Origin: an uncultured Actinomycetota bacterium
Lineage (GTDB): Bacteria > Actinomycetota > Thermoleophilia > Solirubrobacterales > Solirubrobacteraceae
NCBI GenBank assembly: GCA_963830395.1
Contig: CAWHMI010000004.1
Coordinates: forward strand, 264,980 to 328,979
Direction of reading: 5' to 3'
DNA length: 64,000 nucleotides
Program-made: the position numbers and the translations under genes
Shown here: in pieces, positions 1-64,000 of the stretch
Numbering within the stretch: position 1 is the first letter of the stretch
Layout of the letters: each line of letters starts with the position of its first letter
Notes under the pieces: generated by a model
What the model was told of the DNA's origin: nothing
What the model saw: only the letters and a program-made list of their open reading frames with translations
Databases searched by the model: none

Positions 1-1774
1 GACCTGACCCGGCGCCGCTTCGGCCGGGCGGCCGGTTTCGTCGCCGGCATCGCGCTGGCGACCACCCCGATCGCGGTCGGGGTGTCCCGGCACAACAATC
101 CGGATGAGCTGCTCGTCCTCTGCTGCGTGGCGGCGCTGTGGTTCGCCGTACGCGCGCTTGAGGATGGGCGCACGCGCTGGCTGGTGCTGAGCGGCGTCTG
201 CGTCGGGCTGGGATTCGAGACCAAGATGGCGGTGGCCCTGTTCGTGGTGCCCGGGATCGCTCTCGCCTACCTGTGGACCGCGCCGCGGGGACGTGCCGCA
301 GCGCTGCGCCAGCTGAGCGTCGGCGGCGTCGCGATGGCGGTCATCGGCTTGGCCTGGCCGCTGCTCGTCACCCTGACCCCGGCCGCCGATCGGCCATGGA
401 TCTCCGGCACCTCGGACAACAGCATCTGGTCGCTGATCTTCGGCTACAACGGGGTGGGCCGGGTCACCGGCCAGACCGGCGCCCCCACGGCCGGCTTCGG
501 CGCCGCCGGCGGAGGCTCGGCGTTCGGTGGCGCCACCGGCGTCTTCCGGCTGCTGCAGTCGGGCCTGGGTGACCAGGCGGGATGGCTGCTCGGGTTCGCG
601 ATCGTTGCCGGCCTCGGGCTGCTGGTCGCCACGCGTCTGCGGCGCCGCGATCCCCGCACCGGATGGCTGATCGCCGTCGGCGGCGCCTTCGCCGTCACCG
701 CGGTCGTGTTCAGCTACGCGGACGGGATCTTCCATCCCTACTACGTGTCGTTCCTGGCTCCGTTCACGGCCGCGCTGATCGGGGCCGGGGTGGGGGAGAT
801 CCTGTCCGGCGGTCAGCCGGATGACACGAGCGCGGCCCATCCGGCGGGGCTGGATGCCGAGCGGGCCGCAAGCTCGGGGGCGCGGATCCTCGCGCCCGCG
901 GCACTGGTCGCCGGGGCGATCACCGAGCTCGTCGTGCTCGGCAACATCTCCGGCGACCTGGGGTGGGCCAAGCCGCTGGTGATCGCCGTCGTGGCGATCG
1001 GCGCGGTGGCGCTCGCCCTGCGGCTGTCGAGTCGTGCCCGGATGCTCGTGCTCGCGGTGGCGCTCGCGGCGCTGATGGCCGCCCCGGCCACGTGGGCGGC
1101 GGAAACGCTCGGTCACCCCACCAGCAGCACGTTCCCGGCTGGCGGGCCTGCCGGCGCCGCCGCGGGTGGATTCGGCGGCTTTGGCGGACGGCGAGGATTC
1201 GGCGGCTTCGGCGGACGGCGAGGATTCGGCGGCATCGGCGGGCGGCGAGGATTCGGCGACGGCCGCGAGTTTGCCGTTCGGCGGACCGGGCGGGCCGCCG
1301 CCCGGCGGCGCCTTCGGCGTCCCGGGAAACGGCGCCTTCGGCGCCCCGGGCAGGTCCGGCCCGGCAGGGTTCGGCGGGGACACCGCCAGCCTGACGGCGG
1401 CGGTCAAGTACGCCGATGCCCAAGGCGGTGGCACGGTCGGCGTCGAGAGTCAGAGCAGCGCCGCCGAGGCGATCCTGTCCTCCGACGCAACTGTCGCCGG
1501 TCTCGGCGGGTTCTCTGGGCGTGAGAGTTCGGTGTCCGCCTCGTGGCTGGCGATGGAGGTGCGCGAGGGTCGTCTACGCTGGATCCTGGCGGAGGGCGGT
1601 CAGGGCTTCGCCGGCCCCGGCCCTGGCGACGGCCGACGCGGAAGCGCAACGGCATTCTCGATTGCGGAGCGGGTGGGCAGGCGGGTGACATTCACATCCA
1701 ACGGGACTCAGATCACCATCTACGACCTAAAGGGCAGGGCGTCGGCGATATCGGCCGCGGCGGGGAGATCGTGA
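1..1774 (+). CDS. GT39/ArnT-like (PMT_2) membrane glycosyltransferase; 5' end outside the window; apparent frameshift near 1255-1275
   Basis: Multi-TM ORF with HNNPDELL, GFETKM and WISGTSDNSIWSLIFGYNG motifs. The conserved-looking C-terminus (AAVKYADAQGGGTVGVESQSSAA...GLGGFSGRESSVS) is in a different frame (ORF 1166..1774). Confidence 0.85.
1168..1257 (+). repeat. 27-bp tandem repeat x3 plus a partial copy (GFGGFGGRR)
   Basis: ggattcggcggc(t/a)t(t/c)ggcgg(a/g)cggcga units at 1168, 1195 and 1222. Confidence 0.9.
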
Positions 1775-2778
1775 CCATGCGGCATCCTCGTCGCCGCCGA
1801 TCCGGGGGGGCTCGTCGATCCTCACCGCTGGCGCTGGCTGCGGCGGCAGCGCTGGCGGCGCTGGGCCTGATGTGGGTGCCGGCCGCCTCTGCCGACACCA
1901 GTCAGAGCTCGAACTGGGCCGGCTACGCGGCCCACCGCTCCGGGGTGAAGTTCGATGACGTGCTCGGTACCTGGACGCAACCCGCCCTCACCTGCACGCC
2001 GGGGCAGCCGGCGTACTCAGCGGTGTGGGTCGGGCTCGGCGGCTACAGCGTCTCCTCGAAGGCGCTGGAGCAGATCGGCACCGAGGATGACTGCGCCGCC
2101 TCGGGCCGGCACGTCTCGACCGCCTGGTACGAGCTCGTCCCGGCCGCATCCCGGACGATCCGGTTCACCGTCCGCCCCGGAGATCGGGTCCGTGCCGCCG
2201 TGGCCGTGCTCGGCCATCAGGTCCTGCTGCAGCTGCGCGACCTCACCCGGAACCGGTCCTTCACCAAGCGGCTGACCGCCACCGGCGTCGACATCGGATC
2301 GGCGGAGTGGATCGTCGAGGCGCCGTCTGTCTGCGCCAACGATTTCGACTGCCACACCCTGCCGCTGGCCGACTTCGGCTCGGCGGACTTCCGCTCAGCC
2401 GGCGCGACGTCGACCGGTGGCCACACCGGCGCGATCCAGGACCGGCGGTGGTCGACGACTCGGATCGACTTCGCCGAGGCCGGCCGCCGGTTCGTCACCC
2501 AGGGCGGCGCGGCCGGTGTGCTCGCGACCGCCGTCCCGTCGGCGCTGAGCGCGAACGGGACCGCATTCACGGTCACCTACCAGGGGGCACCCATCAGCAC
2601 GCCTCCGGCGTCGACGTCCCGGGTGGCCGCCCGGCGCCTGGTGCGCCCCGCGGCCGCCCGGCGCCTGGTGCACCCCGCCGCCGCCCGGCGCCTGGTGCAC
2701 CCCGCGGCCGCCCGGCGCCTGGTGCACCCCGCCGCCGCCCAGCGCCTGGTGCACCCCGCCGCCGCCCACACCGGGTGA
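1771..2778 (+). CDS. Secreted G1-family (peptidase A4/eqolisin) glutamic peptidase
   Basis: Signal peptide, then SSNWAGY, AVWVGLGGY, LEQIGTE (catalytic Q), AWYELVP and SAEWIVEAP (catalytic E). The GTG start overlaps the upstream TGA (GTGA). Confidence 0.9.
   Translation: MTMRHPRRRRSGGARRSSPLALAAAAALAALGLMWVPAASADTSQSSNWAGYAAHRSGVKFDDVLGTWTQPALTCTPGQPAYSAVWVGLGGYSVSSKALEQIGTEDDCAASGRHVSTAWYELVPAASRTIRFTVRPGDRVRAAVAVLGHQVLLQLRDLTRNRSFTKRLTATGVDIGSAEWIVEAPSVCANDFDCHTLPLADFGSADFRSAGATSTGGHTGAIQDRRWSTTRIDFAEAGRRFVTQGGAAGVLATAVPSALSANGTAFTVTYQGAPISTPPASTSRVAARRLVRPAAARRLVHPAAARRLVHPAAARRLVHPAAAQRLVHPAAAHTG
2626..2760 (+). repeat. 27-bp tandem repeat x5 (AARRLVHPA) at the peptidase C-terminus
   Basis: gccgcccggcgcctggtgcaccccgc(c/g) units at 2626, 2653, 2680, 2707 and 2734. 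Confidence 0.95.
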
Positions 2779-2890
2779 CGCGCGACGCCCACGCCCGCGT
2801 GGAGCCGCCACCCGCGCGGACCCCCCGCCTGTGCGGACCCGCCACCGCCGATTGGCTCCGGGTGACGGCCGCGATGGCATACTCGCCGCC

Positions 2891-3322
2891 GTGGATGTCT
2901 CGCGTCGTCTCGTCGCCTGCCTGCTGGCGCTCGGTGCGCTCGCACTCTCGGTTCCCGCCGTGACGCTCGCCTCCGGCGGAGGCGGCTCCGCCGGGGACCA
3001 GCAGTACACCGATCCGTTCGGCGCCACCTCGACGCCGACGCAGTCCACCGCCCCGCCGCCCACCACCACGGCTGCCCCGAGCCCGCCGCCCGCCGCCTCA
3101 CCTACGACCACCAGCGCCCCTGCCCCCGCGGCCACGGGCACCGCCACCACCGGCGCGACCACCTCCAGCGCCCAACCCACCGCCACCACGGCGGCTGGCG
3201 CACCGGCGTCCAGCGCCGGTCAACTGCCGTACACCGGTTACGACAGCTGGCTGGCCGGCGCGTTGGGCCTGGGGTTGATAGCCGGCGGCCTCGTGCTCCG
3301 GTGGCGCGTCGGCCGCTCCTGA
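2891..3322 (+). CDS. Small Thr/Pro/Ala-rich secreted protein with an LPXTG-type (LPYTG) sorting signal
   Basis: Signal peptide MDVSRRLVACLLALGALALSVPAVTLA, T/P/A linker, then LPYTG + hydrophobic segment + RWRVGRS tail. Confidence 0.8.
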   Translation: MDVSRRLVACLLALGALALSVPAVTLASGGGGSAGDQQYTDPFGATSTPTQSTAPPPTTTAAPSPPPAASPTTTSAPAPAATGTATTGATTSSAQPTATTAAGAPASSAGQLPYTGYDSWLAGALGLGLIAGGLVLRWRVGRS

Positions 3323-3363
3323 GCCGCCCGCCCCTGAGCCGCCCGCTTTTGAACCGCCCGCCT
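3319..3363 (+). repeat. 15-bp tandem repeat x3 at the gene end
   Basis: ctgagccgcccgccc / ctgagccgcccgctt / ttgaaccgcccgcct. Confidence 0.75.
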
Positions 3364-3369
3364 CGACCT

Positions 3370-4120
3370 CAGCCGGCGCCGAGAAGTTCCGGTCGCCGGC
3401 GGGCTGGTTGGGCTGCTGGGGCCGGCAAGGCCTGAGGTGCGAGCGGGGCGGGTTCCCCGCCGCAGCTCAAGCTGGGCGACCGGTCAGGCGGAGGCGATCG
3501 GGCATGGATTGGGCAACAAATCCGGCTCCGGCTCGCGGGTTTGTCGAGAACAGCACGTTGAACGTGGAGTTGGTGGCAATCGCATGGGCGATCTCGGATT
3601 TGTGGCTAGCGCATACCCGATCGTTTCCGCGCCTCACCCAGAGCCGTCAGGGTGAAGCGATCGGCACGAATTAAGCGCCAAATCGTGATCCGGCTTCTGG
3701 ATTTATCGCGTTCTCCACGCTGTGCGCTCATCTGGTGACAAATCCAAATTCGCCAGTGTGAATTTGTCGCCTTAACCACCCTCGGCGGACGCTGCGGCGA
3801 AGCCCCCCTGCCCGGACTCGATCGCGGACTGCGACAGCCACGATCCGATTCGCGGCGAGCCTCGGTCGGGAAGTTCTGAAGCGGCTTGGGCGACGAGGGC
3901 TACCGAGCCGCTGGTAAACCAACAGGCGGAAACGATCGGGGATGCACGTGTGGCTTTTTCCAGGTGAGCCCCCTCAGGTTGCGCTCGGAGGGAGGCGGTC
4001 GCCGGAATGTGCCGCGCGGCGCGCGCCCCGACCTCAGTTGCAGGGCCGTGCAGACCCCGCAACTTTGCCCGACGCTCGGGACCTGGGCTGCGGGGCCCGT
4101 GAGGAACCCCGCAGCCACGC
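3370..4120. ncRNA. Candidate structured non-coding RNA or regulatory element (unassigned)
   Basis: ~800-bp gap between convergent genes with no convincing ORF, AT-richer patches, several stems (gcggcttgg/ccgagccgc, gttgc/gcaac, cccga/tcggg, ccctc/gaggg) and a repeated ~20-nt motif. Confidence 0.35.
4086..4116. terminator. GC-rich hairpin, probable terminator downstream of the DUF892 gene
   Basis: ggctgcgggg-N11-ccccgcagcc perfect 10-bp stem, 15 bp beyond the stop codon at 4131. Confidence 0.65.
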
Positions 4121-4130
4121 CTGCCGCCCC

Positions 4131-5153
4131 CTACGCGTTGCTGAGCTCGCGCTCGGCGGCCTTGAGGACGCCGGAGCGATTCTTGTGAGAGCGCTCGTAA
4201 TCGCGCGCCTGCTTGGTGTGATCATCGTCGGCGTCCGACATCGCGGCCCGCACCTCGGGCGCCGTCATCTCGTCGTACCCCGCCCACGGCTCGTCGCCGC
4301 GCAGGCTGTCCACGCGATGAAGGACCGTCGTCCGGTTCTCGTGAGCGCGCTCGTAGGTGTCGATCTTGGCCAGATCGATCTGTGACAGGCCCGGCAGCCT
4401 GCTGACGATCTCCTCGGCGGTGTGGCTGTCGTAGTCGGCGATCGCGAGGTCGCCCTCTCCGGCCAGGGCGCCCTTGACCTGTCCCTCCGCGTGTTCCACG
4501 CCCGGCACCCGGCGAGCCTGGCGCGCGGCGCGACGGGTGGCCGAGCCGGTCTTGCGAGCCGCCTGGCGAGTCGCGGCTCCGGCCTCGCGAACCGCGTCGG
4601 CAGCACCGGTGTCGGTGATGTCGTAAGACGGGTCACCGTCCACCTCGGCGCCGATGACGGCATCCGTCAACCGCGGAATCTCGCGGCGCACGCGCCCCAG
4701 CATCGCTTCCTCGTCAGCGAGGATGCCCTTGGCCAGCTCCGCCGTCTGGTCGTCGCCGACGACGCGGGCGAGGCGCTCGAGCGCGGTGTAGGTGGCAATT
4801 TCCAGGGCCTCGGTGGCGCAGGTGTCCTTCGCGTTCTTGAGCACCTTCTCCTCGCCTCCGGAGCCCCGCAGCAGATCCAGCGGCGTCTTTCCCAACGCCA
4901 CCGCCTGCCCCAGGACGTCCTCCCAGAAGCCCAGCACCGCTGTCACCGGGTTTGACGGGCCGCCCAGCTGCTTCAAGCGGCTGCCGACATCGGCGGAATG
5001 CCGTCGGGTCTCGCCGAGATGATTCTCCAGGGCGGACCGATAGGACCCTCGGGGGGTCATCGCGATCTGCGACTGCAGTATGCGGACGAGCGCGTCCTCG
5101 GACGCCCGCGCCTCGCTGAGGTACTGCACGACCTTCTGCTGATCGTTGTTCAT
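4131..5153 (-). CDS. DUF892/YciF-like ferritin-fold protein with two C-terminal YD-x-T...YE-x2-H-x-NR repeats
   Basis: YLSEARASEDAL...HLGETRRH...ATEALEIATY...ILADEEAM ferritin-like pattern, followed by two ~45-aa repeats. Confidence 0.8.
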   Translation of the reverse strand: MNNDQQKVVQYLSEARASEDALVRILQSQIAMTPRGSYRSALENHLGETRRHSADVGSRLKQLGGPSNPVTAVLGFWEDVLGQAVALGKTPLDLLRGSGGEEKVLKNAKDTCATEALEIATYTALERLARVVGDDQTAELAKGILADEEAMLGRVRREIPRLTDAVIGAEVDGDPSYDITDTGAADAVREAGAATRQAARKTGSATRRAARQARRVPGVEHAEGQVKGALAGEGDLAIADYDSHTAEEIVSRLPGLSQIDLAKIDTYERAHENRTTVLHRVDSLRGDEPWAGYDEMTAPEVRAAMSDADDDHTKQARDYERSHKNRSGVLKAAERELSNA

Positions 5154-5280
5154 GAGACTTCCAATCGATGTAGGAAACAGCTGGTGCGCGCTGGTTGCGG
5201 CCGGCGCGGGGCGAGTACGTTTCGCCGTGGACTAGACGAATACCCGGTCTGGGTCGCGCGACGCACAACTCTCTAGAGCT

Positions 5281-5406
5281 CGAACCGGCGGGCGGCGGTG
5301 CTGGCGAACCCGCCGGGGCGCGGTGCTGGCGAACCCGCCGGGCGGCGGTGCTGGCGAACCCGCCGGGCGGCGGTGCTGGCAACCCCCGGCGGGGCGGCGG
5401 TGCTGT
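5281..5406 (+). repeat. ~25-bp tandem array x5 between divergent genes
   Basis: cgaacccgccgggcggcggtgctgg and variants at 5281, 5305, 5330, 5355 and 5380, with no spacers. Confidence 0.95.
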
Positions 5407-5434
5407 GCCAGCCCAGGCGCGGGAAGATGTCGGC

Positions 5435-5809
5435 GTGAACGATGCGTCGGGCAATCCTCAGCTGGAGGCGCTCGGTGCCCTGCTGCGCGCGCAACGCCTC
5501 GCCGCCGAGCTGTCGTTGCGCGAACTTGCCCAGCGGACCAACGTCTCCAACGCCTACCTGAGCGAACTGGAGCGAGGACTGCACGAGCCCTCGCTCCGGG
5601 TGTTGCGGGCCATCGCCGCCGCGCTGGGCACGCCGCTCGGCGCGATCCTCGACCGGGCCGGTGTCCTCGGCGACGAAAAGGCCGATCCCGACGCGCGCCT
5701 GCGCGAGACTGAGGCGGCGATTCTGGGCGACCCGGAGCTGAGCGAGCCGCAGCGGACCGCGTTGCTGAGCGTGTACCGAAGCTTCGTGCCCAGTCGGCGC
5801 AGCCGCTGA
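5435..5809 (+). CDS. XRE-family HTH transcriptional regulator (Rv0474-like)
   Basis: LGALLRAQR..LSLRELAQRTNVSNAYLSELERGLHEPSLRVL HTH; C-terminal AILGDPELSEPQRTALLSVYRSF. Confidence 0.9.
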   Translation: MNDASGNPQLEALGALLRAQRLAAELSLRELAQRTNVSNAYLSELERGLHEPSLRVLRAIAAALGTPLGAILDRAGVLGDEKADPDARLRETEAAILGDPELSEPQRTALLSVYRSFVPSRRSR

Positions 5810-5844
5810 CGAAATACCGAGCGGCGATCGATATACTGAGCAAG

Positions 5845-6954
5845 ATGACACACGGAATCGACTGGCGGGAGCTCTACGCCGCCAACCAGGCAGCGATCGC
5901 GCGGGCTGGCATCGCGCCCACTCCCGCGCCACACGCGACACCCGGGATCGCGCCCACTCCCGCACCACACCCGGAGCCCGGCGGCAATCGCGCAACCGCC
6001 CCGGGGAGGAGCGGGCGCAGCGCCAGCGAGCTGCGGATCGACCCCCAGACGCTGGTTCACGTGCCGCGGTGGCTGAACGCCGACGAGCCGGTGCCGCTCG
6101 TCTGCATGCTGCACGGCTGCACTCAGGACCCGGCCAAATTCGCCGCCGCCACGCTGATGAACGAGGCCGCCGACCGCCACGGGTTCGTGGTCGTGTACCC
6201 GGGGCAGGATCGCCGCCGGAACTCTCAGGGCTGTTGGAACTGGTTCGCACCCGAGCATCAGCAGCGCGATCGCGGGGAGCCGGCGACGATCGCGGCCACG
6301 CTTCGCTCCGTCATCGACGGCGGCTCGCGTCAGGCGATCGACCGCGACCGCGTCTTCATCGCCGGGCTTTCCGCGGGCGGGGCCATGGCCGCCGTGATGA
6401 GCGCCTGCTACCCGGAGCTGTTCGCCGCGGTCGCCGTCCACTCGGGCCTGGCCTATCGCTCGGCGAGCGACGTGAGGTCGGCGTTCGCGGCGATGGGGCG
6501 CGGAGGCGCAGCTGCCGACCGCAACGGCCGCGGCGCGGGCCCCGCGATGCCAGCGCGCCCGCGGGTGGTGCCGACGATGGTCATTCAGGGGGCCGCGGAC
6601 CGCACCGTCGCGCCCAGCAACGCGATCATGGTGCTGCGCCAATCGATGAGCGCCAACCATCTCGCGGCGCCCACCAGCTGCGACCACGACGTCGAGCATC
6701 CGACCACCACCGGGCAGGGCCCGGCGGGCCGCGGCCACCCCTATACTCAGTCGCGCTGGGTCGACGCCGACGGCAGGCTGACGCACGAGCTGCTGATGAT
6801 CGATGGACTCGGTCACGCATGGTCCGGCGGCGCCGTCGGCGGCTCCTACACCGACCCCCTGGGGCCGAGCGCGACCGAAGCGGTCTGGGGCTTTTTCACC
6901 ACGACGTCCGCCGCCGCCGGTGCGCGCCCCGGACAGCTCCGCGTCTCTCGCTAG
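5845..6954 (+). CDS. PHB depolymerase-family esterase
   Basis: MLHGCTQ, QGCWNWF, GLSAGGAM nucleophile elbow, VAVHSG, QGAADRTV, GLGHAWSGG; 36-bp x2 repeat near the N-terminus. Confidence 0.9.
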   Translation: MTHGIDWRELYAANQAAIARAGIAPTPAPHATPGIAPTPAPHPEPGGNRATAPGRSGRSASELRIDPQTLVHVPRWLNADEPVPLVCMLHGCTQDPAKFAAATLMNEAADRHGFVVVYPGQDRRRNSQGCWNWFAPEHQQRDRGEPATIAATLRSVIDGGSRQAIDRDRVFIAGLSAGGAMAAVMSACYPELFAAVAVHSGLAYRSASDVRSAFAAMGRGGAAADRNGRGAGPAMPARPRVVPTMVIQGAADRTVAPSNAIMVLRQSMSANHLAAPTSCDHDVEHPTTTGQGPAGRGHPYTQSRWVDADGRLTHELLMIDGLGHAWSGGAVGGSYTDPLGPSATEAVWGFFTTTSAAAGARPGQLRVSR

Positions 6955-7214
6955 CCATCCGTTTGCAGGTACCACCGGCGCCACTCCGCCGCCCCGTGGA
7001 GCTCCCAGGCGCCGCGTTGACTCACGCCGGCGCTCACATGGCTGGCCAACGGCCAGCGTCGGCGCGGCAACGCTGACTGCGCGCTCGCCCTGGATGAGCG
7101 TGAGTGAGAATCGCCCAGTGATGGGTCCGGCGATGACGGATGTGACCCGAACACCGAGTTTAGGTAGGAGGGTTGGGCGGAAGAATGGCCCTGGTGGCCC
7201 GTTGTCTGCAGGAG

Positions 7215-8078
7215 ATGCGGATCTTTTCCGTCCGGGTGTGTTGTGGTGGCGCGCGGGGGTCGCTGGCGGCAGCCGCCGCCGGTCTGGTGGCTCTCTTGGT
7301 CCTCGTCGGCTGCGGGTCGAGCGCGACGCACCACAGCACGTCCACGGCGACGCAACACAGCACGTCAACGCCCACCTCGTCGACTGCGTCTGCGGCCAGC
7401 GGCGAGTCGGCAAAGCCGCCGGCGCAGATCCTGGCCGATTCGACGGCCGCGCTGCGGGCGGCGCCGAGTTACGCGATGCAGGGAACGATCGCCCAGAACG
7501 GTCAGCGAATGCGCCTTCGGCTGACCACGATCACCAAGCCGAAGTCGCTGGATCTGGCGTTCGCGATCGGCGGCTCGGCAGTCGAATTGATCGAACTGCC
7601 TGATGCGGGCTACGTCCGGGCCAACGCTCGCTTTTTCAGAACTCATGGAGGGGGGCGTGTAGTCCAGCTGGCCGGCCGCTGGATCCAGGTTCCGTCCGCC
7701 AATGCGCGCACCACCACGTCCTCTCTTGGCGTGTTCGCGCCGGCGACCCTGGCGCGCTGCCTGGCAGAGAATCACGGGACGCTGAGCACCGCCGGCGAGA
7801 CGACCGTCGACGGCAGACGGGCCATCCTGCTCAAAGATGCCGGAGACAAACCGGGTTCGGCGCCCAGCGTGCTGGCGGTCGCGGCCAGCGGCACGCCGTA
7901 TCCGCTGCGGTTCACCGGCACCGGACGCCAGCGTGCCGGCGGTCGGATCGACGTGTGCAACAACGGCAAAGCGAGCGACAGCCGCGGCTCGGTCACCTTT
8001 GGCCAATTCAGCCAGGTCGCACCGATCCAAGCACCCAAGAACGTCGTACGAGCCGCACCCAGTAGCCCGGGTACCTGA
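7215..8078 (+). CDS. Putative lipoprotein (LppX/LprAFG-like fold possible)
   Basis: Lipobox LVGC after a hydrophobic segment, S/T linker, beta-rich body. The start codon is uncertain. Confidence 0.7.
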   Translation: MRIFSVRVCCGGARGSLAAAAAGLVALLVLVGCGSSATHHSTSTATQHSTSTPTSSTASAASGESAKPPAQILADSTAALRAAPSYAMQGTIAQNGQRMRLRLTTITKPKSLDLAFAIGGSAVELIELPDAGYVRANARFFRTHGGGRVVQLAGRWIQVPSANARTTTSSLGVFAPATLARCLAENHGTLSTAGETTVDGRRAILLKDAGDKPGSAPSVLAVAASGTPYPLRFTGTGRQRAGGRIDVCNNGKASDSRGSVTFGQFSQVAPIQAPKNVVRAAPSSPGT

Positions 8079-8196
8079 CCGACCTCCCGCCTGGCGCGAG
8101 CGCGGTGTAGGCCTGGACCAGAAGCGGACAGGGTCCCCATGCGCGCTGGACAGGGCCACCATGCGCGGCGGCGCAACCCTCCGTGGCGCAGCACCG

Positions 8197-8442
8197 CTAA
8201 CCGCGTGAACGCGTGCGACGCGCGGAGGCGGCGCGGCCCGTCGCCAGGCCGCGCGAGCGCGTGCCGCCACGGCTGCCGCGACCTGGGGCGCACGGCGGCG
8301 TGGACGGCGGCGGGAGCGGCCCCGCCGGGCGGATCGGCCGCGAGCCGTCCTCCGGGCTGGAGGTGCGGATGGCCCAGGCCAGCATGCCGACGACGGCAGC
8401 GACGAAGACCGCGCCGAGGAGGATGTTGAGTGCAAGCGTCAT
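8197..8442 (-). CDS. Small single-TM hypothetical protein
   Basis: ATG start followed by hydrophobic LALNILLGAVFVAAVVGMLAWAI. Confidence 0.45.
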   Translation of the reverse strand: MTLALNILLGAVFVAAVVGMLAWAIRTSSPEDGSRPIRPAGPLPPPSTPPCAPGRGSRGGTRSRGLATGRAASARRTRSRG

Positions 8443-8525
8443 GCCCCATGCTTACCCGACAACCTGTTCGCAAAACCTAAACGGGCTGTTCGGTTGGAGC
8501 GCGGCCGGAAACGAGCCAGGTGACA

Positions 8526-8602
8526 TCCTCGCGGCGGTCGGAAGCGAGCCGGTGTCCTCGCGGCGCCGGGAAGCGAGCCGGCGGCTTCCTCGCAGCGGCC
8601 GG
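8526..8602 (+). repeat. ~30-bp tandem repeat x2.5 upstream of the glycoside hydrolase
   Basis: tcctcgcggcg...ggaagcgagccgg units. Confidence 0.75.
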
Positions 8603-8607
8603 CGCCC

Positions 8608-8621
8608 TAGACTGCGCCGCC
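8608..8621 (+). promoter_or_regulatory. Putative -10 element (TAGACT) of a leaderless promoter
   Basis: tagactgcgccgcc directly before ATG 8622, no RBS; identical 14-mer at 13428. Confidence 0.6.
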
Positions 8622-9872
8622 ATGGTGCTGCGCACACGGAAGTCCGCGGACCGCACCCGGCTGACCGAGTTCCGGGTGCTCGTGGTTCTCACCGCGCTCG
8701 GGCTGATCGCCGCCGTCGCCGGCGCGGTCGCGCCGCTCGGGTTCGCCGCGTCCTCCAGAACCCAGCCGGACAAGACGGCGGTCCCGCCGGGATTCGTCGG
8801 AGTCGACGCGGACGGGCCGCTGTTCACCCCGGGCACGCCGCTTGACTTCGGGCGCCAGACGTTCACCATGGTCGCCAGCGGGGTCCAGAGCATCCGCGTT
8901 GCGTTCAGCTGGGCGGCGGCGCAGCCATATCCGAGCATTGCCGATGTGCCCGCCGATCAGCGGTCGCAGTTCAGCGAGGTGGAAGGACGGCCGACCGATT
9001 TCGCGACCACCGACACAGTCGTCGGCGACGCGGCGCGCGCCCGCCTATCCGTCCTTCCGACGGTCCTGTACGCGCCTGCGTGGGACGCGCTGCGCAACCG
9101 CAACGGCGTGGCCACCCCGCGGCGGAACGCTCCCTACGCCGCCTTTCTGACAACTCTGATCGGACGCTATGGACCCCATGGGAGCTTCTGGAGTGAGCAC
9201 CCAGCGCTTCCGAAGCGGCCGATCCGGATGTGGCAGATCTGGAATGAGCCGAACCTCAGGTACTACTGGAAGCAGCCCTTTGCCGACAGTTACGTGGGCC
9301 TGCTCCGGGCGGCACACACCGCCGTCAAGCGAGCCGACCCCCGCGCCAAGGTGGTGCTCGGCGCGCTCACCAATCTCGCCTGGAGATCCCTGGGGCAGAT
9401 CTATCGAATCCGCGGCGCCCGGGGACTGTTCGACATCGCGGCCGTCAACGGGTTCACCAAGACCCCGGCCCACGTGATGCTGTATTTGCGCTTCGTGCGC
9501 GCCGCGATGAACCGGTCCGGCGACAGCGCCAAGCCGATGCTGGCCACCGAGCTGAGCTGGCCCTCGGCCTCGGGCCAGACGTCGAGCCGCTATGACTTCG
9601 ACACCACGCAGGCGGGCCAGGCGCGCAATATCGCGACGCTGCTGCCACTGCTCGGAGAGCAGCGCGCGGCGCTCCGGCTGGCGGGCTTCTACTACTACAC
9701 CTGGATCGGCGACGAGGTGCGGGGCGCGCAGGCGTTCGACTTCGCCGGGCTGCTGCGCCTGCACGCCGGTCGCGTCACCGTCAAGCCGGCGCTGGGGGCG
9801 TTTCGGCGGGGTGCACTCGCCCTGGAGCGCTGCCGGCGCAAGGGGCGCGTGGCCACCAGCTGCATCGCATAG
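8622..9872 (+). CDS. Clan GH-A (GH39/GH5-like) glycoside hydrolase with N-terminal TM/signal
   Basis: WQIWNEPN acid/base motif and MLATELSWP nucleophile motif. Confidence 0.8.
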   Translation: MVLRTRKSADRTRLTEFRVLVVLTALGLIAAVAGAVAPLGFAASSRTQPDKTAVPPGFVGVDADGPLFTPGTPLDFGRQTFTMVASGVQSIRVAFSWAAAQPYPSIADVPADQRSQFSEVEGRPTDFATTDTVVGDAARARLSVLPTVLYAPAWDALRNRNGVATPRRNAPYAAFLTTLIGRYGPHGSFWSEHPALPKRPIRMWQIWNEPNLRYYWKQPFADSYVGLLRAAHTAVKRADPRAKVVLGALTNLAWRSLGQIYRIRGARGLFDIAAVNGFTKTPAHVMLYLRFVRAAMNRSGDSAKPMLATELSWPSASGQTSSRYDFDTTQAGQARNIATLLPLLGEQRAALRLAGFYYYTWIGDEVRGAQAFDFAGLLRLHAGRVTVKPALGAFRRGALALERCRRKGRVATSCIA

Positions 9873-9882
9873 CGTCTCGGCG

Positions 9883-11130
9883 TCAGCGCCGGCACGAGCT
9901 TGCCCGGCTCTGGCTCGCCGCCGTCCGCTGGCCCGCCGCCGTCCGCTGGCCCGCCGCCGTCCCCTGGCCCCCCGCGTCCCGCAGTCCCGCCGCCAGCGCC
10001 GCGATGCCGGGGGTCGGCGCGCCGGCCTGATCGGGGCTGGCGATCCCAAACCAGTCCTGGCTGTTGCCGGGGTCACGCTGCGGCGTTACCCACGTGTAGA
10101 GCAGGGCGGCGGCCACGCCACAGTCCAGCTGACCCAGGGCGGTGAACGCCCGGACGATGTATCCCGGCCGCGCACGCACCGGCACGTAGCCGAGCGCCCC
10201 CGGCGGATCCGTCGTCCATCCGAACTCGGTTACGTAGAGCGGCACCGCGCCCATCCCGAGCGCTGCCAGCGCCGCCCGCGTGCGCCTCACCTTGGCCACC
10301 AGCACCGCCGGCGACCCATATGGGTGGATGGCGACGCCGTCGACGTGACCCGGTAGGGCCGGCGCCGCCGCGACCATCTGGGCGAGAAACGCCGCCGGGT
10401 CGGTCAGCCCACCGACGATCACCCTGATCCCCGGGTTGACCGCATCGATCGCCGCTCGGGCCGCCACGTACAGCGCCGCATAGCGGCCGGCATCCGGCGA
10501 CGGTGTCCAGAACTCCCAGTTGTCGGGCTCGTTCCAGATCTCGATCGTCCGCACCGGCGCCGCCGCCAGCTCCAAATGCTCACGCCAGAACGTACCGTCC
10601 GCTCCGTAGCGAGCCGCGAACGCGGCCGCGTAGGCCGCGTAGTCGGCGTCGGAGCTGGGAGGCGAGTGGTCCTGGCCCGGGATCGACCGCGCCCATGGCG
10701 CCGAGTAGTCGAGGATCGGCAGCCAGGTCAGGCCATGACTCGCCAGCGCCCCGGCGATCCGGTCATCGAATCCCCAGTCGTAGCTGTGGCGGCCATCGAC
10801 CGGCGCCGTTGGCTCGCTCGCCTCCCACAGCGAATCGCTGCGGGCCAGCGTTGCTCCCGTGGCCCGCAGCGCAGCGAGCTGCGCCGATATCTGCGCCGGC
10901 GAAAAGGTCATGTCGTTGAACAGGCGGTTGACGTTGACCCCGTAGGCCTGGCCAGCCGGCGCGGGCAGCCCCGGATCGAGCCTGGCCGGAACCGGCGGAC
11001 CCCCACGGGGACGAGGACCGGAACCTGCGACCAACAGCGCCACTCCCGCGGCGGCCAGCGCTCCGGCCACGACCCCGGCCGCCCACCACCGGCGCCGCCG
11101 GCCCGCCGTCACCGCCAGCCGCGGCGCCAC
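9883..11130 (-). CDS. Clan GH-A (GH39/GH5-like) glycoside hydrolase with N-terminal TM anchor
   Basis: IEIWNEPDN, VAIHPYG and LYVTEFGW motifs; start inferred at GTG 11130. Confidence 0.8.
   Translation of the reverse strand: MAPRLAVTAGRRRRWWAAGVVAGALAAAGVALLVAGSGPRPRGGPPVPARLDPGLPAPAGQAYGVNVNRLFNDMTFSPAQISAQLAALRATGATLARSDSLWEASEPTAPVDGRHSYDWGFDDRIAGALASHGLTWLPILDYSAPWARSIPGQDHSPPSSDADYAAYAAAFAARYGADGTFWREHLELAAAPVRTIEIWNEPDNWEFWTPSPDAGRYAALYVAARAAIDAVNPGIRVIVGGLTDPAAFLAQMVAAAPALPGHVDGVAIHPYGSPAVLVAKVRRTRAALAALGMGAVPLYVTEFGWTTDPPGALGYVPVRARPGYIVRAFTALGQLDCGVAAALLYTWVTPQRDPGNSQDWFGIASPDQAGAPTPGIAALAAGLRDAGGQGTAAGQRTAAGQRTAASQSRASSCRR
9917..9970 (-). repeat. 18-bp tandem repeat x3 at the C-terminus (GQRTAA)
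   Basis: gccgccgtcc(g/c)ctggccc x3. Confidence 0.85.
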
Positions 11131-13133
11131 GACGATCCGGTCGCTCGCAGCTGCCGCCGCTCCCGCTCCGCCGGGTGCCCGAGCAGCCGCTTGAAGGCCA
11201 GCCGCGAGGCGAACGTGATCATCTGTGCGCCCGCGTCCACCGCGGCCCATCGCGGGCCCAGGCCGCCCCGCACCGCCTGGTGCCGGGCGCGGGCCAGGCG
11301 CTCGAACGCCTCGCCGCCGAACGCCGGACCGGTGGCGTGGGCGCGGCGGTGGATGACGCGCGCCGACGGCCACAGCCACGTCGCGATCCCCTGCCGGCGG
11401 GCGCGCAGCGCCAGCTCCAGATCCTCGCCGTACATGAACATGGACTCGTCGAACGGCCCCAGCTCGCGCAGCGTCCGCGTGCGAGCCACCAGCGCGCAGC
11501 CGACCGCCCAGCCGACCCGCCGCGGGCCCTCGGCGCGCCACGGGGCGAGCGCGACCCCGGCCCGTCCGGGAACGGCGGCGGGCGGTAGCAGCGACCGGAT
11601 CAGATCCGCCGGCGATCCGGGGCGGGGATGCACGGTGTCCTGCAGGCTGCCGTCGCTGTTCAGCACCCGGGGGGCGAGCAGGCGCGGCGGGCGATCCTGG
11701 CGCAGCGCCTCCGCCGCGAGCTCGAGCAGGGAGTCGTCGAGCGGCTCGACGTCGGGATTCAGCAGGGCCGCCACCGGCGTCCGCACGTGCGCCAACCCGC
11801 GGTTGCAGGCGCGGCCGAAGCCGAGGTTCTCCCCCAGCTCGATCGTCGTTACCCCGCCGTGGCTGCGGGCGACCGCCAGGCTGTGGTCGCGCGAGGCGCA
11901 GTCGACGACCACGATCTGCACCCCGGGCAGCCGGCGGTTCATCGAGACCAGCAGACGCTCCAGCACCCCGGCCGAGTCGTGGGTGACCGTGACCACCGCC
12001 AGCGAGCTCGGCGCCGCGCGCGGGGGCGGGCTCGCCCGCGGGCCGGCGGCGCCGCGGGCCAGCGAGGCAAATCGGGTGCGGGCGCTCGCAAGGTCAAATC
12101 GCTGCCGGGCCCGGGCGCGGCCCTGCTCGCCGAGCGTTGCCGCCCGGCCGGGGTCGGAGACGAGCGCCACCAGCGCCGCGGCGGCGGCCACCGCGTCGCC
12201 CGGCGGATACAACACGCCGCAGTGGGAGTCGACGATCTCGCCCGGTCCGTACGCGGCGGGTACCACCGCCGGCCGGCCGGCGGCGAGGGCCTCGAGCACC
12301 GCCAGTCCGAATGGCTCCCGCGGCGCACAGTGCAACAGGCACGTCGCTCGGGCCAGCGCCGCGGCCGGATCGGCCACTGGCCCGGCCAGCTCCACGGCGC
12401 CGGCCAGATCGGGCAGCTGCGCCCGCGCCCGCAGGCGCTCGAGCAGCGCGGTGTCGCCGACTGGGGGCGCGCCGACGAACCGCAGCCGCAGCCCGGGCAG
12501 GCGCCGGCGGGCGAGGGCGACCGCCTCCAGCGCCAGATCGGGTCGCTTCCACTCGGTCACGGCGCCGAGGACCAGGACCTCCGGCGGCGAGACCGGGTCC
12601 CGGTCGCCGGCGAAGGTCGCCACGTCGATCCCCGGGGCAACGACGCATAGCCGGTCGCCGAGTTGGCCCCGGGGATCGAGGTCGCGGGCGACCGCCCGAG
12701 ATGGCACCACCACCAGGGCCGCCTGGGCGGCGGCGACGCGGACCGCTGCGCCGATCAGCCGCCCGGGCAGGAGATCGTGGTGCGCGATGACACATCGTTC
12801 CCGGCCGGCGCCCAGCAGCCGGGCGATTGCCGAGCGCATGCCCCAGGCGACGATCAGATCGGGCGCCAGGCCGCGGGTGACCCGACGCACGTCACGTGCG
12901 TGCCCGGCGATCGCCACCGCCGCCCGCACCCGCGCCGGCACGCTGGCCCGGAGCGCCAGCGGTCGCGCCACCAGCGCCAACACCGGAATGCCGGCCGCCC
13001 GGGCCCGCTCGGCGAGATCGCCCGGTGGGCAGGCGATGACGGCCTCATCCGAAAGGCCGCCGGCGAAATCGAGCAGCACCCGTTCGGCGCCACCGAGAAT
13101 GCCGGAGTAGCTGACGAACAGGAGCCGGGCCAA
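11109..13133 (-). CDS. Bifunctional GT4 + GT2 glycosyltransferase
   Basis: N-half: LFVSYSGILGGAERVL, REPFGLAVLEALAAG (GT4). C-half: VVTVTHDS, VVDCAS, LLNPDVE, FMYGEDLE (GT2). Confidence 0.9.
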   Translation of the reverse strand: MARLLFVSYSGILGGAERVLLDFAGGLSDEAVIACPPGDLAERARAAGIPVLALVARPLALRASVPARVRAAVAIAGHARDVRRVTRGLAPDLIVAWGMRSAIARLLGAGRERCVIAHHDLLPGRLIGAAVRVAAAQAALVVVPSRAVARDLDPRGQLGDRLCVVAPGIDVATFAGDRDPVSPPEVLVLGAVTEWKRPDLALEAVALARRRLPGLRLRFVGAPPVGDTALLERLRARAQLPDLAGAVELAGPVADPAAALARATCLLHCAPREPFGLAVLEALAAGRPAVVPAAYGPGEIVDSHCGVLYPPGDAVAAAAALVALVSDPGRAATLGEQGRARARQRFDLASARTRFASLARGAAGPRASPPPRAAPSSLAVVTVTHDSAGVLERLLVSMNRRLPGVQIVVVDCASRDHSLAVARSHGGVTTIELGENLGFGRACNRGLAHVRTPVAALLNPDVEPLDDSLLELAAEALRQDRPPRLLAPRVLNSDGSLQDTVHPRPGSPADLIRSLLPPAAVPGRAGVALAPWRAEGPRRVGWAVGCALVARTRTLRELGPFDESMFMYGEDLELALRARRQGIATWLWPSARVIHRRAHATGPAFGGEAFERLARARHQAVRGGLGPRWAAVDAGAQMITFASRLAFKRLLGHPAERERRQLRATGSSWRRGWR

Positions 13134-13326
13134 CCCCGGGCAGGCTATCCGCCGGCCGCCGCCGGAGCGGCGGTGGCCAAGCCGGGCTGCGGCGGCGCAC
13201 GCAGCGGGCACTTCGCGACCAAGCGATGCCAGCCCGGTGGCGCGTGGTCCCTCGCGCCCGCGAGGCGGGAGCGATGAACCACCCCTCGCCAGGGTGCTAG
13301 CGCTTGGTCGTGAAGTGCCCGATCCG

Positions 13327-13386
13327 GGTCACCGAGCCGTCGCGCCTCGCGGGTCGCCGAGCCGTCGCGCCTCACGGTCACCGAGC
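13327..13386 (+). repeat. ~25-bp tandem repeat x2.4 in the divergent intergenic region
   Basis: ggtc(a/g)ccgagccgtcgcgcctc units. Confidence 0.75.
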
Positions 13387-13427
13387 GGCCGGCCCGGCGT
13401 GCTGCTGCACCCCGGGAGCCCGCCGCA

Positions 13428-13441
13428 TAGACTGCGCCGCC
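13428..13441 (+). promoter_or_regulatory. Putative -10 element (TAGACT) of a leaderless promoter
   Basis: tagactgcgccgcc directly before GTG 13442; identical to 8608-8621. Confidence 0.6.
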
Positions 13442-14671
13442 GTGGGGAGTGAGTCCGTACTCTCGTTGGCCGCACCGCGGGTGGCGCTGGTCCACGACTT
13501 TCTGCTGGACATGCGCGGCGCCGAGCGGGTGTTCGCGGAATTGTGCGAGATGTGGCCGGACGCCGACATCTTCACCGCGGTCTACGACGAGGACGGCACC
13601 GACGGGCGCTTCGCCGATCGCCACGTGATCACCTCGTTTTTGCAGCGCCTGCGGCCGTCGGCGCGGACGTTCCGCGCGCTGCTGCCGCTGTACCCGGCGG
13701 CGGTCGAGTCGTTTGACCTGTCGGGCTATGACCTGGTGATCTCGAGCTCGTCGGCGTGGGCCCATGCGGTGCTCTGCCACGAGCACACCATCCACGTCAG
13801 CTACTGCCACAACCCGTTTCGCTACGCCTGGAACGATCGCGACAGCACGCTGGCGCGGCGCCGCAATCCGATCACCCGCGAAGCCCTGCGCGTCACGTTT
13901 CGCCGCTGGCGCCAATGGGACTGGCTCGCTGCTCAGCGCACCAACCGCTACGTCGCCAACTCCAGCCTCACCCAGGCACGGATCCGCGCCTACTTCGGGC
14001 GCGAGGCGGCAATCGTCCACCCCCCGGTGCAGACCGCCCGGTTCGCGCCCGGCCCGGTCGGGGACTACTACGTGGCGGTTGCCGAGCTGATGCCTCACAA
14101 GCAGCTCGACGTCGCGATCGAGGCCTTCAATTCGCTGTCGCTTCCGCTGGTGGTCATCGGCGACGGTCCCGATCGTCGCCGGCTGCGGCGGATTGCCGGG
14201 CCGTCGATCAGCTTCGCCGGGCGTCTGGGCGACGCCGCGGTAGCGCAAGCGCTGCAGGGGGCGCGGGCGCTGGTCCTGACCTCGGTGGAGGAGTTCGGAA
14301 TCGTCGCCGTCGAGAGCCAGGCGGCGGGTCGTCCGGTGATCGCCCGAGCCGGCGGGGGGGCGCTGGAGACGATCGTCGACGGCGCCACCGGCAAGCTGTG
14401 GTCCGGCGGTCCCCTCGAGCTGGCGGCGGCGGTTCTGGCGTTCGATGAGTCCGCCGTCGATCCGCAGGCGTGCGTGCGCCAAGCCGCTCGCTTTGACTCG
14501 GGCAGCTTCCGCCGCGGCATGGAGCGCGAGGTCGCCGCCGGGTCGGCCGGCGATACACGTCCGCTGGGTGCGCTTCGCCCGCCGCCCGATGCGGGGCCGG
14601 GGGAAGGTGTCGGTCAGCCGCTCGCCTCCACCCGCCTGGTCGAGCGGGCGGCCAGAGACGCACCCCGCTGA
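13442..14671 (+). CDS. GT4-family glycosyltransferase
   Basis: VALVHDFLLDMRGAERV, ISSSSAWAH, EEFGIVAVESQAAGRPVIA. Confidence 0.92.
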   Translation: MGSESVLSLAAPRVALVHDFLLDMRGAERVFAELCEMWPDADIFTAVYDEDGTDGRFADRHVITSFLQRLRPSARTFRALLPLYPAAVESFDLSGYDLVISSSSAWAHAVLCHEHTIHVSYCHNPFRYAWNDRDSTLARRRNPITREALRVTFRRWRQWDWLAAQRTNRYVANSSLTQARIRAYFGREAAIVHPPVQTARFAPGPVGDYYVAVAELMPHKQLDVAIEAFNSLSLPLVVIGDGPDRRRLRRIAGPSISFAGRLGDAAVAQALQGARALVLTSVEEFGIVAVESQAAGRPVIARAGGGALETIVDGATGKLWSGGPLELAAAVLAFDESAVDPQACVRQAARFDSGSFRRGMEREVAAGSAGDTRPLGALRPPPDAGPGEGVGQPLASTRLVERAARDAPR

Positions 14672-14672
14672 G

Positions 14673-16250
14673 GTGAGCGCGGCAACCGGCGCACGATCGG
14701 ACGCGCGCGTCCGCCGAGCGGTCGTCGCCATCGTCGCCGGCGTCCTGCTGGCGGGACCGACGGCGTTGGCATTCTTCACCGGTGGCTACTTCGCCGGGCC
14801 ACGCGCCTGGGCAGGGCTCGGCGCCTGGCTGCTGGTTGCGGTCGCCGCCGTGGTCGTCCCCGGCGCGTTGCCGCGCGACCGCGTGGCCGGGCTGGCGATC
14901 GGGGGGCTGGCCGGGCTGGCGGCCTGGACCCTGCTGTCGATGCTGTGGGCGCCGATCACCGGCGAGGCCTACCACGCGGGACAGATCGTGATGCTCTACC
15001 TCGGCGCGTTGATCGCCGCCTCGATGCTGCTCGGCGGATCGCCGGCGCAGCGTTGGGTCGAGCCGGCGCTGGCGGCGGGCGCGCTGGTGGTGGTCGGCTA
15101 CGGGCTGTCGGAGCGGCTGTTGCCCGGTCTCTTGACGTTCGCCCGCTCGGTCAGCGCTGAGGGGCGACTCGAGCAGCCGCTCACGTACTGGAACGCGATG
15201 GGCGAGCTGGCCGCGATCGGATTTGTCCTGTGTGCTCGGCTGGCTGGTGACCCGGACCGGCCGGGGGAGCTGCGCGGCGCCGCCGCCGGGGCGGCCGCGC
15301 CACTCGGGCTGGGGTTGTACATCTCGTTCAGCCGAGGAGCGTTGTTCGCCTGCGTGGCCGGGCTGATCGCCCTGATCGTGCTCGCGCCGCGCCGCGAGCA
15401 GCTCGCCGGCGGGCTGGTCTCGGTGGCTGCCGGCGTGCTCACCGCCGCGGCGGCGGCGCCGTCGGGTCCGGTCACCGGTCTCTCCGGATCGCTGGCGACG
15501 CGTGAGCGTGACGGCGCCATCACCCTGGCGCTGCTGGTGATCATCGGCCTGGCCGCGGCGGCGGCGGCGCGCCGGCTCGCCGAGCGCGGTCCGACCGGCC
15601 GGTTGCGCGTGCCCCGCCGTGCCCCCCTGATCGCCGCCGGGGTGGTGTGTGCCGGCTTGGCCGGGGCGATCGTGCTCGGCGCCAAGGAGACCAGCGCCGC
15701 GTCGCCCTCGCTGTCGGGCGGTGCCACCCGCCTGGTCACGCTGCAGAGCAACCGCTACGCCTACTGGGACGTCGCGCTCCGCGCGTTTGCCTCCTCGCCG
15801 CTGCACGGGGTGGGAGCCGGCGGGTGGAGCGTGGAGTGGCTGCGCTGGCGCACGGTGAGCGAGTTCGCGCAGGACGCCCACTCGCTGGAGCTGCAGACGC
15901 TGGCCGAGCTGGGCGTGGTCGGGATCGCGCTGCTGCTGGCGTGCTTCGGCGGCATCGCGATCGCCGCTCGCCGGGCGCTGGCCGCGACGCCCGCCGCCGC
16001 CGGGCCGATCGCCGCGCTGGTGGTGTACCTCGCCCACAGCCCGCTGGACTGGGACTGGCAGATGCCGGCGGTGACGCTGGTGGCGGTCCTGCTGGCGGGG
16101 ATGGTGCTGGCGCTGTCCGAGGTGCCGGCCGCCGACGGCCGGCGGTCGGCTGCCCCGGAGGCCGGCCCCGATGGCGCTACAGCTCCTCGGCGATCCGCGG
16201 CGCCTCGCGGTGAAAGATCCACACCCCCATCACGCCCAGCACGATCATGA
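14673..16250 (+). CDS. O-antigen ligase-like (Wzy_C/WaaL/WsaB-type) membrane protein
   Basis: Multi-TM; RLEQPLTYWNAMG, SNRYAYWDVAL, PLHGVGAGG and DAHSLELQTLAELG motifs. Confidence 0.85.
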   Translation: MSAATGARSDARVRRAVVAIVAGVLLAGPTALAFFTGGYFAGPRAWAGLGAWLLVAVAAVVVPGALPRDRVAGLAIGGLAGLAAWTLLSMLWAPITGEAYHAGQIVMLYLGALIAASMLLGGSPAQRWVEPALAAGALVVVGYGLSERLLPGLLTFARSVSAEGRLEQPLTYWNAMGELAAIGFVLCARLAGDPDRPGELRGAAAGAAAPLGLGLYISFSRGALFACVAGLIALIVLAPRREQLAGGLVSVAAGVLTAAAAAPSGPVTGLSGSLATRERDGAITLALLVIIGLAAAAAARRLAERGPTGRLRVPRRAPLIAAGVVCAGLAGAIVLGAKETSAASPSLSGGATRLVTLQSNRYAYWDVALRAFASSPLHGVGAGGWSVEWLRWRTVSEFAQDAHSLELQTLAELGVVGIALLLACFGGIAIAARRALAATPAAAGPIAALVVYLAHSPLDWDWQMPAVTLVAVLLAGMVLALSEVPAADGRRSAAPEAGPDGATAPRRSAAPRGERSTPPSRPARS

Positions 16251-17073
16251 TCGCGACCGCGATGATCAGATGCAGCGTGCCGCCCCCGGCCACGGTGCCC
16301 GGATAGGGCGCGCTCGGGTCGATGATCCAGACGCGCGCCAGCTCCAGGATCGGCGTGAACGGGTTCAGCGAGATGAGCTGGCCGAGGGTGTGGGAGCGCT
16401 GTACCGCGATCTCGAGCGGGAACAGGATCGGGGTCGCGTAGAACAGCGCGGTCGTGAGCACCGACCAGATGATCCCGAGGTCCCGGAAGCGCGGATACAG
16501 GGAGGAGACGATCATCGCGACCGCAAGCGTGAGCGCGAACAGCATCGCGACGATCACCGGCAACAGCAGCCACGTCCACATCGGGCCGATGCCGAAGGCC
16601 AGGATGAAGATGAACACGATGACCAGGTTCAGCAACAGGTTGAACAGCGCAGTCATGACCACCGCCATCGGGATCGCAAGGCGAGGGAACTGGGTCTTGC
16701 GCACGATTGCCTCCTGGCTGACGATCGACGGCACCGCCAACGTGCTGGCCTCGGTGAAGAAGCCGAACAGGACCATGTTGAGGAGCAGGAACACCGGATA
16801 GTGGGGAACCTGGGAGCCGAGCCGGATCACGTGAGTGAACACCTCGACGAGCACGGCGAACAGGAGCAGCGGGCGGGCCACCGACCAGAGGTAGCCGAGC
16901 GCGGTGCCGAAGTAGGTGCGCTTGAACTCGGTGCTCGCCAGCAGCAGCGTCAGCTCCCAGAAGCGCCCCAGGCCGCCGCTCACCGCCGAGGGCCCGCTGA
17001 CGTCGCGCAGCTCGGGGCTCGCCGACTCGGTGCTGAGGTCGCGCAACGCGGGGCTCACCGACTCGGTGCTCAC
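16177..17073 (-). CDS. wzm: Polysaccharide ABC exporter permease
   Basis: EFKRTYFGTALGYLWS, LFYATPILFP and LNPFTPILE ABC-2 motifs; 36-bp x2 repeat at the N-terminus. Confidence 0.92.
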   Translation of the reverse strand: MSTESVSPALRDLSTESASPELRDVSGPSAVSGGLGRFWELTLLLASTEFKRTYFGTALGYLWSVARPLLLFAVLVEVFTHVIRLGSQVPHYPVFLLLNMVLFGFFTEASTLAVPSIVSQEAIVRKTQFPRLAIPMAVVMTALFNLLLNLVIVFIFILAFGIGPMWTWLLLPVIVAMLFALTLAVAMIVSSLYPRFRDLGIIWSVLTTALFYATPILFPLEIAVQRSHTLGQLISLNPFTPILELARVWIIDPSAPYPGTVAGGGTLHLIIAVAIMIVLGVMGVWIFHREAPRIAEEL

Positions 17074-18383
17074 GTCGCGACGGCTCCGTCCTGCACGGCG
17101 GCATCGACCCTGGCCCGGACCATCACCATCCCCGGCACGGGATCGCGGCCCTTGACCAGGAACTCGGCCACGCGCAGGTCACGCAATGCGTCGTCGCCCT
17201 TCTCCCGGCTGCGCGACATCGAGCACAGCAATGAATAGCGTCCGGGCACCAGGGCGCTATCGACGGCGCCCGAGAGCCGCACCCGCTGGCCGCTCCGCAG
17301 CGGTATGGGCATACCGTCGTCGCTCTCCAGGGCCTTCCCGAAGCCCAGCACCGAGACATCCTCCACGTTGAGCAGCTCCAACGCGATCGCCGGCGCGGGC
17401 AGATGGGCGCGCGCCTCCACCACCACGTTGACGCGAAAGCCTTCGCCCTGCTCGAGATCTTGCAGGCGGCGGCCGCGCGGATCCTCGAGCCAGGCGTCGA
17501 CGACGGCCACGTCGGGGCCGGAGCCGTCGGTTGCGCCGGGGTCGTGCGCGCCGGCGAAGTTGAGTCGGTAGTAGCGCAGGGCGGCTTCTTCGGGGTCTCC
17601 GAGGTAGCGTTGCTCGCCGTCGTGGATCAGCATCGCGCGGTCGCAGAAGGCCTGGACGGTGGCCATGTCGTGGGTGACGAGGACCAGTGTCTTGCCGGCG
17701 TCGCGTTTGTCTCTGAACACGTCGGTGCATTTCTGGGCAAACGCGGCGTCTCCGACGGCCAGGACTTCGTCGACGAGCATGATGTCGGCGTCGGCTCCGA
17801 CCATGACCGCGAACGCGAGGCGGACCATCATGCCTGAGGAGTAGTTCTTGAGCTTGAGGTCGACAAATCCGGTCAGCTCGGCGAAGTCCAGCACGGCGTC
17901 CAGGCGGCGGCGCGCTTCGCGGCGGCCCAGGCCCATCATCACCCCGTTGAGCTCGACGTTCTCGCGGGCGGTCAGCTCGGGGTTAAACCCGACGCCGAGC
18001 TCGATGAACGGGGCCAGGCGTCCGGCGATGCGGATGCGTCCTGCGTCGGCGCGGTAGATGCTGGCCAGGACCTTGAGCAGGGTGCTCTTGCCCGATCCGT
18101 TGCGGCCCACGATCCCGAAGAACTCCCCGCGGTGCACGGTGAAGTCGATCCCCCGTAGGGCGCGCAGCTGCCGGTAGGAAACCCGCCGTAGCGGATGCGC
18201 GGCGCGTTCCTTGAGCGTGTCGACCTTCTGCTCGGGAATCTGGAACGTCTTGCGCAGGCCGACGACGTCGATCACCGCCGGGCCCTCCTGGATCCGCTCG
18301 CGGGTCGCCGCGCGCTCGGCCAGGAGCCCGTCGTCGCTGAGCCCGAAGGCGGCTCGCTGGAGCGAGTGCTGCAGCGTGCGCAT
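17070..18383 (-). CDS. wzt: Polysaccharide ABC exporter ATPase with C-terminal Wzt_C-like domain (copy 1)
   Basis: GRNGSGKST, NYSSGM, LVDEVLAVGD, LVTHD; beta-rich C-terminal domain. Confidence 0.92.
   Translation of the reverse strand: MRTLQHSLQRAAFGLSDDGLLAERAATRERIQEGPAVIDVVGLRKTFQIPEQKVDTLKERAAHPLRRVSYRQLRALRGIDFTVHRGEFFGIVGRNGSGKSTLLKVLASIYRADAGRIRIAGRLAPFIELGVGFNPELTARENVELNGVMMGLGRREARRRLDAVLDFAELTGFVDLKLKNYSSGMMVRLAFAVMVGADADIMLVDEVLAVGDAAFAQKCTDVFRDKRDAGKTLVLVTHDMATVQAFCDRAMLIHDGEQRYLGDPEEAALRYYRLNFAGAHDPGATDGSGPDVAVVDAWLEDPRGRRLQDLEQGEGFRVNVVVEARAHLPAPAIALELLNVEDVSVLGFGKALESDDGMPIPLRSGQRVRLSGAVDSALVPGRYSLLCSMSRSREKGDDALRDLRVAEFLVKGRDPVPGMVMVRARVDAAVQDGAVAT
17523..18281. repeat. 759-bp direct repeat, copy A (wzt ATPase core)
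   Basis: Matches 21460-22218 (offset 3937) with no mismatch found by eye. Confidence 0.92.
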
Positions 18384-19471
18384 CAGGGTCGGCGGGCTCG
18401 CCGGGTCCAAGCCCGGGCCCGCGCCCACGGGCTGCCGCGCAGCGTGCCGAGCTCTGCCTCGAGCCCCCTCAAGCGCTCACGCAGCGTGCCGAGCTCTGCC
18501 TCCAGCTGCAGCTCGCGGTCGGTGGGCATCGCCACCGGGGTCCCGGTGAACGCGGTCCTGTCGGTGCTGCCGCCGACCGTCTGCGCGAGCACGCCCGTCG
18601 GGGCCTCGGGGCCTGCAGGGGAGGTCTCGCGACGCCAGCGAACGGCGTTGAAGTCGATGCCCACGATCGGCTCCGAGATCGCTTGCTCGCGGCGGAAGTC
18701 GTCCACCGCCCGGCGGCAGCCATCCAGGAACAGGTAGTCGTCGAGCACCACGTAGCCGCCCACGGCCAGGCCCGGGTACAGCGCCTCCAAGGTCAGACGG
18801 GTGGCCTTGTAGGTGTCGCCGTCGAGGCGGATCAGCGACCAGGTACGGCCCTGGAGCTCGGCCATCGTTTCCTCGAAGAACCCGGGCACGAACCGCACCC
18901 CGTCCAGGCAGCCGAGGCGATCGAAGTGCCCGCGGACCTGCTCCAGGCTGGGGGCCAGGTACTCGAGTCCCCGCATCTCGGTCTCGAGCTCGATGTCGGC
19001 GCGGTCGCCGTCCGCCTCGGGCGTGGGGAAGCCCTTGAAGGAATCGGCCACCCACACGGTGCGCTCGGTCGCGCCGAGAACGTTGAGCGTGGCCCGCATC
19101 AGAATCGAGGAGCCTCCCCGCCAGGCGCCGGCCTCGATCAGGTCGCCGTCGATCCCGTTGCGCACCACCGTCTCGACACAGGCCTGGAGGTCGTCGAGCC
19201 GCCGCAGCCCGGTCATGGTCAGCGCGTTGAGCGGCCAGTCGCGTCCGGTGGCCCGCCACTGGAGCTGGTCGGCGCCATGCAGATCCCGGGAGAACACGCG
19301 CCGCTCGCCGCTCCAGCTCACGGTGCGAGTGCCGGCGCCGGCCAGGTCGCACAACGACAGCTTCAGCAGGCCCAGATAAGCATCGCGCAGGCCGCCCGGA
19401 TCTTGGCCGGGCGCAGGCGCCCGGATCTCGCGCGCCGGAACCTCCTGGGCTTTCTCTGCCACCGGGGGCAT
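18383..19471 (-). CDS. TylF/MycF-family O-methyltransferase (copy 1) with C-terminal coiled coil
   Basis: GDLIEAGAWRGGSS, VADSFKGFP, FVPGFFEETM, IRLDGDTY, VLDDY. Confidence 0.9.
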   Translation of the reverse strand: MPPVAEKAQEVPAREIRAPAPGQDPGGLRDAYLGLLKLSLCDLAGAGTRTVSWSGERRVFSRDLHGADQLQWRATGRDWPLNALTMTGLRRLDDLQACVETVVRNGIDGDLIEAGAWRGGSSILMRATLNVLGATERTVWVADSFKGFPTPEADGDRADIELETEMRGLEYLAPSLEQVRGHFDRLGCLDGVRFVPGFFEETMAELQGRTWSLIRLDGDTYKATRLTLEALYPGLAVGGYVVLDDYLFLDGCRRAVDDFRREQAISEPIVGIDFNAVRWRRETSPAGPEAPTGVLAQTVGGSTDRTAFTGTPVAMPTDRELQLEAELGTLRERLRGLEAELGTLRGSPWARARAWTRRARRP

Positions 19472-19521
19472 TGAAGCGTACCGCGACCGCCGGTGGATCA
19501 CCCCGTGGAGCCCCGGCGAGG

Positions 19522-20994
19522 CTAGAAGCGGGCTCGCCACCGGCGCAGGCGCTCCTGGCTGAATCCGCGCGGGCCGGGAAAGCCTGCGTTCAGCCGCCGG
19601 CGCGAGGCGTAAGCGCTGCGGCGGGCAACACGGGCCACCGTCCATTTCCAGATCAGGCCGCGGGCCAGGCCGGCCTCGGTACCGAGCGTCTCGGTGTGGC
19701 CGAGCAGCCCGCGCAGCGGCCGCAGCGCCAGCCAGGCGAAGGCCCGCGGATCATGGGCGCTGGCCAGATAGCACTGCAGGGCGCGGCGCTTGCCCGGCGT
19801 CAGCCGGTCCCCGCAGCGAACCAGGAGGGCGATCGCCTGGGCCTCGCCAGCCAGGTACCCATAGAAGTAGGCCGCCCGCCAGCGCTCGGCGAGGCGTGGC
19901 CAGGCGCGCAGGCGCCGGCGCAGGTCGGCGCGGCGGCTGCCGTGGGTGACGTCGCCGAACACCGCCCGCGAGTGCTGGACGTAGTCGTACAGTGGCTCGG
20001 GCACGAAGGCCACGTCGCCGGCGGCGAGCCCGACCAGCCCCAGCCAGTGATCGTGAAACTGAAAGCCCGGCGTGTCGGGGAACGGGAGGGCCAGCTCGAT
20101 TACCGCTCGGCGAAACAGGCAGGCCGCGCCGGTGATCGTGTTGGCCACCAGCATCGAGGCCAGGTTGCGGTGATTGTTGCGTCGCCCCCGCCACAGCGTG
20201 CTGCGCAGCACGACGCCGTCCCCGTCGGTCAGCCGCATGTCGGAATAGACCATTCCGGCGGTCCCCAGCGAGCGCCGCAGCGTGCTCAGCTTGGCCGGGT
20301 GCCAGCGGTCGTCCTGGTCTGAGAGGGCGATGAGCGACGCCTGCGGGGGCGCCAGGGCCAGCGCGCGCTCGAAGTTGCGGTAGAAGCCCAGGTGAACCTC
20401 CGAGCGCGACACCGCGAAGCGAGGGTCGTCCCCGACCGCGGCGCGGACGGCGGCATAGCCCTCCGGCGAGGAGCAGTCGTCGCTGATCAGGCAGATCCAG
20501 CCCTGATCGTCCTGCGCGCGCAGCGAATCGAGCTGAATGCTCAGCAGCTTCGGGTCGGGGTCGAACGTGGCCAGGCACACCGCGATCAACTCCGGCTCGC
20601 CATCGACCGGCCGAGCCGTGGTCTGCGGTGTGGCCTCGCGGCCGACGACGGCGATCTCCCCCAGCGGCGCGCACAGCTCTGCGCCCCCGGCGAGCGTCAC
20701 CGCCACGCCGATGCTGACCGTCCCCGGCCCCGCGCGCGGTGCAATCGGCACCGTGCCCCAGAAGCCGCTGAGGTAGCGATGTTGGCGGGGATCGATGGTG
20801 GCCGGTCGTCGGGTCAGATCGGCGCGCGGCATGGCGAACGCGTCAGGGGCGTGGCGGCGCCCGTCGGCCACCAGCTCGAGTCCGGTCACGACCGCCTCGG
20901 TGTGGTAGCAGTGCCCCAGGCAGAGGACGGCCGAACCAGTGCCGGTCGGCAGCGCGGCCGGCAGCGGCCGCTCCAATGCGGCGACGAGCCCCAC
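19522..20994 (-). CDS. GT2 glycosyltransferase with uncharacterised N-terminal domain
   Basis: VCLATFDP, ISDDCS, NFERAL, LSDQDDRW, FHDHW. Confidence 0.88.
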   Translation of the reverse strand: MGLVAALERPLPAALPTGTGSAVLCLGHCYHTEAVVTGLELVADGRRHAPDAFAMPRADLTRRPATIDPRQHRYLSGFWGTVPIAPRAGPGTVSIGVAVTLAGGAELCAPLGEIAVVGREATPQTTARPVDGEPELIAVCLATFDPDPKLLSIQLDSLRAQDDQGWICLISDDCSSPEGYAAVRAAVGDDPRFAVSRSEVHLGFYRNFERALALAPPQASLIALSDQDDRWHPAKLSTLRRSLGTAGMVYSDMRLTDGDGVVLRSTLWRGRRNNHRNLASMLVANTITGAACLFRRAVIELALPFPDTPGFQFHDHWLGLVGLAAGDVAFVPEPLYDYVQHSRAVFGDVTHGSRRADLRRRLRAWPRLAERWRAAYFYGYLAGEAQAIALLVRCGDRLTPGKRRALQCYLASAHDPRAFAWLALRPLRGLLGHTETLGTEAGLARGLIWKWTVARVARRSAYASRRRLNAGFPGPRGFSQERLRRWRARF

Positions 20995-22260
20995 TTAGCG
21001 GTCGGCGCCCGGCGCGAGCACGGATATCTCCACGTCGCCGCTCATGGCCACGTTGCCCGCGCTCGGGTTGGTGCCGAAGACGAAGAAGTCGAGCAGGCGG
21101 ACGATGTGGATCGCCATCCCTCCCTCGTCGCGACTGCGGGAGATCCAGCACTCCAGCGCATAGCGCCCCGGCACCAGGGGGTTGTCGATCTCGGCCGTGA
21201 TGCGGATCCGCTCGCCGGTGCGCAGCCGCGCCGGCAGCCCGTCCGGCGCCTGCACCGCCTTGTCGAAGGCGAACACCCAGTTGCCGTCCATGTTCAGGCA
21301 GTGGAAGTTGAACACGGGCGCGTTCATCTCCTGCCGCCCCTCGGCCACGAGGTTGAAGCTGAACACTCGACCCTGCTCGAGGTTCTCCACCCGAGTGCCG
21401 GACTCGTCGGCCAGCCACACGTCGAGCAGGGTGACGTTGACGTCGGGCACCGACACCGGGCCGTCGGTTGCGCCGGGGTCGTGCGCGCCGGCGAAGTTGA
21501 GTCGGTAGTAGCGCAGGGCGGCTTCTTCGGGGTCTCCGAGGTAGCGTTGCTCGCCGTCGTGGATCAGCATCGCGCGGTCGCAGAAGGCCTGGACGGTGGC
21601 CATGTCGTGGGTGACGAGGACCAGTGTCTTGCCGGCGTCGCGTTTGTCTCTGAACACGTCGGTGCATTTCTGGGCAAACGCGGCGTCTCCGACGGCCAGG
21701 ACTTCGTCGACGAGCATGATGTCGGCGTCGGCTCCGACCATGACCGCGAACGCGAGGCGGACCATCATGCCTGAGGAGTAGTTCTTGAGCTTGAGGTCGA
21801 CAAATCCGGTCAGCTCGGCGAAGTCCAGCACGGCGTCCAGGCGGCGGCGCGCTTCGCGGCGGCCCAGGCCCATCATCACCCCGTTGAGCTCGACGTTCTC
21901 GCGGGCGGTCAGCTCGGGGTTAAACCCGACGCCGAGCTCGATGAACGGGGCCAGGCGTCCGGCGATGCGGATGCGTCCTGCGTCGGCGCGGTAGATGCTG
22001 GCCAGGACCTTGAGCAGGGTGCTCTTGCCCGATCCGTTGCGGCCCACGATCCCGAAGAACTCCCCGCGGTGCACGGTGAAGTCGATCCCCCGTAGGGCGC
22101 GCAGCTGCCGGTAGGAAACCCGCCGTAGCGGATGCGCGGCGCGTTCCTTGAGCGTGTCGACCTTCTGCTCGGGAATCTGGAACGTCTTGCGCAGGCCGAC
22201 GACGTCGATCACCGCCGGCGCCTGGTGCAGCCGCGCGCGCCGCGCGTCGCTACCCGCCAT
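20995..22260 (-). CDS. wzt: Polysaccharide ABC exporter ATPase with C-terminal Wzt_C-like domain (copy 2)
   Basis: Same NBD as copy 1 with a different C-terminal domain. Confidence 0.92.
   Translation of the reverse strand: MAGSDARRARLHQAPAVIDVVGLRKTFQIPEQKVDTLKERAAHPLRRVSYRQLRALRGIDFTVHRGEFFGIVGRNGSGKSTLLKVLASIYRADAGRIRIAGRLAPFIELGVGFNPELTARENVELNGVMMGLGRREARRRLDAVLDFAELTGFVDLKLKNYSSGMMVRLAFAVMVGADADIMLVDEVLAVGDAAFAQKCTDVFRDKRDAGKTLVLVTHDMATVQAFCDRAMLIHDGEQRYLGDPEEAALRYYRLNFAGAHDPGATDGPVSVPDVNVTLLDVWLADESGTRVENLEQGRVFSFNLVAEGRQEMNAPVFNFHCLNMDGNWVFAFDKAVQAPDGLPARLRTGERIRITAEIDNPLVPGRYALECWISRSRDEGGMAIHIVRLLDFFVFGTNPSAGNVAMSGDVEISVLAPGADR
21460..22218. repeat. 759-bp direct repeat, copy B
   Basis: Matches 17523-18281. 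Confidence 0.92.
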
Positions 22261-22353
22261 GGAAGCCGTGGCCGCGCCGCTTGCGCGGCCGGGCTGCAGT
22301 TGTCCGCCGTTGGACGCCCATTCGCCAACGTTACCCAGGCCCCGCCGCGAGCC

Positions 22354-23259
22354 CTAACGCTTCCGGCGCTCCAGGTAGCGGCCGACGCTCCGCAGGGGGG
22401 CGGTCAGCCGCCAGCCGATGCTCTTGGTCATGATCGCCATCTCGCGCCGGTGGGCGGCCATCCCGGCGGCGGCCTTGAGCCCGGTCGAGAGCGCGACGCC
22501 GCGCGTGATCGCCGCCTCGGCCTCGGCCCGGCGGGCGCGGTGCTTCCAGCTGCCACCGGCGAACCCCACTCCGGGCATCCGCCCGTCCCACTTCTCCGCC
22601 ACCGCGACGTACGCCTCGGACCAATGCTCCAGATCGGAGGCCAGCCGCAGCGAGTGGTTGTGGATGACCTTGAAGTCGGCGGTCACGATCTTGCGCCCGC
22701 GCTCGCGGACCTGCAGGCAGAAGTCGAAGTCGTAGCCGTGCAGCAGCTGCCCCAGGGACTCGTCGAAGCGCACGTTGGCCACCGTCCACGGCGACAGCGC
22801 CAGGACGAAGCCGTCGACGGTGTCGACCTCGCCGAGCTGGGCGTAGGGAGGGATGCGGGCCTCGTCCCAGGTCAGCGAGGGAAAGTCGCCGCCCCCGAGC
22901 TCGCCGTAACGGTGGATGAACGAGGCCCAGGTGACCGAGCCCTCCCACCAGGCGATCGAGCGCACGCCGAGCGACCCGACGCACCCCACGACCCCGACCT
23001 GGGGATCGGCGAGCGCCTGGCGCAGCTTGACGCAGAAGCGATCGTCGACGATCTCCGAGTCCTGGTGCAGCAGGACCAGGGCCTCGAGCCCGTCGATCGC
23101 GGCGGTCCGGTCGAGGATCGCGTTGTAGTTGTGAAAGATCGAGCCGTCCGCCGGATGCGCGATCACTGCCGAATCGGGTTCCGCGGCGGTGGCTATGCCC
23201 GGCGCGGCGCACCTTAAGTAGGTGTCCCGGGAGGTGACGGCCGAGGCGAAGACGATCAT
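22354..23259 (-). CDS. Glycosyltransferase-like family protein (GT-A, Glyco_tranf_2_5-like)
   Basis: SIFHNYN, LLHQDSEI, GVVGCVG, VDTVDGFVL, RFDE, LHGYDFDFCLQ. Confidence 0.8.
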   Translation of the reverse strand: MIVFASAVTSRDTYLRCAAPGIATAAEPDSAVIAHPADGSIFHNYNAILDRTAAIDGLEALVLLHQDSEIVDDRFCVKLRQALADPQVGVVGCVGSLGVRSIAWWEGSVTWASFIHRYGELGGGDFPSLTWDEARIPPYAQLGEVDTVDGFVLALSPWTVANVRFDESLGQLLHGYDFDFCLQVRERGRKIVTADFKVIHNHSLRLASDLEHWSEAYVAVAEKWDGRMPGVGFAGGSWKHRARRAEAEAAITRGVALSTGLKAAAGMAAHRREMAIMTKSIGWRLTAPLRSVGRYLERRKR

Positions 23260-23375
23260 CGGGAGGGGGTGATCGGAGCGGGCAAGCGCGGGAGTGTAGG
23301 CGCCGCCGGGGGGCCTCGGGAGGCGCGGGTGCCCGGCCCGGGGCCGGCCGGGGCGCGGCTATCATCGCCCCGCCC

Positions 23376-24305
23376 ATGATCGCCTTCGGCTGCTCGATCA
23401 TCACCCCGGATGCTTACGTACGCTGGGCCAAGCCGGGGCTCGAGCGGGCCGCCGAGCCCGACTCGGTGGTGATGGCGCACTCGGCCTTGGGGTCGGTGGC
23501 GCGCGGCTACAACCTGCTGCTCGACCGGGCGGCCGGGCTTGACCGGCTGGAGGCGCTGGTGATCGTGCACGAGGACGCCGAGCTGCTCGACGCCGACTTC
23601 TGCTCCCGGATGCGCTCGGCATTGGCCGATCCCGAGGTCGCCCTGGTCGGATGCGTCGGCGCGACCGGCGTTCGTGACATCGCCTGGTGGGACGGGTCGG
23701 TCACCTGGAGCTCGGCGGTCTATCACCCCGGCGATCCGGGCAGGAGCGAGCTGGCCTTCACCAACCGGCCCGGGCCCCACGCCGTGGGCGATGTCGACAG
23801 CCTCTACGGAGTGCTGCTGGCCTTCTCGCCATGGGCGGTTCGCAACTTGCGCTTCGACGAGTCGATCGGGCCGCTACACGGTTATGACTTCGATATCTGT
23901 CGCCAGGCCCGCCGCGCCGGGCGCAAGGTCCGCACGGCGGACCTGAACGTCGCCCATCATCACCCGCTCGATCTCGTGCGGGACATCGAGATCTGGGTCG
24001 CGGCCCACATGCGAGGAGCCGAGCTGTGGGACTCGAAGGCTCCGGGCGACGGGGCGCCGGACGCGGAGTGGAAGCCCCGGGCACGGGCCGCCGAGGCCGC
24101 GGCGGCCGCCGCGCGGCTGCTCGCTGCCGCGCGGTTGCTCGAGGTCCAGGCCTCCGATGAGCACAACGCCGCCGAGCGCCGGGGCGTGCTGGAAAGCCGG
24201 AGCTGGCGGGTGACTGAGCCGCTGCGGCGCGGCAACGCGGTCCTGAGGACCGCGCGGGGCCGCCTGCGACGCTCGCGCGTTACCCGGTGGGCGGGTCCTC
24301 GCTGA
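23376..24305 (+). CDS. Glycosyltransferase-like family protein (paralog of 22354..23259)
   Basis: VARGYN, IVHEDAEL, LVGCVG, RFDESIGPLHGYDFDIC. Confidence 0.8.
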   Translation: MIAFGCSIITPDAYVRWAKPGLERAAEPDSVVMAHSALGSVARGYNLLLDRAAGLDRLEALVIVHEDAELLDADFCSRMRSALADPEVALVGCVGATGVRDIAWWDGSVTWSSAVYHPGDPGRSELAFTNRPGPHAVGDVDSLYGVLLAFSPWAVRNLRFDESIGPLHGYDFDICRQARRAGRKVRTADLNVAHHHPLDLVRDIEIWVAAHMRGAELWDSKAPGDGAPDAEWKPRARAAEAAAAAARLLAAARLLEVQASDEHNAAERRGVLESRSWRVTEPLRRGNAVLRTARGRLRRSRVTRWAGPR

Positions 24306-25344
24306 GGGCCCGCTGGACCTCGGCCCGGGTGACGGCCATCTCCGCGGGAGCGATTCCCACCCGGCGGCGCAGCTCGGAGAGCTTCTCGGCCACCCGGAAC
24401 GCGCTCGAGGTCAGCAGCCGGCGCAGCAGGGCCTCCTGGCGTCCGAGCCGCTCGTGGGCCGCCGCCACCTCCATCAGCTGCACGTGCATCGAAGCCAGGT
24501 GGTAGGCACGGTTGGCCTCCAGCCGCGCGATCACCGGATGACGATCCAGCGGGCCGAGAAGCTCTGCGAGCCGCCCGGCATAAGGCGCGTCCGCGTGCCA
24601 GACGACGCCGAGCCCGAAGAACGAGGGCATGATTGCCAGGCGGAGCTTGGCGTCGTCGGCGACAAAGTCCTCGACCGCCGTCAGGACGCCGTTGCGTGGC
24701 CCGCCCTCGCGCACCGCTGGCCACTTGTAAGGCAGCCCCCCGGGCCGAGGCTCGGCCACGCCGGGGAACAGCCCGCCCCCCTCCACGGTGGTCTGCCGGT
24801 ACTCGTCGGGGATCCGGTCGGGAGCGAAGTAGTCGTCGCGCCGGGCGTGTGGCCAGCCGACGTCGTGGAAGATGAGCAGCGGCGTCTGGCCGCGGCGCGT
24901 GACCAGTTCGATCTCGTTGGAGACCGTGTAGTAGTTGTGATCGCCGTCGATCACGTACGCGTCGGCCGGTTCGAGCTCGCGTAGCGCCTCGTGGCTGGTG
25001 GTCTGCAGCAGCGTGAGCTCCGGGCGCTGCTCGCCGAGCGCGACCAGCTCCGGCTGCGGCGAGGGATCCACGGCCCAGATCCTGACGCCGTCCCGGTCGC
25101 TGGCCCAATCGAGCAGGTAGTGGGTGAGGTCGCCCGCATAGGCGCCGACCTCGACCACGGAGCGCGCGTCAGCGGCCGCCAGGCAGGCGAGCATTACCTC
25201 GCCGTTGTTGATCAGCGAGGCTCCCCACTGTCCGGGGTCGCTGGCGAACTCGCAGGCGGGATGAAGCGTCCACGGCAGCTCGCCCTGCTGCAGCGCCCGC
25301 ACGACCCCCTCCGCGCTGAGGTTGAGTTGCACTCTGGCCACCAA
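24280..25344 (-). CDS. Class I SAM methyltransferase (Methyltransf_24-like)
   Basis: VVEVGAYAG, IDGDHNYYTV and FHDVGWP motifs. Confidence 0.85.
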   Translation of the reverse strand: MVARVQLNLSAEGVVRALQQGELPWTLHPACEFASDPGQWGASLINNGEVMLACLAAADARSVVEVGAYAGDLTHYLLDWASDRDGVRIWAVDPSPQPELVALGEQRPELTLLQTTSHEALRELEPADAYVIDGDHNYYTVSNEIELVTRRGQTPLLIFHDVGWPHARRDDYFAPDRIPDEYRQTTVEGGGLFPGVAEPRPGGLPYKWPAVREGGPRNGVLTAVEDFVADDAKLRLAIMPSFFGLGVVWHADAPYAGRLAELLGPLDRHPVIARLEANRAYHLASMHVQLMEVAAAHERLGRQEALLRRLLTSSAFRVAEKLSELRRRVGIAPAEMAVTRAEVQRALSEDPPTG

Positions 25345-25439
25345 GCGCGCGGAGTGTAGTCGTTCGACGCCCGCCCGCCGGGCTCGCTGGCCCGGCGTCG
25401 CCGGCCCATAGACTTGGCGCCGCTGACACCGCCTCGCCC

Positions 25440-26531
25440 ATGCCGCAGATGTTCCCCTTCACAGGTCAAGAATCCGGCTCGCCGTGGCGTGCCCACCCGC
25501 CGGGGCGTGATGCCGAGAGCCTGCGCCGGGCCTACCTGGCGCTGCTGAAGCTGAGCCTGTGCGATCTGACCGGGGCCAGCACGCGCGAGGTGCGATGGAC
25601 CTCGGACAAGCGCGTCTTCTCGCGGACGCTGACCGACGCCCAGCAGCTGCGCCATCGCGCCGAGGGCAAGGACTGGCCGCTGGACGGCCTGACGATGGTG
25701 GGGCTGCGCCGGCTCGAAGACCTCCAGGCGTGCGTCGAGTCGATCGTCGCCGACGGCGTGCCCGGCGACCTGATCGAGGCCGGTGCGTGGCGGGGCGGGG
25801 CCTCGATCCTGATCCGGGCCACGCTGGATGGCCTCGGCGCGCGGGATCGGACCCTGTGGGTGGCCGACTCCTTCCAGGGCTTTCCGGCGCCCGACGGCGC
25901 CGGCTCGGCGGCCGATCAAGCGCTCGAGGCCGACCTGAGCCGCGTCGGCTTTCTGGCGCCGCCGCTGGACAGCGTCGCCGAGCACTTCGCCCGCTTCGGC
26001 GTGGCCGAGGGGGTGGAGTTCGTGCCCGGCTTCTTCGAGGAGACGATGGCTTCCCTGCGGGGCCGTACCTGGTCGCTGGTGCGGCTCGACGCCGACACGT
26101 ATCGCGCGACCCGGGTCGTGCTCGACGCGCTGTACCCGGGACTGGAGGCCGGCGGCTACCTGATCGTCGACGACTACTTCCATCCATATCTGCCGGAGTC
26201 GTGCCGCAGGGCCGTCGATGACTATCGCGCCGAGCATGCGATCAGCGAACCGGTGACGCAGATCGACTGGAACGGCGCCCGCTGGCGCAAGCGCGAGCCC
26301 GCCCAGCCCGCGCCCGAACCGATCGGCGCCCAGGCTCGCGTGCCTGCCGGGCGGCCTCCCGAGCGCCCCGGCACGGCTCCGATCCCCACCGATCGCGAGC
26401 TGCAGCTGCAGGACGAGATCGCGGCGCTGCGAGCGCAGCTCGATGCCACGCAGGCCCAGCTGCGCCGCCGGGATGCCGGCCCCCTGCGCCGGCTGCGGGC
26501 ACGACTCAGGCACTCCGCGGGGGGCGCTTAG
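25440..26531 (+). CDS. TylF/MycF-family O-methyltransferase (copy 2)
   Basis: GDLIEAGAWRGGAS, VADSFQGFP, VRLDADTY, IVDDY. Confidence 0.9.
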   Translation: MPQMFPFTGQESGSPWRAHPPGRDAESLRRAYLALLKLSLCDLTGASTREVRWTSDKRVFSRTLTDAQQLRHRAEGKDWPLDGLTMVGLRRLEDLQACVESIVADGVPGDLIEAGAWRGGASILIRATLDGLGARDRTLWVADSFQGFPAPDGAGSAADQALEADLSRVGFLAPPLDSVAEHFARFGVAEGVEFVPGFFEETMASLRGRTWSLVRLDADTYRATRVVLDALYPGLEAGGYLIVDDYFHPYLPESCRRAVDDYRAEHAISEPVTQIDWNGARWRKREPAQPAPEPIGAQARVPAGRPPERPGTAPIPTDRELQLQDEIAALRAQLDATQAQLRRRDAGPLRRLRARLRHSAGGA

Positions 26532-26544
26532 ACTCACGCATCTC

Positions 26545-27475
26545 GTGTACCTCCACCCCCGTGGCGACACCACCGAGCGCCCGTCGCCGGAGCGAACCTG
26601 CGCCTGGTGCGGTCAACGGATCGATGTCGTCGCCAGCCAGCGATCGTCAGGAGGCGTGCTGTGCGGCGGTTGTGGTGTGGCGAACACCGATCCGTGGCCG
26701 ACCGACGCGGAATTGGGTGTCGCGTATGGCAGCTGGTACCGACCCGCTTCGGGCCGCTTCTCAGGGCTCGGCGATGCGATCTTGCGCCGCACGCGCGGCC
26801 AGCTCGCGCGGCGACTTGACCGGATCGCACCTCCCGGACCCGTGCTCGACGTCGGAGCGGGTGACGGTTCGCTGCTCGACGCTCTCCGGGTCCGCGGACG
26901 TCCCGCGCTGGGTCTGGAACGAGAGGCGCGACGGTCCGATCTGCGGGCGGTCGGACTTGACGACGTCGGGGGGGAGTGGGCCGCGATCGTCTTCTGGCAT
27001 TCGCTGGAGCACCTGCCCGACGCCGGTCCGGAGCTCGAACGCGCGGTCGGCCTGCTGGCTGGCAAGGGCGTGCTCGTGATCGCCGTGCCGAATGCCGACA
27101 GCCTCCAAGCGCGGCTGTTCGGGGAACGCTGGCTGGCGCTCGACCTCCCGCGCCATCTCGTCCATCTTCCCGCCCGGGCGTTGTTGGCGCGACTCGCAGC
27201 CCACGGGCTGGAAGTGGAGCGCGTCAGCTTTTGGCGAGGCGGCCAGGTGATGTTCGGATGGCTGCACGGGATCGTGGGAATGCTGCCGGGGAATCCGAGA
27301 CCTGTACGAGTCGATTCGTCGTCCGGAGGCCCGGAGTCGCCCAGACTCAGCCCACGCTCGGGTCTTCGTGCTCGCCGCCGCGGTCCTGCTCGCCCCAGTC
27401 GCCGCGATTGCGGCGGCTGTCGAAGTCGCCGCGCGCCGCGGGGGCACCGTCTACGTGGAGTGCCGCCGTTCCTGA
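26545..27475 (+). CDS. Class I SAM methyltransferase with one extra base (frameshift) near 27298
   Basis: VLDVGAGDG, FWHSLEHL, LDLPRHL. Removing one base after GNP restores DLYESIRRPEAR...GGTVYVECRRS-stop. Confidence 0.75.
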
Positions 27476-27500
27476 ACCTTCCGCCACCGGCAGCGGGCGT

Positions 27501-28280
27501 TTGCTTGCCACGTCGCGTCGCCGGCCCCCGGGGAAGGTGATCGTGGTGATGCCCGCGATGAACGCGGCGGCAACGCTGAATCAGACGGTCGGCAACATCC
27601 CAACCGGCTGGGTCGACGAGGTGATCCTGGTCGACGATCACTCCACCGATGAGACCGTCAACCTGGCCCGCGAGCTTCCGCTGCGCCTGGTCTGGCACCC
27701 TCACAACGCGGGCTACGGGGCCAACCAGAAGACGTGTTATCTCGAGGCCCTGCAGCGCGACGCGGACGTGGTCGTGATGCTCCACCCGGATGGGCAGTAC
27801 GAGCCGGCGCTGATTCCCGACATGGTCACCCCGATCCTCGACGGCCGCGCCGACCTGGTGCTCGGCTCGCGTTTCTCGGAGCCCGGCTCGGCGCTGGCCA
27901 ACGGGATGCCGCGCTGGAAGTACGTCGCCAACCGGGTCCTGACGACGATCGAGAACCAGATCATGGGAACCCGGCTGTCGGAGGCCCACACCGGCTACCG
28001 CGCCTACTCGCGCCGGCTGCTGCTGACCGTGCCGTTCCTGCGCAACGCGATCGACTTCAGCTTCGACACCGAGCTGATCATGCAGGCGGTGTACTTCGAT
28101 CTCCGGATCGAGGAGGTCTCCGCCACCTGCCGCTACTCCGACGACGCCTCCTCGGTCGGCTTTCGCAGCGGCGCCGTCTACGGGTGCAAGACGCTCTGGG
28201 CGGGAGCTCGATTGACACTGCACCGCGCCGGGATCCTGACGTCGCGCAAGTTCAAGGATCCGGGCGAAGGCGGGCTCTGA
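27501..28280 (+). CDS. GT2 (DPM-synthase-like) polyprenol-phosphate glycosyltransferase
   Basis: VVMPAMNAA, LVDDHSTD, GYGANQK, MLHPDGQY, VLGSRF, AHTGYRAYSR, FDTE. Confidence 0.9.
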   Translation: MLATSRRRPPGKVIVVMPAMNAAATLNQTVGNIPTGWVDEVILVDDHSTDETVNLARELPLRLVWHPHNAGYGANQKTCYLEALQRDADVVVMLHPDGQYEPALIPDMVTPILDGRADLVLGSRFSEPGSALANGMPRWKYVANRVLTTIENQIMGTRLSEAHTGYRAYSRRLLLTVPFLRNAIDFSFDTELIMQAVYFDLRIEEVSATCRYSDDASSVGFRSGAVYGCKTLWAGARLTLHRAGILTSRKFKDPGEGGL

Positions 28281-28290
28281 CGGGGTCCAG

Positions 28291-29961
28291 GTGCGGGCCG
28301 CGCACGAGACGATCGTCGTAGGCGATCGGCGACGGCGGGGCGCGCCCGCCGTGCCTGACCGCTGGCAGAGCAGCCCGTCAGCGGTGATGGTCGTGCTCGT
28401 CGGCGCAATCACGGTGGTGGGTGTCCTGTTGCGGCTGCCCTCGTTTGCTGACTCCCTGTTCGGAGACGAGCTGTCGACGTATTTCATCGTCACTGGCCAC
28501 AGCGCCGGCCGCGTCCTCTACCTGCTGCGCGGGCATTCGGTCGACCTCAATCCGCCGTTGTTCTTCCTGCTCGCCTGGGTCGCCGAGCGGTTCGGGGACG
28601 GGGCGCAGGCGTTGCGGTCGGTGTCGCTGCTGGCTGGAACCGCCGCGATCCCGCTCACGTATCTGCTCGGTCTGTGGACGGTGGGTCGCCGCGCTGCCCT
28701 GGTCGGCGCCGGGCTCATGGCGCTGAGCCCGTTCTTGATCTTCTACTCAACCGAGGCGCGCGCCTATGCGCTGTTGCTGGCGCTCGTGCTGGCCGGCGCC
28801 CTCTGTCTGCTGCGAGCGCTCGACACGCGGCGGGCGCGCTGGTGGGCGGCGTACGCGGTCGTCTCCTGCGCGGCCATGTACACGCACTACATCGCGGTGT
28901 TCTTCCTTGGCGCGCTGTTCGTGTGGGCGTTCCTGACCGCGTCCGGCGCGCGACGGCCGTTGCTCGCCGCCAACATCGCGGCGGCGATCGCCTACATCCC
29001 GTGGCTGCCGACGTTGCTCAAGGACACGCGCTCTCCCGGCAACCTGGTGATCAGCTTTCTGGAGCCGTTCAGCTCCCATCTCGTCGTCAGCTCGCTGGCG
29101 CGGTGGTCGATCGGCCATCCGTTTCTCCCGGTCGCGAGGCTGCCCGGCCATGCCGCGCTGGCGATCGGGGTCGTCGGTCTGGCGGCGGGCTTGCTCGGTG
29201 TCCTGATCAGGGCGCGTCGCGCGCAGGACGGAAACGGACTCACGGGCCTACCGGGCGGCGCGGTGCTGGTGGTCGTGCTCGTGGTCGCCCCGCCGGCCGA
29301 GATCGCCCTGTACAGCCTGCTCGGCCACAGCGTGTGGGAGCCGCGCAACCTGATCGCCGGATGGCCCGCGCTGGCGCTGGCGCTGGGGGCGCTGGTGACC
29401 AGCGCGCGCGGACCGCTGCGCATCGCCGCCGTGGGCTTGGTGATCGCCGCCTACGGGATCGGCGCCGCGAAGATGCTCGAGTCGGGCAACCAGCGACCCG
29501 ACTACGACGCGGCGGTGAGCTTCATCGACCGGGTCGGCCCACCCGGAGCCCCGGTGCTCGAGGTGCCCGGCCCAACGCCGGGACCGCTGACCGAGCTCGA
29601 TGCGGCATTCGCTGCGGCTGGGCCGTCGCCGCGAGGGCGCCATCCGGTGCTGCGCCTGGGGTTCCCCTCGCGCAGCGCCCTGCTGCGGGCCCGCCCCTAT
29701 GCGCTGGTGCCGTCGACCCCGCCGGCCATCGTCATCAGACAGACGGTCCACCTGGCCCGGGGCGGGGCGCTGTTCGTGGTCACGTTTGGACAGAACCCGG
29801 CGTTTCTCGGCTCCCTGCTCAAGCCGTTGCCCGCGCGCTTTCGCCAGGTGCAGACGAGGACGTTCGCTGGCCTGGTGCCCGTGTCGGTGTACCGGTTCCG
29901 CGATCCTCGCGCCGGCGCAGCGCCACCACCACCTGGTGCGGATCGCCGATCAGGAGGCTGA
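28291..29961 (+). CDS. GT39/ArnT-like membrane glycosyltransferase (start may be 28387)
   Basis: Multi-TM; FGDE, NPPLFFLL, YSTEARAYALL and YTHY motifs. Confidence 0.8.
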   Translation: MRAAHETIVVGDRRRRGAPAVPDRWQSSPSAVMVVLVGAITVVGVLLRLPSFADSLFGDELSTYFIVTGHSAGRVLYLLRGHSVDLNPPLFFLLAWVAERFGDGAQALRSVSLLAGTAAIPLTYLLGLWTVGRRAALVGAGLMALSPFLIFYSTEARAYALLLALVLAGALCLLRALDTRRARWWAAYAVVSCAAMYTHYIAVFFLGALFVWAFLTASGARRPLLAANIAAAIAYIPWLPTLLKDTRSPGNLVISFLEPFSSHLVVSSLARWSIGHPFLPVARLPGHAALAIGVVGLAAGLLGVLIRARRAQDGNGLTGLPGGAVLVVVLVVAPPAEIALYSLLGHSVWEPRNLIAGWPALALALGALVTSARGPLRIAAVGLVIAAYGIGAAKMLESGNQRPDYDAAVSFIDRVGPPGAPVLEVPGPTPGPLTELDAAFAAAGPSPRGRHPVLRLGFPSRSALLRARPYALVPSTPPAIVIRQTVHLARGGALFVVTFGQNPAFLGSLLKPLPARFRQVQTRTFAGLVPVSVYRFRDPRAGAAPPPPGADRRSGG

Positions 29962-30967
29962 ACTCCAGCGGCTCGAACAGCGCAGACCAGCGCTCGCGGA
30001 TGTAGGCGGCGGTCAGGACCGTCTCGCCGTAGGTGATCCCCTGGGCGGGCGCGGGCTCGCCCAGCGGCTGCCCGCCATGGGGGGCGAACAGGTACAGCGG
30101 CTCGACGAACCTGGCCTCAGGTCGGGGACCCAGGGATCGGAGCGCCGGCGCCAGCAGGTCGGAGACCCGTAGGTAGGCGGGCGGGCGCACCGTGACGACG
30201 AGCAGGCCGCCGGGCGCGATCGAGGCGTGCAGCGCGCGCAGGCTGGCTTCGTGCGCGGGCTCGGACAGGTGGGTGAAGACCGAGAAGGCGTAGACCAGGT
30301 CGAAGCGCTCGGAGAACGGCAGGCGCTGGGGCACGAAGTCGCACCGGGCCAGCCGCGCCGGCACGCGGGTGCGGCGGCAGACGTCGAGGATCGCCTCCAC
30401 CGGATCGCAGCCGAACAGGGACTCCGGCGCAACGTCGCGAGCCAGAAAGCGGGTCAGGCGTCCCCAGCCGCAGCCGAAGTCCAGCACGCGACACTGCTGA
30501 AGGCCGACCGCCGAGTGACGCGCGCTCAGCTCGCGCAGCCGGTTGTAGAAGGCCAGGCTCTGGGTGGCCAGGGCGGCGCCGCTGGTCCCGTTCCAGGTCT
30601 GCTGCAGGGCGCGATCGGGGACGTCGGGGAGCAGTGCCCTGATGTTGGGATAGAGGTCGTACTCCTGGGTCAGCAGGAGCGCCCACAGATCGCCGTCGAG
30701 CTCGCGAAACTGCGCCAGCGCCTCGACGCCCGCTCCGGCGCAGGCTGCGTCCAGGCGGGAGAGCTCAGGGTCCCACAACGTCGCAAGCCACGACGCAAAG
30801 CTCGCCGGGCCGGACGGGCGGGCATCCCCTTGGCCGCGAGCCGCGCGAACTGTCTGACGGGCGGTCAGCGACAGACCCGAGGTCAGCGATCGCAGCGCTG
30901 CCCGGTACCTGTCCCGCGGCGGGTGCAGTGGCGCGGGCGCGACGCGTGGGGATCTGTTCGCGATCAC
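29819..30967 (-). CDS. Class I SAM methyltransferase
   Basis: VLDFGCGWGRL, FGCDP, FDLVYAFSVFTHL; start uncertain. Confidence 0.85.
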   Translation of the reverse strand: MIANRSPRVAPAPLHPPRDRYRAALRSLTSGLSLTARQTVRAARGQGDARPSGPASFASWLATLWDPELSRLDAACAGAGVEALAQFRELDGDLWALLLTQEYDLYPNIRALLPDVPDRALQQTWNGTSGAALATQSLAFYNRLRELSARHSAVGLQQCRVLDFGCGWGRLTRFLARDVAPESLFGCDPVEAILDVCRRTRVPARLARCDFVPQRLPFSERFDLVYAFSVFTHLSEPAHEASLRALHASIAPGGLLVVTVRPPAYLRVSDLLAPALRSLGPRPEARFVEPLYLFAPHGGQPLGEPAPAQGITYGETVLTAAYIRERWSALFEPLEFSLLIGDPHQVVVALRRREDRGTGTPTRAPGQRTSSSAPGESARATA

Positions 30968-31023
30968 GGCAGGCTATACGCGGCTGGATGGGCCGGCGGC
31001 GGAGGGATATGTACGGTTGCGCG

Positions 31024-31959
31024 ATGACCTCACCGCAGCTCCCCCTACCGCCGCTCGATCTGGCGGTGCGGGTCGGCGAGCTCGGCGGTGACCAGCCCTG
31101 GGCCCAGTACGAAGCGATCGGATCCTCGCTCAAGGCGGTGATCTCGTCGTCGCTGCCGGCCGACTGGAGCTGGGACGGACGGCGAGGGCTCGATTTCGGC
31201 GCCGGCGCCGGCCGCGTGCTGAGGCATTTCGGCCCGGAGGCGCGGAGCGCCGAGCTGTGGGGCTGCGACATCGACGCCGGGAGCGTCTTCTGGCTACGGG
31301 ACAACCTGTGCCCGCCGTTTCACGCCTTCCTGGTCAGCGAGGAGCCACGGCTGCCCCAGACCGACGGGTTCTTCGATCTCGCCTGGGCGCTCTCGGTGTT
31401 CACCCACCTCGGGCGCCACTGGGCCGGCTGGCTGGCCGAGCTGCACCGCGTGCTCAAGCCCGGTGGGCTGCTGATCGTCTCCTACATGGGCGCCGAGATG
31501 GCCCGCCAGCTGCTGGGCGGGGCCTGGGATGAGAACCGCAGCGGTATGAGCGTGGTCGGCGCCGGACGCCCGTGGAGCGAGGGCGGCCCGTGGGTGTTTC
31601 ACTCCGAGTGGTGGCTACGCTGCCACTGGGGCCGCGGCTTCGAGGTCGTGCGCCTGGACCGCAACGATGTCCCGGGCACCCATGGCCTGCTCGTCCTCGC
31701 CAAGCGGCCGGTGGCCATCACCGCCGAGGAGCTCGAGCGCCCGGAGACGGGCGAGCCGCGGGAGCTCGCAGCGCTGGCGACCAACGTCAGCCAGCTGCAC
31801 GGCGAGGATGTACGCGTCCGGGCCCGGCTGGCGCAACTGGAGGCGAGGCTGAGCCGGCGGTGGACAGCGAGAGTCAGGCGGCGGATCGCCTCCACGGTGG
31901 CCGGCGCGTATCTCCAGGCGCTCCGCGACGGCGGGATCAATCGCCGCCGGGGGAGTTGA
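31024..31959 (+). CDS. Class I SAM methyltransferase with C-terminal coiled coil
   Basis: LDFGAGAGRV, WGCDID, FDLAWALSVFTHL. Confidence 0.88.
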   Translation: MTSPQLPLPPLDLAVRVGELGGDQPWAQYEAIGSSLKAVISSSLPADWSWDGRRGLDFGAGAGRVLRHFGPEARSAELWGCDIDAGSVFWLRDNLCPPFHAFLVSEEPRLPQTDGFFDLAWALSVFTHLGRHWAGWLAELHRVLKPGGLLIVSYMGAEMARQLLGGAWDENRSGMSVVGAGRPWSEGGPWVFHSEWWLRCHWGRGFEVVRLDRNDVPGTHGLLVLAKRPVAITAEELERPETGEPRELAALATNVSQLHGEDVRVRARLAQLEARLSRRWTARVRRRIASTVAGAYLQALRDGGINRRRGS

Positions 31960-31966
31960 CGGCACG

Positions 31967-34696
31967 ATGCTGCGGGTGACCCTGGACTGCGAGCTCCCGC
32001 CGGAGGTGGCGGTCGGACCCGGCACGGCGGTGTTCGTCTGTGGCTGGTGCTTCTCGCCTCGCGCCCGGATCAGGAAGCTGGAGTTCGTCCTCGACGGCGA
32101 GGCCCAGCCGGTGATGGCGGCCCGGATGCCGCGTCTGGACCCGTTCCGCGAGCTGCACCCGATGGTCGATCCGTTCGCCGCCGCCGCCCTCTCAGAGGAC
32201 CCGGCCTCCGCGGCGGACCCGCGCCTGCTCAGTTACCGCAGCGGGTTCTGGGGGCTGGTGCGCATCCGCGGCCCCCGCGCCCCGGGATACCTGCCGCTGG
32301 CGCTGCGGGCCGAGCTCGAGGACGGCGAGACGGCCGTGGCCCCGCTTGCGCAGCTCCGGGTCGCGGCCGCCATCAAACCGGGCGCCGCCGCGCCGGGCGC
32401 TGGCGCTTGGCCCGCAGACCGAAGCGGGCCTGCGGTCGCGATCTGCTTGGCCACCTTCAACCCGCCCGAGGACCTGCTCCGCCGCCAGCTGGACTCGATC
32501 CGCGAGCAGACGCACGAGAATTGGATCTGCCTGATCAGCGACGACTGCTCGAGGCCCGAGGGTCAGCGCGTGCTGGACGACGCGATCGGCGGCGACGGAC
32601 GCTTCGTCGTCTCCCGCTCGCCGCGGCGCCTCGGCTTCTACGCCAACTTCGAGCGGGCGCTGACGATGGTCCCGGGTGGCGCGGCGCTGGTGGCGCTGTC
32701 CGATCAGGACGACGCCTGGCATCCGGACAAGCTCAGCAGCCTGATCGCCGCGCTCGGCGACGCGCAGCTGGTATACAGCGACGCGCGCGTCGTCTCGCGC
32801 GCCGGCGAGCTGATCTCCGATACCTGGTGGGCGCGACGGCGCAACAACCACGCCGACCTGCTGTCGCTGTTGATGGCCAATGCGGTCACCGGTGCCGCGT
32901 CGCTGTTTCGCTCCGAGCTGCTCGACTACGCGCTGCCGTTCCCGCCGGCCCAGTTCGCCCACTTCCACGACCACTGGCTGGGCCTGGTCGCGCTCGCGGT
33001 GGGGAGTATCTCCTACGTGGACCGTCCGCTGTACGACTACGTCCAGCACGGCGACGCGTCCCTGGGCCACGCCGCCGCCAACCAGATGCCGTCATTGCGT
33101 GAGCGCCTGGCGAGCGGACGCGACCTCGCCGAGCGGGTTCGGCTGTGGCGGATGCACTACTTCGTCGACTTCTGCCGGCTGATCCAGTTCGCCACCGTGC
33201 TGGAGATGCGCTGCGGTGCCCGGATGTCGTCGCGCAAGCGACGCGAGCTCACCGCGTTGCGGCGGGCCGAGCGCTCGGCGCCGGGGCTGGCGCGGTTCGC
33301 GGTGCGCGGCATCCGGGAGCTCGCCGGGACGCCGGAGACGCTGGGGGCCGAATGGCTGCTGCTGCACGCTCTAGCGTGGCGTCGCCTCGTTGCGCTCACC
33401 GCCCGGGATCGGCCCCAGCCGCGGCTGCGTCTCGACGCGCTGCCGCCGCCCACGCTGCTCCAACCTCCCGGTCGGCGCGGACTGCACGAGGCCGCCGCGG
33501 CGATCGCCGACAAGGTCGCGCCGCTGCGCTGGATGCCCGCCCCCGACGTGCCGGCGCGGATCAACATCCTGCTCCCGACGCTCGACCTGCGCCACCTGTT
33601 CGGTGGCTACATCGCCAAGCTCAACCTGGCCCGCCGGCTGACCGAGCTCGGCCACCGGGTGCGGCTGGTGACCGTGGATCCCGTCGGCCCGCTGGCGTTC
33701 GACTACCGCCGCCAGATCGAGTCCTACCGCGGTCTGGGCGGGCTGTTCGAAACAGTCGAGCTGGCCTTCGGGCGCGAGTCGGCGGGCATCGAGGTGAGCC
33801 CCGCGGACCGCTTCGTGGCCACCACCTGGTGGACGGCGCACGTCGCCCGCGACGCGGTGGCGCTGCTGGGCGGCGGCCGGTTCGCGTACCTGATCCAGGA
33901 ATACGAGCCGTTCACCTTCGCGATGGGCAGCTACGCGGCGCTGGCCGACGAGTCCTACCGGTTTCCGCACGTCGCGCTGTTCTCCAGCGAGCTGCTGCGC
34001 GACTACTTCCGCCGGCACCGGCTCGGCGTCTACAGCGCCGGCGTGGTGGCCGGAGACTCGGCCTCGGCCTCGTTTCAGAACGCCATCACCGCGGTGGCGG
34101 CGCCGTCGGCCGCCGACCTTGATCGGCCGGGGCCGCGCCGGCTGCTGTTCTACGCCCGGCCCGAGGCGCACGCGGCGCGCAACATGTTCGAGCTCGGCGT
34201 GCTGGCGCTGGCCCGGGCGCTCGCCGAAGGGGCGTTTGCTGGCTGGGAGCTGCACGGCATCGGCACCGTCGGGCGGGGCGGTGACGTCTCGCTCGGCGCC
34301 GGTCGCGCGCTGACGCTGCTGCCCCGCACCGATCAGGCGGCCTACGCCCGCCTGCTGCGCGAGCACGACGTCGGGCTGGCGCTGATGTACACACCGCATC
34401 CCAGCCTGGTGCCGATCGAGATGGCCTGCGCCGGAATGCTCACCGTGACCAGCAGCTTCGAGAACAAGACGCCGGAGGCGATGGCGGCGATCTCGGGCAA
34501 TCTGATCGTCGCCGAGGCGGGCGTGGAGTCGCTGGCCGTTGCGCTGCGCGAGGCCGCGGCGGGCGCCGGCGACCTGCAGCGCCGGGCCGCCGGCAGCCGG
34601 GTCAGCTGGAGCAGCGACTGGCGGACCTCGCTGCCCGACGAGCTGCTCCAGCGACTGATGGCGTCGCTGACATCGAACGACGCCGCGGCGGCGTGA
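31967..34696 (+). CDS. GT2 + WsaF-like (rhamnosyltransferase-type) fusion glycosyltransferase
   Basis: GT2 motifs (ICLATFNP, LSDQDD, FHDHW) followed by GGYIAKLNLA, VATTWWTA, YLIQEYEP, LFYARPE and MYTPHPSLVPIEMA, resembling WsaF. Confidence 0.82.
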   Translation: MLRVTLDCELPPEVAVGPGTAVFVCGWCFSPRARIRKLEFVLDGEAQPVMAARMPRLDPFRELHPMVDPFAAAALSEDPASAADPRLLSYRSGFWGLVRIRGPRAPGYLPLALRAELEDGETAVAPLAQLRVAAAIKPGAAAPGAGAWPADRSGPAVAICLATFNPPEDLLRRQLDSIREQTHENWICLISDDCSRPEGQRVLDDAIGGDGRFVVSRSPRRLGFYANFERALTMVPGGAALVALSDQDDAWHPDKLSSLIAALGDAQLVYSDARVVSRAGELISDTWWARRRNNHADLLSLLMANAVTGAASLFRSELLDYALPFPPAQFAHFHDHWLGLVALAVGSISYVDRPLYDYVQHGDASLGHAAANQMPSLRERLASGRDLAERVRLWRMHYFVDFCRLIQFATVLEMRCGARMSSRKRRELTALRRAERSAPGLARFAVRGIRELAGTPETLGAEWLLLHALAWRRLVALTARDRPQPRLRLDALPPPTLLQPPGRRGLHEAAAAIADKVAPLRWMPAPDVPARINILLPTLDLRHLFGGYIAKLNLARRLTELGHRVRLVTVDPVGPLAFDYRRQIESYRGLGGLFETVELAFGRESAGIEVSPADRFVATTWWTAHVARDAVALLGGGRFAYLIQEYEPFTFAMGSYAALADESYRFPHVALFSSELLRDYFRRHRLGVYSAGVVAGDSASASFQNAITAVAAPSAADLDRPGPRRLLFYARPEAHAARNMFELGVLALARALAEGAFAGWELHGIGTVGRGGDVSLGAGRALTLLPRTDQAAYARLLREHDVGLALMYTPHPSLVPIEMACAGMLTVTSSFENKTPEAMAAISGNLIVAEAGVESLAVALREAAAGAGDLQRRAAGSRVSWSSDWRTSLPDELLQRLMASLTSNDAAAA

Positions 34697-35706
34697 CCGG
34701 CTCATCGCCCCCGGCGCCGAGCTCGCCGGCGCGTTCGGTGGCCGTGGTCGTGCCCAACTGGAACGGCTTGCGCTGGCTGCCCGGCTGCCTGGGCGCGGTC
34801 GCCCGCCAGCGGCCCGCGCCCGCCGAGGTGCTCGTCGTCGACAACGGCTCGCGCGACGGGTCGCTTGACTACCTGCGCTCGGCGAAGCCCCCCATCGAGG
34901 TGACGGTGCTGGAGCTGGGGGCCAACACCGGGTTCGCCCACGCGGCCAACCGGGGGATGGCGCACGCCCACGCTGAGTTGGTGGCCCTGATCAACACCGA
35001 TGTGGTGATCGCCGACGACTGGCTGGCGCGGATGACCGGGGCGCTGGCCGGCGATCCGCAGGCGGCGTCGGTGACCGGCAAGCTGCTCGCCATGCACGAG
35101 CCCGGGCGGATCTATGACGCCGGCGACATCCTGCGCCGTGACGGAGCCTGTGAGCAACGCGGCCGCTTCATGGTCGACGACGGGCGCTGGGACCAGGCCG
35201 GCGACGTGTTCGGCGCGTGCGCCGGTGCTGCGGTGTACCGGCGCGACGCGGTGCTGGCGACCGGGGGCTTCGACGAGCGCTTCTTCGCCTACCTGGAGGA
35301 CGTCGACCTGGCGCTGCGCCTGCGGCTGGCCGGCTGGACCTGTCGCTACGAGCCGGTGACGGCGCGGCACGCCGGCGGCGGCTCGGCGCATCAGCTCCGA
35401 GGCGGCTCGCACCGGCTCGTCGCCCGTAACACGCTGGTGCTGGTGGCCAAGGCGTTCCCCGCCCGCTGGCTGCCCCTGGTCGCCTACCGGCAGTGCGGGT
35501 GGGCGTGGCACGCGCTGCAGGAACGCCGTCTCCGAGCCCACCTGGCCGCGCTGGCGGCGGCGGCGCCGTTGCTGCCGGCGGCGCTGCGCCAGCGGCGGGG
35601 CCTGCGGCGCGGCGCCCGGATCCCGATCGATCAGGCAGTGCCCGCCCGACCGTTCCGGGGGCCTCGGGCCGGCGGGCATCCGGCCCAGATCAGCGGTGTG
35701 TCTTGA
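34693..35706 (+). CDS. GT2 glycosyltransferase (WbbL-like)
   Basis: VVVPNWNG, VVDNGSRD, NTGFAHAAN, LINTD, FDERFFAYLEDVDL. Confidence 0.9.
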   Translation: MTGSSPPAPSSPARSVAVVVPNWNGLRWLPGCLGAVARQRPAPAEVLVVDNGSRDGSLDYLRSAKPPIEVTVLELGANTGFAHAANRGMAHAHAELVALINTDVVIADDWLARMTGALAGDPQAASVTGKLLAMHEPGRIYDAGDILRRDGACEQRGRFMVDDGRWDQAGDVFGACAGAAVYRRDAVLATGGFDERFFAYLEDVDLALRLRLAGWTCRYEPVTARHAGGGSAHQLRGGSHRLVARNTLVLVAKAFPARWLPLVAYRQCGWAWHALQERRLRAHLAALAAAAPLLPAALRQRRGLRRGARIPIDQAVPARPFRGPRAGGHPAQISGVS

Positions 35707-36127
35707 CGACCTGCACGAGCGCGGTCACGTGCCGCAGCGCTTGGAAGAGGGCAATGCCGCTGGAGGATCTGGCCAGTTGCGCCCAGGCCTCGGCGTTGAG
35801 CGGCTCGCTTCTGGTGACGCTCGCCGCCAGCTGCCGCGCCCGGCTGCGGTCGCCGCTGGCCAGCGCCACCTGGGAGCGCAGCAAGGTCACCTGACGATCT
35901 GGGTTCAAGAAGCCCCCCGCCGCCAGCAGCGCATCGGCGCGCCGGGCCTGATTGCGAACCAGCGGCCGGCCGGTGTCGATGATCGCCGTCGCCCGGTCGG
36001 TGCTCACCGCCTGGCGCACTCCGAGCGCGAACCAGGCGGCCACGATCAGCGCCACCACCAGGAGGGCGCCCGCGACCGCCGCCGCCGGGCGCCGGCCGGG
36101 GACGGGCGGCGACGGACTCGCGCTCAG
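35690..36127 (-). CDS. Hypothetical membrane-anchored helical protein
   Basis: TM segment [17 protein letters not shown] and a TPR-like [12 protein letters not shown]. No canonical start codon was identified. Confidence 0.5.
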
Positions 36128-38007
36128 GACAGCACCTGCTCGCGGTTGCCTGATCGGGCCCGCTTCTGGCGCGCGGTCTTGTCCAGCGTCAGCTTGCGCA
36201 GGCGGACCGCGCCGGGGGTGACCTCGACGCATTCGTCGGCGCGGAGGAACTCGAGCGCCTGGTCCAGCGACAGCTCGCGCTTGGGGACCAGCCGCACCAG
36301 CTCGTCCGCGGTGGAGGAGCGCATGTTGGTCAGATGCTTCTCCTTGGTGGCGTTGACGTCGAGGTCCTCGGCGCGGGAGTTCTCGCCGACGATCATCCCC
36401 TCGTAGACCTCGTCGCCGGGTTCCACGAACAACGTCCCGCGCTCCTGCAGGTTGAACAGGGCGAACGCGGCCACCGTCCCGCGCCGGTCGGCGACCAGGG
36501 AGCCGGTCGGCCGGGTCCGCAGTTCGCCGTGCCACGGCTCCCAGCGATCGAACACGTGGTGCACGAGCCCGGTGCCGCGGGTCTCGGTGAGGAACTCGGT
36601 GCGGAAGCCGATCATCCCGCGAGCCGGCACCAGGTACTCCATCCGCACCCAGCCGGTGCCGTGGTTGACCATCTGCTCCATCCGGCCCTTGCGCAGGGCC
36701 AGCAGCTGGGTGAGGACGCCGACGTATTCCTCGGGGATGTCGACGCTCATCCGCTCCACCGGCTCGTGGGCGCGGCCGTCGATCTCGCGGGTGACGACCT
36801 GGGGCTTGCCCACCGTGAGCTCGAACCCCTCGCGACGCATCAGCTCCACCAGCACCGCCAGCGCCAGCTCGCCGCGGCCCTGCACCTCCCACACGTCGGG
36901 CCGTTCGGTATCGAGCACGCGCAGCGAGACGTTGCCGACCAGCTCGCGCTCCAGCCTCGCCTGGATCTGGCTGGCGGTCAGCAGGGTCCCGTCGCGGCCC
37001 GCCAGCGGCGAGCCATTGGTCCCGATCGTCACCGACAGCGACGGCTCGTCGACGGTGATCACCGGCAGCGGCCGCGGGTCGTCGGCGGCCGCGAGCGTCT
37101 CGCCAATCGTGATCTCCGGGATCCCGGCGACCGCGATGATCTCGCCCGCCCGCGCCTCGTCGGCGTCCACCCGCGCCAGCGCCTCGGTCACGTACAGCTC
37201 CGACACCCGGACCGGCCCGATCGTGCCGTCGGCCCGGCACCAGGCGACTGTCTCACCCCGGCGGATCGTGCCGTGGCGCACCCGGCAGATCGCCAGCCGG
37301 CCCACGTAGGGCGAGGCATCGAGGTTGGTGACGTGGGCCTGGAGCGGGTGGTCGGGGTCGTACTCCGGCGCCGGCACGTGGTCGACGAGCAGGGTCAGCA
37401 GCGGCTCCAGGTCGGTGGGAGGTCCCGTCGCCCCCTCCTCCCACCCGGCCGGATCGAGCGACGCCTGGCCCGCCCGGGCGTTGGTATAGACGATCGGGAA
37501 CTCGATCTGCGACTCGTCGGCGTCGAGATCGAGAAACAGCTCGTAGACCTCATCGACAACCTCGTCGATGCGCGATCGATTCCCACCCGCCCGCCCCCCA
37601 ACCACCCGGTCGACCTTGTTGACGACGAGGATGACCGGCAGCCGGGCCTCGAGCGCCTTGCGCAGGACGAAGCGGGTCTGCGGCAGCGGCCCCTCGCTGG
37701 CGTCGACCAGCAGCAGCACGCCATCGACCATCGTCAGCCCCCGCTCCACCTCGCCGCCGAAGTCGGCATGTCCGGGGGTGTCGACGATGTTGAGCTTTAC
37801 GTCGCCGTAGCGGACCGCGGTGTTCTTGGCCAGGATCGTGATCCCTTTCTCGCGCTCGAGGTCCATCGAGTCCAGCACCCGCTCGGCCACCGACTGCCCG
37901 GTGCGAAACGCGCCCGATTGCCACAGCAGGGCATCGACCAGCGTCGTCTTCCCATGGTCGACGTGCGCGATGATCGCGATGTTGCGGATGTCTGAGCGAG
38001 CCGCCAT
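36124..38007 (-). CDS. typA: Translational GTPase TypA/BipA
   Basis: [53 protein letters not shown]. Confidence 0.97.
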
Positions 38008-38021
38008 GACGGCGGCTGAGG

Positions 38022-39065
38022 TTAGTCGCTGTGACCCGGGAGTCGGCCGGGCTCGGGAACCGGGGTGTCCGGCGCGTCGACCGCCGCGGGCTCGGTGGCG
38101 CGGCCGTTGCCCTCCGCCGGCGCCGCGGCGAGCTCGGGGGCGGAGACGGCATCGAGCTGGGCGGCCTCGGGGGCGGAAGCGGCGTCGAGCTGGGCGGCCT
38201 CGGGGGCGGAAGCGGCGTCGAGCTGGGCGGCCTCGGGGGCGGAGACGGCGTCGAGCTGAGCGGCCTCGGGCGCCGCCGCCGGATCAGGCGCGACGGCGGC
38301 CGGCGCGGTTCGATTGCCCAGCGCGTCGAACATCGGCTTCATCAGGTCGACCGGCACCGGGAACACGATCGTCGAGTTGCCACCGATCTCGCGCAGCGTT
38401 TGCAGGTACCGCAGCTGCAGCGTCACCGGGTTGCGGCCGACGACGTCGGCGGCCTCGGCCAGCTTGGCCGACGCCTGGGCCTCGGCCTCGGCGTTGATGA
38501 TCCGCGCCCGGCGCTCGCGCTCGGCCTCGGCCTGGCGCGCGATCGCGTGCTGCATGCGCTCGGGGATCTCCACGTCCTTGATCTCGACGGTGGTCACCTT
38601 GATCCCCCACGGCTCAGTCTGTGCGTCGATGACGTGCTGCAGGGATTCGTTGAGGTGCTCGCGTTCGGACAGCAGCGTGTCGAGATCGACGACCCCGAGC
38701 ACCGAGCGCAGCGACGTCTGCGAGATCTGCAGGGTCGCCGACTGAAAGCTCTCCACCTCGGTGACCGCCTTGCTCGGATCGATCACCCGGTAGTAGGCGA
38801 CAGCGGTCACCCGGGCGGGCACGTTGTCACGGGTGATGATCTCCTGTGGCGGGATCGTCAGCGTCACCGTCCGCAGGCTGATCCGGACCATCCGGTCAAG
38901 CGACGGGATCAGCAGCTGCAGTCCGGGGCCCCGCTGATCCATCAGCCGCCCCAGCCGGAAGACGATGCCGCGCTCGTACTCGCGGAGGACGCGAACCGAG
39001 CTGGCCAGGGCGGTCAGCCCGATCACCAGCAGCACGGCGACGATGACGATGATGACGGTAACCAC
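38022..39065 (-). CDS. SPFH/slipin (stomatin-like) protein
   Basis: [56 protein letters not shown]. Confidence 0.95.
38133..38274 (-). repeat. 33-bp tandem repeat x4 (AAQLDA[VA]SAPE) in the slipin tail
   Basis: Units at 38133, 38166, 38199 and 38232. Confidence 0.95.
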
Positions 39066-39538
39066 TAGAGCATCTCCCATTCCTCGGCCGGGCGCACCGA
39101 CAGTGTCAGTCCAGTAAGGCGCTCCACGACGACCGGATCGCCCGCGTGCAGCTCCGGCGGCTCGTCCTCGGCGGCGGCCGAGCGGCGCGCCCGCCACACC
39201 GCCCCATCCAGGTCGACGCTGCCCGCCGAATCCGTCCAGGTGCGGACCACGCCGATGTGGCCGACGATTCCCTCAGCGCCGGTGCGCACCCGCTGGTGGT
39301 TCGTCGCCAGCCCGTGCTTGAGCGAGAACCCCAGCGCGCCCGCGCCGGCGCCCGCCAGCGCGACACCGCCGAGCAGTCCGAGCAGGATGCCCGCGCCCAG
39401 TCCGCTGACCGCCAGAACGACGCCCAAGCCCATGACCACGACCCCGATTCCGCCAGCGATTCCATGGCTCGGATAGTGCGCCTCGGCCACCGCCACGAGC
39501 GCTCCCACCACCAGCAGCGTGATACCGAGCGCAGTCAT
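39065..39538 (-). CDS. NfeD-like C-terminal domain membrane protein
   Basis: TM N-terminus; [15 protein letters not shown] and [15 protein letters not shown]; adjacent to the slipin gene. Confidence 0.88.
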
Positions 39539-39693
39539 ACGCTAATCGTACGCTCCAGCGGCCACGAGCCGATCACATTCCGGTTGAGCCCGCGCCCGCC
39601 CGAGTGCTATCAACCGAGGAGTGCAGTCGATGTTTGAGGCGGTCGCATCCGCGCAAACGTCCCGTGGAACGGCCCTGATCAGAGGAAGGCCCC

Positions 39694-41574
39694 ATGACCA
39701 ACGAAGAGATCCATCAGCTCGCCCAGCGAATGCGCATCGACTCGATCCGCGCGGCCGCCGCCGCCTCCTCGGGTCATCCGACCTCGTCGATGTCGGCCGC
39801 CGACCTGATGGCGGTGCTGATGGCCCGCCACCTGCGCTACGACTACGACAACCCGGAGAACCCCAACAACGACCACCTGATCTTCTCCAAGGGTCACGCC
39901 TCGCCGCTCGTGTACGCGATGTTCCGCGCCGCTGACGCGATCACCGACGAGGAGCTGCTCACCTTCCGCCAGTTCGGCTCCCGGCTCGAGGGCCACCCGA
40001 CCCCGGTACTGCCGTGGGTCGACGTCGCCACCGGGTCGCTCGGCCAGGGAATGCCGATCGCGGCCGGGATCGCCCTGTGCGCGCGCGAGCTCGATCGGCT
40101 GCCGTATCGCGTATGGACGCTGTGCGGCGACTCGGAGATGGCCGAGGGCTCGATCTGGGAGGCGGTGGAGCACGCCGGCGTCTACGGCCTGGACAACCTG
40201 GTGACGATCGTCGATGTCAACCGTCTCGGTCAGCGCGGGGAGACGATGCACGGCTGGAACCTCGACTCCTACGCCAAGCGGGCGGAGGCCGGCGGCTGGC
40301 ACGCGATCGAGATCGATGGCCACGACATCGCCGCGATCGACCACGCGTTCTCCGAGGCGGCGGCGACGGCCGGTCAGCCGACGATGATCGTGGCGCGGAC
40401 GATCAAGGGCTACGGCGCCACCGAGACCGCCAACGTGGAGGGCAAGCACGGTCAGCCGCTCAAGGATCCCGAGAAGGCGATCCAGGAGCTCGGCGACCTG
40501 CCGCACATCCACGTGGACGTGGCCAAGCCCGAGAGCGCCGGCAGCCCGCATCGCTTCCAGACGGACTCCTCGGTCCCGCTTCCGACCTACGAGATCGACG
40601 GCGACCCGGTGCCGACGCGCAAGGCATTCGGCGAGGGCCTGGCCGCGGTCATGCGCCGGCGCGGCGACGTCGTCGCGCTGGACGGCGAGGTCGGCAACTC
40701 CACGCACACCGAGGAGGTGATCAAGAAGACGCCCGAGCGCTACTTCGAGGCCTACATCGCCGAGCAGATGATGATCGCCACCGCGGTTGGCTTCCAGGTC
40801 CGCGGCTGGACCCCGTTCGCGGCGACGTTCGCCGCCTTCCACTCGCGGGCCTACGACTTCGTCCGCATGGCGGTGATCTCGCAGGCCAAGCTGTGCCTCA
40901 ACGGATCTCACGCCGGCGTGTCGATCGGCGAGGACGGTCCGTCGCAGATGGCGCTGGAGGATCTGGCCGAGTTCCGGGCGCTGGGCGGCTCGGTGGTGCT
41001 GTACCCGTCCGATCCCAACCAGACGGCGAAGCTGGTGGCGGCGATGGCCGATCACGACGGGATCTCCTACCTGCGCTCCACCCGCGCCGGGCTGCCGACG
41101 CTCTACGCTCCCGACCAGGAGTTCAGGATCGGTGGCGCCCAGGTGGTGCGCGAGTCAGATGACGATCAGGTGACCCTGATCGGCGCCGGCGTCACCCTGC
41201 ACGAGGCGATCAAGGCGGCCGACGCGCTCGCGGGCGAGGGCATCAGCGCGCGGGTCATCGACCTGTACTCGGTCAAGCCGGTCGACGCCGAGACGCTGGC
41301 GGCGGCATCCCAGGCCACCGGAGGGCGGCTCGTCGTGGTGGAGGACCACTGGCCGGAAGGCGGCCTGGGCGACGCCGTCCTCAGCGCATTCGCCGACACC
41401 GACGAGCGCCCCCGGGTGGTCAAGCTGGCGGTCTCGCACCTACCGGGCTCCGGCAAGCCGGCCGAGCTGCTCGCCGACAGCGGGATCGACGCCGACGCGA
41501 TCGCCACGGCCGCGCGGCGGTTGGCGGAGCTCGGGCCGCAGATCGGCCGGGCCGCGGCGACGAGCGCCGGATGA
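39694..41574 (+). CDS. tkt: Transketolase
   Basis: SGHPTSSMS, SKGHASP, LEGHP, TGSLGQG, GDSEMAEG, GEDGPSQM, EDHWPEGGLG. Confidence 0.95.
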   Translation: MTNEEIHQLAQRMRIDSIRAAAAASSGHPTSSMSAADLMAVLMARHLRYDYDNPENPNNDHLIFSKGHASPLVYAMFRAADAITDEELLTFRQFGSRLEGHPTPVLPWVDVATGSLGQGMPIAAGIALCARELDRLPYRVWTLCGDSEMAEGSIWEAVEHAGVYGLDNLVTIVDVNRLGQRGETMHGWNLDSYAKRAEAGGWHAIEIDGHDIAAIDHAFSEAAATAGQPTMIVARTIKGYGATETANVEGKHGQPLKDPEKAIQELGDLPHIHVDVAKPESAGSPHRFQTDSSVPLPTYEIDGDPVPTRKAFGEGLAAVMRRRGDVVALDGEVGNSTHTEEVIKKTPERYFEAYIAEQMMIATAVGFQVRGWTPFAATFAAFHSRAYDFVRMAVISQAKLCLNGSHAGVSIGEDGPSQMALEDLAEFRALGGSVVLYPSDPNQTAKLVAAMADHDGISYLRSTRAGLPTLYAPDQEFRIGGAQVVRESDDDQVTLIGAGVTLHEAIKAADALAGEGISARVIDLYSVKPVDAETLAAASQATGGRLVVVEDHWPEGGLGDAVLSAFADTDERPRVVKLAVSHLPGSGKPAELLADSGIDADAIATAARRLAELGPQIGRAAATSAG

Positions 41575-41691
41575 CCGCCGCGCCGGCGGCGCCCACCACC
41601 CAAACAGTGCGCCGCTAGGCGCACCCCCAAATAGACTGCATCGCGCCCAACCCACCGCTGGCCTGCGCTGGCGGTCTACCGGGAGGTCGTG

Positions 41692-42174
41692 ATGTCGGAG
41701 GAGAAGATGACGGCGCTCACCCAGGCGGCGCTGAGCGCGCGCGGGATCGACGACCAGGTCCAGGTGGCCGGTCAGTTCCAACCTCGCGGCCACACCGGCG
41801 GGATGTTCGTCGGGGCGTTCGTCGGCGGTGACGCCGGTGGCGTGCTCGGCGGGGTGGGCGAGGCCGTCGGGAGCGTGGCCGGATCGGCGGCGGGAAGGCG
41901 CGCGGCCGCCAGGGCGACGGGGCTTCCGGCGAAGATGCTGGTCGCGGTGTCCGACAGCGCGGTCTACGGGTTTGCCGCCGCCACCCGTCACAGCGAGCCC
42001 ACCCAGCTCACGTTCCAGGTCGCGCGCGCGAGCATCACGGTGAAGGTTCATCAGCGGTTCAACGTGCGGGTGCTGGAGCTGATCGATGACGCCAGCGGGT
42101 CGCGCATCGAGCTGGAGGGCAACCGGCTGCCGGTGACCCATTCCAAGGATGTGATCGCCGCGCTCGGCGGCTGA
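41692..42174 (+). CDS. Hypothetical protein with a glycine-zipper-like segment
   Basis: RBS ggagg; ORF with GGDAGGVLGGVGEAVG segment. Confidence 0.65.
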   Translation: MSEEKMTALTQAALSARGIDDQVQVAGQFQPRGHTGGMFVGAFVGGDAGGVLGGVGEAVGSVAGSAAGRRAAARATGLPAKMLVAVSDSAVYGFAAATRHSEPTQLTFQVARASITVKVHQRFNVRVLELIDDASGSRIELEGNRLPVTHSKDVIAALGG

Positions 42175-42258
42175 TCTTCGCCGTTTGGGGTCGCCAGGGA
42201 AGGCGACCCCGTCTCGCCGGCCGGCCGGCACGGACGACCATTAGCCTCCGCCACGCCC

Positions 42259-43629
42259 GTGGAGATCCACCTGAACCTGGACCGAACCGCGCCGTTGCGC
42301 GCCCAGCTGGAGCGCGAGCTGCGCCAGGCGATTCGCGCCGGCCGGCTGCGCGCGGGCCTTCGGCTGCCGTCGAGCCGGGAGCTCGCGCAAGAGCTCCAGG
42401 TCTCTCGCGGCGTCGTCGTGGAGGCGTACTCGCAGCTGATCGCCGAGGGTTACCTGGTGGCGCGTCCCGGTGACGCGACCCGCGTGGTTGACGGCTTGGC
42501 GCAGCCGATACCGGCGCAGCGCGAGCCGCCGGCGCCGGTCGATCGGGTTCGCTATGACCTGCGCAGCGGCATCCCGGACCTGTCCTTCTTCCCCCGGCAC
42601 GATTGGCAGTCGGCCACCGCCGCGGCGCTCCGCGAGCTGCCGGATGCCGCGCTCGGCTACGGATCGCGTCGCGGACACCGCCGCCTGCGGATCGCGCTCA
42701 GCGATTACCTGGGCCGGGTGCGCGCTGTGGTGGCGGATCCCGACCGGATGATCATCACCTCGGGCGCCACCGGCGGAATGGCAATCCTCTGGCACACCCT
42801 GCGCGCCCGCGGCGCCACTCGCGTCGCGGTGGAGGATCCGGCGTGGTCGGCGATCCCGCAAACGATCGAGCAGGCGGGGCTGGAGGTGGTCGCAGTCGCC
42901 GTAGACGGACACGGCCTGGTGGTGGAAACGCTGGAGCACACCGAGGTGGACGCGGTCGTGCTGGCCCCGGCGCACCAATATCCGACGGGGTGCGTGCTTG
43001 CCCCCGCGCGCCGCGCGCGGCTGATCGAGTGGGCCCGGCGCTGCGGGACGCTGATCGTCGAGGACGATTACGACGCCGAGTACCGCTTCGACCGCGAACC
43101 GATCGCCTCTTTGCAGGGCTTGGCGCCCGATTGCGTGGCCTATCTCGGCACTGCCAGCAAGACCCTGGCCCCCGGCCTGCGCCTCGCCTGGTTGCTGGTA
43201 CCCGAGCACCTCGTGGCCGACACGACGGCGCAACACGGCGTCACCCGCGCGATGCCCGGCGTGCTCCACCAGGCCGCCTACGCCACGATGCTGGCGCGCG
43301 GCGACATCGACCGTCACCTGCGCCGCACCCGCCGGCGCTACCCCGAGCGCCGCAACGCTCTCGTCGCCGCGGTGGTCGCCGGGCTCTCCGGGGCACGGAT
43401 CGGGGGCGCGTCGGCGGGGCTGCACCTGATCGTGTGGCTCCCGGCCGGCTCCGACGAGGCGGCGATCGCTGATCGGGCGGCCAGCCGCGGGGTGGCGATC
43501 CACACTCTGCACCGCGATTGCTCGGTGGTCGGTCCCGCCGGGCCGGCGTTGCTGCTGGGCTACGGCCTGATCACCGAGGCGGCGATCCCGCGCGCGGTGC
43601 GGGAGCTTGTCCTGGCCGCCGGGGCTTGA
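42259..43629 (+). CDS. GntR/MocR-family PLP-dependent regulator
   Basis: RLPSSRELAQELQVSRGVVVEAYSQL HTH; PAHQYPTG, EDDYDAEYR, GTASKTLAPGLR. Confidence 0.95.
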   Translation: MEIHLNLDRTAPLRAQLERELRQAIRAGRLRAGLRLPSSRELAQELQVSRGVVVEAYSQLIAEGYLVARPGDATRVVDGLAQPIPAQREPPAPVDRVRYDLRSGIPDLSFFPRHDWQSATAAALRELPDAALGYGSRRGHRRLRIALSDYLGRVRAVVADPDRMIITSGATGGMAILWHTLRARGATRVAVEDPAWSAIPQTIEQAGLEVVAVAVDGHGLVVETLEHTEVDAVVLAPAHQYPTGCVLAPARRARLIEWARRCGTLIVEDDYDAEYRFDREPIASLQGLAPDCVAYLGTASKTLAPGLRLAWLLVPEHLVADTTAQHGVTRAMPGVLHQAAYATMLARGDIDRHLRRTRRRYPERRNALVAAVVAGLSGARIGGASAGLHLIVWLPAGSDEAAIADRAASRGVAIHTLHRDCSVVGPAGPALLLGYGLITEAAIPRAVRELVLAAGA

Positions 43630-43661
43630 CCTCGGGCGCGCTGGCGGCCCGGCCGGTGCGG

Positions 43662-44375
43662 TCAGCCGGACCGAACCGGCTCGGGCTCGATCACGTCGTC
43701 CGCCACGCGGTCGTCGGGGTCGATCGGGATGCGTGCCTGCGAACCCTCGATGTTGATGCGGGGGAGGTGGGCGTTCAGCCAGTGCGGGAGGCGCCAGGTC
43801 GTGGGCCCGAGGATCTCGAGGGCCGCGGGCAGCATGACGCAGCGGATGATGAGCGCGTCGAGGAACACGGCGGCGGCGAGGCCGAAGCCGAACTCCTTGA
43901 TCGAGCGTTCGTCGCCGAGCATGAACGAGAGGAACACGCAGATCATGATCGCGGCGGCGGCGCTGATCACCTTGCCGGTGAACGCGATCCCGTCGGCGAC
44001 GGCGGCGGTGGCGTCCCGGTGCTTGATCCATTCCTCGCGGATGCGCGAGATGAGGAACACCTCGTAGTCCATCGACAGGCCGAACACGACCGCGAACATG
44101 AGCACGGGGATCCAGGGTTCGATGGGGCCCTTGGTGACCCCGAGGGCGCCGGCGAACACGCCGTCCTGAAAGACGAGCACGGTGGCGCCGAGCGCGCCGC
44201 CAATGCTCAGCAGGTTCATGAGCGCGGCCTGAACCGGGATCACCAGCGATCGGAAGATGACCAGCAGCAGCAGCGCCGACAGGACAACGACGATCCCGAT
44301 GAACAGCGGCAGCTTGCCCGCCAGGACGCTCGAGAAGTCGATCGACCCGGCGGTGAACCCGCCGACCAGGGACCG
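43662..44375 (-). pseudogene. C-terminal fragment of an MMPL-family transporter
   Basis: FRSLVIPV, FGLSMDYEVFLISRIRE and GLAAAVFLDA motifs; no N-terminal half upstream. Confidence 0.85.
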
Positions 44376-44449
44376 CGCCTCGAACCTCGGGCCGGATCGT
44401 TAGGGGGGCGGGTTGTTCGAGGCCGCCAACAAGGTGAGCCAGCAGGCTC

Positions 44450-45698
44450 CGCGACCGGCTCGACCGACGCGCTGGCGCTGATCTCCGACCCGGACCAGCG
44501 GGCGAAGGCAAGCCATGCCCTGTGCCGGCTGCTGTCCGCCCAGGGCCGGTTCGGTCGCGCCGCCGACGTAGCGCGGCGGGGGATGGCCGAGCTCGATCCC
44601 GAGCATCCGCTGTGGGGGATGCTCGAGGCAGGCTACTTCGCCGCCGCTCTGTTCGATCCGGTCGCGCGCCCGGGCGCGATCGCCGAGATCGAGCCGCTGC
44701 GCCAGCGGGCCCGGCACGGCCGACCTCCTGAGAACCCGGCGTTGTGCGCCCAGCTGGCGTTGCGTGAGGCAAACGACGGCGCGCCACCCGAGTTGGTGCG
44801 GAAGTTGGTGCAAGCGGCGCTGGCCGGCGATCCGCTGGTCGAGCCGGTCACCCAGGGGCGACCGCTCGGGTTCGCGGTGGCGGCTCTGGTTCAGGTCGAT
44901 GAGCTGGAGCTGGCCGAGGCGGCGCTGGCGGCGGCGCTCGAAGCCGCCCGGGCTCAGGGTCTGCTGGTGGCGGCGGGCGCGGCGCGCCACTGGCGGGCGC
45001 TCGTGCACTACCGCCGGGGCCGCCTGCACGAGGCGATCGTCGATGCCGAGGTCGCGCTTCGGATCGCCCGGTCGGGCTGGGCCACCATGGAAGGCTGGAG
45101 CGCCGCGATCCTGGCGCACGCCCGAATCGAGACCGGAGAGATCGACGGAGCTCGCGAGGCTGTCGCCCTCGGTGAGGCGGCTCCCGCCGGGATCGACCGC
45201 GCGCTGGTGCTCGAGGCGCGCGGCCGGCTCGCCCTGATCGACGGAGAGCCCGCGGCGGCGCTGACCAGCTTCGAGGCGGCCGGTCGCCACCTCGCCGACC
45301 ACTACCGGCTCTGGCACCCTGGCATGTTCGCCTGGCGCCGGGCCGCGGCGCTCCCGCCATTGCGCCGCGGCCTCGAGCTCGCCGACCGGTTCGCCGCCCG
45401 GCCGCTGGCCGAGACAGCGCTGGCCGAGCTGCGCGCCAGCGGCGCCCGGCCGCGCCGTGTCGCGCTCAGCGGCGCCGACGCATTGACCCCGACCGAGCGG
45501 CGGATCGCCGAGTTGGCCGCGGCGGGCCGCGCCAACCCCCAGATCGCCAATGCGCTGTACGTGACCACCAAGACCGTGGAGTGGCATCTCAGCCACGTCT
45601 ACAGCAAGCTCACGCGCGCGGCGAGCGCCCTGCGGCGGGCGCTCGCCGCGCCCCAGCTTCGTCCGGCAACCCGGGGCTTCCGAGCGCCACTGCGGTGA
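44450..45698 (+). pseudogene. C-terminal fragment of a large AAA/LuxR (LAL-type) regulator with internal deletions
   Basis: LTPTERRIAELAAAGRANPQIANALYVTTKTVEWHLSHVYSKL HTH; ATPase N-terminus absent. Confidence 0.8.
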
Positions 45699-46152
45699 GA
45701 GGTCACCTCGGGGCGCGCCTGGACCTGCGTGCTCACGCCACCGCCGCCTACCTTGATCTGGTCCACCTCGGCCGCACGGTCTCGGCGCAGCTCGACCCAC
45801 GCCTGCACGAGCTGGTCAAGGTCCGCGCCTCACAGCTCAACGGATGCGCCTTCTGCATCGACATGCACGCCCGCGACGCCCGCGCCGCCGGGAGAGCGAG
45901 CAGCGGCTGTACCTCCTCAGCGCGTGGCGGGAGGCGCCGTTCTTCAGCGCGGCGGAGCGCGCCGCGCTCGCACTGACCGAGGCGGTCACCCGCGTCGGCG
46001 AGGCGCCCCTGCCCGACGAGGTCTACGAGGAGGCGGCCGCCACCTTCGACGCCGACACGCTGGCGGCCCTGTTGTTCGCGATCGCGGCGATCAACGCCTG
46101 GAACCGGCTCAGCGTGGCGGCGCGGCTGCCGCCTGGTGCCCATCGTCCGTAG
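45695..46152 (+). pseudogene. Carboxymuconolactone decarboxylase/AhpD-family gene, frameshifted near 45895
   Basis: ELVKVRASQLNGCAFCIDMH, then ESEQRLYLLSAWREAPFF...INAWNRL in another frame. Confidence 0.85.
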
Positions 46153-46333
46153 TGGGATCCCACCAGCCAGCCACCGCGCGTCGGTCCGCTCAGGCGTCGG
46201 CGGGCAATCCCGGCCTGGCCGTTTGAGGCGATCTGGGATGATTACGCGTCTTGGACCCAGTCCCGCTTTCATGGAGTTCGACGACAATGGCTACGAGGTT
46301 TGAGAGATCGCCAGGCCGTGGGGTCTCGCCTTG

Positions 46334-46726
46334 ATGCGCGCGGCCTCGGCGGTGGCCGCGGCCGTCGCGCTGATCGCGCTTGCCGGTTGCGGGAGCAGCA
46401 AGCCGGCCTACTGCTCTGATCGGACCAAGCTTCAGAACTCGGTCAAGGGACTGACCAACTTGCGTCCCAGCAGCGGGATCAGTGGCGTGAAATCCGCGCT
46501 GACCAACGTTCAGAGTGAAGCCAACACCCTGATCAGCTCGGCCAAGAGCGATTTCGCGAGCGAGACGAGCGCCATCGAGTCGTCAGTCAAGAGCCTGGAG
46601 AGCGCGGTCAAGGCGCTGCCGTCCAGCCCCTCGGCAGGGCAGATCGCCACGATTGCCAGCGATGCCTCCAGCGTGGCGAGCTCGGTCAAGAGCTTCTCGG
46701 ACGCCAGCAATTCGAAGTGCAGCTAA
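46334..46726 (+). CDS. Small Ser-rich helical lipoprotein
   Basis: Lipobox LAGC; two further Cys residues. Confidence 0.8.
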   Translation: MRAASAVAAAVALIALAGCGSSKPAYCSDRTKLQNSVKGLTNLRPSSGISGVKSALTNVQSEANTLISSAKSDFASETSAIESSVKSLESAVKALPSSPSAGQIATIASDASSVASSVKSFSDASNSKCS

Positions 46727-46769
46727 CGCTAACAGCGCCGGCGGCCGCCGCCGGCCGTCGGCGCGAACG

Positions 46770-47432
46770 CTAGGTCCCGCCTCCGACGCGACGGGCGCGG
46801 ACCAGGTGGCCGCTGCTCCGGGTCGTGATCTCCAGCGGCGCGAAGCCTGAGGCGCCCAGCAGGAGCTCGAGCTCCCGCCGCGTGTAGTTGAAGATCGGGC
46901 AGTCGTTGATCCGTTCGTAGCGGAACTTGCGGATCGGCCCCTTCACCAGCGACCAGCGCGGGAACGACGCCACCAGGCACCCATTGTCAGCACACAGGTC
47001 GAACATCCTCCTGGTGAACACGTGGGGTTCCGGCAGGTAGTCGAAGAGCCCGAGGCCGAGGATGACGTCATACGAGCCCGGAATCTCGGAGGTGAGGAAG
47101 TCCGCGGCCAGCAGCGAGACGCGGCCGTCGAAGCGGGCAAGCCGCTCGCGCGCCAGATCGATCATCGGCTCCGAGAAGTCGATCCCGAGGTACTCCCCGG
47201 CGCGGGCCGCGAGCACGTGTTCGCCGATTCGCCCGGAGCCACAGCCGACGTCGAGGACCCGCGGAGAGTGGCGCTCGGCGACGGTTTGGACGGCGAGCGC
47301 GCGCCGGCGGAACAAGCCCGAGCGTAGGAGCCGCGTCAGCGGCCTCTGGTCCTCGTAGAGGTCGTCGAACGAGCTGGCGTTAGCCTGAAAGTGACGGCGT
47401 ACCCGCGCGGGAGCGTTGGCTGAGGAGGGCAT
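46770..47432 (-). CDS. Class I SAM methyltransferase
   Basis: VLDVGCGSGRI, GIDFSEPM, YDVILGLGLFDY. Confidence 0.88.
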   Translation of the reverse strand: MPSSANAPARVRRHFQANASSFDDLYEDQRPLTRLLRSGLFRRRALAVQTVAERHSPRVLDVGCGSGRIGEHVLAARAGEYLGIDFSEPMIDLARERLARFDGRVSLLAADFLTSEIPGSYDVILGLGLFDYLPEPHVFTRRMFDLCADNGCLVASFPRWSLVKGPIRKFRYERINDCPIFNYTRRELELLLGASGFAPLEITTRSSGHLVRARRVGGGT

Positions 47433-48282
47433 AGAGCTCCCCATAGGGAATCAGGTCGAAGTGATCGGCGATCGCTCGCAGCGTCGCGGGCGTCTGCCGT
47501 CGGGCAAGCTCGCGCCGCGCGATGCGCACCGCCGCCTGCGCCCGCTGGCGCGGTCCGACGCCGGGCGGCAGGTCAAGACGGAGCCGGTCGGGGCCGAGCT
47601 CATGCGGATGAAGGTAGAGCCCCGCGTAGTCAGGAGCCTTGCCCAGGCCCCACAGCGTCAGCGACTTCGGCATCAGGGACCAGTAGGAGGCGCCGCCGAC
47701 CGGCAGCGCCAGGTTGTGCAGTTCGCACGCGGCTACCGGAAGCTCCCATAGCCGCTCACCCGCCGACAGCGCCACCAGGTGGGGACCGAGCGGCTCCCGC
47801 GCAGCCCGCGGGCGGAGACTCCGCGGCACGCACTGGCTCGAGTCATAGGCAAAGCCTTCGTTGGCCAGCACCTCGAACGCCCACGCCCTGGCCGGCCCGG
47901 TGATCGAGAATGCCGGCGCTCGATAGCCCTGGGGCAGCGCGCCCGTGCACTCGCTGATGGCGTGACGCGCCGCCCGCAGATCATCGGTGAACTCGGTGGG
48001 CGATTGCTGGTAGACGAGCTCGTGAGCATCGCCGTGACAGGCAATCTCATGTCCCCGGGCAGCGATCTCGGCCACCAACTCAGGCCGGGTCCGGGCGACG
48101 AGGCCCAGCACGAAGAACGTGGCGCGGGCGCCCAGGGTGTCGAACAGCTCAAGGAGCGCGTCGGTCTGCCGCTGAAGCTCGGGGCCGACACGCTCCCAGT
48201 CGGCCAGCCCCAGCCGACGGCGGACGAGCTGGTGCCAGTCCTCGAGGTCAACGCTCAAAAGCAAGGTCCTGGAACCGATCAA
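47380..48282 (-). CDS. Polysaccharide deacetylase (DUF3473/XrtA-system type)
   Basis: LSVDLEDW, ATFFVLG, HEIACHG, GYRAPAFSI, YDSS, GGASYW, YLHPHE. Confidence 0.88.
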   Translation of the reverse strand: MIGSRTLLLSVDLEDWHQLVRRRLGLADWERVGPELQRQTDALLELFDTLGARATFFVLGLVARTRPELVAEIAARGHEIACHGDAHELVYQQSPTEFTDDLRAARHAISECTGALPQGYRAPAFSITGPARAWAFEVLANEGFAYDSSQCVPRSLRPRAAREPLGPHLVALSAGERLWELPVAACELHNLALPVGGASYWSLMPKSLTLWGLGKAPDYAGLYLHPHELGPDRLRLDLPPGVGPRQRAQAAVRIARRELARRQTPATLRAIADHFDLIPYGELYALLSQRSRAGTPSLSG

Positions 48283-48361
48283 GCATTGTTGCTCGTCGCG
48301 CCCCCGAAGCCAAGTTGGGCTCTGATCGCCCCCCGACGGGCCCGTGCGGACTGGGGCGCGA

Positions 48362-49351
48362 TCAGCGCCGGATGTCGGCCACGAGCGCCTCCCAGTTGCC
48401 GGCGGCGATCCGCTCCTGGTCGGCGCGATCGAGCCCCGCGGCCTGAAGGAAGTGCTCGACGCCACCGTCGGGGCCGGGTCGGTACGGGTAGTCGGTCGCG
48501 AACATGATGCGCTCCACTCCGACCACCTCGACCGCCCATCGCAGGTAACGCCGGCTGTAGACGCCGCCGGCGGTGATGTAGGCGTTGCGGCGAACGTACT
48601 CCGAGAACGGCTCGGGGAGCTTGGCCTGCATCGCCAGGCCGTCGGCCCGGTCGAGGTAGAACAGGACGACCTCGCCCCAGTGGCCGAGCAGGACCTGGAG
48701 GTCGGGGAAGCGGTCGAACACGCCGGCAACCGCGAGCCGGAGGAACTGCACGCCGGACTCGTAGTGCCAGCCGATGCCGTAGGTGGCGAAGGCGTTGTCG
48801 ATGGCGTCGTCGAAGCCCGCGTACAGCGCCGCCCGAACCCGCGGCTGCGGGATCTGGGGGTGGATGTACAGCGGAGCGCGCAGCGACGCAGCCGCCTCGA
48901 AGATCGGCCAGTTGTCGGGGTGGTCGAGATTGCGGTCACCGGTCCGGCCGAAGAGGAGGGCACCGTTGAGGCCAAGCTCGGTGACCGCGCGCTCGAGCTC
49001 CCGCGCGGCTGCCTCCGGCGCGGGCGTGGCCAGGGTGGCGAAGCCCTCAAACCGGTCCGGGTGGCCGTTCACGAGCTCGGCGATGCGGTCGTTGGTCTCG
49101 ATTTGCAGGCGGGTGGCCTCATCCGCCGCAAGGTTGTGAAGGCCGGGAGAGGTGAGCGAGATCACCTGGACTTCCAGCCCCGCCTCGTCCATCGCCGCGA
49201 TCCGGCGCTCTCCGACCTCGCGTAGCCGCTCCCCCACCTCCCCCGGAGGGATGCTGGCCCGTGAGTCCTCGCGCGCGAGGGAGTCGAGTGCGCTCCACGC
49301 CGTGACGACCTCGTCGGTGACGAAATGCTCCTCGGTGCCGATCGTCTTCAT
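48362..49351 (-). CDS. Amidohydrolase family 2 (ACMSD/decarboxylase-like)
   Basis: IGTEEHF, LYIHP, VFDRFPDLQVLLGHWGE, IMFATDYPY. Confidence 0.9.
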   Translation of the reverse strand: MKTIGTEEHFVTDEVVTAWSALDSLAREDSRASIPPGEVGERLREVGERRIAAMDEAGLEVQVISLTSPGLHNLAADEATRLQIETNDRIAELVNGHPDRFEGFATLATPAPEAAARELERAVTELGLNGALLFGRTGDRNLDHPDNWPIFEAAASLRAPLYIHPQIPQPRVRAALYAGFDDAIDNAFATYGIGWHYESGVQFLRLAVAGVFDRFPDLQVLLGHWGEVVLFYLDRADGLAMQAKLPEPFSEYVRRNAYITAGGVYSRRYLRWAVEVVGVERIMFATDYPYRPGPDGGVEHFLQAAGLDRADQERIAAGNWEALVADIRR

Positions 49352-49385
49352 CGCGGTGACTGCCTCCCGTCGCCCCGGTATTCGT

Positions 49386-51404
49386 CTATCCAGACCACCA
49401 GTAGCTCTCGTCGGCCGCCAGCTTGCGGACATACATCAGCCCTGACTTGTTGGCGCGGAAGGCATCCTGCCAACTGGGGGGACGTTCGGAGTCGAACTCG
49501 ATGAGCGTCTCGGACGTGGTTCGCGACCGGATATTGAAGAAGGTCGCTCGCAGGTACCCGTGATTGCCGTGCGCATTTGAATGCAGGTTGTAGCCGTCGC
49601 GCATCCATTTGTTGCCGCCACGAGTCTCGAGGAACGACTTGCTGAAGCCCGCCTCCTTATGCAGCCAGTCGACCAGGCTCGAGCCGGTTGAGCCCTCGGT
49701 CAGCCCCTCGAAGGCAGCCTTGTTCGGCACCTCCCAGTTACTGTGAGGAAAGTCGGTGAGGCTGGTGGCGCCCATCGGCCGTCGGGTTTCGAAGTGGGGG
49801 CTGTCCTTTCTGGCACCCGCACTGACGTAGTAGCGGATCGAGGCGAGATGGTTGAGGTCGACCTCGGGCGCGAACGCCCCGGAAGGATCGGTGATCCACA
49901 TCTCGCGGGTCTTGGTCTCGACTACGGTGTTGGCGGCGACGGCAGGCTTGAGCGAGCCGGCCTGGCCTGCGACGTTGCCTCGCAGCCGCTCCAGGTTGGC
50001 GGTGGCGTTGGCGGGGCTGTAGACCGTAGGCTTAGCGTGGAAATACTCCTGGAGCAGCATCGCCAGCTGGACCTGGTAGGAGGCGAAGTAGTCATAGATG
50101 CTCCTGACCTCGGCGGAGTCCTTGGGACCAAAGAACCTCCGCTTACCGAGCGTCCGCGAGGCTGACTTGATCAAGTTGTCGGCGAGGCCGACCTGGGAGC
50201 CGAGATGCTGGTTGAGGATCTCTGGGGCGTCGATCAGGTTGGCGCCGATGTAATCGATGATCGTCTGGGTGAACGCGCGCTTCGTCGGATCTCTGGCCGG
50301 CATATTCGCCAGCAGCGCCACCTGACTGACCGCGTGCTTGATCTGTCCGGTGGTGCGATCGGTCTGGTGAAGCAGCGTGCTGAATCCGGCGAGCGCCACC
50401 TCTCCCTGCAGCTGGGTGACCTGGGCCCCCAGCTCTTGAACCAGCCGCCTGATCTCCAGTACCGTCGGGTCGGGGAGCTTGTCGTCCAAGCCGAACGCGG
50501 CCAGCAACCATCCCAGCACCGTGCTCCCCGCCTTCTCACCCACGGCGCTGGCCAGCGACGAGCCCGCCCAGGAAGCCAGCGCCTTGAAGGCGGCACCGAT
50601 CACGGGCCCGGCAGCCGCTACCGCTGCCGAGGCACGCGGGGCCGAAGCGGCAAAGCTGATCCGACGAACCCGCTCGCCGACAAACCGGTGCGCTGGGCCG
50701 CCCCGCCGTGCGTCGCGAACCAGTGCCTGGTCGAGTGCGGCGATACCCCCGGCACGCCGGGCCGCGGCCAGGTAATCGGCGCCATCGAAGTACCGATCGC
50801 TGTGGCTCAGATCGAAGTCGTCCTCCCAGGCCGGAATGCCCAGCAGATGGTCAACCTCCCGCTGCGCGGCGGCCGGCGTCGACGCCCGGCTCCGAGCCCC
50901 ACTGATTCCCGCCGCGCCGGCGATCAGGGTGGTGACGGGATTGACGTACGACACGCTGCCCGAGTGATAGCCACGTACCACTGCGCCCAGCGTGCCCGGT
51001 AGGCGACGACCTCCCACCCGACCGCCGGCCATCACGACCGTGAACTCGCGTGGCAGGCGCGTGAACGCAAGCAAGGCCACACCGGTAGCCGCAGTCCTCC
51101 GCGCCCGCCGCCCGTCGGTCTCAGCCAGCGGCGGTCCCGCCAGCCCCCGCCCGGAAAGGTTCACCCCGCGCGGTGCGCCCGCGTAAACCCGCACCTCGGC
51201 TCCACTCAGCGGATTACCAGCGCCGATCACTCCCCACACTGCCAGCACCGCCGGCCTGGCTCGCCTCTCCGCGGCACGAGCCGACCCAGCGCAAGCGAGC
51301 ACCCCGACCGACGCTAGAACCGCCACGCCTATCACCGCCAACCAACTGACCCGAGTGCGCGCGGTACCTAGAAAGCCGCTCGAGCGACTTGCTGTAGATC
51401 GCAC
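49386..51404 (-). CDS. Large secreted hypothetical protein with a hydrophobic helix and coiled-coil core
   Basis: Signal peptide; intact ~670-aa ORF; start inferred at GTG 51404. Confidence 0.7.
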   Translation of the reverse strand: MRSTASRSSGFLGTARTRVSWLAVIGVAVLASVGVLACAGSARAAERRARPAVLAVWGVIGAGNPLSGAEVRVYAGAPRGVNLSGRGLAGPPLAETDGRRARRTAATGVALLAFTRLPREFTVVMAGGRVGGRRLPGTLGAVVRGYHSGSVSYVNPVTTLIAGAAGISGARSRASTPAAAQREVDHLLGIPAWEDDFDLSHSDRYFDGADYLAAARRAGGIAALDQALVRDARRGGPAHRFVGERVRRISFAASAPRASAAVAAAGPVIGAAFKALASWAGSSLASAVGEKAGSTVLGWLLAAFGLDDKLPDPTVLEIRRLVQELGAQVTQLQGEVALAGFSTLLHQTDRTTGQIKHAVSQVALLANMPARDPTKRAFTQTIIDYIGANLIDAPEILNQHLGSQVGLADNLIKSASRTLGKRRFFGPKDSAEVRSIYDYFASYQVQLAMLLQEYFHAKPTVYSPANATANLERLRGNVAGQAGSLKPAVAANTVVETKTREMWITDPSGAFAPEVDLNHLASIRYYVSAGARKDSPHFETRRPMGATSLTDFPHSNWEVPNKAAFEGLTEGSTGSSLVDWLHKEAGFSKSFLETRGGNKWMRDGYNLHSNAHGNHGYLRATFFNIRSRTTSETLIEFDSERPPSWQDAFRANKSGLMYVRKLAADESYWWSG

Positions 51405-51489
51405 ACGGGCACTCTCGGACCTCAAGGAAGCCTCACCATACACCGCGCTCGGATCAGGCGGGGGTCGGGTCGCCGACCATCGCGGCGGC

Positions 51490-51918
51490 CTCGGCGCCGG
51501 CGGCCACATCTCGATCGCATACAGCGGCGGCTCGAGCGCCGCGAGCGTCCCCGGTGAACGCCCGAATCGCTCATCGCGGCCGGCTGCCACCGCCGCGTCG
51601 TAGGCCTGCAACGTCGAGGGCAGCTCCGCCAGGCCAAGCGCGTCGGCCAGTCCCGCTGCCGACTCTGCCCGCGTGATCCAGCCTGCCGCCAGTTCAGCGC
51701 TGTTGTCGGGGCTCCACGCGTAGTCGTTGGGCGTGCCGACGATGCCGTGCAGCGGCCCGGCGAGTCGGGCGACCTCGTCGAACACGATGTAGCCGGGAGA
51801 TGGGGATGTTCTCGTTGCGGGGGAGGGCGGCCGTCCAGCACCGGACCTTGTCGTGGACCTCCCAGCCGGTCTCGTCGGCGAAGCGGCGGCCGTCGGCATC
51901 GACGTAGACGAAGCTCAC
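51490..51918 (-). pseudogene. Internal fragment of an FAD-dependent oxidoreductase (SDH/KstD-like flavoprotein)
   Basis: VYVDADGRRFADE...ITRAESAAGLADALG...YDAAVAAGRDERFGR...PPLYAIEMWP, frameshifted, both ends missing. Confidence 0.75.
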
Positions 51919-51922
51919 CGAC

Positions 51923-51952
51923 TTGACAATTACTCGCTACAACGTCTAACCT
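51923..51952 (+). promoter_or_regulatory. Sigma70-type promoter TTGACA-N18-TAACCT
   Basis: Consensus -35 and TANNNT -10 in an AT-rich patch ~70 bp before GTG 52021, which has an RBS-like aaggggg. Confidence 0.6.
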
Positions 51953-52020
51953 GGCTGTTAGGCATTTACCAAACACACTGGTGAGCTATTAGCGGACCGT
52001 CCGCACAGAAAGGGGGCAAC

Positions 52021-54099
52021 GTGCCGCTGAACCCGATTGGTGTCACCGCAGCGCAGCTGAAGGCACGAAGCCGCCGGCGCCTCGCCGCCGGATGGGGGCT
52101 GGCACGGAGGCGATCGGCGTGGCCAGGATGGCTCGCGGCCGTTTGTCTGACTGTGCTGCTCGCGGGGGCCGGTTCAGCGGTGGCGTTCGTGCCGTTGCCC
52201 GTGGGGGCGCAGGTCAACGATGACCCACCGGCGGGGATCGATCCGCATCTGAGTGTCTCAGGTGAGGATCCAACCAACGCCGATGTAGCTGGTGGTGCAC
52301 TGGTGGCGGGCAAACCGGCGGTGCCGTGGGCGATCTTTCGCCAGCAGGAGGTGGCCGGCTCACACGATCAGATCTTCTCGCGCTCGTTCGCGGGTGGATT
52401 GTGGACGACGCGCGGGAACAGCACCGTCGGCGGTCGCTCCAGCGCCAGCCCGCAGTTCCCGGCGTCGCTGAACTTCGACCAGGGCCAGGACGGCGAGGCG
52501 CCGGCGATCGACTTCGCCGGCGCGGGGCGCGCGGTGCCGTGGGCGACGTGGTATGAGAACACCAGCGGCGTGGGGTTTGGGGCCAACAACGTGTTTGCCA
52601 GCCGCTTTGATGTCAATCAGACCAAGTGGATATTCGCCGGGCAAAGCCGCGGTGCTGGGGGCGGCAGCGTCCCGGTTCCGTCGCTGAACCTGCACACCGA
52701 CCAGAGCGCGGAGAACCCTTCGGTCGCCGGAGGTTCGGCCGTCGACCCAACCAAGCCCGGGCCATGGGTGACCTGGCAAGAGACCACCACCTCGCCGGTT
52801 TCCGGGCGCGACCAGATCTTCGTCGAGCGCCCCATCGGCCCAGGGGCAGCCAACTGCGACGGCGTCACACCCGCCGGCGTGCCCGACGGCGGGCATGTGC
52901 CTGCGATCGGCGGCTTTTGCTGGCAGCAGGCCGGCATCCCCCGCGTCGGCCCGGCTGCTGCTGACCCCAGCCTCAACGTTGACCCCACCCGCAACGGCGT
53001 GGAGCCCGACATCGCCTTCACCGGCCCCAACGACAGCGTTCCGTGGGTGGTGTGGTATGAGAAGGACTCCACCGCGATTCCCGGGCTCGCCAGCAGCGAG
53101 CTGGTGTTCGCGGCCAAGGGGAACAGCGACGGGGTCGCGACCAACGGCAGCTTTCACTGGGTCGTTGTCGGTAACCGCCTGAGCGGCACTCTGGATCGCA
53201 GCGGCGCTAACGGCTTCGGTACGTGCGCGGCGTCAGCGTCCAACGAGAAGCAATGCTCGCTGAACCGCAACTCCAATCGCGACGCCGAGGATCCGCGCGT
53301 GGCCGCCGGCACGATGACGCCCGGCCAGCCGACCGTGCCGTGGGTCGTGTGGGATGAGAAGGCCTTTGGGGCCAACCGGATCTTCGTCTCGCGCCTGGTG
53401 GGCAGCGGCGCCGGGGCCCATTTCGAGCTGGCCAACCACGGTCTGCCGATCTCGATCATCGGCGGCGCGACCCGGCCCGACATCACCTTCGCCGCCAACA
53501 CGCCGTATGTGAGCTGGCGCGGCCAGGTCGGCGGGCAGACGCGCGGGTTCATCGGGCACTTGATCAACGCCAGCGATCCGACGTTTGTCCTCGACGAGGC
53601 CAACATCCCGCTCACCCCGACCACGCAGGCCGACGTGCGCGAGCCGATCTCGTCCAACTGCACGGCCAACCCGTTCAACGCCGACGGCTCGGCCTGTCAG
53701 GGCGATCCGGTGCCGACGCCGTTCTTCCTGTACACGCGCGGGACCAGCCCAGCGCGGCTGTTCGCCGGCGCCGTGGTCACCGGAGCGTTCTCTCACCGGG
53801 CCACCCTGGTCAACCGCGGTCGCCGGGTCCACGCCAGCGGCCCGGCACCGGCCTGCAAGGGCAACCAGCGGATCTTCCTGACCGTCTCAATTCGGCAGCG
53901 GCGGACGCTCGCCGTGGGAAACTGGTCCAGGCACGGCTGCGTCGGCAACCCGCGACAATGGCATGTGACGCTCGCGATCAAGGGCGGCGGCCGTCTGCAC
54001 CCCGGATTGGCCATCGGACGCGGCACAGCCAGGATCACCTTCCATGGCCGCACGGTGAAAACCATCCGCTGGCAGAGCACGGTCAGACTAGTGCGCTGA
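52021..54099 (+). CDS. Secreted repeat protein (probable beta-propeller) with a C-terminal beta domain
   Basis: Signal peptide; six PW-x-x-W-x-E...IF-x-x-R-type repeats. Confidence 0.75.
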   Translation: MPLNPIGVTAAQLKARSRRRLAAGWGLARRRSAWPGWLAAVCLTVLLAGAGSAVAFVPLPVGAQVNDDPPAGIDPHLSVSGEDPTNADVAGGALVAGKPAVPWAIFRQQEVAGSHDQIFSRSFAGGLWTTRGNSTVGGRSSASPQFPASLNFDQGQDGEAPAIDFAGAGRAVPWATWYENTSGVGFGANNVFASRFDVNQTKWIFAGQSRGAGGGSVPVPSLNLHTDQSAENPSVAGGSAVDPTKPGPWVTWQETTTSPVSGRDQIFVERPIGPGAANCDGVTPAGVPDGGHVPAIGGFCWQQAGIPRVGPAAADPSLNVDPTRNGVEPDIAFTGPNDSVPWVVWYEKDSTAIPGLASSELVFAAKGNSDGVATNGSFHWVVVGNRLSGTLDRSGANGFGTCAASASNEKQCSLNRNSNRDAEDPRVAAGTMTPGQPTVPWVVWDEKAFGANRIFVSRLVGSGAGAHFELANHGLPISIIGGATRPDITFAANTPYVSWRGQVGGQTRGFIGHLINASDPTFVLDEANIPLTPTTQADVREPISSNCTANPFNADGSACQGDPVPTPFFLYTRGTSPARLFAGAVVTGAFSHRATLVNRGRRVHASGPAPACKGNQRIFLTVSIRQRRTLAVGNWSRHGCVGNPRQWHVTLAIKGGGRLHPGLAIGRGTARITFHGRTVKTIRWQSTVRLVR

Positions 54100-54225
54100 T
54101 ATTGAGCTGCCGGCGACAGCGTCAAACCGTCGCTCGGCGCGAATGCCCGGACGTCAGGCTCGATGAAACGGCCGTTCTCTACGTAGGTTTGTTGACGGGC
54201 GCGGGGGCGACTCCCTTGACCGATT

Positions 54226-54933
54226 GTGCAGGTATGCAACCCTGTCAAGGTGTCCTCCGACGGCCTCAAACCAGCCGGCCCAGCGCCGATCAGCGAGGAG
54301 CAACCGGTGCGGGTTTACGAGCGCGCCGGCATCGGCCATTCGATCGAGCGGGGGGCACACGCCGCCATTCTCGTGGTCGATTTCTCCGCAGGTTTCACTC
54401 GCCCGGAGTATGTGACCGGCGCCGATCTCTCCAGCCAGGTACTGGCGACGGCGCGGCTGCTGGAGGCCGCGCGTGGCCAGTCGCTGCCTGTGTTCTTCAC
54501 CACGGTCGCGTACGAGCCCAATCTCCGCGATGCCGGCGTTTGGCTTCAGAAGATTCCAGGGCTGAGCACTCTCGTGTACGGCACCCCGCAGGTCGAACTC
54601 GACGACCGGCTCGCGCGCCGCCGTGATGAGACGCTGATCGTCAAGAAGGGCGCCTCTGCCTTCTTTGGCACCAATCTCGCCGCGCTGCTGGCGGCCCACG
54701 GCGTGGACACTCTGATCGTGTGCGGCGCCACCACCAGCGGGTGCGTACGCGCGAGCGTGGTCGACGCGGTTCAGTACGGGTTTCCGACCTTGGTGCCGGC
54801 GGAGTGCGTTGGCGACCGCGCCGTCGGTCCCCATGAGGCCAATCTGTTCGATATTCAGGCCAAGTACGCCGACGTGGTCCCGCTCGACGATGTCCTTGGC
54901 TATATCGCCGGGCTCACTGAGGTGCCTGCATAG
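54226..54933 (+). CDS. Isochorismatase-family amidohydrolase (N-carbamoylsarcosine amidase/maleamate amidohydrolase-like)
   Basis: LVVDFSAGFT, KKGASAFFGT, GATTSGCVRASVVDA. Confidence 0.88.
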   Translation: MQVCNPVKVSSDGLKPAGPAPISEEQPVRVYERAGIGHSIERGAHAAILVVDFSAGFTRPEYVTGADLSSQVLATARLLEAARGQSLPVFFTTVAYEPNLRDAGVWLQKIPGLSTLVYGTPQVELDDRLARRRDETLIVKKGASAFFGTNLAALLAAHGVDTLIVCGATTSGCVRASVVDAVQYGFPTLVPAECVGDRAVGPHEANLFDIQAKYADVVPLDDVLGYIAGLTEVPA

Positions 54934-55112
54934 GACTGGTTGCCTCCGCGCGCCGCGAGGCGGCCCACTCGCGGTGAAAGTGCCGATTGGTCAGAATTGG
55001 GCGTGGCCGGCGATGAACGGGGGGGCAGCGGCGATGCCGGCGGTGCAGGTGGAGTCCCAAACTGTCAGTCTCACCGCGACCATGCGAGGGTTCGACAGGA
55101 GCGGTAGGGGAC

Positions 55113-55859
55113 ATGCCACGCGTGCTGATCGTTGGGGAGAGCTGGATCAGCCAGTCGACCCACATCAAGGGATTTGATCAGTTCGAGTCCTCCGCGTATC
55201 ACACGGGCGTAGGCCCGCTGCGCGACGCGCTCAGCGCGGACGGACACGAAGTCGTCCATCTTGCCGCGCACTCCGTCGCCGCTGAGTTGCCGGACACCGC
55301 GGATGGGCTTGACCAGTACGAAGTGATCATGCTCTCGGACATCGGTGCTGACACCATTCTGCTCTCCCCCCGGACCTTCCTGGAGGGACAGATCACCGGG
55401 AATCGGCTTGCGCTGATGCGAGACTGGGTGATGGCGGGCGGTGGCCTGGCCATGGCAAGGGGTTATCTGAGCTTCCAGGGCATCGGCGGCCGCGCCCGGT
55501 ACCGCCGCACCCGGTCGAGGAGGTGCTGCCGTGCACCATCGATCCCTGGGACGATCGAGTGGAGGTGCCCGAGGGGGCCGTGGCCTCGGTTCTCGAAAAC
55601 GATCACCCGATCCTCGCGGGCGTTAGCGCAGATTGGCCGGCCCTGCTGGGCACAACCGGTTCCATCTATGCGAGGACGCTCTCCTGTTGGCGCAGTTCGA
55701 TGGGACCCGATCCTGGCCGTCCGGCAGCCCGGCGGCGGTCGGACCCTCATCTGGACATCGGATATCGGACCGCACTGGTGCCCAGAGGCGTGTGTGACCT
55801 AGAGGGGGTACGCGACACTCTGGTCGCAGGCGGTGAGTTGGCTCGCCGGGCGGGGATGA
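55113..55859 (+). pseudogene. DUF1355/GATase1-like protein with several frameshifts
   Basis: RVLIVGESW, YEVIMLSDIGADT, GYLSFQGI and WTSDIGPHWCP lie in shifting frames. Confidence 0.8.
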
Positions 55860-56814
55860 TCAACGCCGCCGGGATCGTCGTAGAGGTCGCTCGGGTGGTC
55901 CAAGCGCCGCGACGGTTTTCTCTGCCTCCGTGAGCGCCTCCGCGGCTCCGACTTCTCCCCGCAGCACCCGGACGATCTGGTCACCGAGCCGGTTCCCGAC
56001 CTCCATCCCGTGCCGCGTCACCGGCCGTCCCCGCGTGCGAACGGCCGCGTCTCGGCGACCGTGTCAAAGAGGTTCGGTGCAAAGCGCGCGACAAAGCGGG
56101 AATCATGGAAGACGGAATTGCGGGCGACCTCCACGAAGCCACTCTGCTGGACGTCGTCGAGGACCTGATCGGGGCCACATAGGAACTTGGCGAGCACCAC
56201 GCCGCCTGCTTTGAGCGCGACCGCGATGGAATCGCATAGGGAGGCGTGTACAGACCGACGTGACGCGTGCCGGCGGCCCGGCGGGCATCAACGCGGTGGA
56301 GGTGGCCTCGGCGATGGCTCCGCCTTGGTCGTACAGGATCGAGGCCTCGTTGGCGGGCTCGATGGTGATCGCAGCTCGGCCGGCGCCGTAGCAGGCCATG
56401 CAGTCCATGAAGTCCATCGTTGATGCCTCCGGCGGCCCGGCACGACGGACGAGGTCGACGTAGTGCTCGACGGCGCCGGTCAGCTCCGGAGTGGCGAGCG
56501 TCGGCAGGCCTTGGTCCGTCGTACCAGCGCGCCGAACGAGGGGCCCCAGGTCGAGCCGATGATCCAGAAGTTGAGTCCGCAGTTCGGCGCGCCTCGGATT
56601 GCGATGCCGTGAAAGTCGGCCGCTCCCGCAGCTCGCTCGGCCTCCTGAACGCCGATCGCGGCGGTGGTCAGCTCGTCGAGCGTCTGAGGCACGGCGACAC
56701 CATGCTCGGCGAACAGGTCGGCTCGGTAGATCAGCATGTTGGAGACGAAGCAGTAGGGAAGCCCCCAGATTCGTCCGCCGTCCAGTCCTCCTGCATCACG
56801 CGGACGGTCGTCAT
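55860..56814 (-). pseudogene. Sugar ABC substrate-binding protein remnant
   Basis: LPYCFVSNMLIYRADLF..VPQTLDEL, HVGLYTPPYAIP and RVLRGEVGAAEAL segments in different frames; large N-terminal deletion. Confidence 0.7.
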
Positions 56815-58025
56815 CGTCGTTTCTCCTCGCTGGTTGACCGGATATGGAGGTCGGAGCGCTCGAAGACCTCGGGGCGGAGCTCGAGGCCGAGCCCGGGACC
56901 GGCGGGCGTGGACACCATGCCTCGTTCGATCACCGGCAGCGCAGTGACGAACTCCCTGTACCAGCCATCCCAGAACGCGCGCACGCTTTCCTGGCGGATC
57001 GCGTTGGGTAGGTGCAGCGACAGGTGCGTTGCCGCGGTGTAGACGATCGGCCCGGTGCAGTCGTGGGGCGCTACCGGTCGCTCGTATGCCTCCGCGAGCT
57101 GCGGCGGCCTTGCGCGCCGCCGTGATCCCGCCAACCCAGCCCACGTCGAAGATCAAGATCCTCGCCCCGTCGCGAGCCAGCAGGTCTCGGTAGTCGGCCA
57201 GCCCGGCGAGCGTCTCTCCCGCGGCGATCGGCGTGCGTGTAGCGCGTTGGACGACGGCGTGCGCGTCAGCGCTCGTGGCCCGGACCGGATCCTCGATCCA
57301 GAACAGGTCAAATTCGGCCAGGGCTGACACGATCCGACACGCCGCCGGGACGTCCCACAGCGCGTGCAACTCGATCATCATGTCCATCTCGGGCCCTACC
57401 GCGTCCCGGATGTGGCGGATCGGCTCGAGCGCACGGTCGAGCTCCGCTCCGGATATGTAGTGACCGAGCGTCGCCTCGGCATAGGGATCGAACGGCCAGA
57501 TCTTCATCGCGGTGGTGCCCTCGTCGAGCAGACTGCGAGCGAGCTCGACGGGACTGTGCAAAAACGCGTCGAGATCCTCGTGGCGCCCGTCGGCGCCTGG
57601 CTCGTCCAGACCCCAGTTCGCGACCGCCTGAGCCCGGCGTCCGCGTCCGTAACGCTCGCCGGCGCAGGTGTTGTAGGTGCGGATCTGATCGCGCGATCGG
57701 CCCCCGAGCAGGGCGTGGAGAGGCTGCCCGAGCGACTTACCAAGGACGTCCCAGAGCGCGATGTCAACCGCGAGGCCGCCCGCACCTCGGCGCCGCTGGA
57801 GGCCGACCCGACGTAGCCGCGCAACGAGTTGGAGTGACGCTCGATCTGGGCTGGGTCCTTGCCCAGCAGGTAGTCGGCGATCGCGGCGTGCATGTGGGCC
57901 TCGACGGCGTCGGCGAAGAAGAAGGTCTCGCCGAGACCGATCAGACCATGGTCGCAATGCACCAGGACGTGGACGAGATTGGGGAATTCTTCGGTCCGGA
58001 CGGTGTCGATGCGCGTCACCCTCAT
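56811..58025 (-). pseudogene. Mandelate racemase/enolase-superfamily dehydratase, frameshifted near 57790 and 57115
   Basis: GLGETF, VDIALWD, MKIWPFD, MIELH, WIEDP, AAGE, VAPHDCTG, PGLGLEL. Confidence 0.85.
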
Positions 58026-58169
58026 CGACGTCTCCCGTAAACGACGCGCCCACCGGATGCCGGCTTTCGCCAGGCCACCCCTTCGGCGACCAGCCGCTCG
58101 GCATGACCGTAAACGCTGTAGACAAGCTCTGAGGCGACCTCCTTGCGCCATGGCCGATCGAGCTGATCG

Positions 58170-58575
58170 TTAACGCGCGCCCTGGAGACAGTCGCCGCTG
58201 AACAAGGCGCCCGAGCGCTCGTCGAGCAGCGCCAGGTGACCGGCCGAATGGCCCGGGACGTGCAGGACCCGAACCGTCCAGCCCGGCCCGAGCGTGAGCA
58301 CCTCGCCGCCCGTGAAGCCGATGTCCACGCGCTCGGGCTCGCCCGACTCCGCGCGCAACCAGGTCAGGGAGGCCTCGTCCGGGCCGATCCCGTCCTCGGC
58401 CAGGTAGCCCTGGTACCGGTTAGCGACCAGGACCTCCGGATCGGACACGAGCGGCAGGTCGAAAACTCCGCACCGATCACCAGCGATGGCCTGGCCTGCA
58501 TCAGGACGTGAGCGCCACCCTGATGATCGACATCGCAATGCGTGATGAGGAGCATGTCGAGATGACCACCGGGCG
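58170..58575 (-). pseudogene. MBL-fold metallohydrolase fragment
   Basis: THCDVDHQGG, VPGHSAGH, LFSGD. Confidence 0.8.
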
Positions 58576-58718
58576 CTCGGCGGCCGCCACCATCTCGGCT
58601 GCGGCGGCCACGCCGTCGGCTCGGGCTGCGGACGGCGGCGCGGATTGGGGCGCAGGTGCTCTTCGGTGACCAGAGCGGGCGCGACCTCCTGGCGCAGGAC
58701 GTCGGTCGGAATCTCCAC

Positions 58719-59225
58719 CTACACCGGGCCGGGCTCTCCGCGGTCGCCCTCGGCGCGCGACCACGCCTCGTCGAGCTCGCGCAGCAGCTGGTCGGCGACG
58801 CCCAGAGTGCGCGCCAGCCGCGTGATCGGCCGCAGGATCTCGACGTGCGCAATCCCCTGCAGCGGCCCCATGTTCTCCTGGGGCCGGGGCGGGCACCCCC
58901 CAATCACGATCAGCGGGATCCGCGACACGGCAGCGTTCGCCACTGCCGTGACCGTATTGGTGACAGCGGGCCCAGCCGTGACAAGCGCGACGTCCATCTC
59001 CCCGGTCAGCTCTCGGTGAGCGTGAGCCATATGCACGGCCGCGCCCTCGTCACGCACGTCGATGATGCGGTCGTCTCGGCGGGCCAACTGGTCCCAGATC
59101 GGCTGGATGTGACCGCCTTGAAGTCCGAACACGCGATCGACGCCCCGCTCGGTCAGGAACCGAGCGACAAGCACCGCGCCCAGCGCGCCCCCCGCGACGT
59201 CTACCCCGCGTTGGCTCCCCGACAT
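58719..59225 (-). pseudogene. N-terminal fragment of a TPP-dependent (acetolactate synthase-like) enzyme
   Basis: [31 protein letters not shown]; truncated after DRGEPGPV. Confidence 0.85.
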
Positions 59226-59439
59226 GTCGCGCACGTCCACTGCTTCCCGCCGCTGCCAGGACCATCACGCTCGCACAGAGCGTGTGCTGGTCACCTCCCC
59301 ACGTATGGGGGTTCTAAACGCCAGGCGCCAGAACGGGCCGTGGCTACAGGGTGTGCTTGCGCTTGCGCGGGCGGCGGCCAATCGGCGCCGGGGAACGCGG
59401 ACCGTGACCTCGTGGGCGAAACCTCGGTACAGTCGGGCT

Positions 59440-59859
59440 ATGTCCCCTCGGTATTGGAGGGTGTCGCTGGCTCTGTCACTAGCAGCGGCGCTGGTCATGA
59501 TCGCGACCGCACAGGCGTCGTCCCAGGGAGGCCGCCTGACCGGGAGCTGGACCGGCTCGATCGAGCGAATAGTCGGCGGCACGGGTCAGCGCCGACATCT
59601 GATGATCGTCGTGGACGCTAGCGAGCGCGGCGGGAGTTGGAGGGTCGACGCCACCTGTCGCGGGCAGCTGAGGCTCAAAAACATCTCCAACGGCTATCAC
59701 CACTACATCGAGGTGCGTTCGCGCGGTGCGACCTGTCGCGGCGGCGGGATTGACTGCCTCAAGCGGGTCGGGGCCGGCGTGTACGACGAGTTTCAGCCTC
59801 AACCCGCCACCAGTGGCTACTTCAGCTCGGCGACGCTGCATCGCGTCGCTCGCTCCTAG
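59440..59859 (+). CDS. Small secreted hypothetical protein (four Cys)
   Basis: Signal peptide [26 protein letters not shown]. Confidence 0.6.
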
Positions 59860-59974
59860 CCGCCGGGACTCATCTGGCAGCGGAAGCCTCGGCCTGCCGA
59901 TGGCCGGCACCGGCCGGACGACACAGATCGGCTGGCTCTCGGACGTGCCTCGCTCCCCCTCGAAGCGACCCGCA

Positions 59975-60089
59975 CCCCGACGCCGAACTGCACCTGCTCG
60001 ACACCGGCCACTTCGCCACCGCGACTCACAGCGACCAGATCGCGCAGCTCATCGCCGACTTCCTCGGCCGCCTCGACTCGCGCGCATGA
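59975..60089 (+). pseudogene. C-terminal remnant of an alpha/beta hydrolase
   Basis: [29 protein letters not shown]-stop. Confidence 0.7.
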
Positions 60090-60218
60090 CGCGCAGCGGC
60101 AACACGACACCGAATGCTGGCCATCGCCGAAGCCCGCCTGATCACCGGTGACCAAGCGTTCCCGAACCGGGCGTCGGTCTGACCACGTGACTTCCTCCGT
60201 CACAACCAAAGACGCCTG

Positions 60219-60857
60219 ATGGCACGGGTCCTCATCACCGGATCAAGCGACGGGCTCGGCTGATGGCCGCCCAGATGCTCGTCGAGGGCGGCCAACACGT
60301 AACGCTGCACGCTCGCAACCCGCAGCGGGCCCGCGACGCGCAACGCGCCCTGCCCCAGGCGGACGCGGTGATCATCGGCGACCTGGCCAGCATCGACCAG
60401 ATGCGACAGGTCGCCGAGCAGGCCAACGCTCTCGGACGCTACGACGCGATCATCCACAACGCCGGCATCGGTTACCGCGAGCCGCGCCGTGTCGAGACTG
60501 TCACGGGCTCGCTCACCTGTTCGCCATCAACGTGCTCGCCCCCTACCTGCTGACCGCTCTGATCACCCCGCCAGACCGGCTGGTTACCTCAGCTCGGGCA
60601 TGCACCGCAGCGGCGACGCCGACCTCGCTGACCTGCAATGGAGCAGTCGAAGGTGGAACGGCACCCAGGCCTACTCCGACAGCAAGCTCTGCGACGTGAT
60701 GCTCGCCTTCGCCGTCGCCCGCCGCTGGCCCGCGGTCCGATCCAACGCACTCGAGCCCGGCTGGGTGCCGACCAAGATGGGCGGGGCCGGGGCACCCGAT
60801 GATCTCTCGCTGGCCGCCGTGACACAAGCCTGGCTGGCCGTGAGTGACGACCCGGCT
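60219..60857 (+). pseudogene. SDR oxidoreductase, frameshifted and truncated
   Basis: RVLITGSSDGLG, IHNAGIG, YSDSKL, PGWVPTKMGG. Confidence 0.85.
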
Positions 60858-60953
60858 AAGAGCGGCGCGACCTGGCGCGAGGTCGCCGCCGCGGTCGGGA
60901 TGAGCCCCCAGGCCGCGCACGAGCGCTACCGCCACCAGCTGCCAGCCGACTGA
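60858..60953 (+). pseudogene. HTH remnant fused to the SDR fragment
   Basis: GATWREVAAAVGMSPQAAHERY. Confidence 0.6.
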
Positions 60954-61250
60954 CGGAGCGTGGGCAGTCAAATCGACGCGACCGGCGAGATGCGACGCGT
61001 CATCAGCCCGTCTGTGGCCCCCGGCGAGTTCGGCGACAGCTTCGGCGACCCCACCGCTGACGACATCTGGACGCTTGGAAAGACCGATCCGCGGGCGTCA
61101 GTCGCACCGAGGTTCGGGACCTGTTCACTGCAACAAGAAGTGCCCTCAGCGCGCTCGAGGACGCCGGCCGGCTGCGGCGCCGGGTACACCGACGGCCGCG
61201 GGCGGCCAGCCGAAGTCTGGATTTCGAAGGTCGCCTGGTCAGAACGCGCG

Positions 61251-61278
61251 TGTCACAAGCGCGGCCGACTGCGCTAAT
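61251..61278 (+). promoter_or_regulatory. Putative ECF autoregulatory promoter TGTCACA-N14-CGCTAAT
   Basis: Located directly upstream of the ECF sigma start; TGTCACA-type -35 elements are known for some ECF groups. Confidence 0.4.
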
Positions 61279-61289
61279 GGAAAGAAGAC

Positions 61290-61847
61290 ATGAGCAGATC
61301 GGAGCCACCGGATGAGGAGGAGCTCCTTGTGGCTGCGCGATCAAGTGCCGCGGCGTTCGCCGACTTCTATGAGCACTTCGAACGCACCATGCTGCGCTTC
61401 TTCTTGCACGCGACGAGCCGGCCTGAGCTCGCCGCCGACCTGACCGCGGAGACGTTCGCTCGTTCGCTGGAATCGGTGGCGAGCTACGACCCGAGCCGGG
61501 GGCGCGCCCATCAATGGCTGTTCGGAATTGCCCGCAACGTGCTGGCGGAGAGCTACCGGCGAGGCCGCGTTGATGACGCGGCACGCGTGCGCCTGGGATT
61601 GCCAGCGCTCGTGCTCGACGATCACTCCGCCGAGACGATCGCCCGACTGAGCGCCGGACGGGACAAGACCAGCCGCGCGCTGGCCGGGCTCCCCGTCGAG
61701 CAACGACAAGCGATCGAGGCCCGTGTGCTCGAGGAACGCGACTACGGGGAGATCGCGGGCGAGCTCGACTGCTCAGAGGCCCTGGTGCGCCAGCGGGTCA
61801 GCCGCGGACTCCGCGCCCTCAGAACACGACTGGCAGGTGAACGATGA
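61290..61847 (+). CDS. ECF RNA polymerase sigma factor
   Basis: AADLTAETF, WLFGIARNVL, LPVEQRQAI...DYGEIA...VRQRVSRGL. Confidence 0.92.
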   Translation: MSRSEPPDEEELLVAARSSAAAFADFYEHFERTMLRFFLHATSRPELAADLTAETFARSLESVASYDPSRGRAHQWLFGIARNVLAESYRRGRVDDAARVRLGLPALVLDDHSAETIARLSAGRDKTSRALAGLPVEQRQAIEARVLEERDYGEIAGELDCSEALVRQRVSRGLRALRTRLAGER

Positions 61848-62749
61848 CCGTTCTTCCTCAACTCAAGCAAGACCTCTTCAACGCCGCTCAGGCAACGCTG
61901 CCACAGGAGCTCGATTCAGCAGCGGGACAGGCCACCCGCTCGGGAATCGGCCGCTCCGCTCGCCGCCGGATCCCCCGACCGAGCTTCGGCGGTCTCGTCG
62001 CGATGCTGAGCGTGGCGGTCACGATCGCGGTCGCGGTGCTTGCCCTCGCGCTCCTGGGTCGCCACCACCCAACCACGACACCAGCAGCGCGGGGACCGTC
62101 GGGCCTGGCCCGGCTGGAACGCAACCCGGAGATCAAACAGCTCCTCGACCACTTCGCCATCCTCCGCAGACCGCAGACAGCGGCCGATCGATCATGGGCC
62201 GCCGGACAACGCAGCAATCCGAAGGCCGGCGGACAAGTGATCCCGAGCCTGACCCGGCTGGCGACGACGATCGATGGAAAGCGCATCTTCCTCACCGTCG
62301 ACCGGGACTCCCGCCCCGCGCGCCCAGGCAGCCGGTCGGCGCAATACGCATACGTCCTGACCGTCGCGCTGGTCGCAGGACGCAACAACGTTTCCGAAGC
62401 GCCCTACGACCCGAACGTCGGTGACTACACGATCATGCCGGTGCCGCTCGGGTTGCGCTTCGGCTCCCTGAGCGGCCCAAGCGTGGCGGTCAGCATCGTT
62501 CCCGACGGAATCACCAAAGTCCGCTGGGTCTTTCGCTGCTCGCCAGCCCGAGCTGCTCCGTGTGGTGGGCGCCGCACCGAGATCGTCAACCCGCCTCTCC
62601 ATGGGAACATCGCTGCAGCGGTTAGATCCGACGTGAGCGCGCCACCGACGGTGACTTGGTATGGGTCCAGCGGGAAGGCGGTGGTCGTCTACCGGCAACA
62701 CGAGCCGGGAACGCCGAACCCCAAGCCATTCCCGGGAGTTCGACCTTGA
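61844..62749 (+). CDS. Putative single-TM anti-sigma factor
   Basis: ATGA overlap with the sigma gene; central TM; extracytoplasmic C-terminus. Confidence 0.7.
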   Translation: MTVLPQLKQDLFNAAQATLPQELDSAAGQATRSGIGRSARRRIPRPSFGGLVAMLSVAVTIAVAVLALALLGRHHPTTTPAARGPSGLARLERNPEIKQLLDHFAILRRPQTAADRSWAAGQRSNPKAGGQVIPSLTRLATTIDGKRIFLTVDRDSRPARPGSRSAQYAYVLTVALVAGRNNVSEAPYDPNVGDYTIMPVPLGLRFGSLSGPSVAVSIVPDGITKVRWVFRCSPARAAPCGGRRTEIVNPPLHGNIAAAVRSDVSAPPTVTWYGSSGKAVVVYRQHEPGTPNPKPFPGVRP

Positions 62750-62874
62750 CCGCAGCGAAGCTGACCAGACCCCGTCGAAATCAGCGTCGCCTGAGACAAC
62801 TCTCTGACGGCAGACCCGCCCTCTCGCCCCGTCCAGTCACGTTTGCGCTTACGAGCCGCTCGGACCCGGTCATA

Positions 62875-62904
62875 GAGTCACGTTGATGACCGAAAACGTG
62901 ACTC
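62875..62904. promoter_or_regulatory. Perfect 10-bp inverted repeat (operator or hairpin)
   Basis: gagtcacgtt-N10-aacgtgactc. Confidence 0.55.
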
Positions 62905-63239
62905 AAGCTGCAGTGGGCGGTCTCTGAGACCGGACCGAGAGCGAAGGCCCTCGAGCGGGGCCGGTGGCGCCGCCGGGGTGTCGGCGCGACGCCCGACCGA
63001 CCTGGCGTGGGTCGCTCGGATGGCGCTATCTGGAGGGCCAACGATCCTTCATCTCTCACACAGCACCGCGTATGAACAATGTCTCCTACACGACACCTCC
63101 TTCAGCGGTCGTGACGCACCAAACGTGACCGGAGCCACAGATGGGTCGCTGAGGCCCCGCCGATGGGCAGCTCGTCGACGAGCTGCCCATCGGGAAGCGC
63201 TGCAGCCGAGTTCCCGTCAAGCCGGGTTCTTGATTTGGG

Positions 63240-63683
63240 CTACGTGACGGCCGGGGTGGTTTGGGCCTCGATAGTCCGCCCGTCGGCGCCTTCGCTGATC
63301 TGCACCTTGCGGGGCTTCGCTGACTCGGCGACTGGGATTCGCAGGATCAGCACGCCGGTCTCATAGCTGGCCACGAGGCGCTCCGCGTCGAGCGTGTCGC
63401 CCAGGAACAGCTGGCGGGTAAACGCGCCATGCGGGCGCTCGGCGGCGATCACCTCATCGCCCTCTTGGCCGTCAAATCTTCGCTCTGCCTTGATTGTCAG
63501 CACGTTCTGTTCGACGGTGAGGTCGATCGTGCCCGGGACCATGCCCGGCAAGTCAAACGAAACCACGAACTCATCGCCGCGCCGGTATGCGTCCATCGGG
63601 AACGGCCGCGGCTTTCGCGCTCCCGTCGCCAGCTGCTCGGCCAGTCGGTCAAACTCGCGGAACGGATCGAACTGCATCAGCAT
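63240..63683 (-). CDS. Hsp20/alpha-crystallin small heat-shock protein (Hsp18-like)
   Basis: MLMQFDPFREFDRL, PMDAYR, FDLPG, ERPHGAFTRQL, AKPRKV; RBS aggaggtg. Confidence 0.95.
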   Translation of the reverse strand: MLMQFDPFREFDRLAEQLATGARKPRPFPMDAYRRGDEFVVSFDLPGMVPGTIDLTVEQNVLTIKAERRFDGQEGDEVIAAERPHGAFTRQLFLGDTLDAERLVASYETGVLILRIPVAESAKPRKVQISEGADGRTIEAQTTPAVT

Positions 63684-64000
63684 CGCAATACACCTCCTGA
63701 GGGTTTGAATGCGGGTTGGTCTTGCGGCGGTGGACCGCAAACGTTCGCGGGGCGGTCGCCTCAGCGTTGAGGCTGCCGCCCTCGTCGACCCAGCGCTCAG
63801 CGTCCAGTTGCGCCTGGGTCGTGACCGGTGCGTTGCCAGCGACCGGTGTGGGAATTTGGGCCTGGCGCGCGTCCTGGCGGTGTGCGAGCGCACCCCGGGG
63901 ATCACCCTCAACGCGGTCCGCGGCCCGTCTCTGGATATCCAGTCGGGCTCGCAGCACCCGCACCCGTGAGGTCGCCGCTTGGCGTCTGGCCAGGTAATCG

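Follow-up and report, generated by a model that had tools for sequence, protein, structure and literature searches.

We found that the 20-nt motif GCGGARRCGATCGGGNATG, which recurs in both orientations in the window, is very probably the TIR of an IS1595-family IS circulating in Solirubrobacterales, with positions 3609-3948 as its non-autonomous MITE. The cluster of motif copies is a nest of mobile-element debris, in which an IS1595-family MITE and a solo element end lie in a module of the same family. The window is the whole 64-kb stretch of DNA analysed here, C4:264980-328979 of a 4.84-Mb assembly in 30 contigs that is 95.8% complete (C-numbers denote contigs of the window's genome, G000). 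Positions without a contig number are those of the window.

The motif and its surroundings

Direct reading and a pattern scan located exact copies of the motif at three positions, and a repeat search added a degenerate one:

3488-3506, plus strand: motif copy 1, GCGGAGGCGATCGGGCATG
3612-3630, minus strand: motif copy 2, GCGGAAACGATCGGGTATG
3926-3944, plus strand: motif copy 3, GCGGAAACGATCGGGGATG
3644-3668, plus strand: degenerate internal repeat copy, of which 3644-3663 is 80% like 3481-3500

The earlier note had reported this +,-,+ arrangement together with a degenerate copy near position 3655, and both were borne out. No exact GCGGARRCGATCGGGNATG beyond these three copies was found in the 64-kb window. 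The repeat search returned the same complementarity that the note had given for 3611-3630 and 3926-3945 (19/20, 95%), and placed 3488-3506 and 3612-3630 at 16/19 (84%). The sequence ACAAATCCG, said to follow the first two copies after 8-9 nt, lies 9 and 8 nt past them and forms the inverted pair 3513-3524 / 3595-3606. The further inverted pair described within 3734-3771, ACAAAT(C/T)C, is present as 3734-3746 / 3759-3771.

The cluster sits in an 808-bp gap (3323-4130) flanked by the 3' ends of two convergent genes, where G+C falls to 0.58. The product of the upstream gene ends with an LPYTG sorting signal; downstream, the minus strand carries a gene of 340 aa. Six genomes of the same genus have orthologues of this 340-aa gene, at 54-68% identity. 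In these six congeners nothing around the orthologue was syntenic with the upstream gene or resembled 3323-4130. Because the orthologue neighbourhoods differ and the related genomes are too distant, the search yielded no empty site that is truly orthologous.

Several features of the flanking genes were recorded alongside. The upstream ORF (2831-3322, plus strand) has at its C-terminus QLPYTG, a hydrophobic stretch and the basic tail RWRVGRS, a sortase-type cell-wall sorting signal that is preceded by a Pro/Thr/Ala-rich linker. A 15-bp unit (CGCCCGCCCCTGAGC-like), repeated three times in tandem at 3306-3362, overlaps the stop codon of this gene, and the C-terminal end of the ORF before it, 1543-2778, consists of about five AARRLVHP repeats. 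On the other side of the gap, a perfect 10-bp G+C-rich hairpin (GGCTGCGGGG / CCCCGCAGCC) at 4086-4116 begins 15 nt past the stop of the minus-strand gene 4131-5153 and is probably its terminator, without a U tract. A second repeat similar to this hairpin lies at 4054-4075.

The full-length IS in other genomes

An exact-pattern scan of species-representative genomes identified other Solirubrobacterales MAGs with the motif. Full-length copies of the IS were found in these MAGs; they are about 1 kb long, with a 308-aa transposase, 22-bp TIRs and 8-bp duplications. In one such MAG, L052, a 308-aa ORF lies between two motif copies in (-)...(+) order, spaced 983 bp from each other, within this element:

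L052:3352-4357: full-length IS, 1,006 bp, with 22-bp TIRs AGTGCATACCCGATCGTTTCCG / CGGAAACGATCGGGTATGCACT and the 8-bp direct repeat AGATGCGT

The L052 ORF matches Zn_ribbon_IS1595 (PF12760; 48.1 bits) and DDE_Tnp_IS1595 (PF12762; 87.7 bits), and scores 179.7 bits against the NCBIfam model NF033547 "IS1595 family transposase", where the cut-off is 75. Its nearest annotated relative is WP_168581114.1 (61.6% identity over 99% of its length). The copy in L047 has an internal deletion and the duplication ACGTGAA(G/A), and in L046 and L050 the 3' end of the transposase gene runs into the repeat. The full-length copies in other MAGs were inserted at unrelated 8-mers.

Members of the IS1595 family usually have 8-bp flanking duplications and a Zn-finger as well as a DDE_Tnp_IS1595 domain (PMC8101967), and 8-bp repeats have been reported for a new member (PMC12561309). 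IS1595 is a family in ISfinder (Siguier, Gagnevin and Chandler 2009, as cited in PMC12561309). The IS that encodes WP_168581114.1, an annotated IS1595 family transposase, lies on the Rhodococcus sp. DMU1 plasmid NZ_CP050953.1 and has ends, GTGCTTATCCGGTTAG, that resemble GTGCATACCCGATCGT. Its ends have diverged, and it is a separate IS from which the copies in the window do not derive.

The MITE at 3609-3948

Compared with the L052 element, the middle and right motif copies are the two ends of a single short element bordered by a target-site duplication:

3609-3948, minus strand: MITE of subfamily 2, 340 bp, without a transposase gene; ends match the L052 IS ends
3609-3631, minus strand: MITE TIR, IRR-type (middle motif copy), corresponding to the L052 IS right end
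3926-3948, plus strand: MITE TIR, IRL-type (right motif copy), corresponding to the L052 IS left end
3601-3608, no strand: left target-site duplication, TGTGGCTA, 7/8 against the right copy
3949-3956, no strand: right target-site duplication, TGTGGCTT

The MITE is reversed relative to its parent, having the right-end type at 3609 and the left-end type at 3948. Its ends are almost those of the IS: 3926-3948 is identical to the L052 left end at 23/25 positions and 3608-3631 to the right end at 23/24. The 360-bp MITE of subfamily 1 at C23 matches the same IS ends at 23/23 and 27/29. The flanking TGTGGCT(A/T) of the window MITE is an imperfect duplication (7/8), with a one-base uncertainty as to the exact tip nucleotide. 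Sister copies have duplications of 8/8 at C23 (TGTCGCCT), C25 (TGGCGACA) and C7 (AGCGGACT), and the C14 copy has TGTTGCC(A/T), again 7/8. Comparison of the flanks of the C13 and C2a sister copies gave no matching target duplication.

The element is repeated in the genome and has interrupted a site that persists uninterrupted elsewhere. BLAST of 3300-4150 against the genome found 3610-3934 to be 94% identical to C9:142641-142968 and 87% identical to C2:59469-59775. Paralogous copies of the four-arm module described below, at C10:18399-18540 and C22:114305-114440, are intact exactly where the window and C23 copies inserted. The empty site at C10 reads GGATTTGTCGGGTTTGCAGGTCGAGGCC and that at C22 AAATTTGTCGGTTTTTGCAGGTCGAGGCC, where the window has GGATTTGTGGCT, the 340 bp and then TGTGGCTTTTTCCAGGTGAGCC. 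The element thus has IS-matching ends, an 8-bp duplication, small size, no coding content, multiple copies and a paralogous empty site, as a MITE does. No Pfam match was obtained for the small ORFs in 3400-4190 and none inside the MITE, and 1-nt indels between the window MITE and the C9 copy break the ORFs.

A coding reading of the motif was also considered, in which a 41-57-aa ORF ends in ...ARKRSGM..., bears a faint likeness to a helix-turn-helix N-terminus and has a plausible continuation in another frame. It was ruled out by the lack of a Pfam match, by the indels between copies and by the occurrence of the same letters as IS ends.

The degenerate copy at 3644-3668 is what is left of an older end, taken up into the MITE along with the arm module that follows it. 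The homologous position at C2:59466 is occupied by an intact TIR that belongs to a neighbouring MITE.

Like IS1595-derived MITEs, the window element is small (340-360 bp in this family), non-coding and multi-copy, with IS-type TIRs and 8-bp duplications. It differs from them in that its interior is not a simple deletion of the IS and holds an unrelated four-arm module, that no autonomous copy is in this assembly, and that insertions are biased to the arms of the family's own module, giving nested copies. The MITE retains both transposase-recognition ends but no transposase gene. In the mechanism that we propose, an IS1595-type DDE transposase, acting in trans, would bind both ends and move the element, leaving the 8-bp TGTGGCT(A/T) duplication. 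The window MITE inserted into a four-arm ACAAATCC module that is repeated locally, at its last arm.

The solo end at 3488-3510 and its subterminal remnant

The left motif copy belongs to another, older copy of the element:

3445-3487, minus strand: subterminal remnant of an older truncated element copy (BLAST to C15 and C23)
3488-3510, plus strand: solo TIR, IRR-type, diverged, GCGGAGGCGATCGGGCATGGATT; 16/19 to the motif

Positions 3488-3510 read from inside to outside in the rightward direction, which makes them one end of an element that once extended leftwards. Beside this end, the window retains no more than about 45 nt of subterminal sequence. By BLAST, 3445-3514 is 84% like C15:182936-183009, 3462-3631 is 78% like C23:99101-99271, and loci in C10, C22 and C23 share about 80% identity with 3487-3603. 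The variant tip of the solo TIR, GGATT, is also found in C23, C10 and C22. A profile search showed that in C10 and C22 a whole reversed MITE stands before the same junction, and in C14 the equivalent end still adjoins the decayed 3' end of a transposase gene (21 aa, 71% identity). In the order of events that we propose, an older copy would have inserted next to the first arm of this module and later been truncated, leaving 3488-3510 as a solo end. The recurrence of this junction between end and first arm in the window, C23, C10 and C22 may partly result from copying of a composite unit rather than from independent site-specific insertions.

The four-arm module and insertion bias

An alignment of about 36 copies resolved the module into four arms of about 12 nt, in alternating orientation, around a conserved spacer. 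The consensus reads GCGCCAAATCC for the first arm (A1), GGGTTTGTCGCG for A2, CCACGCTGAGCGGCAGGCT for the spacer, GGTGACAAATCC for A3 and GATTTGTCACC for A4. Two modules lie in the window, one hosting the insertions and one inside the MITE:

3511-3607, no strand: host module of four ACAAATCC-type arms, broken at the last arm; aligned to C10, C22 and 30 other copies
3512-3523: host module A1, GGCAACAAATCC
3537-3548: host module A2, GGGTTTGTCGAG
3549-3571: host module spacer
3572-3583: host module A3, decayed
3596-3607: host module A4, GGATTTGTGGCT
3957-3975, no strand: host module tail, beginning TTTCCAGGTGAGCC; contiguous with A4 in the C10 and C22 empty sites
3674-3771, no strand: MITE-internal module, the most widely repeated part
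3674-3685: internal module A1
3699-3710: internal module A2, GGATTTATCGCG
3711-3733: internal module spacer
3734-3745: internal module A3, GGTGACAAATCC
3760-3771: internal module A4, GAATTTGTCGCC

Together the host module (3512-3607) and the MITE-internal module (3674-3771) explain every ACAAATCC that the earlier note had picked out. RNAalifold on 36 module copies paired A2 with A3 at weak energy and did not recover two simple hairpins. Several pairings among the four arms are possible, with support for no single structure. Short tandem repeats (GATCCGCG, CATCC and GGGTGATCCGCGTTGCGCGAGCC units) stand before partial modules at C12:411000-411130, C8:24100-24214 and C14:114900-115000, indicating that these left boundaries are microsatellite-like and not a transposon end.

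Insertions of the family are concentrated on the arms. An 8-mer with at most two mismatches to TGTCGCCT or TGGCGACA abuts 17 of 54 motif-like ends, against a background of 1.2% of all genome positions (binomial p ~7e-20). With respect to the arm, elements are inserted either way round, as seen in C23 versus C25; this agrees with a DDE transposase whose target preference is roughly palindromic (TGNCGNCA) and not with a site-specific recombinase. The module, which belongs to the same repeat family, is a strongly preferred landing site (consensus TGTCGCCW / TGGCGACA). As full-length IS copies elsewhere sit at unrelated 8-mers, the bias may be a hot-spot effect of the hairpin-prone arms in this genome and not strict specificity.

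The module might also be a species-specific, REP-like landing pad sought by both the IS1595-type transposase and an IS110-family recombinase, self-nesting and sparing genes; we regard this broader reading as possible but rather doubtful. Because the MITEs carry the module inside, each insertion would make new targets. If the reading is true, the MITE family would be self-nesting, with its insertions channelled away from genes.

Copy number and distribution

We checked how often the motif recurs in the genome, as the earlier note had proposed. Allowing up to two mismatches, there were 38 matches in the window's genome against 2 for the pattern read backwards, and a 21-mer version gave 25 against 0 for its control, indicating that the repetition is not due to chance. 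An nhmmer search with a subfamily-1 profile recovered 53 segments at about 40 loci, including at least 9 full-length 360-bp MITEs and many loci with only the central 130 bp. The +,-,+ layout is seen again at C23:99127/99252/99588, spaced by about 125 and 336 bp, and C14:234710/234776/235112 has a related one.

The family is confined to this lineage. The motif was absent from 59 of 60 related genomes, the remaining one having a single copy. A 31-mer spanning the spacer and A3 occurs 28 times in the window's genome and in none of the 60 relatives. The 335-bp element had no convincing match in 40 relatives, only weak partial ones. The single motif copy in the congener (G002, locus L033) was considered as a clue and discarded, being a lone intergenic end with no transposase gene beside it. 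At this locus (G002:C93:4408-7428, locus positions 1480-2080) the lone motif stands in a 700-bp intergenic stretch with repeated hairpins of its own (AAGCCGCATATGGCGGCT-type) and three copies of a 21-bp tandem repeat (CGCCCGCCACCCGGTCG), probably another repeat family.

No IS1595-family transposase was found in the window's 30-contig assembly by tblastn or with the NF033547 HMM. At C14:234616-234678 and in C8, the motif has decayed remnants of a transposase next to it. Diverged IS1595-family transposases are present in 6 of 60 relatives, at no more than 67% identity to the L052 protein. Either the family is orphaned in this genome or its autonomous IS is unassembled; a partner in the same genome is not required for MITE status. 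Multi-copy IS often fail to assemble.

Alternative explanations

The earlier note had proposed that a transcript over 3485-3945 acts as an RNA switch, its middle repeat pairing with either the left or the right copy to regulate a neighbouring gene. The repeats are indeed complementary at 16/19 and 19/20, and the stretch folds better than its shuffles (z = -2.15 on the plus strand and -3.56 on the minus strand), but excess folding energy of this kind is expected of any DNA rich in inverted repeats. The mutually exclusive pairing arises because three TIRs stand in +,-,+ order, and in other genomes these repeats bracket a transposase gene. With convergent 3' ends on either side, the stretch has no downstream gene to regulate, and no promoter-like or terminator-like site was detected in it. 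Rfam returned nothing better than E = 6 for it, and nothing meaningful for a subfamily-1 copy or the left end of the IS110-family element. The note had held that lack of conservation at orthologous loci would count against a switch, and as far as this could be tested such conservation is lacking: both the motif and the element are missing from 59 of 60 related genomes and from the surroundings of the orthologue in the six congeners. A switch is thus extremely unlikely, and we infer that the cluster has no regulatory role. An invertible segment, in which a site-specific invertase uses 3611-3630 and 3926-3945 as crossover sites to flip the intervening 295 bp, would account for 19/20 inverted repeats bracketing a short segment. 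There is however no recombinase gene nearby and no promoter-like site inside to be switched. Units flanked in the same way occur at at least nine other loci, with 8-bp duplications and empty paralogous sites, which argues for transposition and leaves inversion hardly plausible. The note's fallback, that the repeats are clustered protein-binding or recombination sites, proved essentially right, since the copies are the ends at which a transposase recognises and cleaves the element.

Two other kinds of mobile DNA were weighed against the IS1595 assignment. If the motif and the ACAAATCC arms were REP/BIME-like palindromes spread by a RAYT (Y1 HUH) transposase, copies would be clustered, alternating in orientation and intergenic, as they are, and the arm modules are imperfect palindromes that attract IS insertions as REPs do. 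Yet Y1_Tnp (PF01797) was not found in the window's genome, whereas 6 of 14 control genomes have it, IS1595 ends have the same sequence as the 20-nt motif, and 8-bp duplications are typical of DDE transposition. REP units are accordingly a very improbable account of the motif, and a REP/BIME-type origin may still apply to the four-arm module itself. REP/BIME elements are preferred IS targets, for example of IS1397 in enterobacterial BIMEs and of IS110-family elements in Pseudomonas REPs. The module resembles them in being intergenic, palindromic and hit by two unrelated systems, the IS1595-type MITE and the IS110-family IS; unlike them it has no RAYT, and it was found in one species of 61 genomes searched, both inside and outside MITEs. 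The motif could alternatively be the ends or the bridge-RNA region of the genome's IS110-family element, as at C25 an outward-facing motif pair brackets a 348-aa IS110-family ORF (DEDD_Tnp_IS110, Transposase_20). The three copies of that element (C25, C23 and C6) share only the sequence from CAGTGAGAGG to GGAGGCTTTGT, with the motif outside, and the C25 copy is nested in a 360-bp MITE at GCGGATTT^GTCACCAG. As the shared IS110 sequence ends well inside the motif pair, the motif belongs to the 360-bp MITE, and the IS110 reading has almost no chance of being correct. The TIR of an IS1595-family element remains our reading of the motif.

The IS110-family element

The genome carries three near-identical copies of this IS, each with a 348-aa DEDD transposase (C25:118627-119912, C23:46003-47330 and C6:64047-65048). 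All were inserted at GGATTT^GTC(A/G)C in ACAAATCC arms, those of C25 and C6 within 360-bp MITEs. The left end, 233 nt long, is predicted to form a long stem (z = -2.8) with an internal loop that contains GGAUU, the left half of the target, and GCGACAAA, the complement of the right half (GGATTT^GTCGC). This predicted loop resembles the target-binding loop of a bridge RNA or seekRNA; no Rfam family matched the IS110 left end.

Biological meaning

The riboswitch-like pattern of alternative pairing in the window comes from transposon ends, and in this respect the outcome is mostly a clean negative. The MITE family itself appears to be undescribed so far, and its biology is ordinary. Just two features are mildly unusual, namely the target bias, which is self-nesting, and the use of the same arms by an IS110-family element. 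Knowing this family and the IS from which it derives in uncultured Solirubrobacterales aids MAG annotation and can help to explain some assembly breaks and rearrangements. The insertion bias towards the arms of one module, shared with an IS110-family element, offers a small, testable case of target choice at hairpin-prone repeats.

Follow-up and report, generated by a model that had tools for sequence, protein, structure and literature searches.

Which polymer a soil actinobacterium would make with a glycan gene cluster of ~27 kb, and to which acceptor it would attach it, is the question raised by this locus. The cluster lies at 8.6-36.1 kb of the window (the whole stretch of 64,000 nt that was analysed), which comes from a soil-metagenome MAG of an uncultured member of the Solirubrobacterales. 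The initial annotation had read it as a heavily methylated, ABC-exported surface-glycan system resembling S-layer glycosylation machinery. All the elements that it listed were recovered in place, and of its overall interpretation the pathway type stood: an ABC-transporter-dependent system in which Wzt reads the cap, the ligase belongs to the WaaL/WsaB family and the transferase is of the WsaF type. A GT39 assignment was not supported, and several parts of the S-layer system were absent from the window. We take the region, with a probability of about 0.75, to be the main envelope-glycan locus of its host, ABC-transporter-dependent and cap-terminated in the manner of E. coli O8/O9a or of the Geobacillus slg cluster. 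This reading is preferred because all pathway modules are present and contiguous, both Wzt proteins align over their full length with A. aeolicus Wzt, the PDB matches of the TylF enzymes are deoxysugar O-methyltransferases, and the Wzy_C model matches WaaL alone.

The transporter genes, one wzm and two wzt as previously annotated, are the following.

16177..17073, minus strand: Wzm ABC-2 permease, single copy (ABC2_membrane, E 2e-12)
17070..18383, minus strand: Wzt1, NBD plus type-1 cap-binding domain (ABC_tran plus Wzt_C)
20995..22260, minus strand: Wzt2, NBD plus type-2 cap-binding domain (ABC_tran plus Wzt_C)
17523..18281 and 21460-22218, no strand: 759-nt exact repeat (exact match), the NBD cores of both wzt genes

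Wzm also gave a weak galactan_ABC_perm match. The Wzt_C score was 46 bits for Wzt2, over the cut-off, and 29 bits for Wzt1, slightly under the Pfam cut-off of 30.4, and both proteins aligned with the full-length A. aeolicus Wzt 8dku, CBD included (Wzt1, E 3e-57; Wzt2, E 2.8e-59, residues 32-387). The CBD of A. aeolicus Wzt recognises a 3-O-methyl-Man/Rha cap (PMC9445017); its methyl-pocket residues are conserved in neither CBD here, and the caps are therefore not necessarily methyl groups. The two CBDs are 40% identical (E 5e-40) and both types have orthologues in 13 genomes, while concerted evolution of the NBD cores is visible in relatives. The cap-binding domains of the two wzt genes are old and distinct, and the combination of one ATPase core with different CBDs suggests that two differently capped chain types pass through one channel.

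The fusion enzyme that may polymerise the chain is accompanied by further GT2 genes and a small TPR-like ORF.

31967..34696, plus strand: GT2-WsaF two-module glycosyltransferase, candidate polymerase (Glycos_transf_2, WsaF_N, WsaF_C)
19522..20994, minus strand: GT2a, paralogous to GT2-WsaF over its N-terminal half (Glycos_transf_2)
22354..23259, minus strand: GT2_5a glycosyltransferase, coiled coil and SIGWRLTAPLR tail (Glyco_tranf_2_5, E 5e-14)
23376..24305, plus strand: GT2_5b glycosyltransferase, coiled coil and SRSWRVTEPLR tail (Glyco_tranf_2_5, E 3e-10)
34693..35706, plus strand: GT2e glycosyltransferase (Glycos_transf_2, E 1e-19)
35690..36118, minus strand: small TM-anchored TPR-like protein (TPR_14, E 0.002, under cut-off)

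Besides the GT2-WsaF fusion, seven GT2/GT4 genes make up the many GT2/GT4 enzymes of the initial annotation. The WsaF-like assignment survived both searches: the GT2, WsaF_N and WsaF_C matches all exceeded their cut-offs, and the solved rhamnosyltransferase WsaF was matched in the PDB (E 7e-29). In the WsaF module the dTDP-contacting residues Y247, R249, R254, Y308, H326 and E333 are retained and K302 is replaced by Arg, and the proposed rhamnose signature of WsaF, PHPSYPPLE, reads PHPSLVPIE (residue 810), its central Tyr being Leu across the whole lineage. This partly kept signature does not establish rhamnose in the polymer; the whole-cell sugars of the cultured Solirubrobacter deserti include rhamnose (PMC10722151). 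GT2a aligns with residues 2-480 of the fusion at 43% identity (E 4e-107), and GT2_5b is 48% identical to GT2_5a, with the tail motif in both; that of GT2_5a recurs in 85 of 91 orthologous ORFs. GT2e gave a weak match to a rhamnosyltransferase subfamily (E 8e-6), and homologues of the TPR-like ORF occur in 20 loci, mainly adjoining GT2e or GT2-WsaF.

Six methyltransferase genes, two of them of the TylF type, were present by Pfam matches, as had been claimed.

18383..19645, minus strand: TylF1, TylF-type O-methyltransferase with C-terminal leucine zipper and basic tail (TylF, E 2e-72); start probably ~19471
24280..25344, minus strand: MT24, Methyltransf_24 methyltransferase with helical C-terminal tail (Methyltransf_24, E 4e-10)
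25440..26531, plus strand: TylF2, second TylF-type O-methyltransferase, leucine zipper and basic tail (TylF, E 5e-68)
~26545..27475, plus strand: MT23, sixth methyltransferase, C-terminal hydrophobic helix (Methyltransf_23, E 1.7e-18)
29819..30967, minus strand: MTc, class I SAM methyltransferase (Methyltransf_25/12/11, E 1e-15 to 1e-11)
30928..31959, plus strand: MTd, class I SAM methyltransferase, coiled coil and basic tail (Methyltransf_11, E 1e-13); start probably ~31024

The description of the glycan as multiply O-methylated derives from this count, and some of the enzymes could make alternative chain caps. TylF2 matched the deoxysugar O-methyltransferases 4cdz, MycF and NovP in the PDB (E 1e-50 to 1e-56), MT24 has 255 relatives in the genome-contig database, and the TylF1 gene carries a 42-nt tandem duplication (18421-18504). 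MT23 shows an apparent +1 frameshift near 27297, past which its orthologues (52-71% identity) run on in the next frame; since two independent metagenome contigs (runs X1 and X2) have one base fewer at 27297/27299, it is regarded as an assembly error. Zippers with SWRxTxPLR tails occur on GT2_5a/b and on MTd orthologues, which end in SLSWRLTRPLR, and short coiled coils of 3-4 heptads were found on at least six enzymes, glycosyltransferases included. Coiled-coil terminators are the hallmark of the ABC-transporter-dependent, cap-terminated pathway (PMC11231755). At 3-4 heptads the zippers are far below the WbdD ruler length, which makes a ruler role doubtful; in several of the methyltransferases the zipper and basic W/R-rich tail probably tether or dock the enzyme at the membrane complex.

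Side chains would be added by an adjacent pair of genes.

~27537..28280, plus strand: polyprenyl-phosphate-sugar-synthase-like GT2, DPM/PpgS/AglJ-like (Glycos_transf_2, E 1e-18)
28291..29961, plus strand: GT-C glycosyltransferase with ArnT-like fold (PMT_2, E 8e-12)

The pair had been described as a DPM-like GT with a GT39 partner. A DPM-like GT2 (AglJ 86 bits, PpgS 74 bits, both well under the equivalog cut-offs, as all NCBIfam matches were) does adjoin a PMT_2 GT-C, but the GT39 label was dropped, since the top fold match of the AF2 model (pLDDT 89.6) was ArnT of GT83 (5ezm, E 2.9e-8, TM 0.52-0.54), with Pmt4 also matched (E 2e-6), and the GT-C has no MIR domain. The model also resembles other polyprenyl-phosphate-sugar-dependent enzymes, and its D59-E60 is nearly invariant. 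The GT2/GT-C adjacency is repeated in ~11 loci, with MT23 overlapping the GT2 gene in at least six. Like GacI/J/L of the streptococcal group A carbohydrate and PpgS/Rv3779 of mycobacteria, the pair would consist of a GT2 making a polyprenyl-phosphate-sugar and a GT-C transferring the sugar to an exported polymer; unlike in those systems, it is translationally coupled to the tail-anchored MT23, its GT-C is nearest to ArnT in fold, and no GtrA/GacJ-type partner was seen.

The left end of the cluster holds the candidate ligase, two hydrolases and two GT4 genes.

8625..9872, plus strand: GHa, PslG-like hydrolase of clan GH-A, membrane-anchored or secreted (PDB match PslG)
9883..11133, minus strand: GHb, second GH-A hydrolase, N-terminal TM anchor, start approximate (GH39)
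11109..13211, minus strand: GT4-GT2 two-module glycosyltransferase (Glycos_transf_1, E 7e-23; Glycos_transf_2, E 2e-14)
13304..14671, plus strand: GT4b, GT4 glycosyltransferase, true start probably later (Glycos_transf_1, Glyco_transf_4)
14673..16250, plus strand: Wzy_C, WaaL-family polytopic membrane protein, candidate ligase (Wzy_C, 43 bits, cut-off 31.7)

Both hydrolases, annotated before as GH-A, are PslG-like. GHa gave no Pfam match; its top PDB sequence match was PslG (4zn2, E 2.7e-6, ~120 residues), and all 10 orthologues compared keep N207-E208-P209 and E309. GHb matched GH39 weakly (E 7e-4), shares 29% identity with GHa (E 2e-14) and has orthologues in 18 loci (58-69% identity). Pseudomonas aeruginosa PslG, which belongs to the Psl exopolysaccharide system and is the nearest solved relative of GHa, is likewise a membrane-anchored clan GH-A enzyme encoded within a polysaccharide synthesis locus; it differs in its low similarity, in having two paralogues as counterparts here, and in belonging to a Wzx/Wzy rather than an ABC-transporter pathway. 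Relatives of GT4b occur in 26 loci (62-91% identity). The WaaL/WsaB-like ligase assignment withstood both the HMM comparison and the structure search, in which the AF2 model of the Wzy_C protein (pLDDT 81.7, pTM 0.84) had WaaL 7tpg as its sole significant PDB match (E 2.6e-5). No variation was seen at S220-R221-G222 and R361 and almost none at H403, and the Arg and His residues of the WaaL family are conserved.

The cluster is shared across the order: its core recurs in the 80 related loci examined, often beside typA, and the accessory genes vary, as expected for a surface antigen (O-antigen-like) locus. Wzy_C belongs to this core (found in 35 loci or more over the range fetched), and GHa, GHb, GT4-GT2, GT4b and Wzy_C form a fixed five-gene block, which in compact loci always directly adjoins wzm/wzt (e.g. 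L034, L044 and L055).

Two known systems frame the comparison. In Geobacillus stearothermophilus NRS 2004/3a the slg pathway comprises WsaP, WsaC/D, WsaE, WsaF, Wzm/Wzt, WsaA/WsaB and RmlABCD (PMC2943079, PMC3898925), and is alike in its monoderm host, Wzm/Wzt export of a methyl-capped chain (here as read from the genes), WsaF-type GT-B transferase and Wzy_C-family transferase. The S-layer analogy held for the parts list, but the window has no WsaE-type methyltransferase-GT fusion, the methyltransferases being separate proteins with zipper tails, and no WsaP-type initiator, S-layer gene or, as the initial annotation had noted, rml-type family in any coding-like ORF (Pfam). Further differences are the fusion of WsaF to a GT2 module, the altered signature, the second Wzt, the number of methyltransferases (six) and the presence of GH-A hydrolases and of the GT2/GT-C module. 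The E. coli O8/O9a (WbdA/WbdD) and Klebsiella O3/O5/O7/O12 (WbbB, ORF6-O7) O-antigens (PMC11231755) share multi-module GT polymerisation in the cytoplasm, termination by non-reducing-end modification, coiled-coil terminators, a cap-reading Wzt C-terminal CBD and WaaL-family ligation. They differ in that the host here lacks LPS, no kinase module was detected, and the coiled coils are short and spread over several enzymes; relative also to the WzmWzt structures from A. aeolicus (PMC9445017), a single Wzm is served by two Wzt paralogues and the cap-pocket residues are unconserved.

The readings diverge on the acceptor. A monoderm actinobacterium has no lipid A-core, so that a WaaL-family enzyme needs a different acceptor. 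Protein O-glycosylation of the Geobacillus S-layer kind is possible, if doubtful: Wzy_C would be a WsaB/PglL-type O-oligosaccharyltransferase moving the exported, capped glycan to Ser, Thr or Tyr residues on a surface or S-layer protein, assisted by the TPR-like protein. The Wzy_C domain is common to WsaB, WsfB, PglL and PilO (PMC2943079), Wzm/Wzt, WsaF and Wzy_C are shared with slg, the conserved TM-anchored TPR-like ORF is reminiscent of WsaA, a small TPR protein beside WsaB in slg (PMC2943079), and just upstream (7173-8078) a lipoprotein-like ORF contains a linker rich in Ser/Thr. However, this lipoprotein is not kept beside the cluster in relatives, the window holds no S-layer or SLH protein, Pfam found no PglL_A domain, the TPR match is under cut-off, the fold search has no power to tell a ligase from an O-OTase, and no Thermoleophilia S-layer report was found in the literature searched.

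Attachment to peptidoglycan by an LCP phosphotransferase, as known for mycobacterial arabinogalactan and the rhamnose polysaccharides of streptococci, is an equally doubtful reading, in which the enzyme would be encoded elsewhere, the polymer would be a wall-anchored secondary polysaccharide, and Wzy_C would be accessory, e.g. in second-chain joining or glycolipid ligation. The order-wide conserved locus beside a housekeeping gene and the resemblance of the GT2 and GT-C module to the wall-polysaccharide decoration systems GacI/GacL and PpgS/Rv3779 are consistent with it, as are the LCP genes that adjoin the cluster in L046 and L060, both of them Thermoleophilaceae loci (LytR_cpsA_psr, E 4e-37); but these are just 2 of 80 loci, none lies in the window, and Wzy_C, conserved in one fixed block together with GT4b and GT4-GT2, would by this token be central rather than accessory.

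That two systems lie side by side, with Wzy_C polymerising a Psl-like, Wzy-dependent exopolysaccharide made by the left block and the right block alone making the ABC-exported glycan, is improbable: PslG is the top PDB match of GHa, the left five genes stay together in relatives, and Psl-type loci likewise bring a GH39-like hydrolase together with GT4 enzymes and a protein of the Wzy_C type, but the block is always directly beside wzm/wzt in compact loci, and Pfam on recurrent neighbours and a motif screen turned up neither a Wzx/MOP flippase nor a chain-length regulator or an initiating transferase in the window or any of the 80 loci.

Gene families, folds and order-wide conservation are what the sequences show; for a single ABC-transporter-dependent pathway, the succession of steps, the nature of the sugars and of the acceptor, and how many methyl groups there are and where they sit, are inferred. 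The window has no initiating phosphoglycosyl transferase, sugar-nucleotide genes or acceptor gene. An initiating enzyme encoded elsewhere would prime polyprenyl phosphate, on which GT4 and GT2 enzymes would build an adaptor; the GT2-WsaF enzyme, its paralogue GT2a and the GT4-GT2 fusion would extend the chain in the cytoplasm, and SAM-dependent O-methyltransferases would modify it and cap its non-reducing end. The Wzt C-terminal carbohydrate-binding domains would then read the cap for export through the single Wzm channel. Outside the membrane, the GT-C may add side-chain sugars from a polyprenyl-phosphate-sugar made by the adjacent GT2 and possibly methylated by MT23, the two PslG-like hydrolases may trim or release the polymer, and the WaaL-family enzyme would move the finished chain onto its acceptor. 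In the literature searched, no glycan of this kind was described for Thermoleophilia or Solirubrobacterales, in agreement with the initial annotation; the locus would represent a known pathway logic in an unstudied lineage.

Because the G+C content of the window is 72%, genes were called by codon-position G+C and then scanned with Pfam and NCBIfam. The scan found 22 genes in the 8.6–36.1 kb cluster, practically all of them for glycan assembly; every gene that the initial annotation had listed there is present, and, as it had also stated, the window ORFs gave no rml-type gene against Pfam or NCBIfam. The left part comprises two PslG-like hydrolases (GHa and GHb), a GT4-GT2 fusion, a GT4 and the Wzy_C protein, which is the candidate ligase. 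Wzm, the ATPase Wzt1, the methyltransferase TylF1, the glycosyltransferase GT2a, the second ATPase Wzt2 and one Glyco_tranf_2_5 enzyme form a tightly coupled minus-strand run (16177–23259), followed by the second Glyco_tranf_2_5, the methyltransferases MT24, TylF2 and MT23, a DPM/PpgS/AglJ-like GT2 and a PMT_2 GT-C. The right part holds the class I methyltransferases MTc and MTd, a 909-residue GT2-WsaF fusion, for which an exact-protein look-up returned no record, a last GT2 and a small TPR-like ORF, and typA marks the cluster end. A shift of frame near 27297 hid MT23 from simple ORF calling. Since the window has one base more at 27285–27302 than contigs from the independent assemblies of two soil-metagenome runs (27297/27299), MT23 is most likely intact and the apparent frameshift an assembly error. 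A minus-strand ORF at 26761–27447, coding-like by GC3, was rejected, as it encodes a low-complexity product and runs antisense to the true MT23 gene. A second PMT_2 GT-C gene (82–1524, plus strand), truncated at the window start, lies 7 kb away from the cluster, and next after it comes a Peptidase_A4 family gene (1543–2778, plus strand).

Relatives of the locus were sought with the centrally placed MT24 as the query and one genome per species. This search found 255, with a top identity of 73%, and the best 80 of them, all from MAGs, were used as loci for tblastn with every window protein. The labels of these best 80 are nearly all Solirubrobacterales, Solirubrobacteraceae, Thermoleophilaceae or the broader Actinomycetota or Actinomycetes, with one Planctomycetota, and near-identical copies of the window sequence were found in soil metagenomes only. 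Wzm, Wzt, MT24, both Glyco_tranf_2_5 enzymes, GT2-WsaF, the Wzy_C protein, GT4, GT4-GT2 and both hydrolases constitute a core throughout the 80 loci, several of which likewise adjoin typA. TylF, MTc, MTd and the GT2/GT-C pair come and go. Neighbour genes of the relatives, screened by clustering, Pfam on representatives and motif patterns only, add a PhyH-like dioxygenase (34 of the 80 loci), an Acyl_transf_3 acyltransferase (28 of 80), extra methyltransferases, an epimerase and a ManC-like nucleotidyltransferase. A constant core with changing decoration genes is the pattern of a surface-antigen locus. The PhyH-like Fe(II)/2-oxoglutarate dioxygenase (e.g., L073:8219-9280), a weak Pfam match (E 8e-5) missing from the window, hints that some variants of the glycan are hydroxylated or oxidised in another way. 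In two relatives (L019:1603-5597 and L012:1619-6690), a large polytopic membrane protein without annotation is encoded together with a DPM-like GT2 and an epimerase/dehydratase; this three-gene module has the look of an alternative unit for side-chain decoration.

[quoted passage not shown] As judged from their sequences, the parts of the cluster fit this cap-terminated pathway; the earlier interpretation is right on the pathway, whose kinship is with the Geobacillus slg system, as proposed there, and with the O8/O9a systems. Side-chain sugars would be added to the exported chain by the GT2/GT-C pair, in the manner of the ArnC/ArnT, GacI/GacL and PpgS/Rv3779 systems. Trimming or release of the polymer would fall to the membrane-anchored PslG-like hydrolases, and transfer of the chain to its acceptor to the WaaL-family protein. 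Whereas Geobacillus slg has rmlABCD, WsaP and a nearby S-layer gene, the window is without all three, and a motif screen together with Pfam on recurrent neighbours found no rml genes in the flanks of the 80 relatives. No WecA/WbaP-type initiating transferase was found among the window ORFs, and a motif screen of the 80 loci gave none either; this enzyme may be encoded elsewhere, as wecA is in E. coli. Because the cluster has an exporter, a ligase, anchored hydrolases and a GT-C that works outside the cytoplasm, a product of the mycobacterial MMP/MGLP type, in which the methylated polysaccharide is cytoplasmic, was rejected; orthology to the mycobacterial galactan exporter was rejected on NCBIfam scores far below the cut-off.

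The exporter combines one Wzm (ABC2_membrane E 2e-12, above the cut-off) with twin Wzt ATPases, whose C-terminal cap-binding domains (CBDs) are 40% identical and score 46 bits in Wzt2 and 29 bits in Wzt1 against a Wzt_C cut-off of 30.4. Both proteins align with the Aquifex aeolicus Wzt (8dku) through the CBD, which in that protein binds 3-O-methyl-mannose or 3-O-methyl-rhamnose (PMC9445017). In the HMMER alignment, a low-confidence stretch at this point, the A. aeolicus methyl-pocket residues L300, T346, A348 and W362 are not conserved in Wzt1 or Wzt2, and the caps therefore cannot be named. The two wzt genes have 759 identical nucleotides in common (17523–18281 and 21460–22218). The duplication is an old one, since orthologues of both CBD types occur in 13 other genomes. 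In a comparison of the ATPase cores that left out L015 and L016 (both are contigs of a single MAG), the own-genome paralogue was the closest for 16 of the 22 remaining cores, such pairs being 96–100% identical vs 81–93% for the best orthologue elsewhere. In three deeper genomes the core pairs are diverged (74–77%) and group by cap-domain type. This pattern is one of concerted evolution of the motor domain with the divergence of the reader domain preserved, and it fits two chain types sharing one channel. Only two columns are conserved type-specifically between the two CBD clades, too few for specificity determinants to be named, and no co-variation of TylF with the twin wzt genes was seen within the 21-kb loci. 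Further paralogue pairs in the window (TylF1/TylF2, GT2a/GT2-WsaF and the two Glyco_tranf_2_5 enzymes) suggest that its locus has two tracks and is an expanded form of the compact loci in more distant relatives. L015 and L016 are near-identical locus copies with ATPase cores 99.6–99.7% identical, reflecting strain heterogeneity within the bin or else a genuine duplication of the locus.

The six methyltransferases, being SAM-dependent, must act before export. TylF1 and TylF2 match the TylF domain over its full length (244 and 230 bits; cut-off 23), and their PDB matches are MycF, NovP and 4cdz (E 1e-50 to 1e-56), all of which we take to methylate 6-deoxyhexoses. TylF1, TylF2, MT24 and MTd carry C-terminal a/d leucine heptads of 3–4 repeats followed by a basic tail; both Glyco_tranf_2_5 enzymes also end in a short leucine zipper and a basic Trp/Arg-rich tail, and the orthologues of these two and of MTd have a sharply conserved S-x-S-W-R-x-T-x-P-L-R motif. 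The zipper and Trp/Arg tail recall the pattern of WbdD, which has a coiled coil and a membrane helix. Because the coils span only 3–4 heptads and the tag is also found on glycosyltransferases, we read it as a probable tether or docking tag rather than a proven ruler. The TylF1 zipper holds a 42-nt tandem duplication (18421–18504; copies 79% identical), which adds 14 residues, or two heptads, and thus changes the coil length by whole heptads. MT23, which ends in a hydrophobic helix and whose gene overlaps that of the GT2 in at least six relatives, is probably linked to the side-chain step.

The GT2-WsaF fusion (31967–34696, plus strand) scored 63 bits for WsaF_N and 129 bits for WsaF_C (cut-off 27), and its C-terminal half matched the Geobacillus rhamnosyltransferase structure PDB 2x0d at E 7.8e-29, so that the WsaF assignment made earlier held in both the HMM and the PDB sequence searches. 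The residues tested in the WsaF paper were mapped onto the fusion by alignment. The dTDP-contacting Y247, R249, R254, Y308, H326 and E333 are conserved and K302 is replaced by Arg, while D171 and F176 of the acceptor tunnel are changed to Glu and Thr, respectively. The proposed rhamnose signature PHPSYPPLE reads PHPSLVPIE in the window, with PHPS, the Pro after it and the Glu at the end retained; the central Leu is found in all 31 orthologues in which the search located the motif pattern, no match to it being detected in the other 14 of 45 full-length sequences. On the match and the residue mapping, the fusion is assigned as a true WsaF-family transferase whose donor is probably a dTDP-linked 6-deoxyhexose, rhamnose itself not being established. 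GT2a (19522–20994), the paralogue of its N-terminal half (31967–33400), has in common with it a ~130-residue N-terminal domain before the GT2 module, without a Pfam match. From the literature on Thermoleophilia S-layers and Solirubrobacter wall polysaccharides, only the whole-cell sugars of cultured Solirubrobacter deserti were relevant; these are rhamnose, galactose, xylose and ribose, and the organism also has PIM lipids (PMC10722151), so that rhamnan-type polymers and glycolipid anchors are both possible.

The Wzy_C protein passed the Pfam cut-off and had no match in the PDB by sequence. Its AlphaFold model, built from 24 orthologues (pLDDT 81.7, pTM 0.84), gave WaaL (7tpg) as the sole significant PDB fold match (E 2.6e-5, probability 1.0, TM 0.39/0.49), and the Pfam score and this fold match uphold the ligase assignment at the level of the family. 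Of the family's conserved residues, the Arg residues R221 and R361 are invariant, and the outer-loop His, H403, lies in a DAHS..LQ..AELG motif that is kept in at least 90% of the 24 orthologues. The protein is a WaaL-like candidate for which a ligase, a protein O-oligosaccharyltransferase or a polymerase would alike fit the sequence and the modelled fold. The GT-C model (pLDDT 89.6) matched ArnT best (E 3e-8), then ALG12 and ALG9, with Pmt4 only fifth (E 2e-6); D59-E60 of the loop-1 DE motif is nearly invariant, and no MIR domain was found by Pfam, which leaves the earlier GT39 label unsupported and, with this order of folds, wrong. As modelled, it is a polyprenyl-phosphate-sugar-dependent enzyme of the ArnT type. 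The best solved relative of GHa, a putative clan GH-A (GH39/PslG-like) hydrolase without a Pfam match above the cut-off, is PslG (E 2.7e-6); its N-E-P motif and second Glu are invariant, and GHb is its paralogue, both with N-terminal membrane anchors.

As to the acceptor, it is possible, if doubtful, that the Wzy_C protein puts the glycan on a surface protein. The host is without LPS, the Wzy_C family includes WsaB and PglL, and a conserved small TM-anchored TPR-like ORF lies in the cluster, like WsaA beside WsaB. One gene could, by its sequence features, be a candidate O-glycan acceptor:

7173–8078, plus strand: lipoprotein-like ORF, lipobox LVGC then Ser/Thr-rich linker HHSTSTATQHSTSTPTSSTASAAS, directly upstream of the cluster

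However, this gene is not conserved at that place, with a homologue beside the cluster in none of the 80 relatives. Anchoring of the polymer to the wall is an equally tentative alternative, favoured by LCP (LytR_cpsA_psr) genes that adjoin the cluster, though in just two Thermoleophilaceae MAGs (L046:930-2522 and L060:1757-3229). That the left block is a Psl-like module is improbable, as no flippase or initiator was found for it in the window or, by motif patterns and Pfam on recurrent neighbours, among the 80 relatives.

Collectively, we would give a probability of about 0.2 to the joint reading of a strain-variable O-antigen-like polymer on monoderm Solirubrobacterales, with two-Wzt sorting, tag-docked assembly and a non-LPS anchor. 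One Wzm would serve two Wzt proteins, with motors kept identical by gene conversion and cap readers kept distinct, and two differently capped (e.g., differently methylated) chains would be sorted, possibly by mixed Wzt dimers. Through their common zipper and SWRxTxPLR tag, at least six enzymes, methyltransferases as well as glycosyltransferases, would be docked in one membrane-bound assembly line, and the WaaL homologue would ligate the chain to a non-LPS anchor, for example a PIM-type glycolipid or a lipoprotein. The pathway logic is already known; the locus is of value for its lineage and its variant features, not for a new mechanism, and what is new here is variant features of a known pathway in an abundant, chemically unstudied soil lineage. 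Two cap readers on one gene-converted motor are a natural experiment that could show how Wzt cap specificities evolve. Solirubrobacterales are among the commonest soil actinobacteria, and our literature search found no description of any Solirubrobacterales envelope glycan. Given its order-wide conservation and variable accessory genes, the locus is the obvious candidate for the main surface antigen of the Solirubrobacterales, and therefore a candidate for roles in phage reception, desiccation tolerance and adhesion to soil particles or roots.

Follow-up and report, generated by a model that had tools for sequence, protein, structure and literature searches.

Two genes for the ATPase subunit (Wzt) of a glycan exporter share an identical ATPase core in a soil actinobacterium of the Solirubrobacterales, and carry different carbohydrate-binding domains. 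A single gene for the glycan-export channel (wzm) accompanies them. Comparison with related genomes shows that this is domain-restricted concerted evolution, as judged from the sequences, through recurrent gene conversion between direct repeats. The whole stretch of DNA analysed, 64 kb in length, is referred to below as the window.

The two-wzt locus and its repeat

The locus is a Wzm/Wzt glycan ABC exporter: an ATPase domain, a gate helix, the Wzt_C fold and an adjacent permease are all present. The minus-strand operon reads wztB, glycosyltransferase (GT2), TylF-family methyltransferase, wztA and wzm. The features of the operon and its surroundings, with the evidence for each, are as follows (window coordinates):

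14445..16250, plus strand, Wzy_C (O-antigen-ligase-like) membrane protein adjoining wzm (Wzy_C; same synteny in the related locus L078)
16177..17073, minus strand, wzm, ABC-2 permease (ABC2_membrane, 47.4 bits, E 2e-12)
17070..18383, minus strand, wztA, the wzm-proximal ('d') copy (ABC_tran; Wzt_C 29.0 bits, slightly below the cutoff of 30.4)
17073..17522, minus strand, WztA carbohydrate-binding domain, d-type (AlphaFold2 fold; d-type clade; relatives carry PF14524)
17523..18281, minus strand, repeat copy A, wztA ATPase domain (identity to copy B; ABC_tran)
18383..19501, minus strand, TylF-family O-methyltransferase between GT2 and wztA (TylF, E 2e-72)
19522..20994, minus strand, GT2 glycosyltransferase between the two wzt genes (Glycos_transf_2)
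20995..22260, minus strand, wztB, 421 aa, the upstream ('u') copy (ORF; Wzt_C 46.1 bits, cutoff 30.4)
20998..21459, minus strand, WztB carbohydrate-binding domain, u-type (Wzt_C; nearest relatives are upstream-copy domains elsewhere)
21460..22218, minus strand, repeat copy B, gate helix to linker of the wztB ATPase domain (ABC_tran; Aquifex aeolicus Wzt 8dku, E 3e-59)
22354..23259, minus strand, Glyco_tranf_2_5 glycosyltransferase upstream of wztB (profile match; 93-nt intergenic gap to wztB)
23376..24305, plus strand, second, divergent Glyco_tranf_2_5 glycosyltransferase (48% identical to the 22354..23259 gene)
24280..25344, minus strand, Methyltransf_24 methyltransferase of the cluster (profile match)
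25440..26531, plus strand, second TylF-family methyltransferase (58% identical to the TylF of 18383..19501)
31967-34696, WsaF-domain glycosyltransferase (profile match)

Both Wzt copies match ABC_tran (E 1e-20), and the best PDB sequence match is the full-length Aquifex Wzt (8dku/7k2t, E 3e-59, residues 32-387). The gate helix 'VDTLKER', present in both window copies, aligns with 'DRLKE' of Aquifex around Arg20; the role of the gate helix in the Wzt ATPase has been described (PMC6379404). An AlphaFold2 model of the WztA binding domain (pLDDT 82.8) has only Wzt binding domains (8dky, 5hno, 2r5o) among its 17 best PDB matches.

The wztB stop codon (TAA) abuts the GTG of GT2, and the GTG start of wzm overlaps the wztA stop (GTGA). 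For wztA, the probable start is the ATG at 18383, which overlaps the TylF stop (TGATG); the longest ORF (17070-18428) begins at GTG 18428. The TylF gene has two start candidates, GTG 19501 and ATG 19471. A scan of 15.5-24.5 kb for promoters and terminators gave none exceeding shuffled expectation. Within the 64-kb window wzm is the sole match, and it is likewise single in every related locus. The initial annotation had described one minus-strand run with a single wzm. This is borne out, although a detail of the order needs correcting: wzm is found downstream of wztA, and beyond wztB lies a glycosyltransferase gene (22354-23259). Candidate capping enzymes in the cluster are the two TylF proteins, the Methyltransf_24 protein and the extra glycosyltransferase. 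The Wzy_C protein (14445..16250) probably represents the step of transfer to the acceptor.

A base-by-base comparison at an offset of 3937 shows that 17523-18281 and 21460-22218 are identical over 759 bp with zero mismatches, as had been claimed for the two ATPase cores. The repeat encodes 253 aa ('PAVIDVV...AHDPGATDG'), corresponding to the ABC ATPase domain. The abrupt end of identity at the domain edges was also found: identity is at background directly past the 3' (C-terminal-coding) end and within approximately 40 nt on the other side. The N-terminal tails are unlike and the C-terminal domains (approximately 150 aa each) share 40% protein identity. Domain searches and related loci agree with the overall picture first proposed, an identical ATPase core joined to different carbohydrate-binding modules and served by one wzm. 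The C-terminal coding parts adjoining the repeat have a pS of 0.49 between copies and, in relatives, paralogous ATPase domains without homogenisation are only some 75% identical. These values exclude a chance origin of the 759-bp identity.

Assembly errors typically arise at exact repeats of this kind (759 bp), and short-read MAG contigs do break there. Collapse, consensus polishing or a misjoin could therefore be suspected of having produced the repeat, but we consider such an artefact extremely improbable and reject it on both comparative and metagenome-contig evidence. The same architecture, with a species-specific identical core, occurs in 22 independent genomes, mostly long-read assemblies. 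In addition, Logan contigs from two soil metagenome runs extend across three of the four borders of the repeat (0-4 mismatches); the border 22218/22219 lies outside their coverage and they are too short to span the 759-bp repeat. These contigs of other runs link the repeat to both flanks: they branch at 21460 into both C-terminal flanks, the repeat words have about twofold depth (1.6-2.1x), and there is no variant inside.

Concerted evolution of the ATPase core

Relatives were surveyed for dual wzt, as the initial annotation had suggested. The two-wzt, one-wzm layout was found in 28 related loci, which represent 25 distinct Solirubrobacterales genomes. In 22 of these 25, and in the window, the ATPase domains of the two copies pair as sister tips in the tree. 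Divergence of the ATPase core is 0.2% within a genome compared with a median of 18.8% between genomes (23 homogenised genomes: the 22 relatives and the window). Identical runs extend over 210-660 nt in the 16 tabulated homogenised relatives, with orthologue pS values of 0.22-0.55. Cores that share a genome resemble each other more than they do their orthologues in other genomes, and hence evolve in concert. The earlier proposal that gene conversion maintains their homogeneity thus receives strong support from the 25 related two-wzt genomes.

The homogenised part is an ATPase core of approximately 530-660 nt, repeatedly converted in each genome. Conversion tracts mostly run from the gate helix to the hinge helix or linker; their ends vary among genomes, and mismatches occur only at the tract edges. 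These edges are position-specific across genomes, with conservation of the VDTLKER gate helix in the upstream copy and of the downstream-type hinge and linker. The gate-helix motif DxLKE, kept by the upstream copy as by Aquifex, has been lost from the downstream copy in most relatives. No other tract observed is as long as that of the window (759 bp), which is a mosaic: an upstream-type gate helix is combined with a downstream-type linker, and this requires a minimum of two conversions, running in opposite directions.

The binding domains group by position. All 26 downstream-copy (wzm-proximal) domains form a single pure clade across species, and nearest neighbours among the binding domains are position-matched without exception. 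Because these unconverted C-terminal domains form a pure position-specific clade, the duplication predates the species. On this phylogenetic evidence, the wzt duplication is shown to be old and common to a Solirubrobacterales clade, and the d-type binding domain to have a single origin. Mean identity to the single-wzt binding-domain type is 47.7% for the u-type and 41.4% for the d-type; the WztB C-terminal domain resembles that of single-wzt relatives.

The window pattern alone could fit a recent wzt duplication followed by a swap of one C-terminal domain. This would, however, need more than 20 independent recurrences with the same binding-domain types and gene order, and the mosaic of upstream- and downstream-type edges in the window points to conversion. 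The domain trees contradict a recent duplication, which we reject and to which we attach next to no probability.

It is also conceivable that homogenisation has no adaptive meaning: nearby direct repeats would simply recombine, divergence would set the tract ends and the second Wzt would be redundant or drifting. The tract ends do differ by genome. Three lineages (L048, L051 and L064) are not homogenised, with ATPase domains approximately 26% diverged, and still have two wzt and one wzm in the same gene order; function therefore does not require identical motors, and their identity may be a neutral consequence of recombination. In another locus (L069), the upstream wzt copy is apparently degraded. 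On the other hand, both binding-domain types are intact, with dN/dS values of 0.13-0.44 over approximately 25 species, and so evolve under purifying selection, and the d-type has been retained as one clade. We regard an entirely non-adaptive origin as quite possible, if doubtful. Conversion could be neutral even if the second specificity is functional.

Excision or amplification of the 3.9-kb segment between the repeats, also raised in the initial annotation, is mechanistically possible. Recombination between direct repeats is standard repeat behaviour, and here perfect 759-bp direct repeats stand 3937 bp apart. They might then act as a switch, in which RecA-dependent deletion or amplification of the segment with the wztB domain, GT2 and TylF alters the surface glycan of a subpopulation. 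This seems very unlikely. Among the long-read loci with a d-type domain there is no fixed deletion derivative, the number of d-type-only loci (the expected deletion product, with the upstream copy missing) being zero. Moreover, GT2 adjoins wzt in all loci (by synteny it is kept directly upstream of the wzm-proximal wzt in both single and dual loci), so its loss is probably deleterious. One joint in run X3, from 17499 to 21433 with 8 extra letters and in frame, was considered as a candidate deletion and rejected, as it looks like the different linker of a related strain.

One channel and two binding domains

We consider it probable, though far from certain, that one Wzm channel and two Wzt proteins, with the same motor and different binding domains, constitute a cap-dependent exporter of two glycan forms. 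WztA and WztB would both dock on the same Wzm dimer, since with identical motors one should be able to replace the other at the Wzm interface. Each binding domain would admit a glycan with a different non-reducing terminus, and the single channel would export two glycan forms produced by the same large cluster. The initial annotation had suggested two differently capped glycans using one channel; we infer that this may be so from the purifying selection on both domain types, from changes at pocket-aligned positions and from the second Glyco_tranf_2_5 gene usual in two-wzt loci.

The residues of the Aquifex cap pocket are not retained here. At pocket-aligned positions, mapped using the residues given in PMC9445017 through an alignment to Aquifex that is only 15-18% identical, the u-type and d-type differ (H/E, W/S and S,N/G). 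No column reached a conservation of at least 80% in each binding-domain group while differing between the groups; group differences emerge only at lower thresholds and at the pocket-aligned positions. At least two Glyco_tranf_2_5 genes are present in 20 of 24 two-wzt loci compared with 6 of 34 single-wzt loci (the Fisher test applied ignores kinship). The TylF gene between the copies was examined as a general second capping enzyme and rejected. By synteny, no locus other than the window and its closest relative (L001) has TylF between GT2 and wztA, and TylF genes are rarer near two-wzt than near single-wzt loci. A methyl cap added by the intervening TylF is therefore not a general explanation.

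Wzt binding domains have been solved as strand-swapped dimers in which one protomer binds glycan at a time, Aquifex included (PMC9445017). Since the Aquifex dimer engages its binding domains singly, either two homodimers (AA and BB) or one heterodimer (AB) would be workable. The sole transporter might even be an obligate heterodimer (WztA-WztB-Wzm2), with the d-type subunit acting as a specialised partner in an asymmetric dimer of binding domains and not as the selector of a second glycan. This would agree with the strand-swapped structures and with the constant presence of both wzt in one operon beside a single wzm and their translational coupling, as well as with the loss of DxLKE from the downstream gate helix in most relatives. 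However, the downstream copy of the window has a canonical gate helix and no such asymmetry, and a homodimer suffices in single-wzt relatives. An obligate heterodimer is, in our opinion, rather unlikely.

The preferred reading, two cap readers using one channel, has a bolder form that we advance only tentatively. The exporter may be modular throughout the clade, with a single Wzm, an ATPase maintained by conversion and two exchangeable cap readers, possibly as an AB heterodimer in which a single machine recognises two distinct glycan termini, and selection may act on the tract itself. Such selection would match the motor to the shared permease and spare the gate and hinge helices and the binding domain, which would bear the specificity.

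Comparison with known systems and significance

The cap-dependent Wzm/Wzt exporters of Escherichia coli O9a/O8, Raoultella terrigena O12 and Aquifex aeolicus (PDB 2r5o, 5hno and 8dku; PMC9445017, PMC6379404) have the same basic parts as the window: an ABC-2 permease, an ATPase that has gate and hinge helices and, at its C-terminus, a jelly-roll binding domain, together with methyltransferases and glycosyltransferases in the cluster. Motor and binding domain are modular in these exporters, as they are here; those of the E. coli Wzt function even in trans (as cited in PMC9445017). The window differs in having two Wzt with different binding domains and one Wzm in one operon, the motors being kept identical by conversion. 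Moreover, as the host is an actinobacterium of Gram-positive type, its product is not an LPS O antigen, unlike that of these exporters. Two wzt with one wzm have been annotated in the Burkholderia pseudomallei type B O antigen cluster (PMC3541218) and in Massilia violaceinigra (PMC9834719), as annotation remarks without analysis of domain identity, conversion or function. Literature searches on two Wzt, wzt paralogues and gene conversion of ABC ATPase domains gave annotation remarks only.

The S-layer glycan (slg) cluster of Geobacillus stearothermophilus NRS 2004/3a includes Wzm, Wzt, the WsaF rhamnosyltransferase and the Wzy_C-type transferase WsaB, and its glycan has a methyl cap. The window similarly contains wzm, wzt, a WsaF-domain glycosyltransferase, a Wzy_C protein and several methyltransferases, but has two wzt instead of one.

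Bacterial paralogues in concerted evolution by gene conversion include tufA/tufB and, with homogenised ends and a divergent binding region, babA/babB of Helicobacter. These pairs share with the wzt genes a greater similarity between paralogues within a genome than between orthologues, and conversion limited to part of the gene with a distinct ligand-binding part. Unlike them, the converted part here is the motor of an ABC transporter, which must fit one shared permease. A further difference is breadth: the pattern is documented in over 20 species, three lineages having escaped it naturally.

The locus is a clean bacterial example of concerted evolution limited to a domain. It is also a natural counterpart of laboratory Wzt domain swaps, which reportedly defined how Wzt reads glycan caps: one motor is combined with different readers, more than 20 species act as replicates, and the three lineages that escape homogenisation serve as controls. 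It raises the questions of whether one Wzm can serve two readers, whether Wzt binding domains form heterodimers and whether the gate and hinge helices belong to the reader or to the motor. For metagenomics it is a warning. Short-read MAGs break exactly at the repeat, and the second wzt is therefore systematically lost or partial in such assemblies. To our knowledge, the cell-surface glycans of Thermoleophilia are essentially uncharacterised, and the two-wzt locus provides a view into their biology.

The 759-base repeat, its two wzt genes and their operon

Shifted by 3937 bases and compared with itself, the window shows 759 bases of unbroken identity between 17523-18281 and 21460-22218, as the initial annotation had claimed. 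Below 17523/21460 identity drops straight to background, and above 18281/22218 about 40 bases are partly similar. The two copies lie in wztB (upstream) and wztA (downstream, next to wzm), listed here with their neighbours in transcription order:

22354-23259, minus strand: Glyco_tranf_2_5 glycosyltransferase, first in transcription order, with a 93-nt gap before wztB
20995-22260, minus strand: wztB ORF, containing repeat copy 21460-22218
19522-20994, minus strand: GT2, after wztB
18383-19501, minus strand: TylF methyltransferase, between GT2 and wztA
17070-18428, minus strand: wztA ORF, containing repeat copy 17523-18281
16177-17073, minus strand: wzm (ABC2_membrane), after wztA and last in transcription order

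At the wztB-GT2 junction TAA is followed directly by GTG, and the next junctions are TGATG and GTGA. Read from the sequence, this indicates that wztB-GT2-TylF-wztA-wzm form a single translationally coupled operon. The wztA start is most probably the ATG at 18383.

The WztA and WztB translations have 253 amino acids in common ('PAVIDVV...AHDPGATDG') and differ on both sides of that stretch. In Pfam both carry ABC_tran and Wzt_C, the latter at 46.1 bits for WztB and 29.0 for WztA (cutoff 30.4). Over their C-terminal domains the two proteins share 40% identity (E 5e-40). The earlier reading of one identical ATPase core joined to differing N-termini and C-terminal domains, beside a single wzm, is thus confirmed.

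The operon is part of a glycan cluster about 25 kb long (11.1-35.7 kb). G+C content is about 71%; judged by its relatives, the host belongs to the Solirubrobacterales, class Thermoleophilia. The cluster further holds a GT4+GT2 fusion, a GT4, a ligase-like Wzy_C protein (601 aa, 14445-16250), a PMT_2 protein, a second Glyco_tranf_2_5, a second TylF, a Methyltransf_24, two class-I methyltransferases, a GT2 fused to N- and C-terminal WsaF domains (909 aa, 31967-34696) and additional GT2 genes. With its WsaF-fused GT2 and Wzy_C protein it resembles the S-layer-glycan (slg) clusters of Geobacillus. Besides wzt, two other paralogue pairs are present: the divergently oriented Glyco_tranf_2_5 genes (22354-24305; 48% identical), which account for an inverted repeat at 22745-22833/23787-23875, and the TylF genes (18383-19501/25440-26531; 58% identical). 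Short tandem repeats also occur. At its 5' end (16996-17067) wzm contains a 36-nt duplication with 89% identity, which gives a 12-aa N-terminal motif twice, 'TESVSPALRDLS / TESASPELRDVS', and a 42-nt repeat at the 3' end of the TylF gene (18421-18504) encodes 'LEAELGTLRERLRG / LEAELGTLRGS', a short coiled-coil-like tail. This tail is reminiscent, at far smaller scale, of the capping enzyme WbdD with its coiled-coil ruler.

Logan contigs from two soil-metagenome runs contain about 65-70% of the locus words. They span the borders 17522/17523, 18281/18282 and 21459/21460 with 0-4 mismatches, and at 21460 the graph forks, one arm leading to each C-terminal flank. The repeat has 1.6-2.1 times the word depth of its flanks, and no variants inside the repeat were reported in these runs. 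Neither run covers border 22218/22219 or the next 250 bases, and 22240-22475 likewise has no cover in these runs, which contain the rest of the locus; the strains in the two samples probably differ from the window upstream of wztB. In most relatives, at the point matching the uncovered 22240-22475, a class-I methyltransferase gene (about 1.1 kb; 8936-9865 in the related locus L001) separates the glycosyltransferase from the upstream wzt. In soil run X3, an abundant contig (depth 29) links 17499, on the WztA-domain side, to a WztB-type linker at 21433, in frame and with 8 extra letters; it probably comes from a related strain with a conversion tract ending elsewhere. Given the comparative data from relatives, it is very unlikely that the repeat is an assembly artefact.

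Concerted evolution of the ATPase domain in relatives

A survey of relatives for dual wzt (one genome per species), as suggested in the initial annotation, gave 77 loci, all from Thermoleophilia-type MAGs (one contig is within a MAG labelled Planctomycetota), with a closest match to WztB of 83% identity. Two wzt followed by one wzm are found in 28 of these loci, from 25 distinct genomes; the others have the order GT2-wzt-wzm. Some MAGs include two or three contigs with near-identical whole dual loci (99.6-100%; L012/L013, L030/L032, L018/L019/L067), probably strain mixtures in the bins rather than amplification. Copies that are fused, truncated or carry an in-frame stop (L069 7286-9922, L019 12933-13670, L011 near 12907) may reflect decay or Nanopore indel errors.

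Of the 28 dual loci, 25 have ATPase domains that are 90-98% identical in DNA within the genome; the C-terminal pairs are 52-76% identical. Neighbour-joining trees built separately for the two domains give opposite pictures. In the ATPase tree the two copies pair as sister tips within the window and within 22 of the 25 related genomes, whereas in the C-terminal tree all 26 downstream (d-type) domains form one pure clade and the upstream (u-type) domains cluster with those of single-wzt relatives (s). Mean C-terminal identity is 47.7% for s-u, 41.4% for s-d and 40.4% for u-d. Over a common core of 528 nt, paralogue mismatches in the 23 homogenised genomes (22 relatives and the window) sum to 24, or 0.2%, compared with a between-genome difference of 18.8% (median; minimum 6.2%). 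Identical paralogue runs measure 210-660 nt in the 16 tabulated homogenised relatives and 759 nt in the window. ATPase-domain orthologues show a pS of 0.22-0.55, and both types of C-terminal domain have a dN/dS of 0.13-0.44. Taken together, the opposite trees, core divergences, pS and dN/dS argue that the pattern is one of recurrent gene conversion confined to one domain, over an old duplication with both copies still functional, in agreement with the homogenisation originally proposed.

Three loci (L048, L051 and L064) have both domain types and one wzm with ATPase domains about 26% diverged (pS 0.42-0.59; longest identical run 24-32 nt). A two-Wzt system can therefore persist without homogenisation, and conversion evidently ceases when divergence is high.

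Tract ends and the downstream-type binding domain

Within the 759-nt frame, paralogue mismatches lie only in the opening 66-130 nt and the closing 33-70 nt. At the 5' edge, which codes for the gate helix, upstream copies retain 'VDTLKER' (aligned with Aquifex 'DRLKE') and downstream copies of most genomes have a divergent segment. The 3' edge encodes the hinge helix and linker, where downstream copies often have 'EA[T/V]LRYY' and a linker of the 'AHDPG.TDG' type. In Aquifex the gate helix, placed where the channel opens, is believed to bind the lipid-linked head group (PMC6379404), and the hinge helix contributes a tyrosine to the glycan pocket, of which the same chain's binding domain is also a part (PMC9445017). 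By analogy with these roles, the elements linked to substrate recognition are copy-specific in most species and the motor core is common. The window is an extreme case: both copies have an upstream-type gate helix and a downstream-type linker, which implies at least two conversions with opposite donors.

An AlphaFold2 model of the d-type domain is a beta-sandwich (pLDDT 82.8), and its best 17 PDB matches are all Wzt carbohydrate-binding domains, from Aquifex (8dky and 6o14), Raoultella O12 (5hno) and E. coli O9a (2r5o). A pattern scan built from a d-type-only alignment found 20 loci, all in Thermoleophilia. All 13 long-read loci are dual, and all seven short-read contigs begin at most about 170 nt inside the ATPase domain, showing that short-read assemblies break at the repeat. 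As a result, the second wzt is missed and database entries for the d-type domain are mostly 'partial' (143-205 aa; P0001-P0011). Short-read MAG contigs of related species (L078-L090) break within the 3' end of the ATPase repeat. Among the long-read loci, none carries a d-type domain while lacking the upstream copy; the expected product of deletion is thus fixed nowhere in this sample.

Two possible binding specificities and one permease

At positions aligned with the Aquifex cap-pocket residues (listed in PMC9445017), residues common to u and s are replaced in d: His by Glu at the Leu300 position, Trp by Ser at Ala348, and Ser, Asp or Asn by Gly at Asn313. Of 24 two-wzt loci, 20 have at least two Glyco_tranf_2_5 genes in the 10 kb upstream, compared with 6 of 34 single-wzt loci (Fisher p 7e-7, uncorrected for phylogeny). 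TylF shows no enrichment at dual loci (8/24, versus 24/34 single loci) and lies between the wzt copies only in the window and L001. A second terminus, if real, would therefore more likely come from the extra glycosyltransferase, as a sugar, than from TylF, as a methyl group.

The components of the locus are standard Wzm/Wzt parts. Clusters with two wzt and one wzm, as in the window, are mentioned without analysis for Burkholderia pseudomallei type B (PMC3541218) and Massilia (PMC9834719); our literature searches turned up no account of Wzt proteins whose motors are homogenised and whose binding domains are distinct. Here, one permease gene accompanies two Wzt proteins with identical motors and two old, selected binding-domain types, under recurrent conversion. 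We suggest that WztA and WztB, as homodimers or as a heterodimer, both work with the same Wzm, each binding domain letting through a differently terminated glycan. Having identical motors, the two subunits would be equivalent both where they meet Wzm and at the interface of the ATPase dimer, and conversion would carry any motor change co-adapting to Wzm into both copies.
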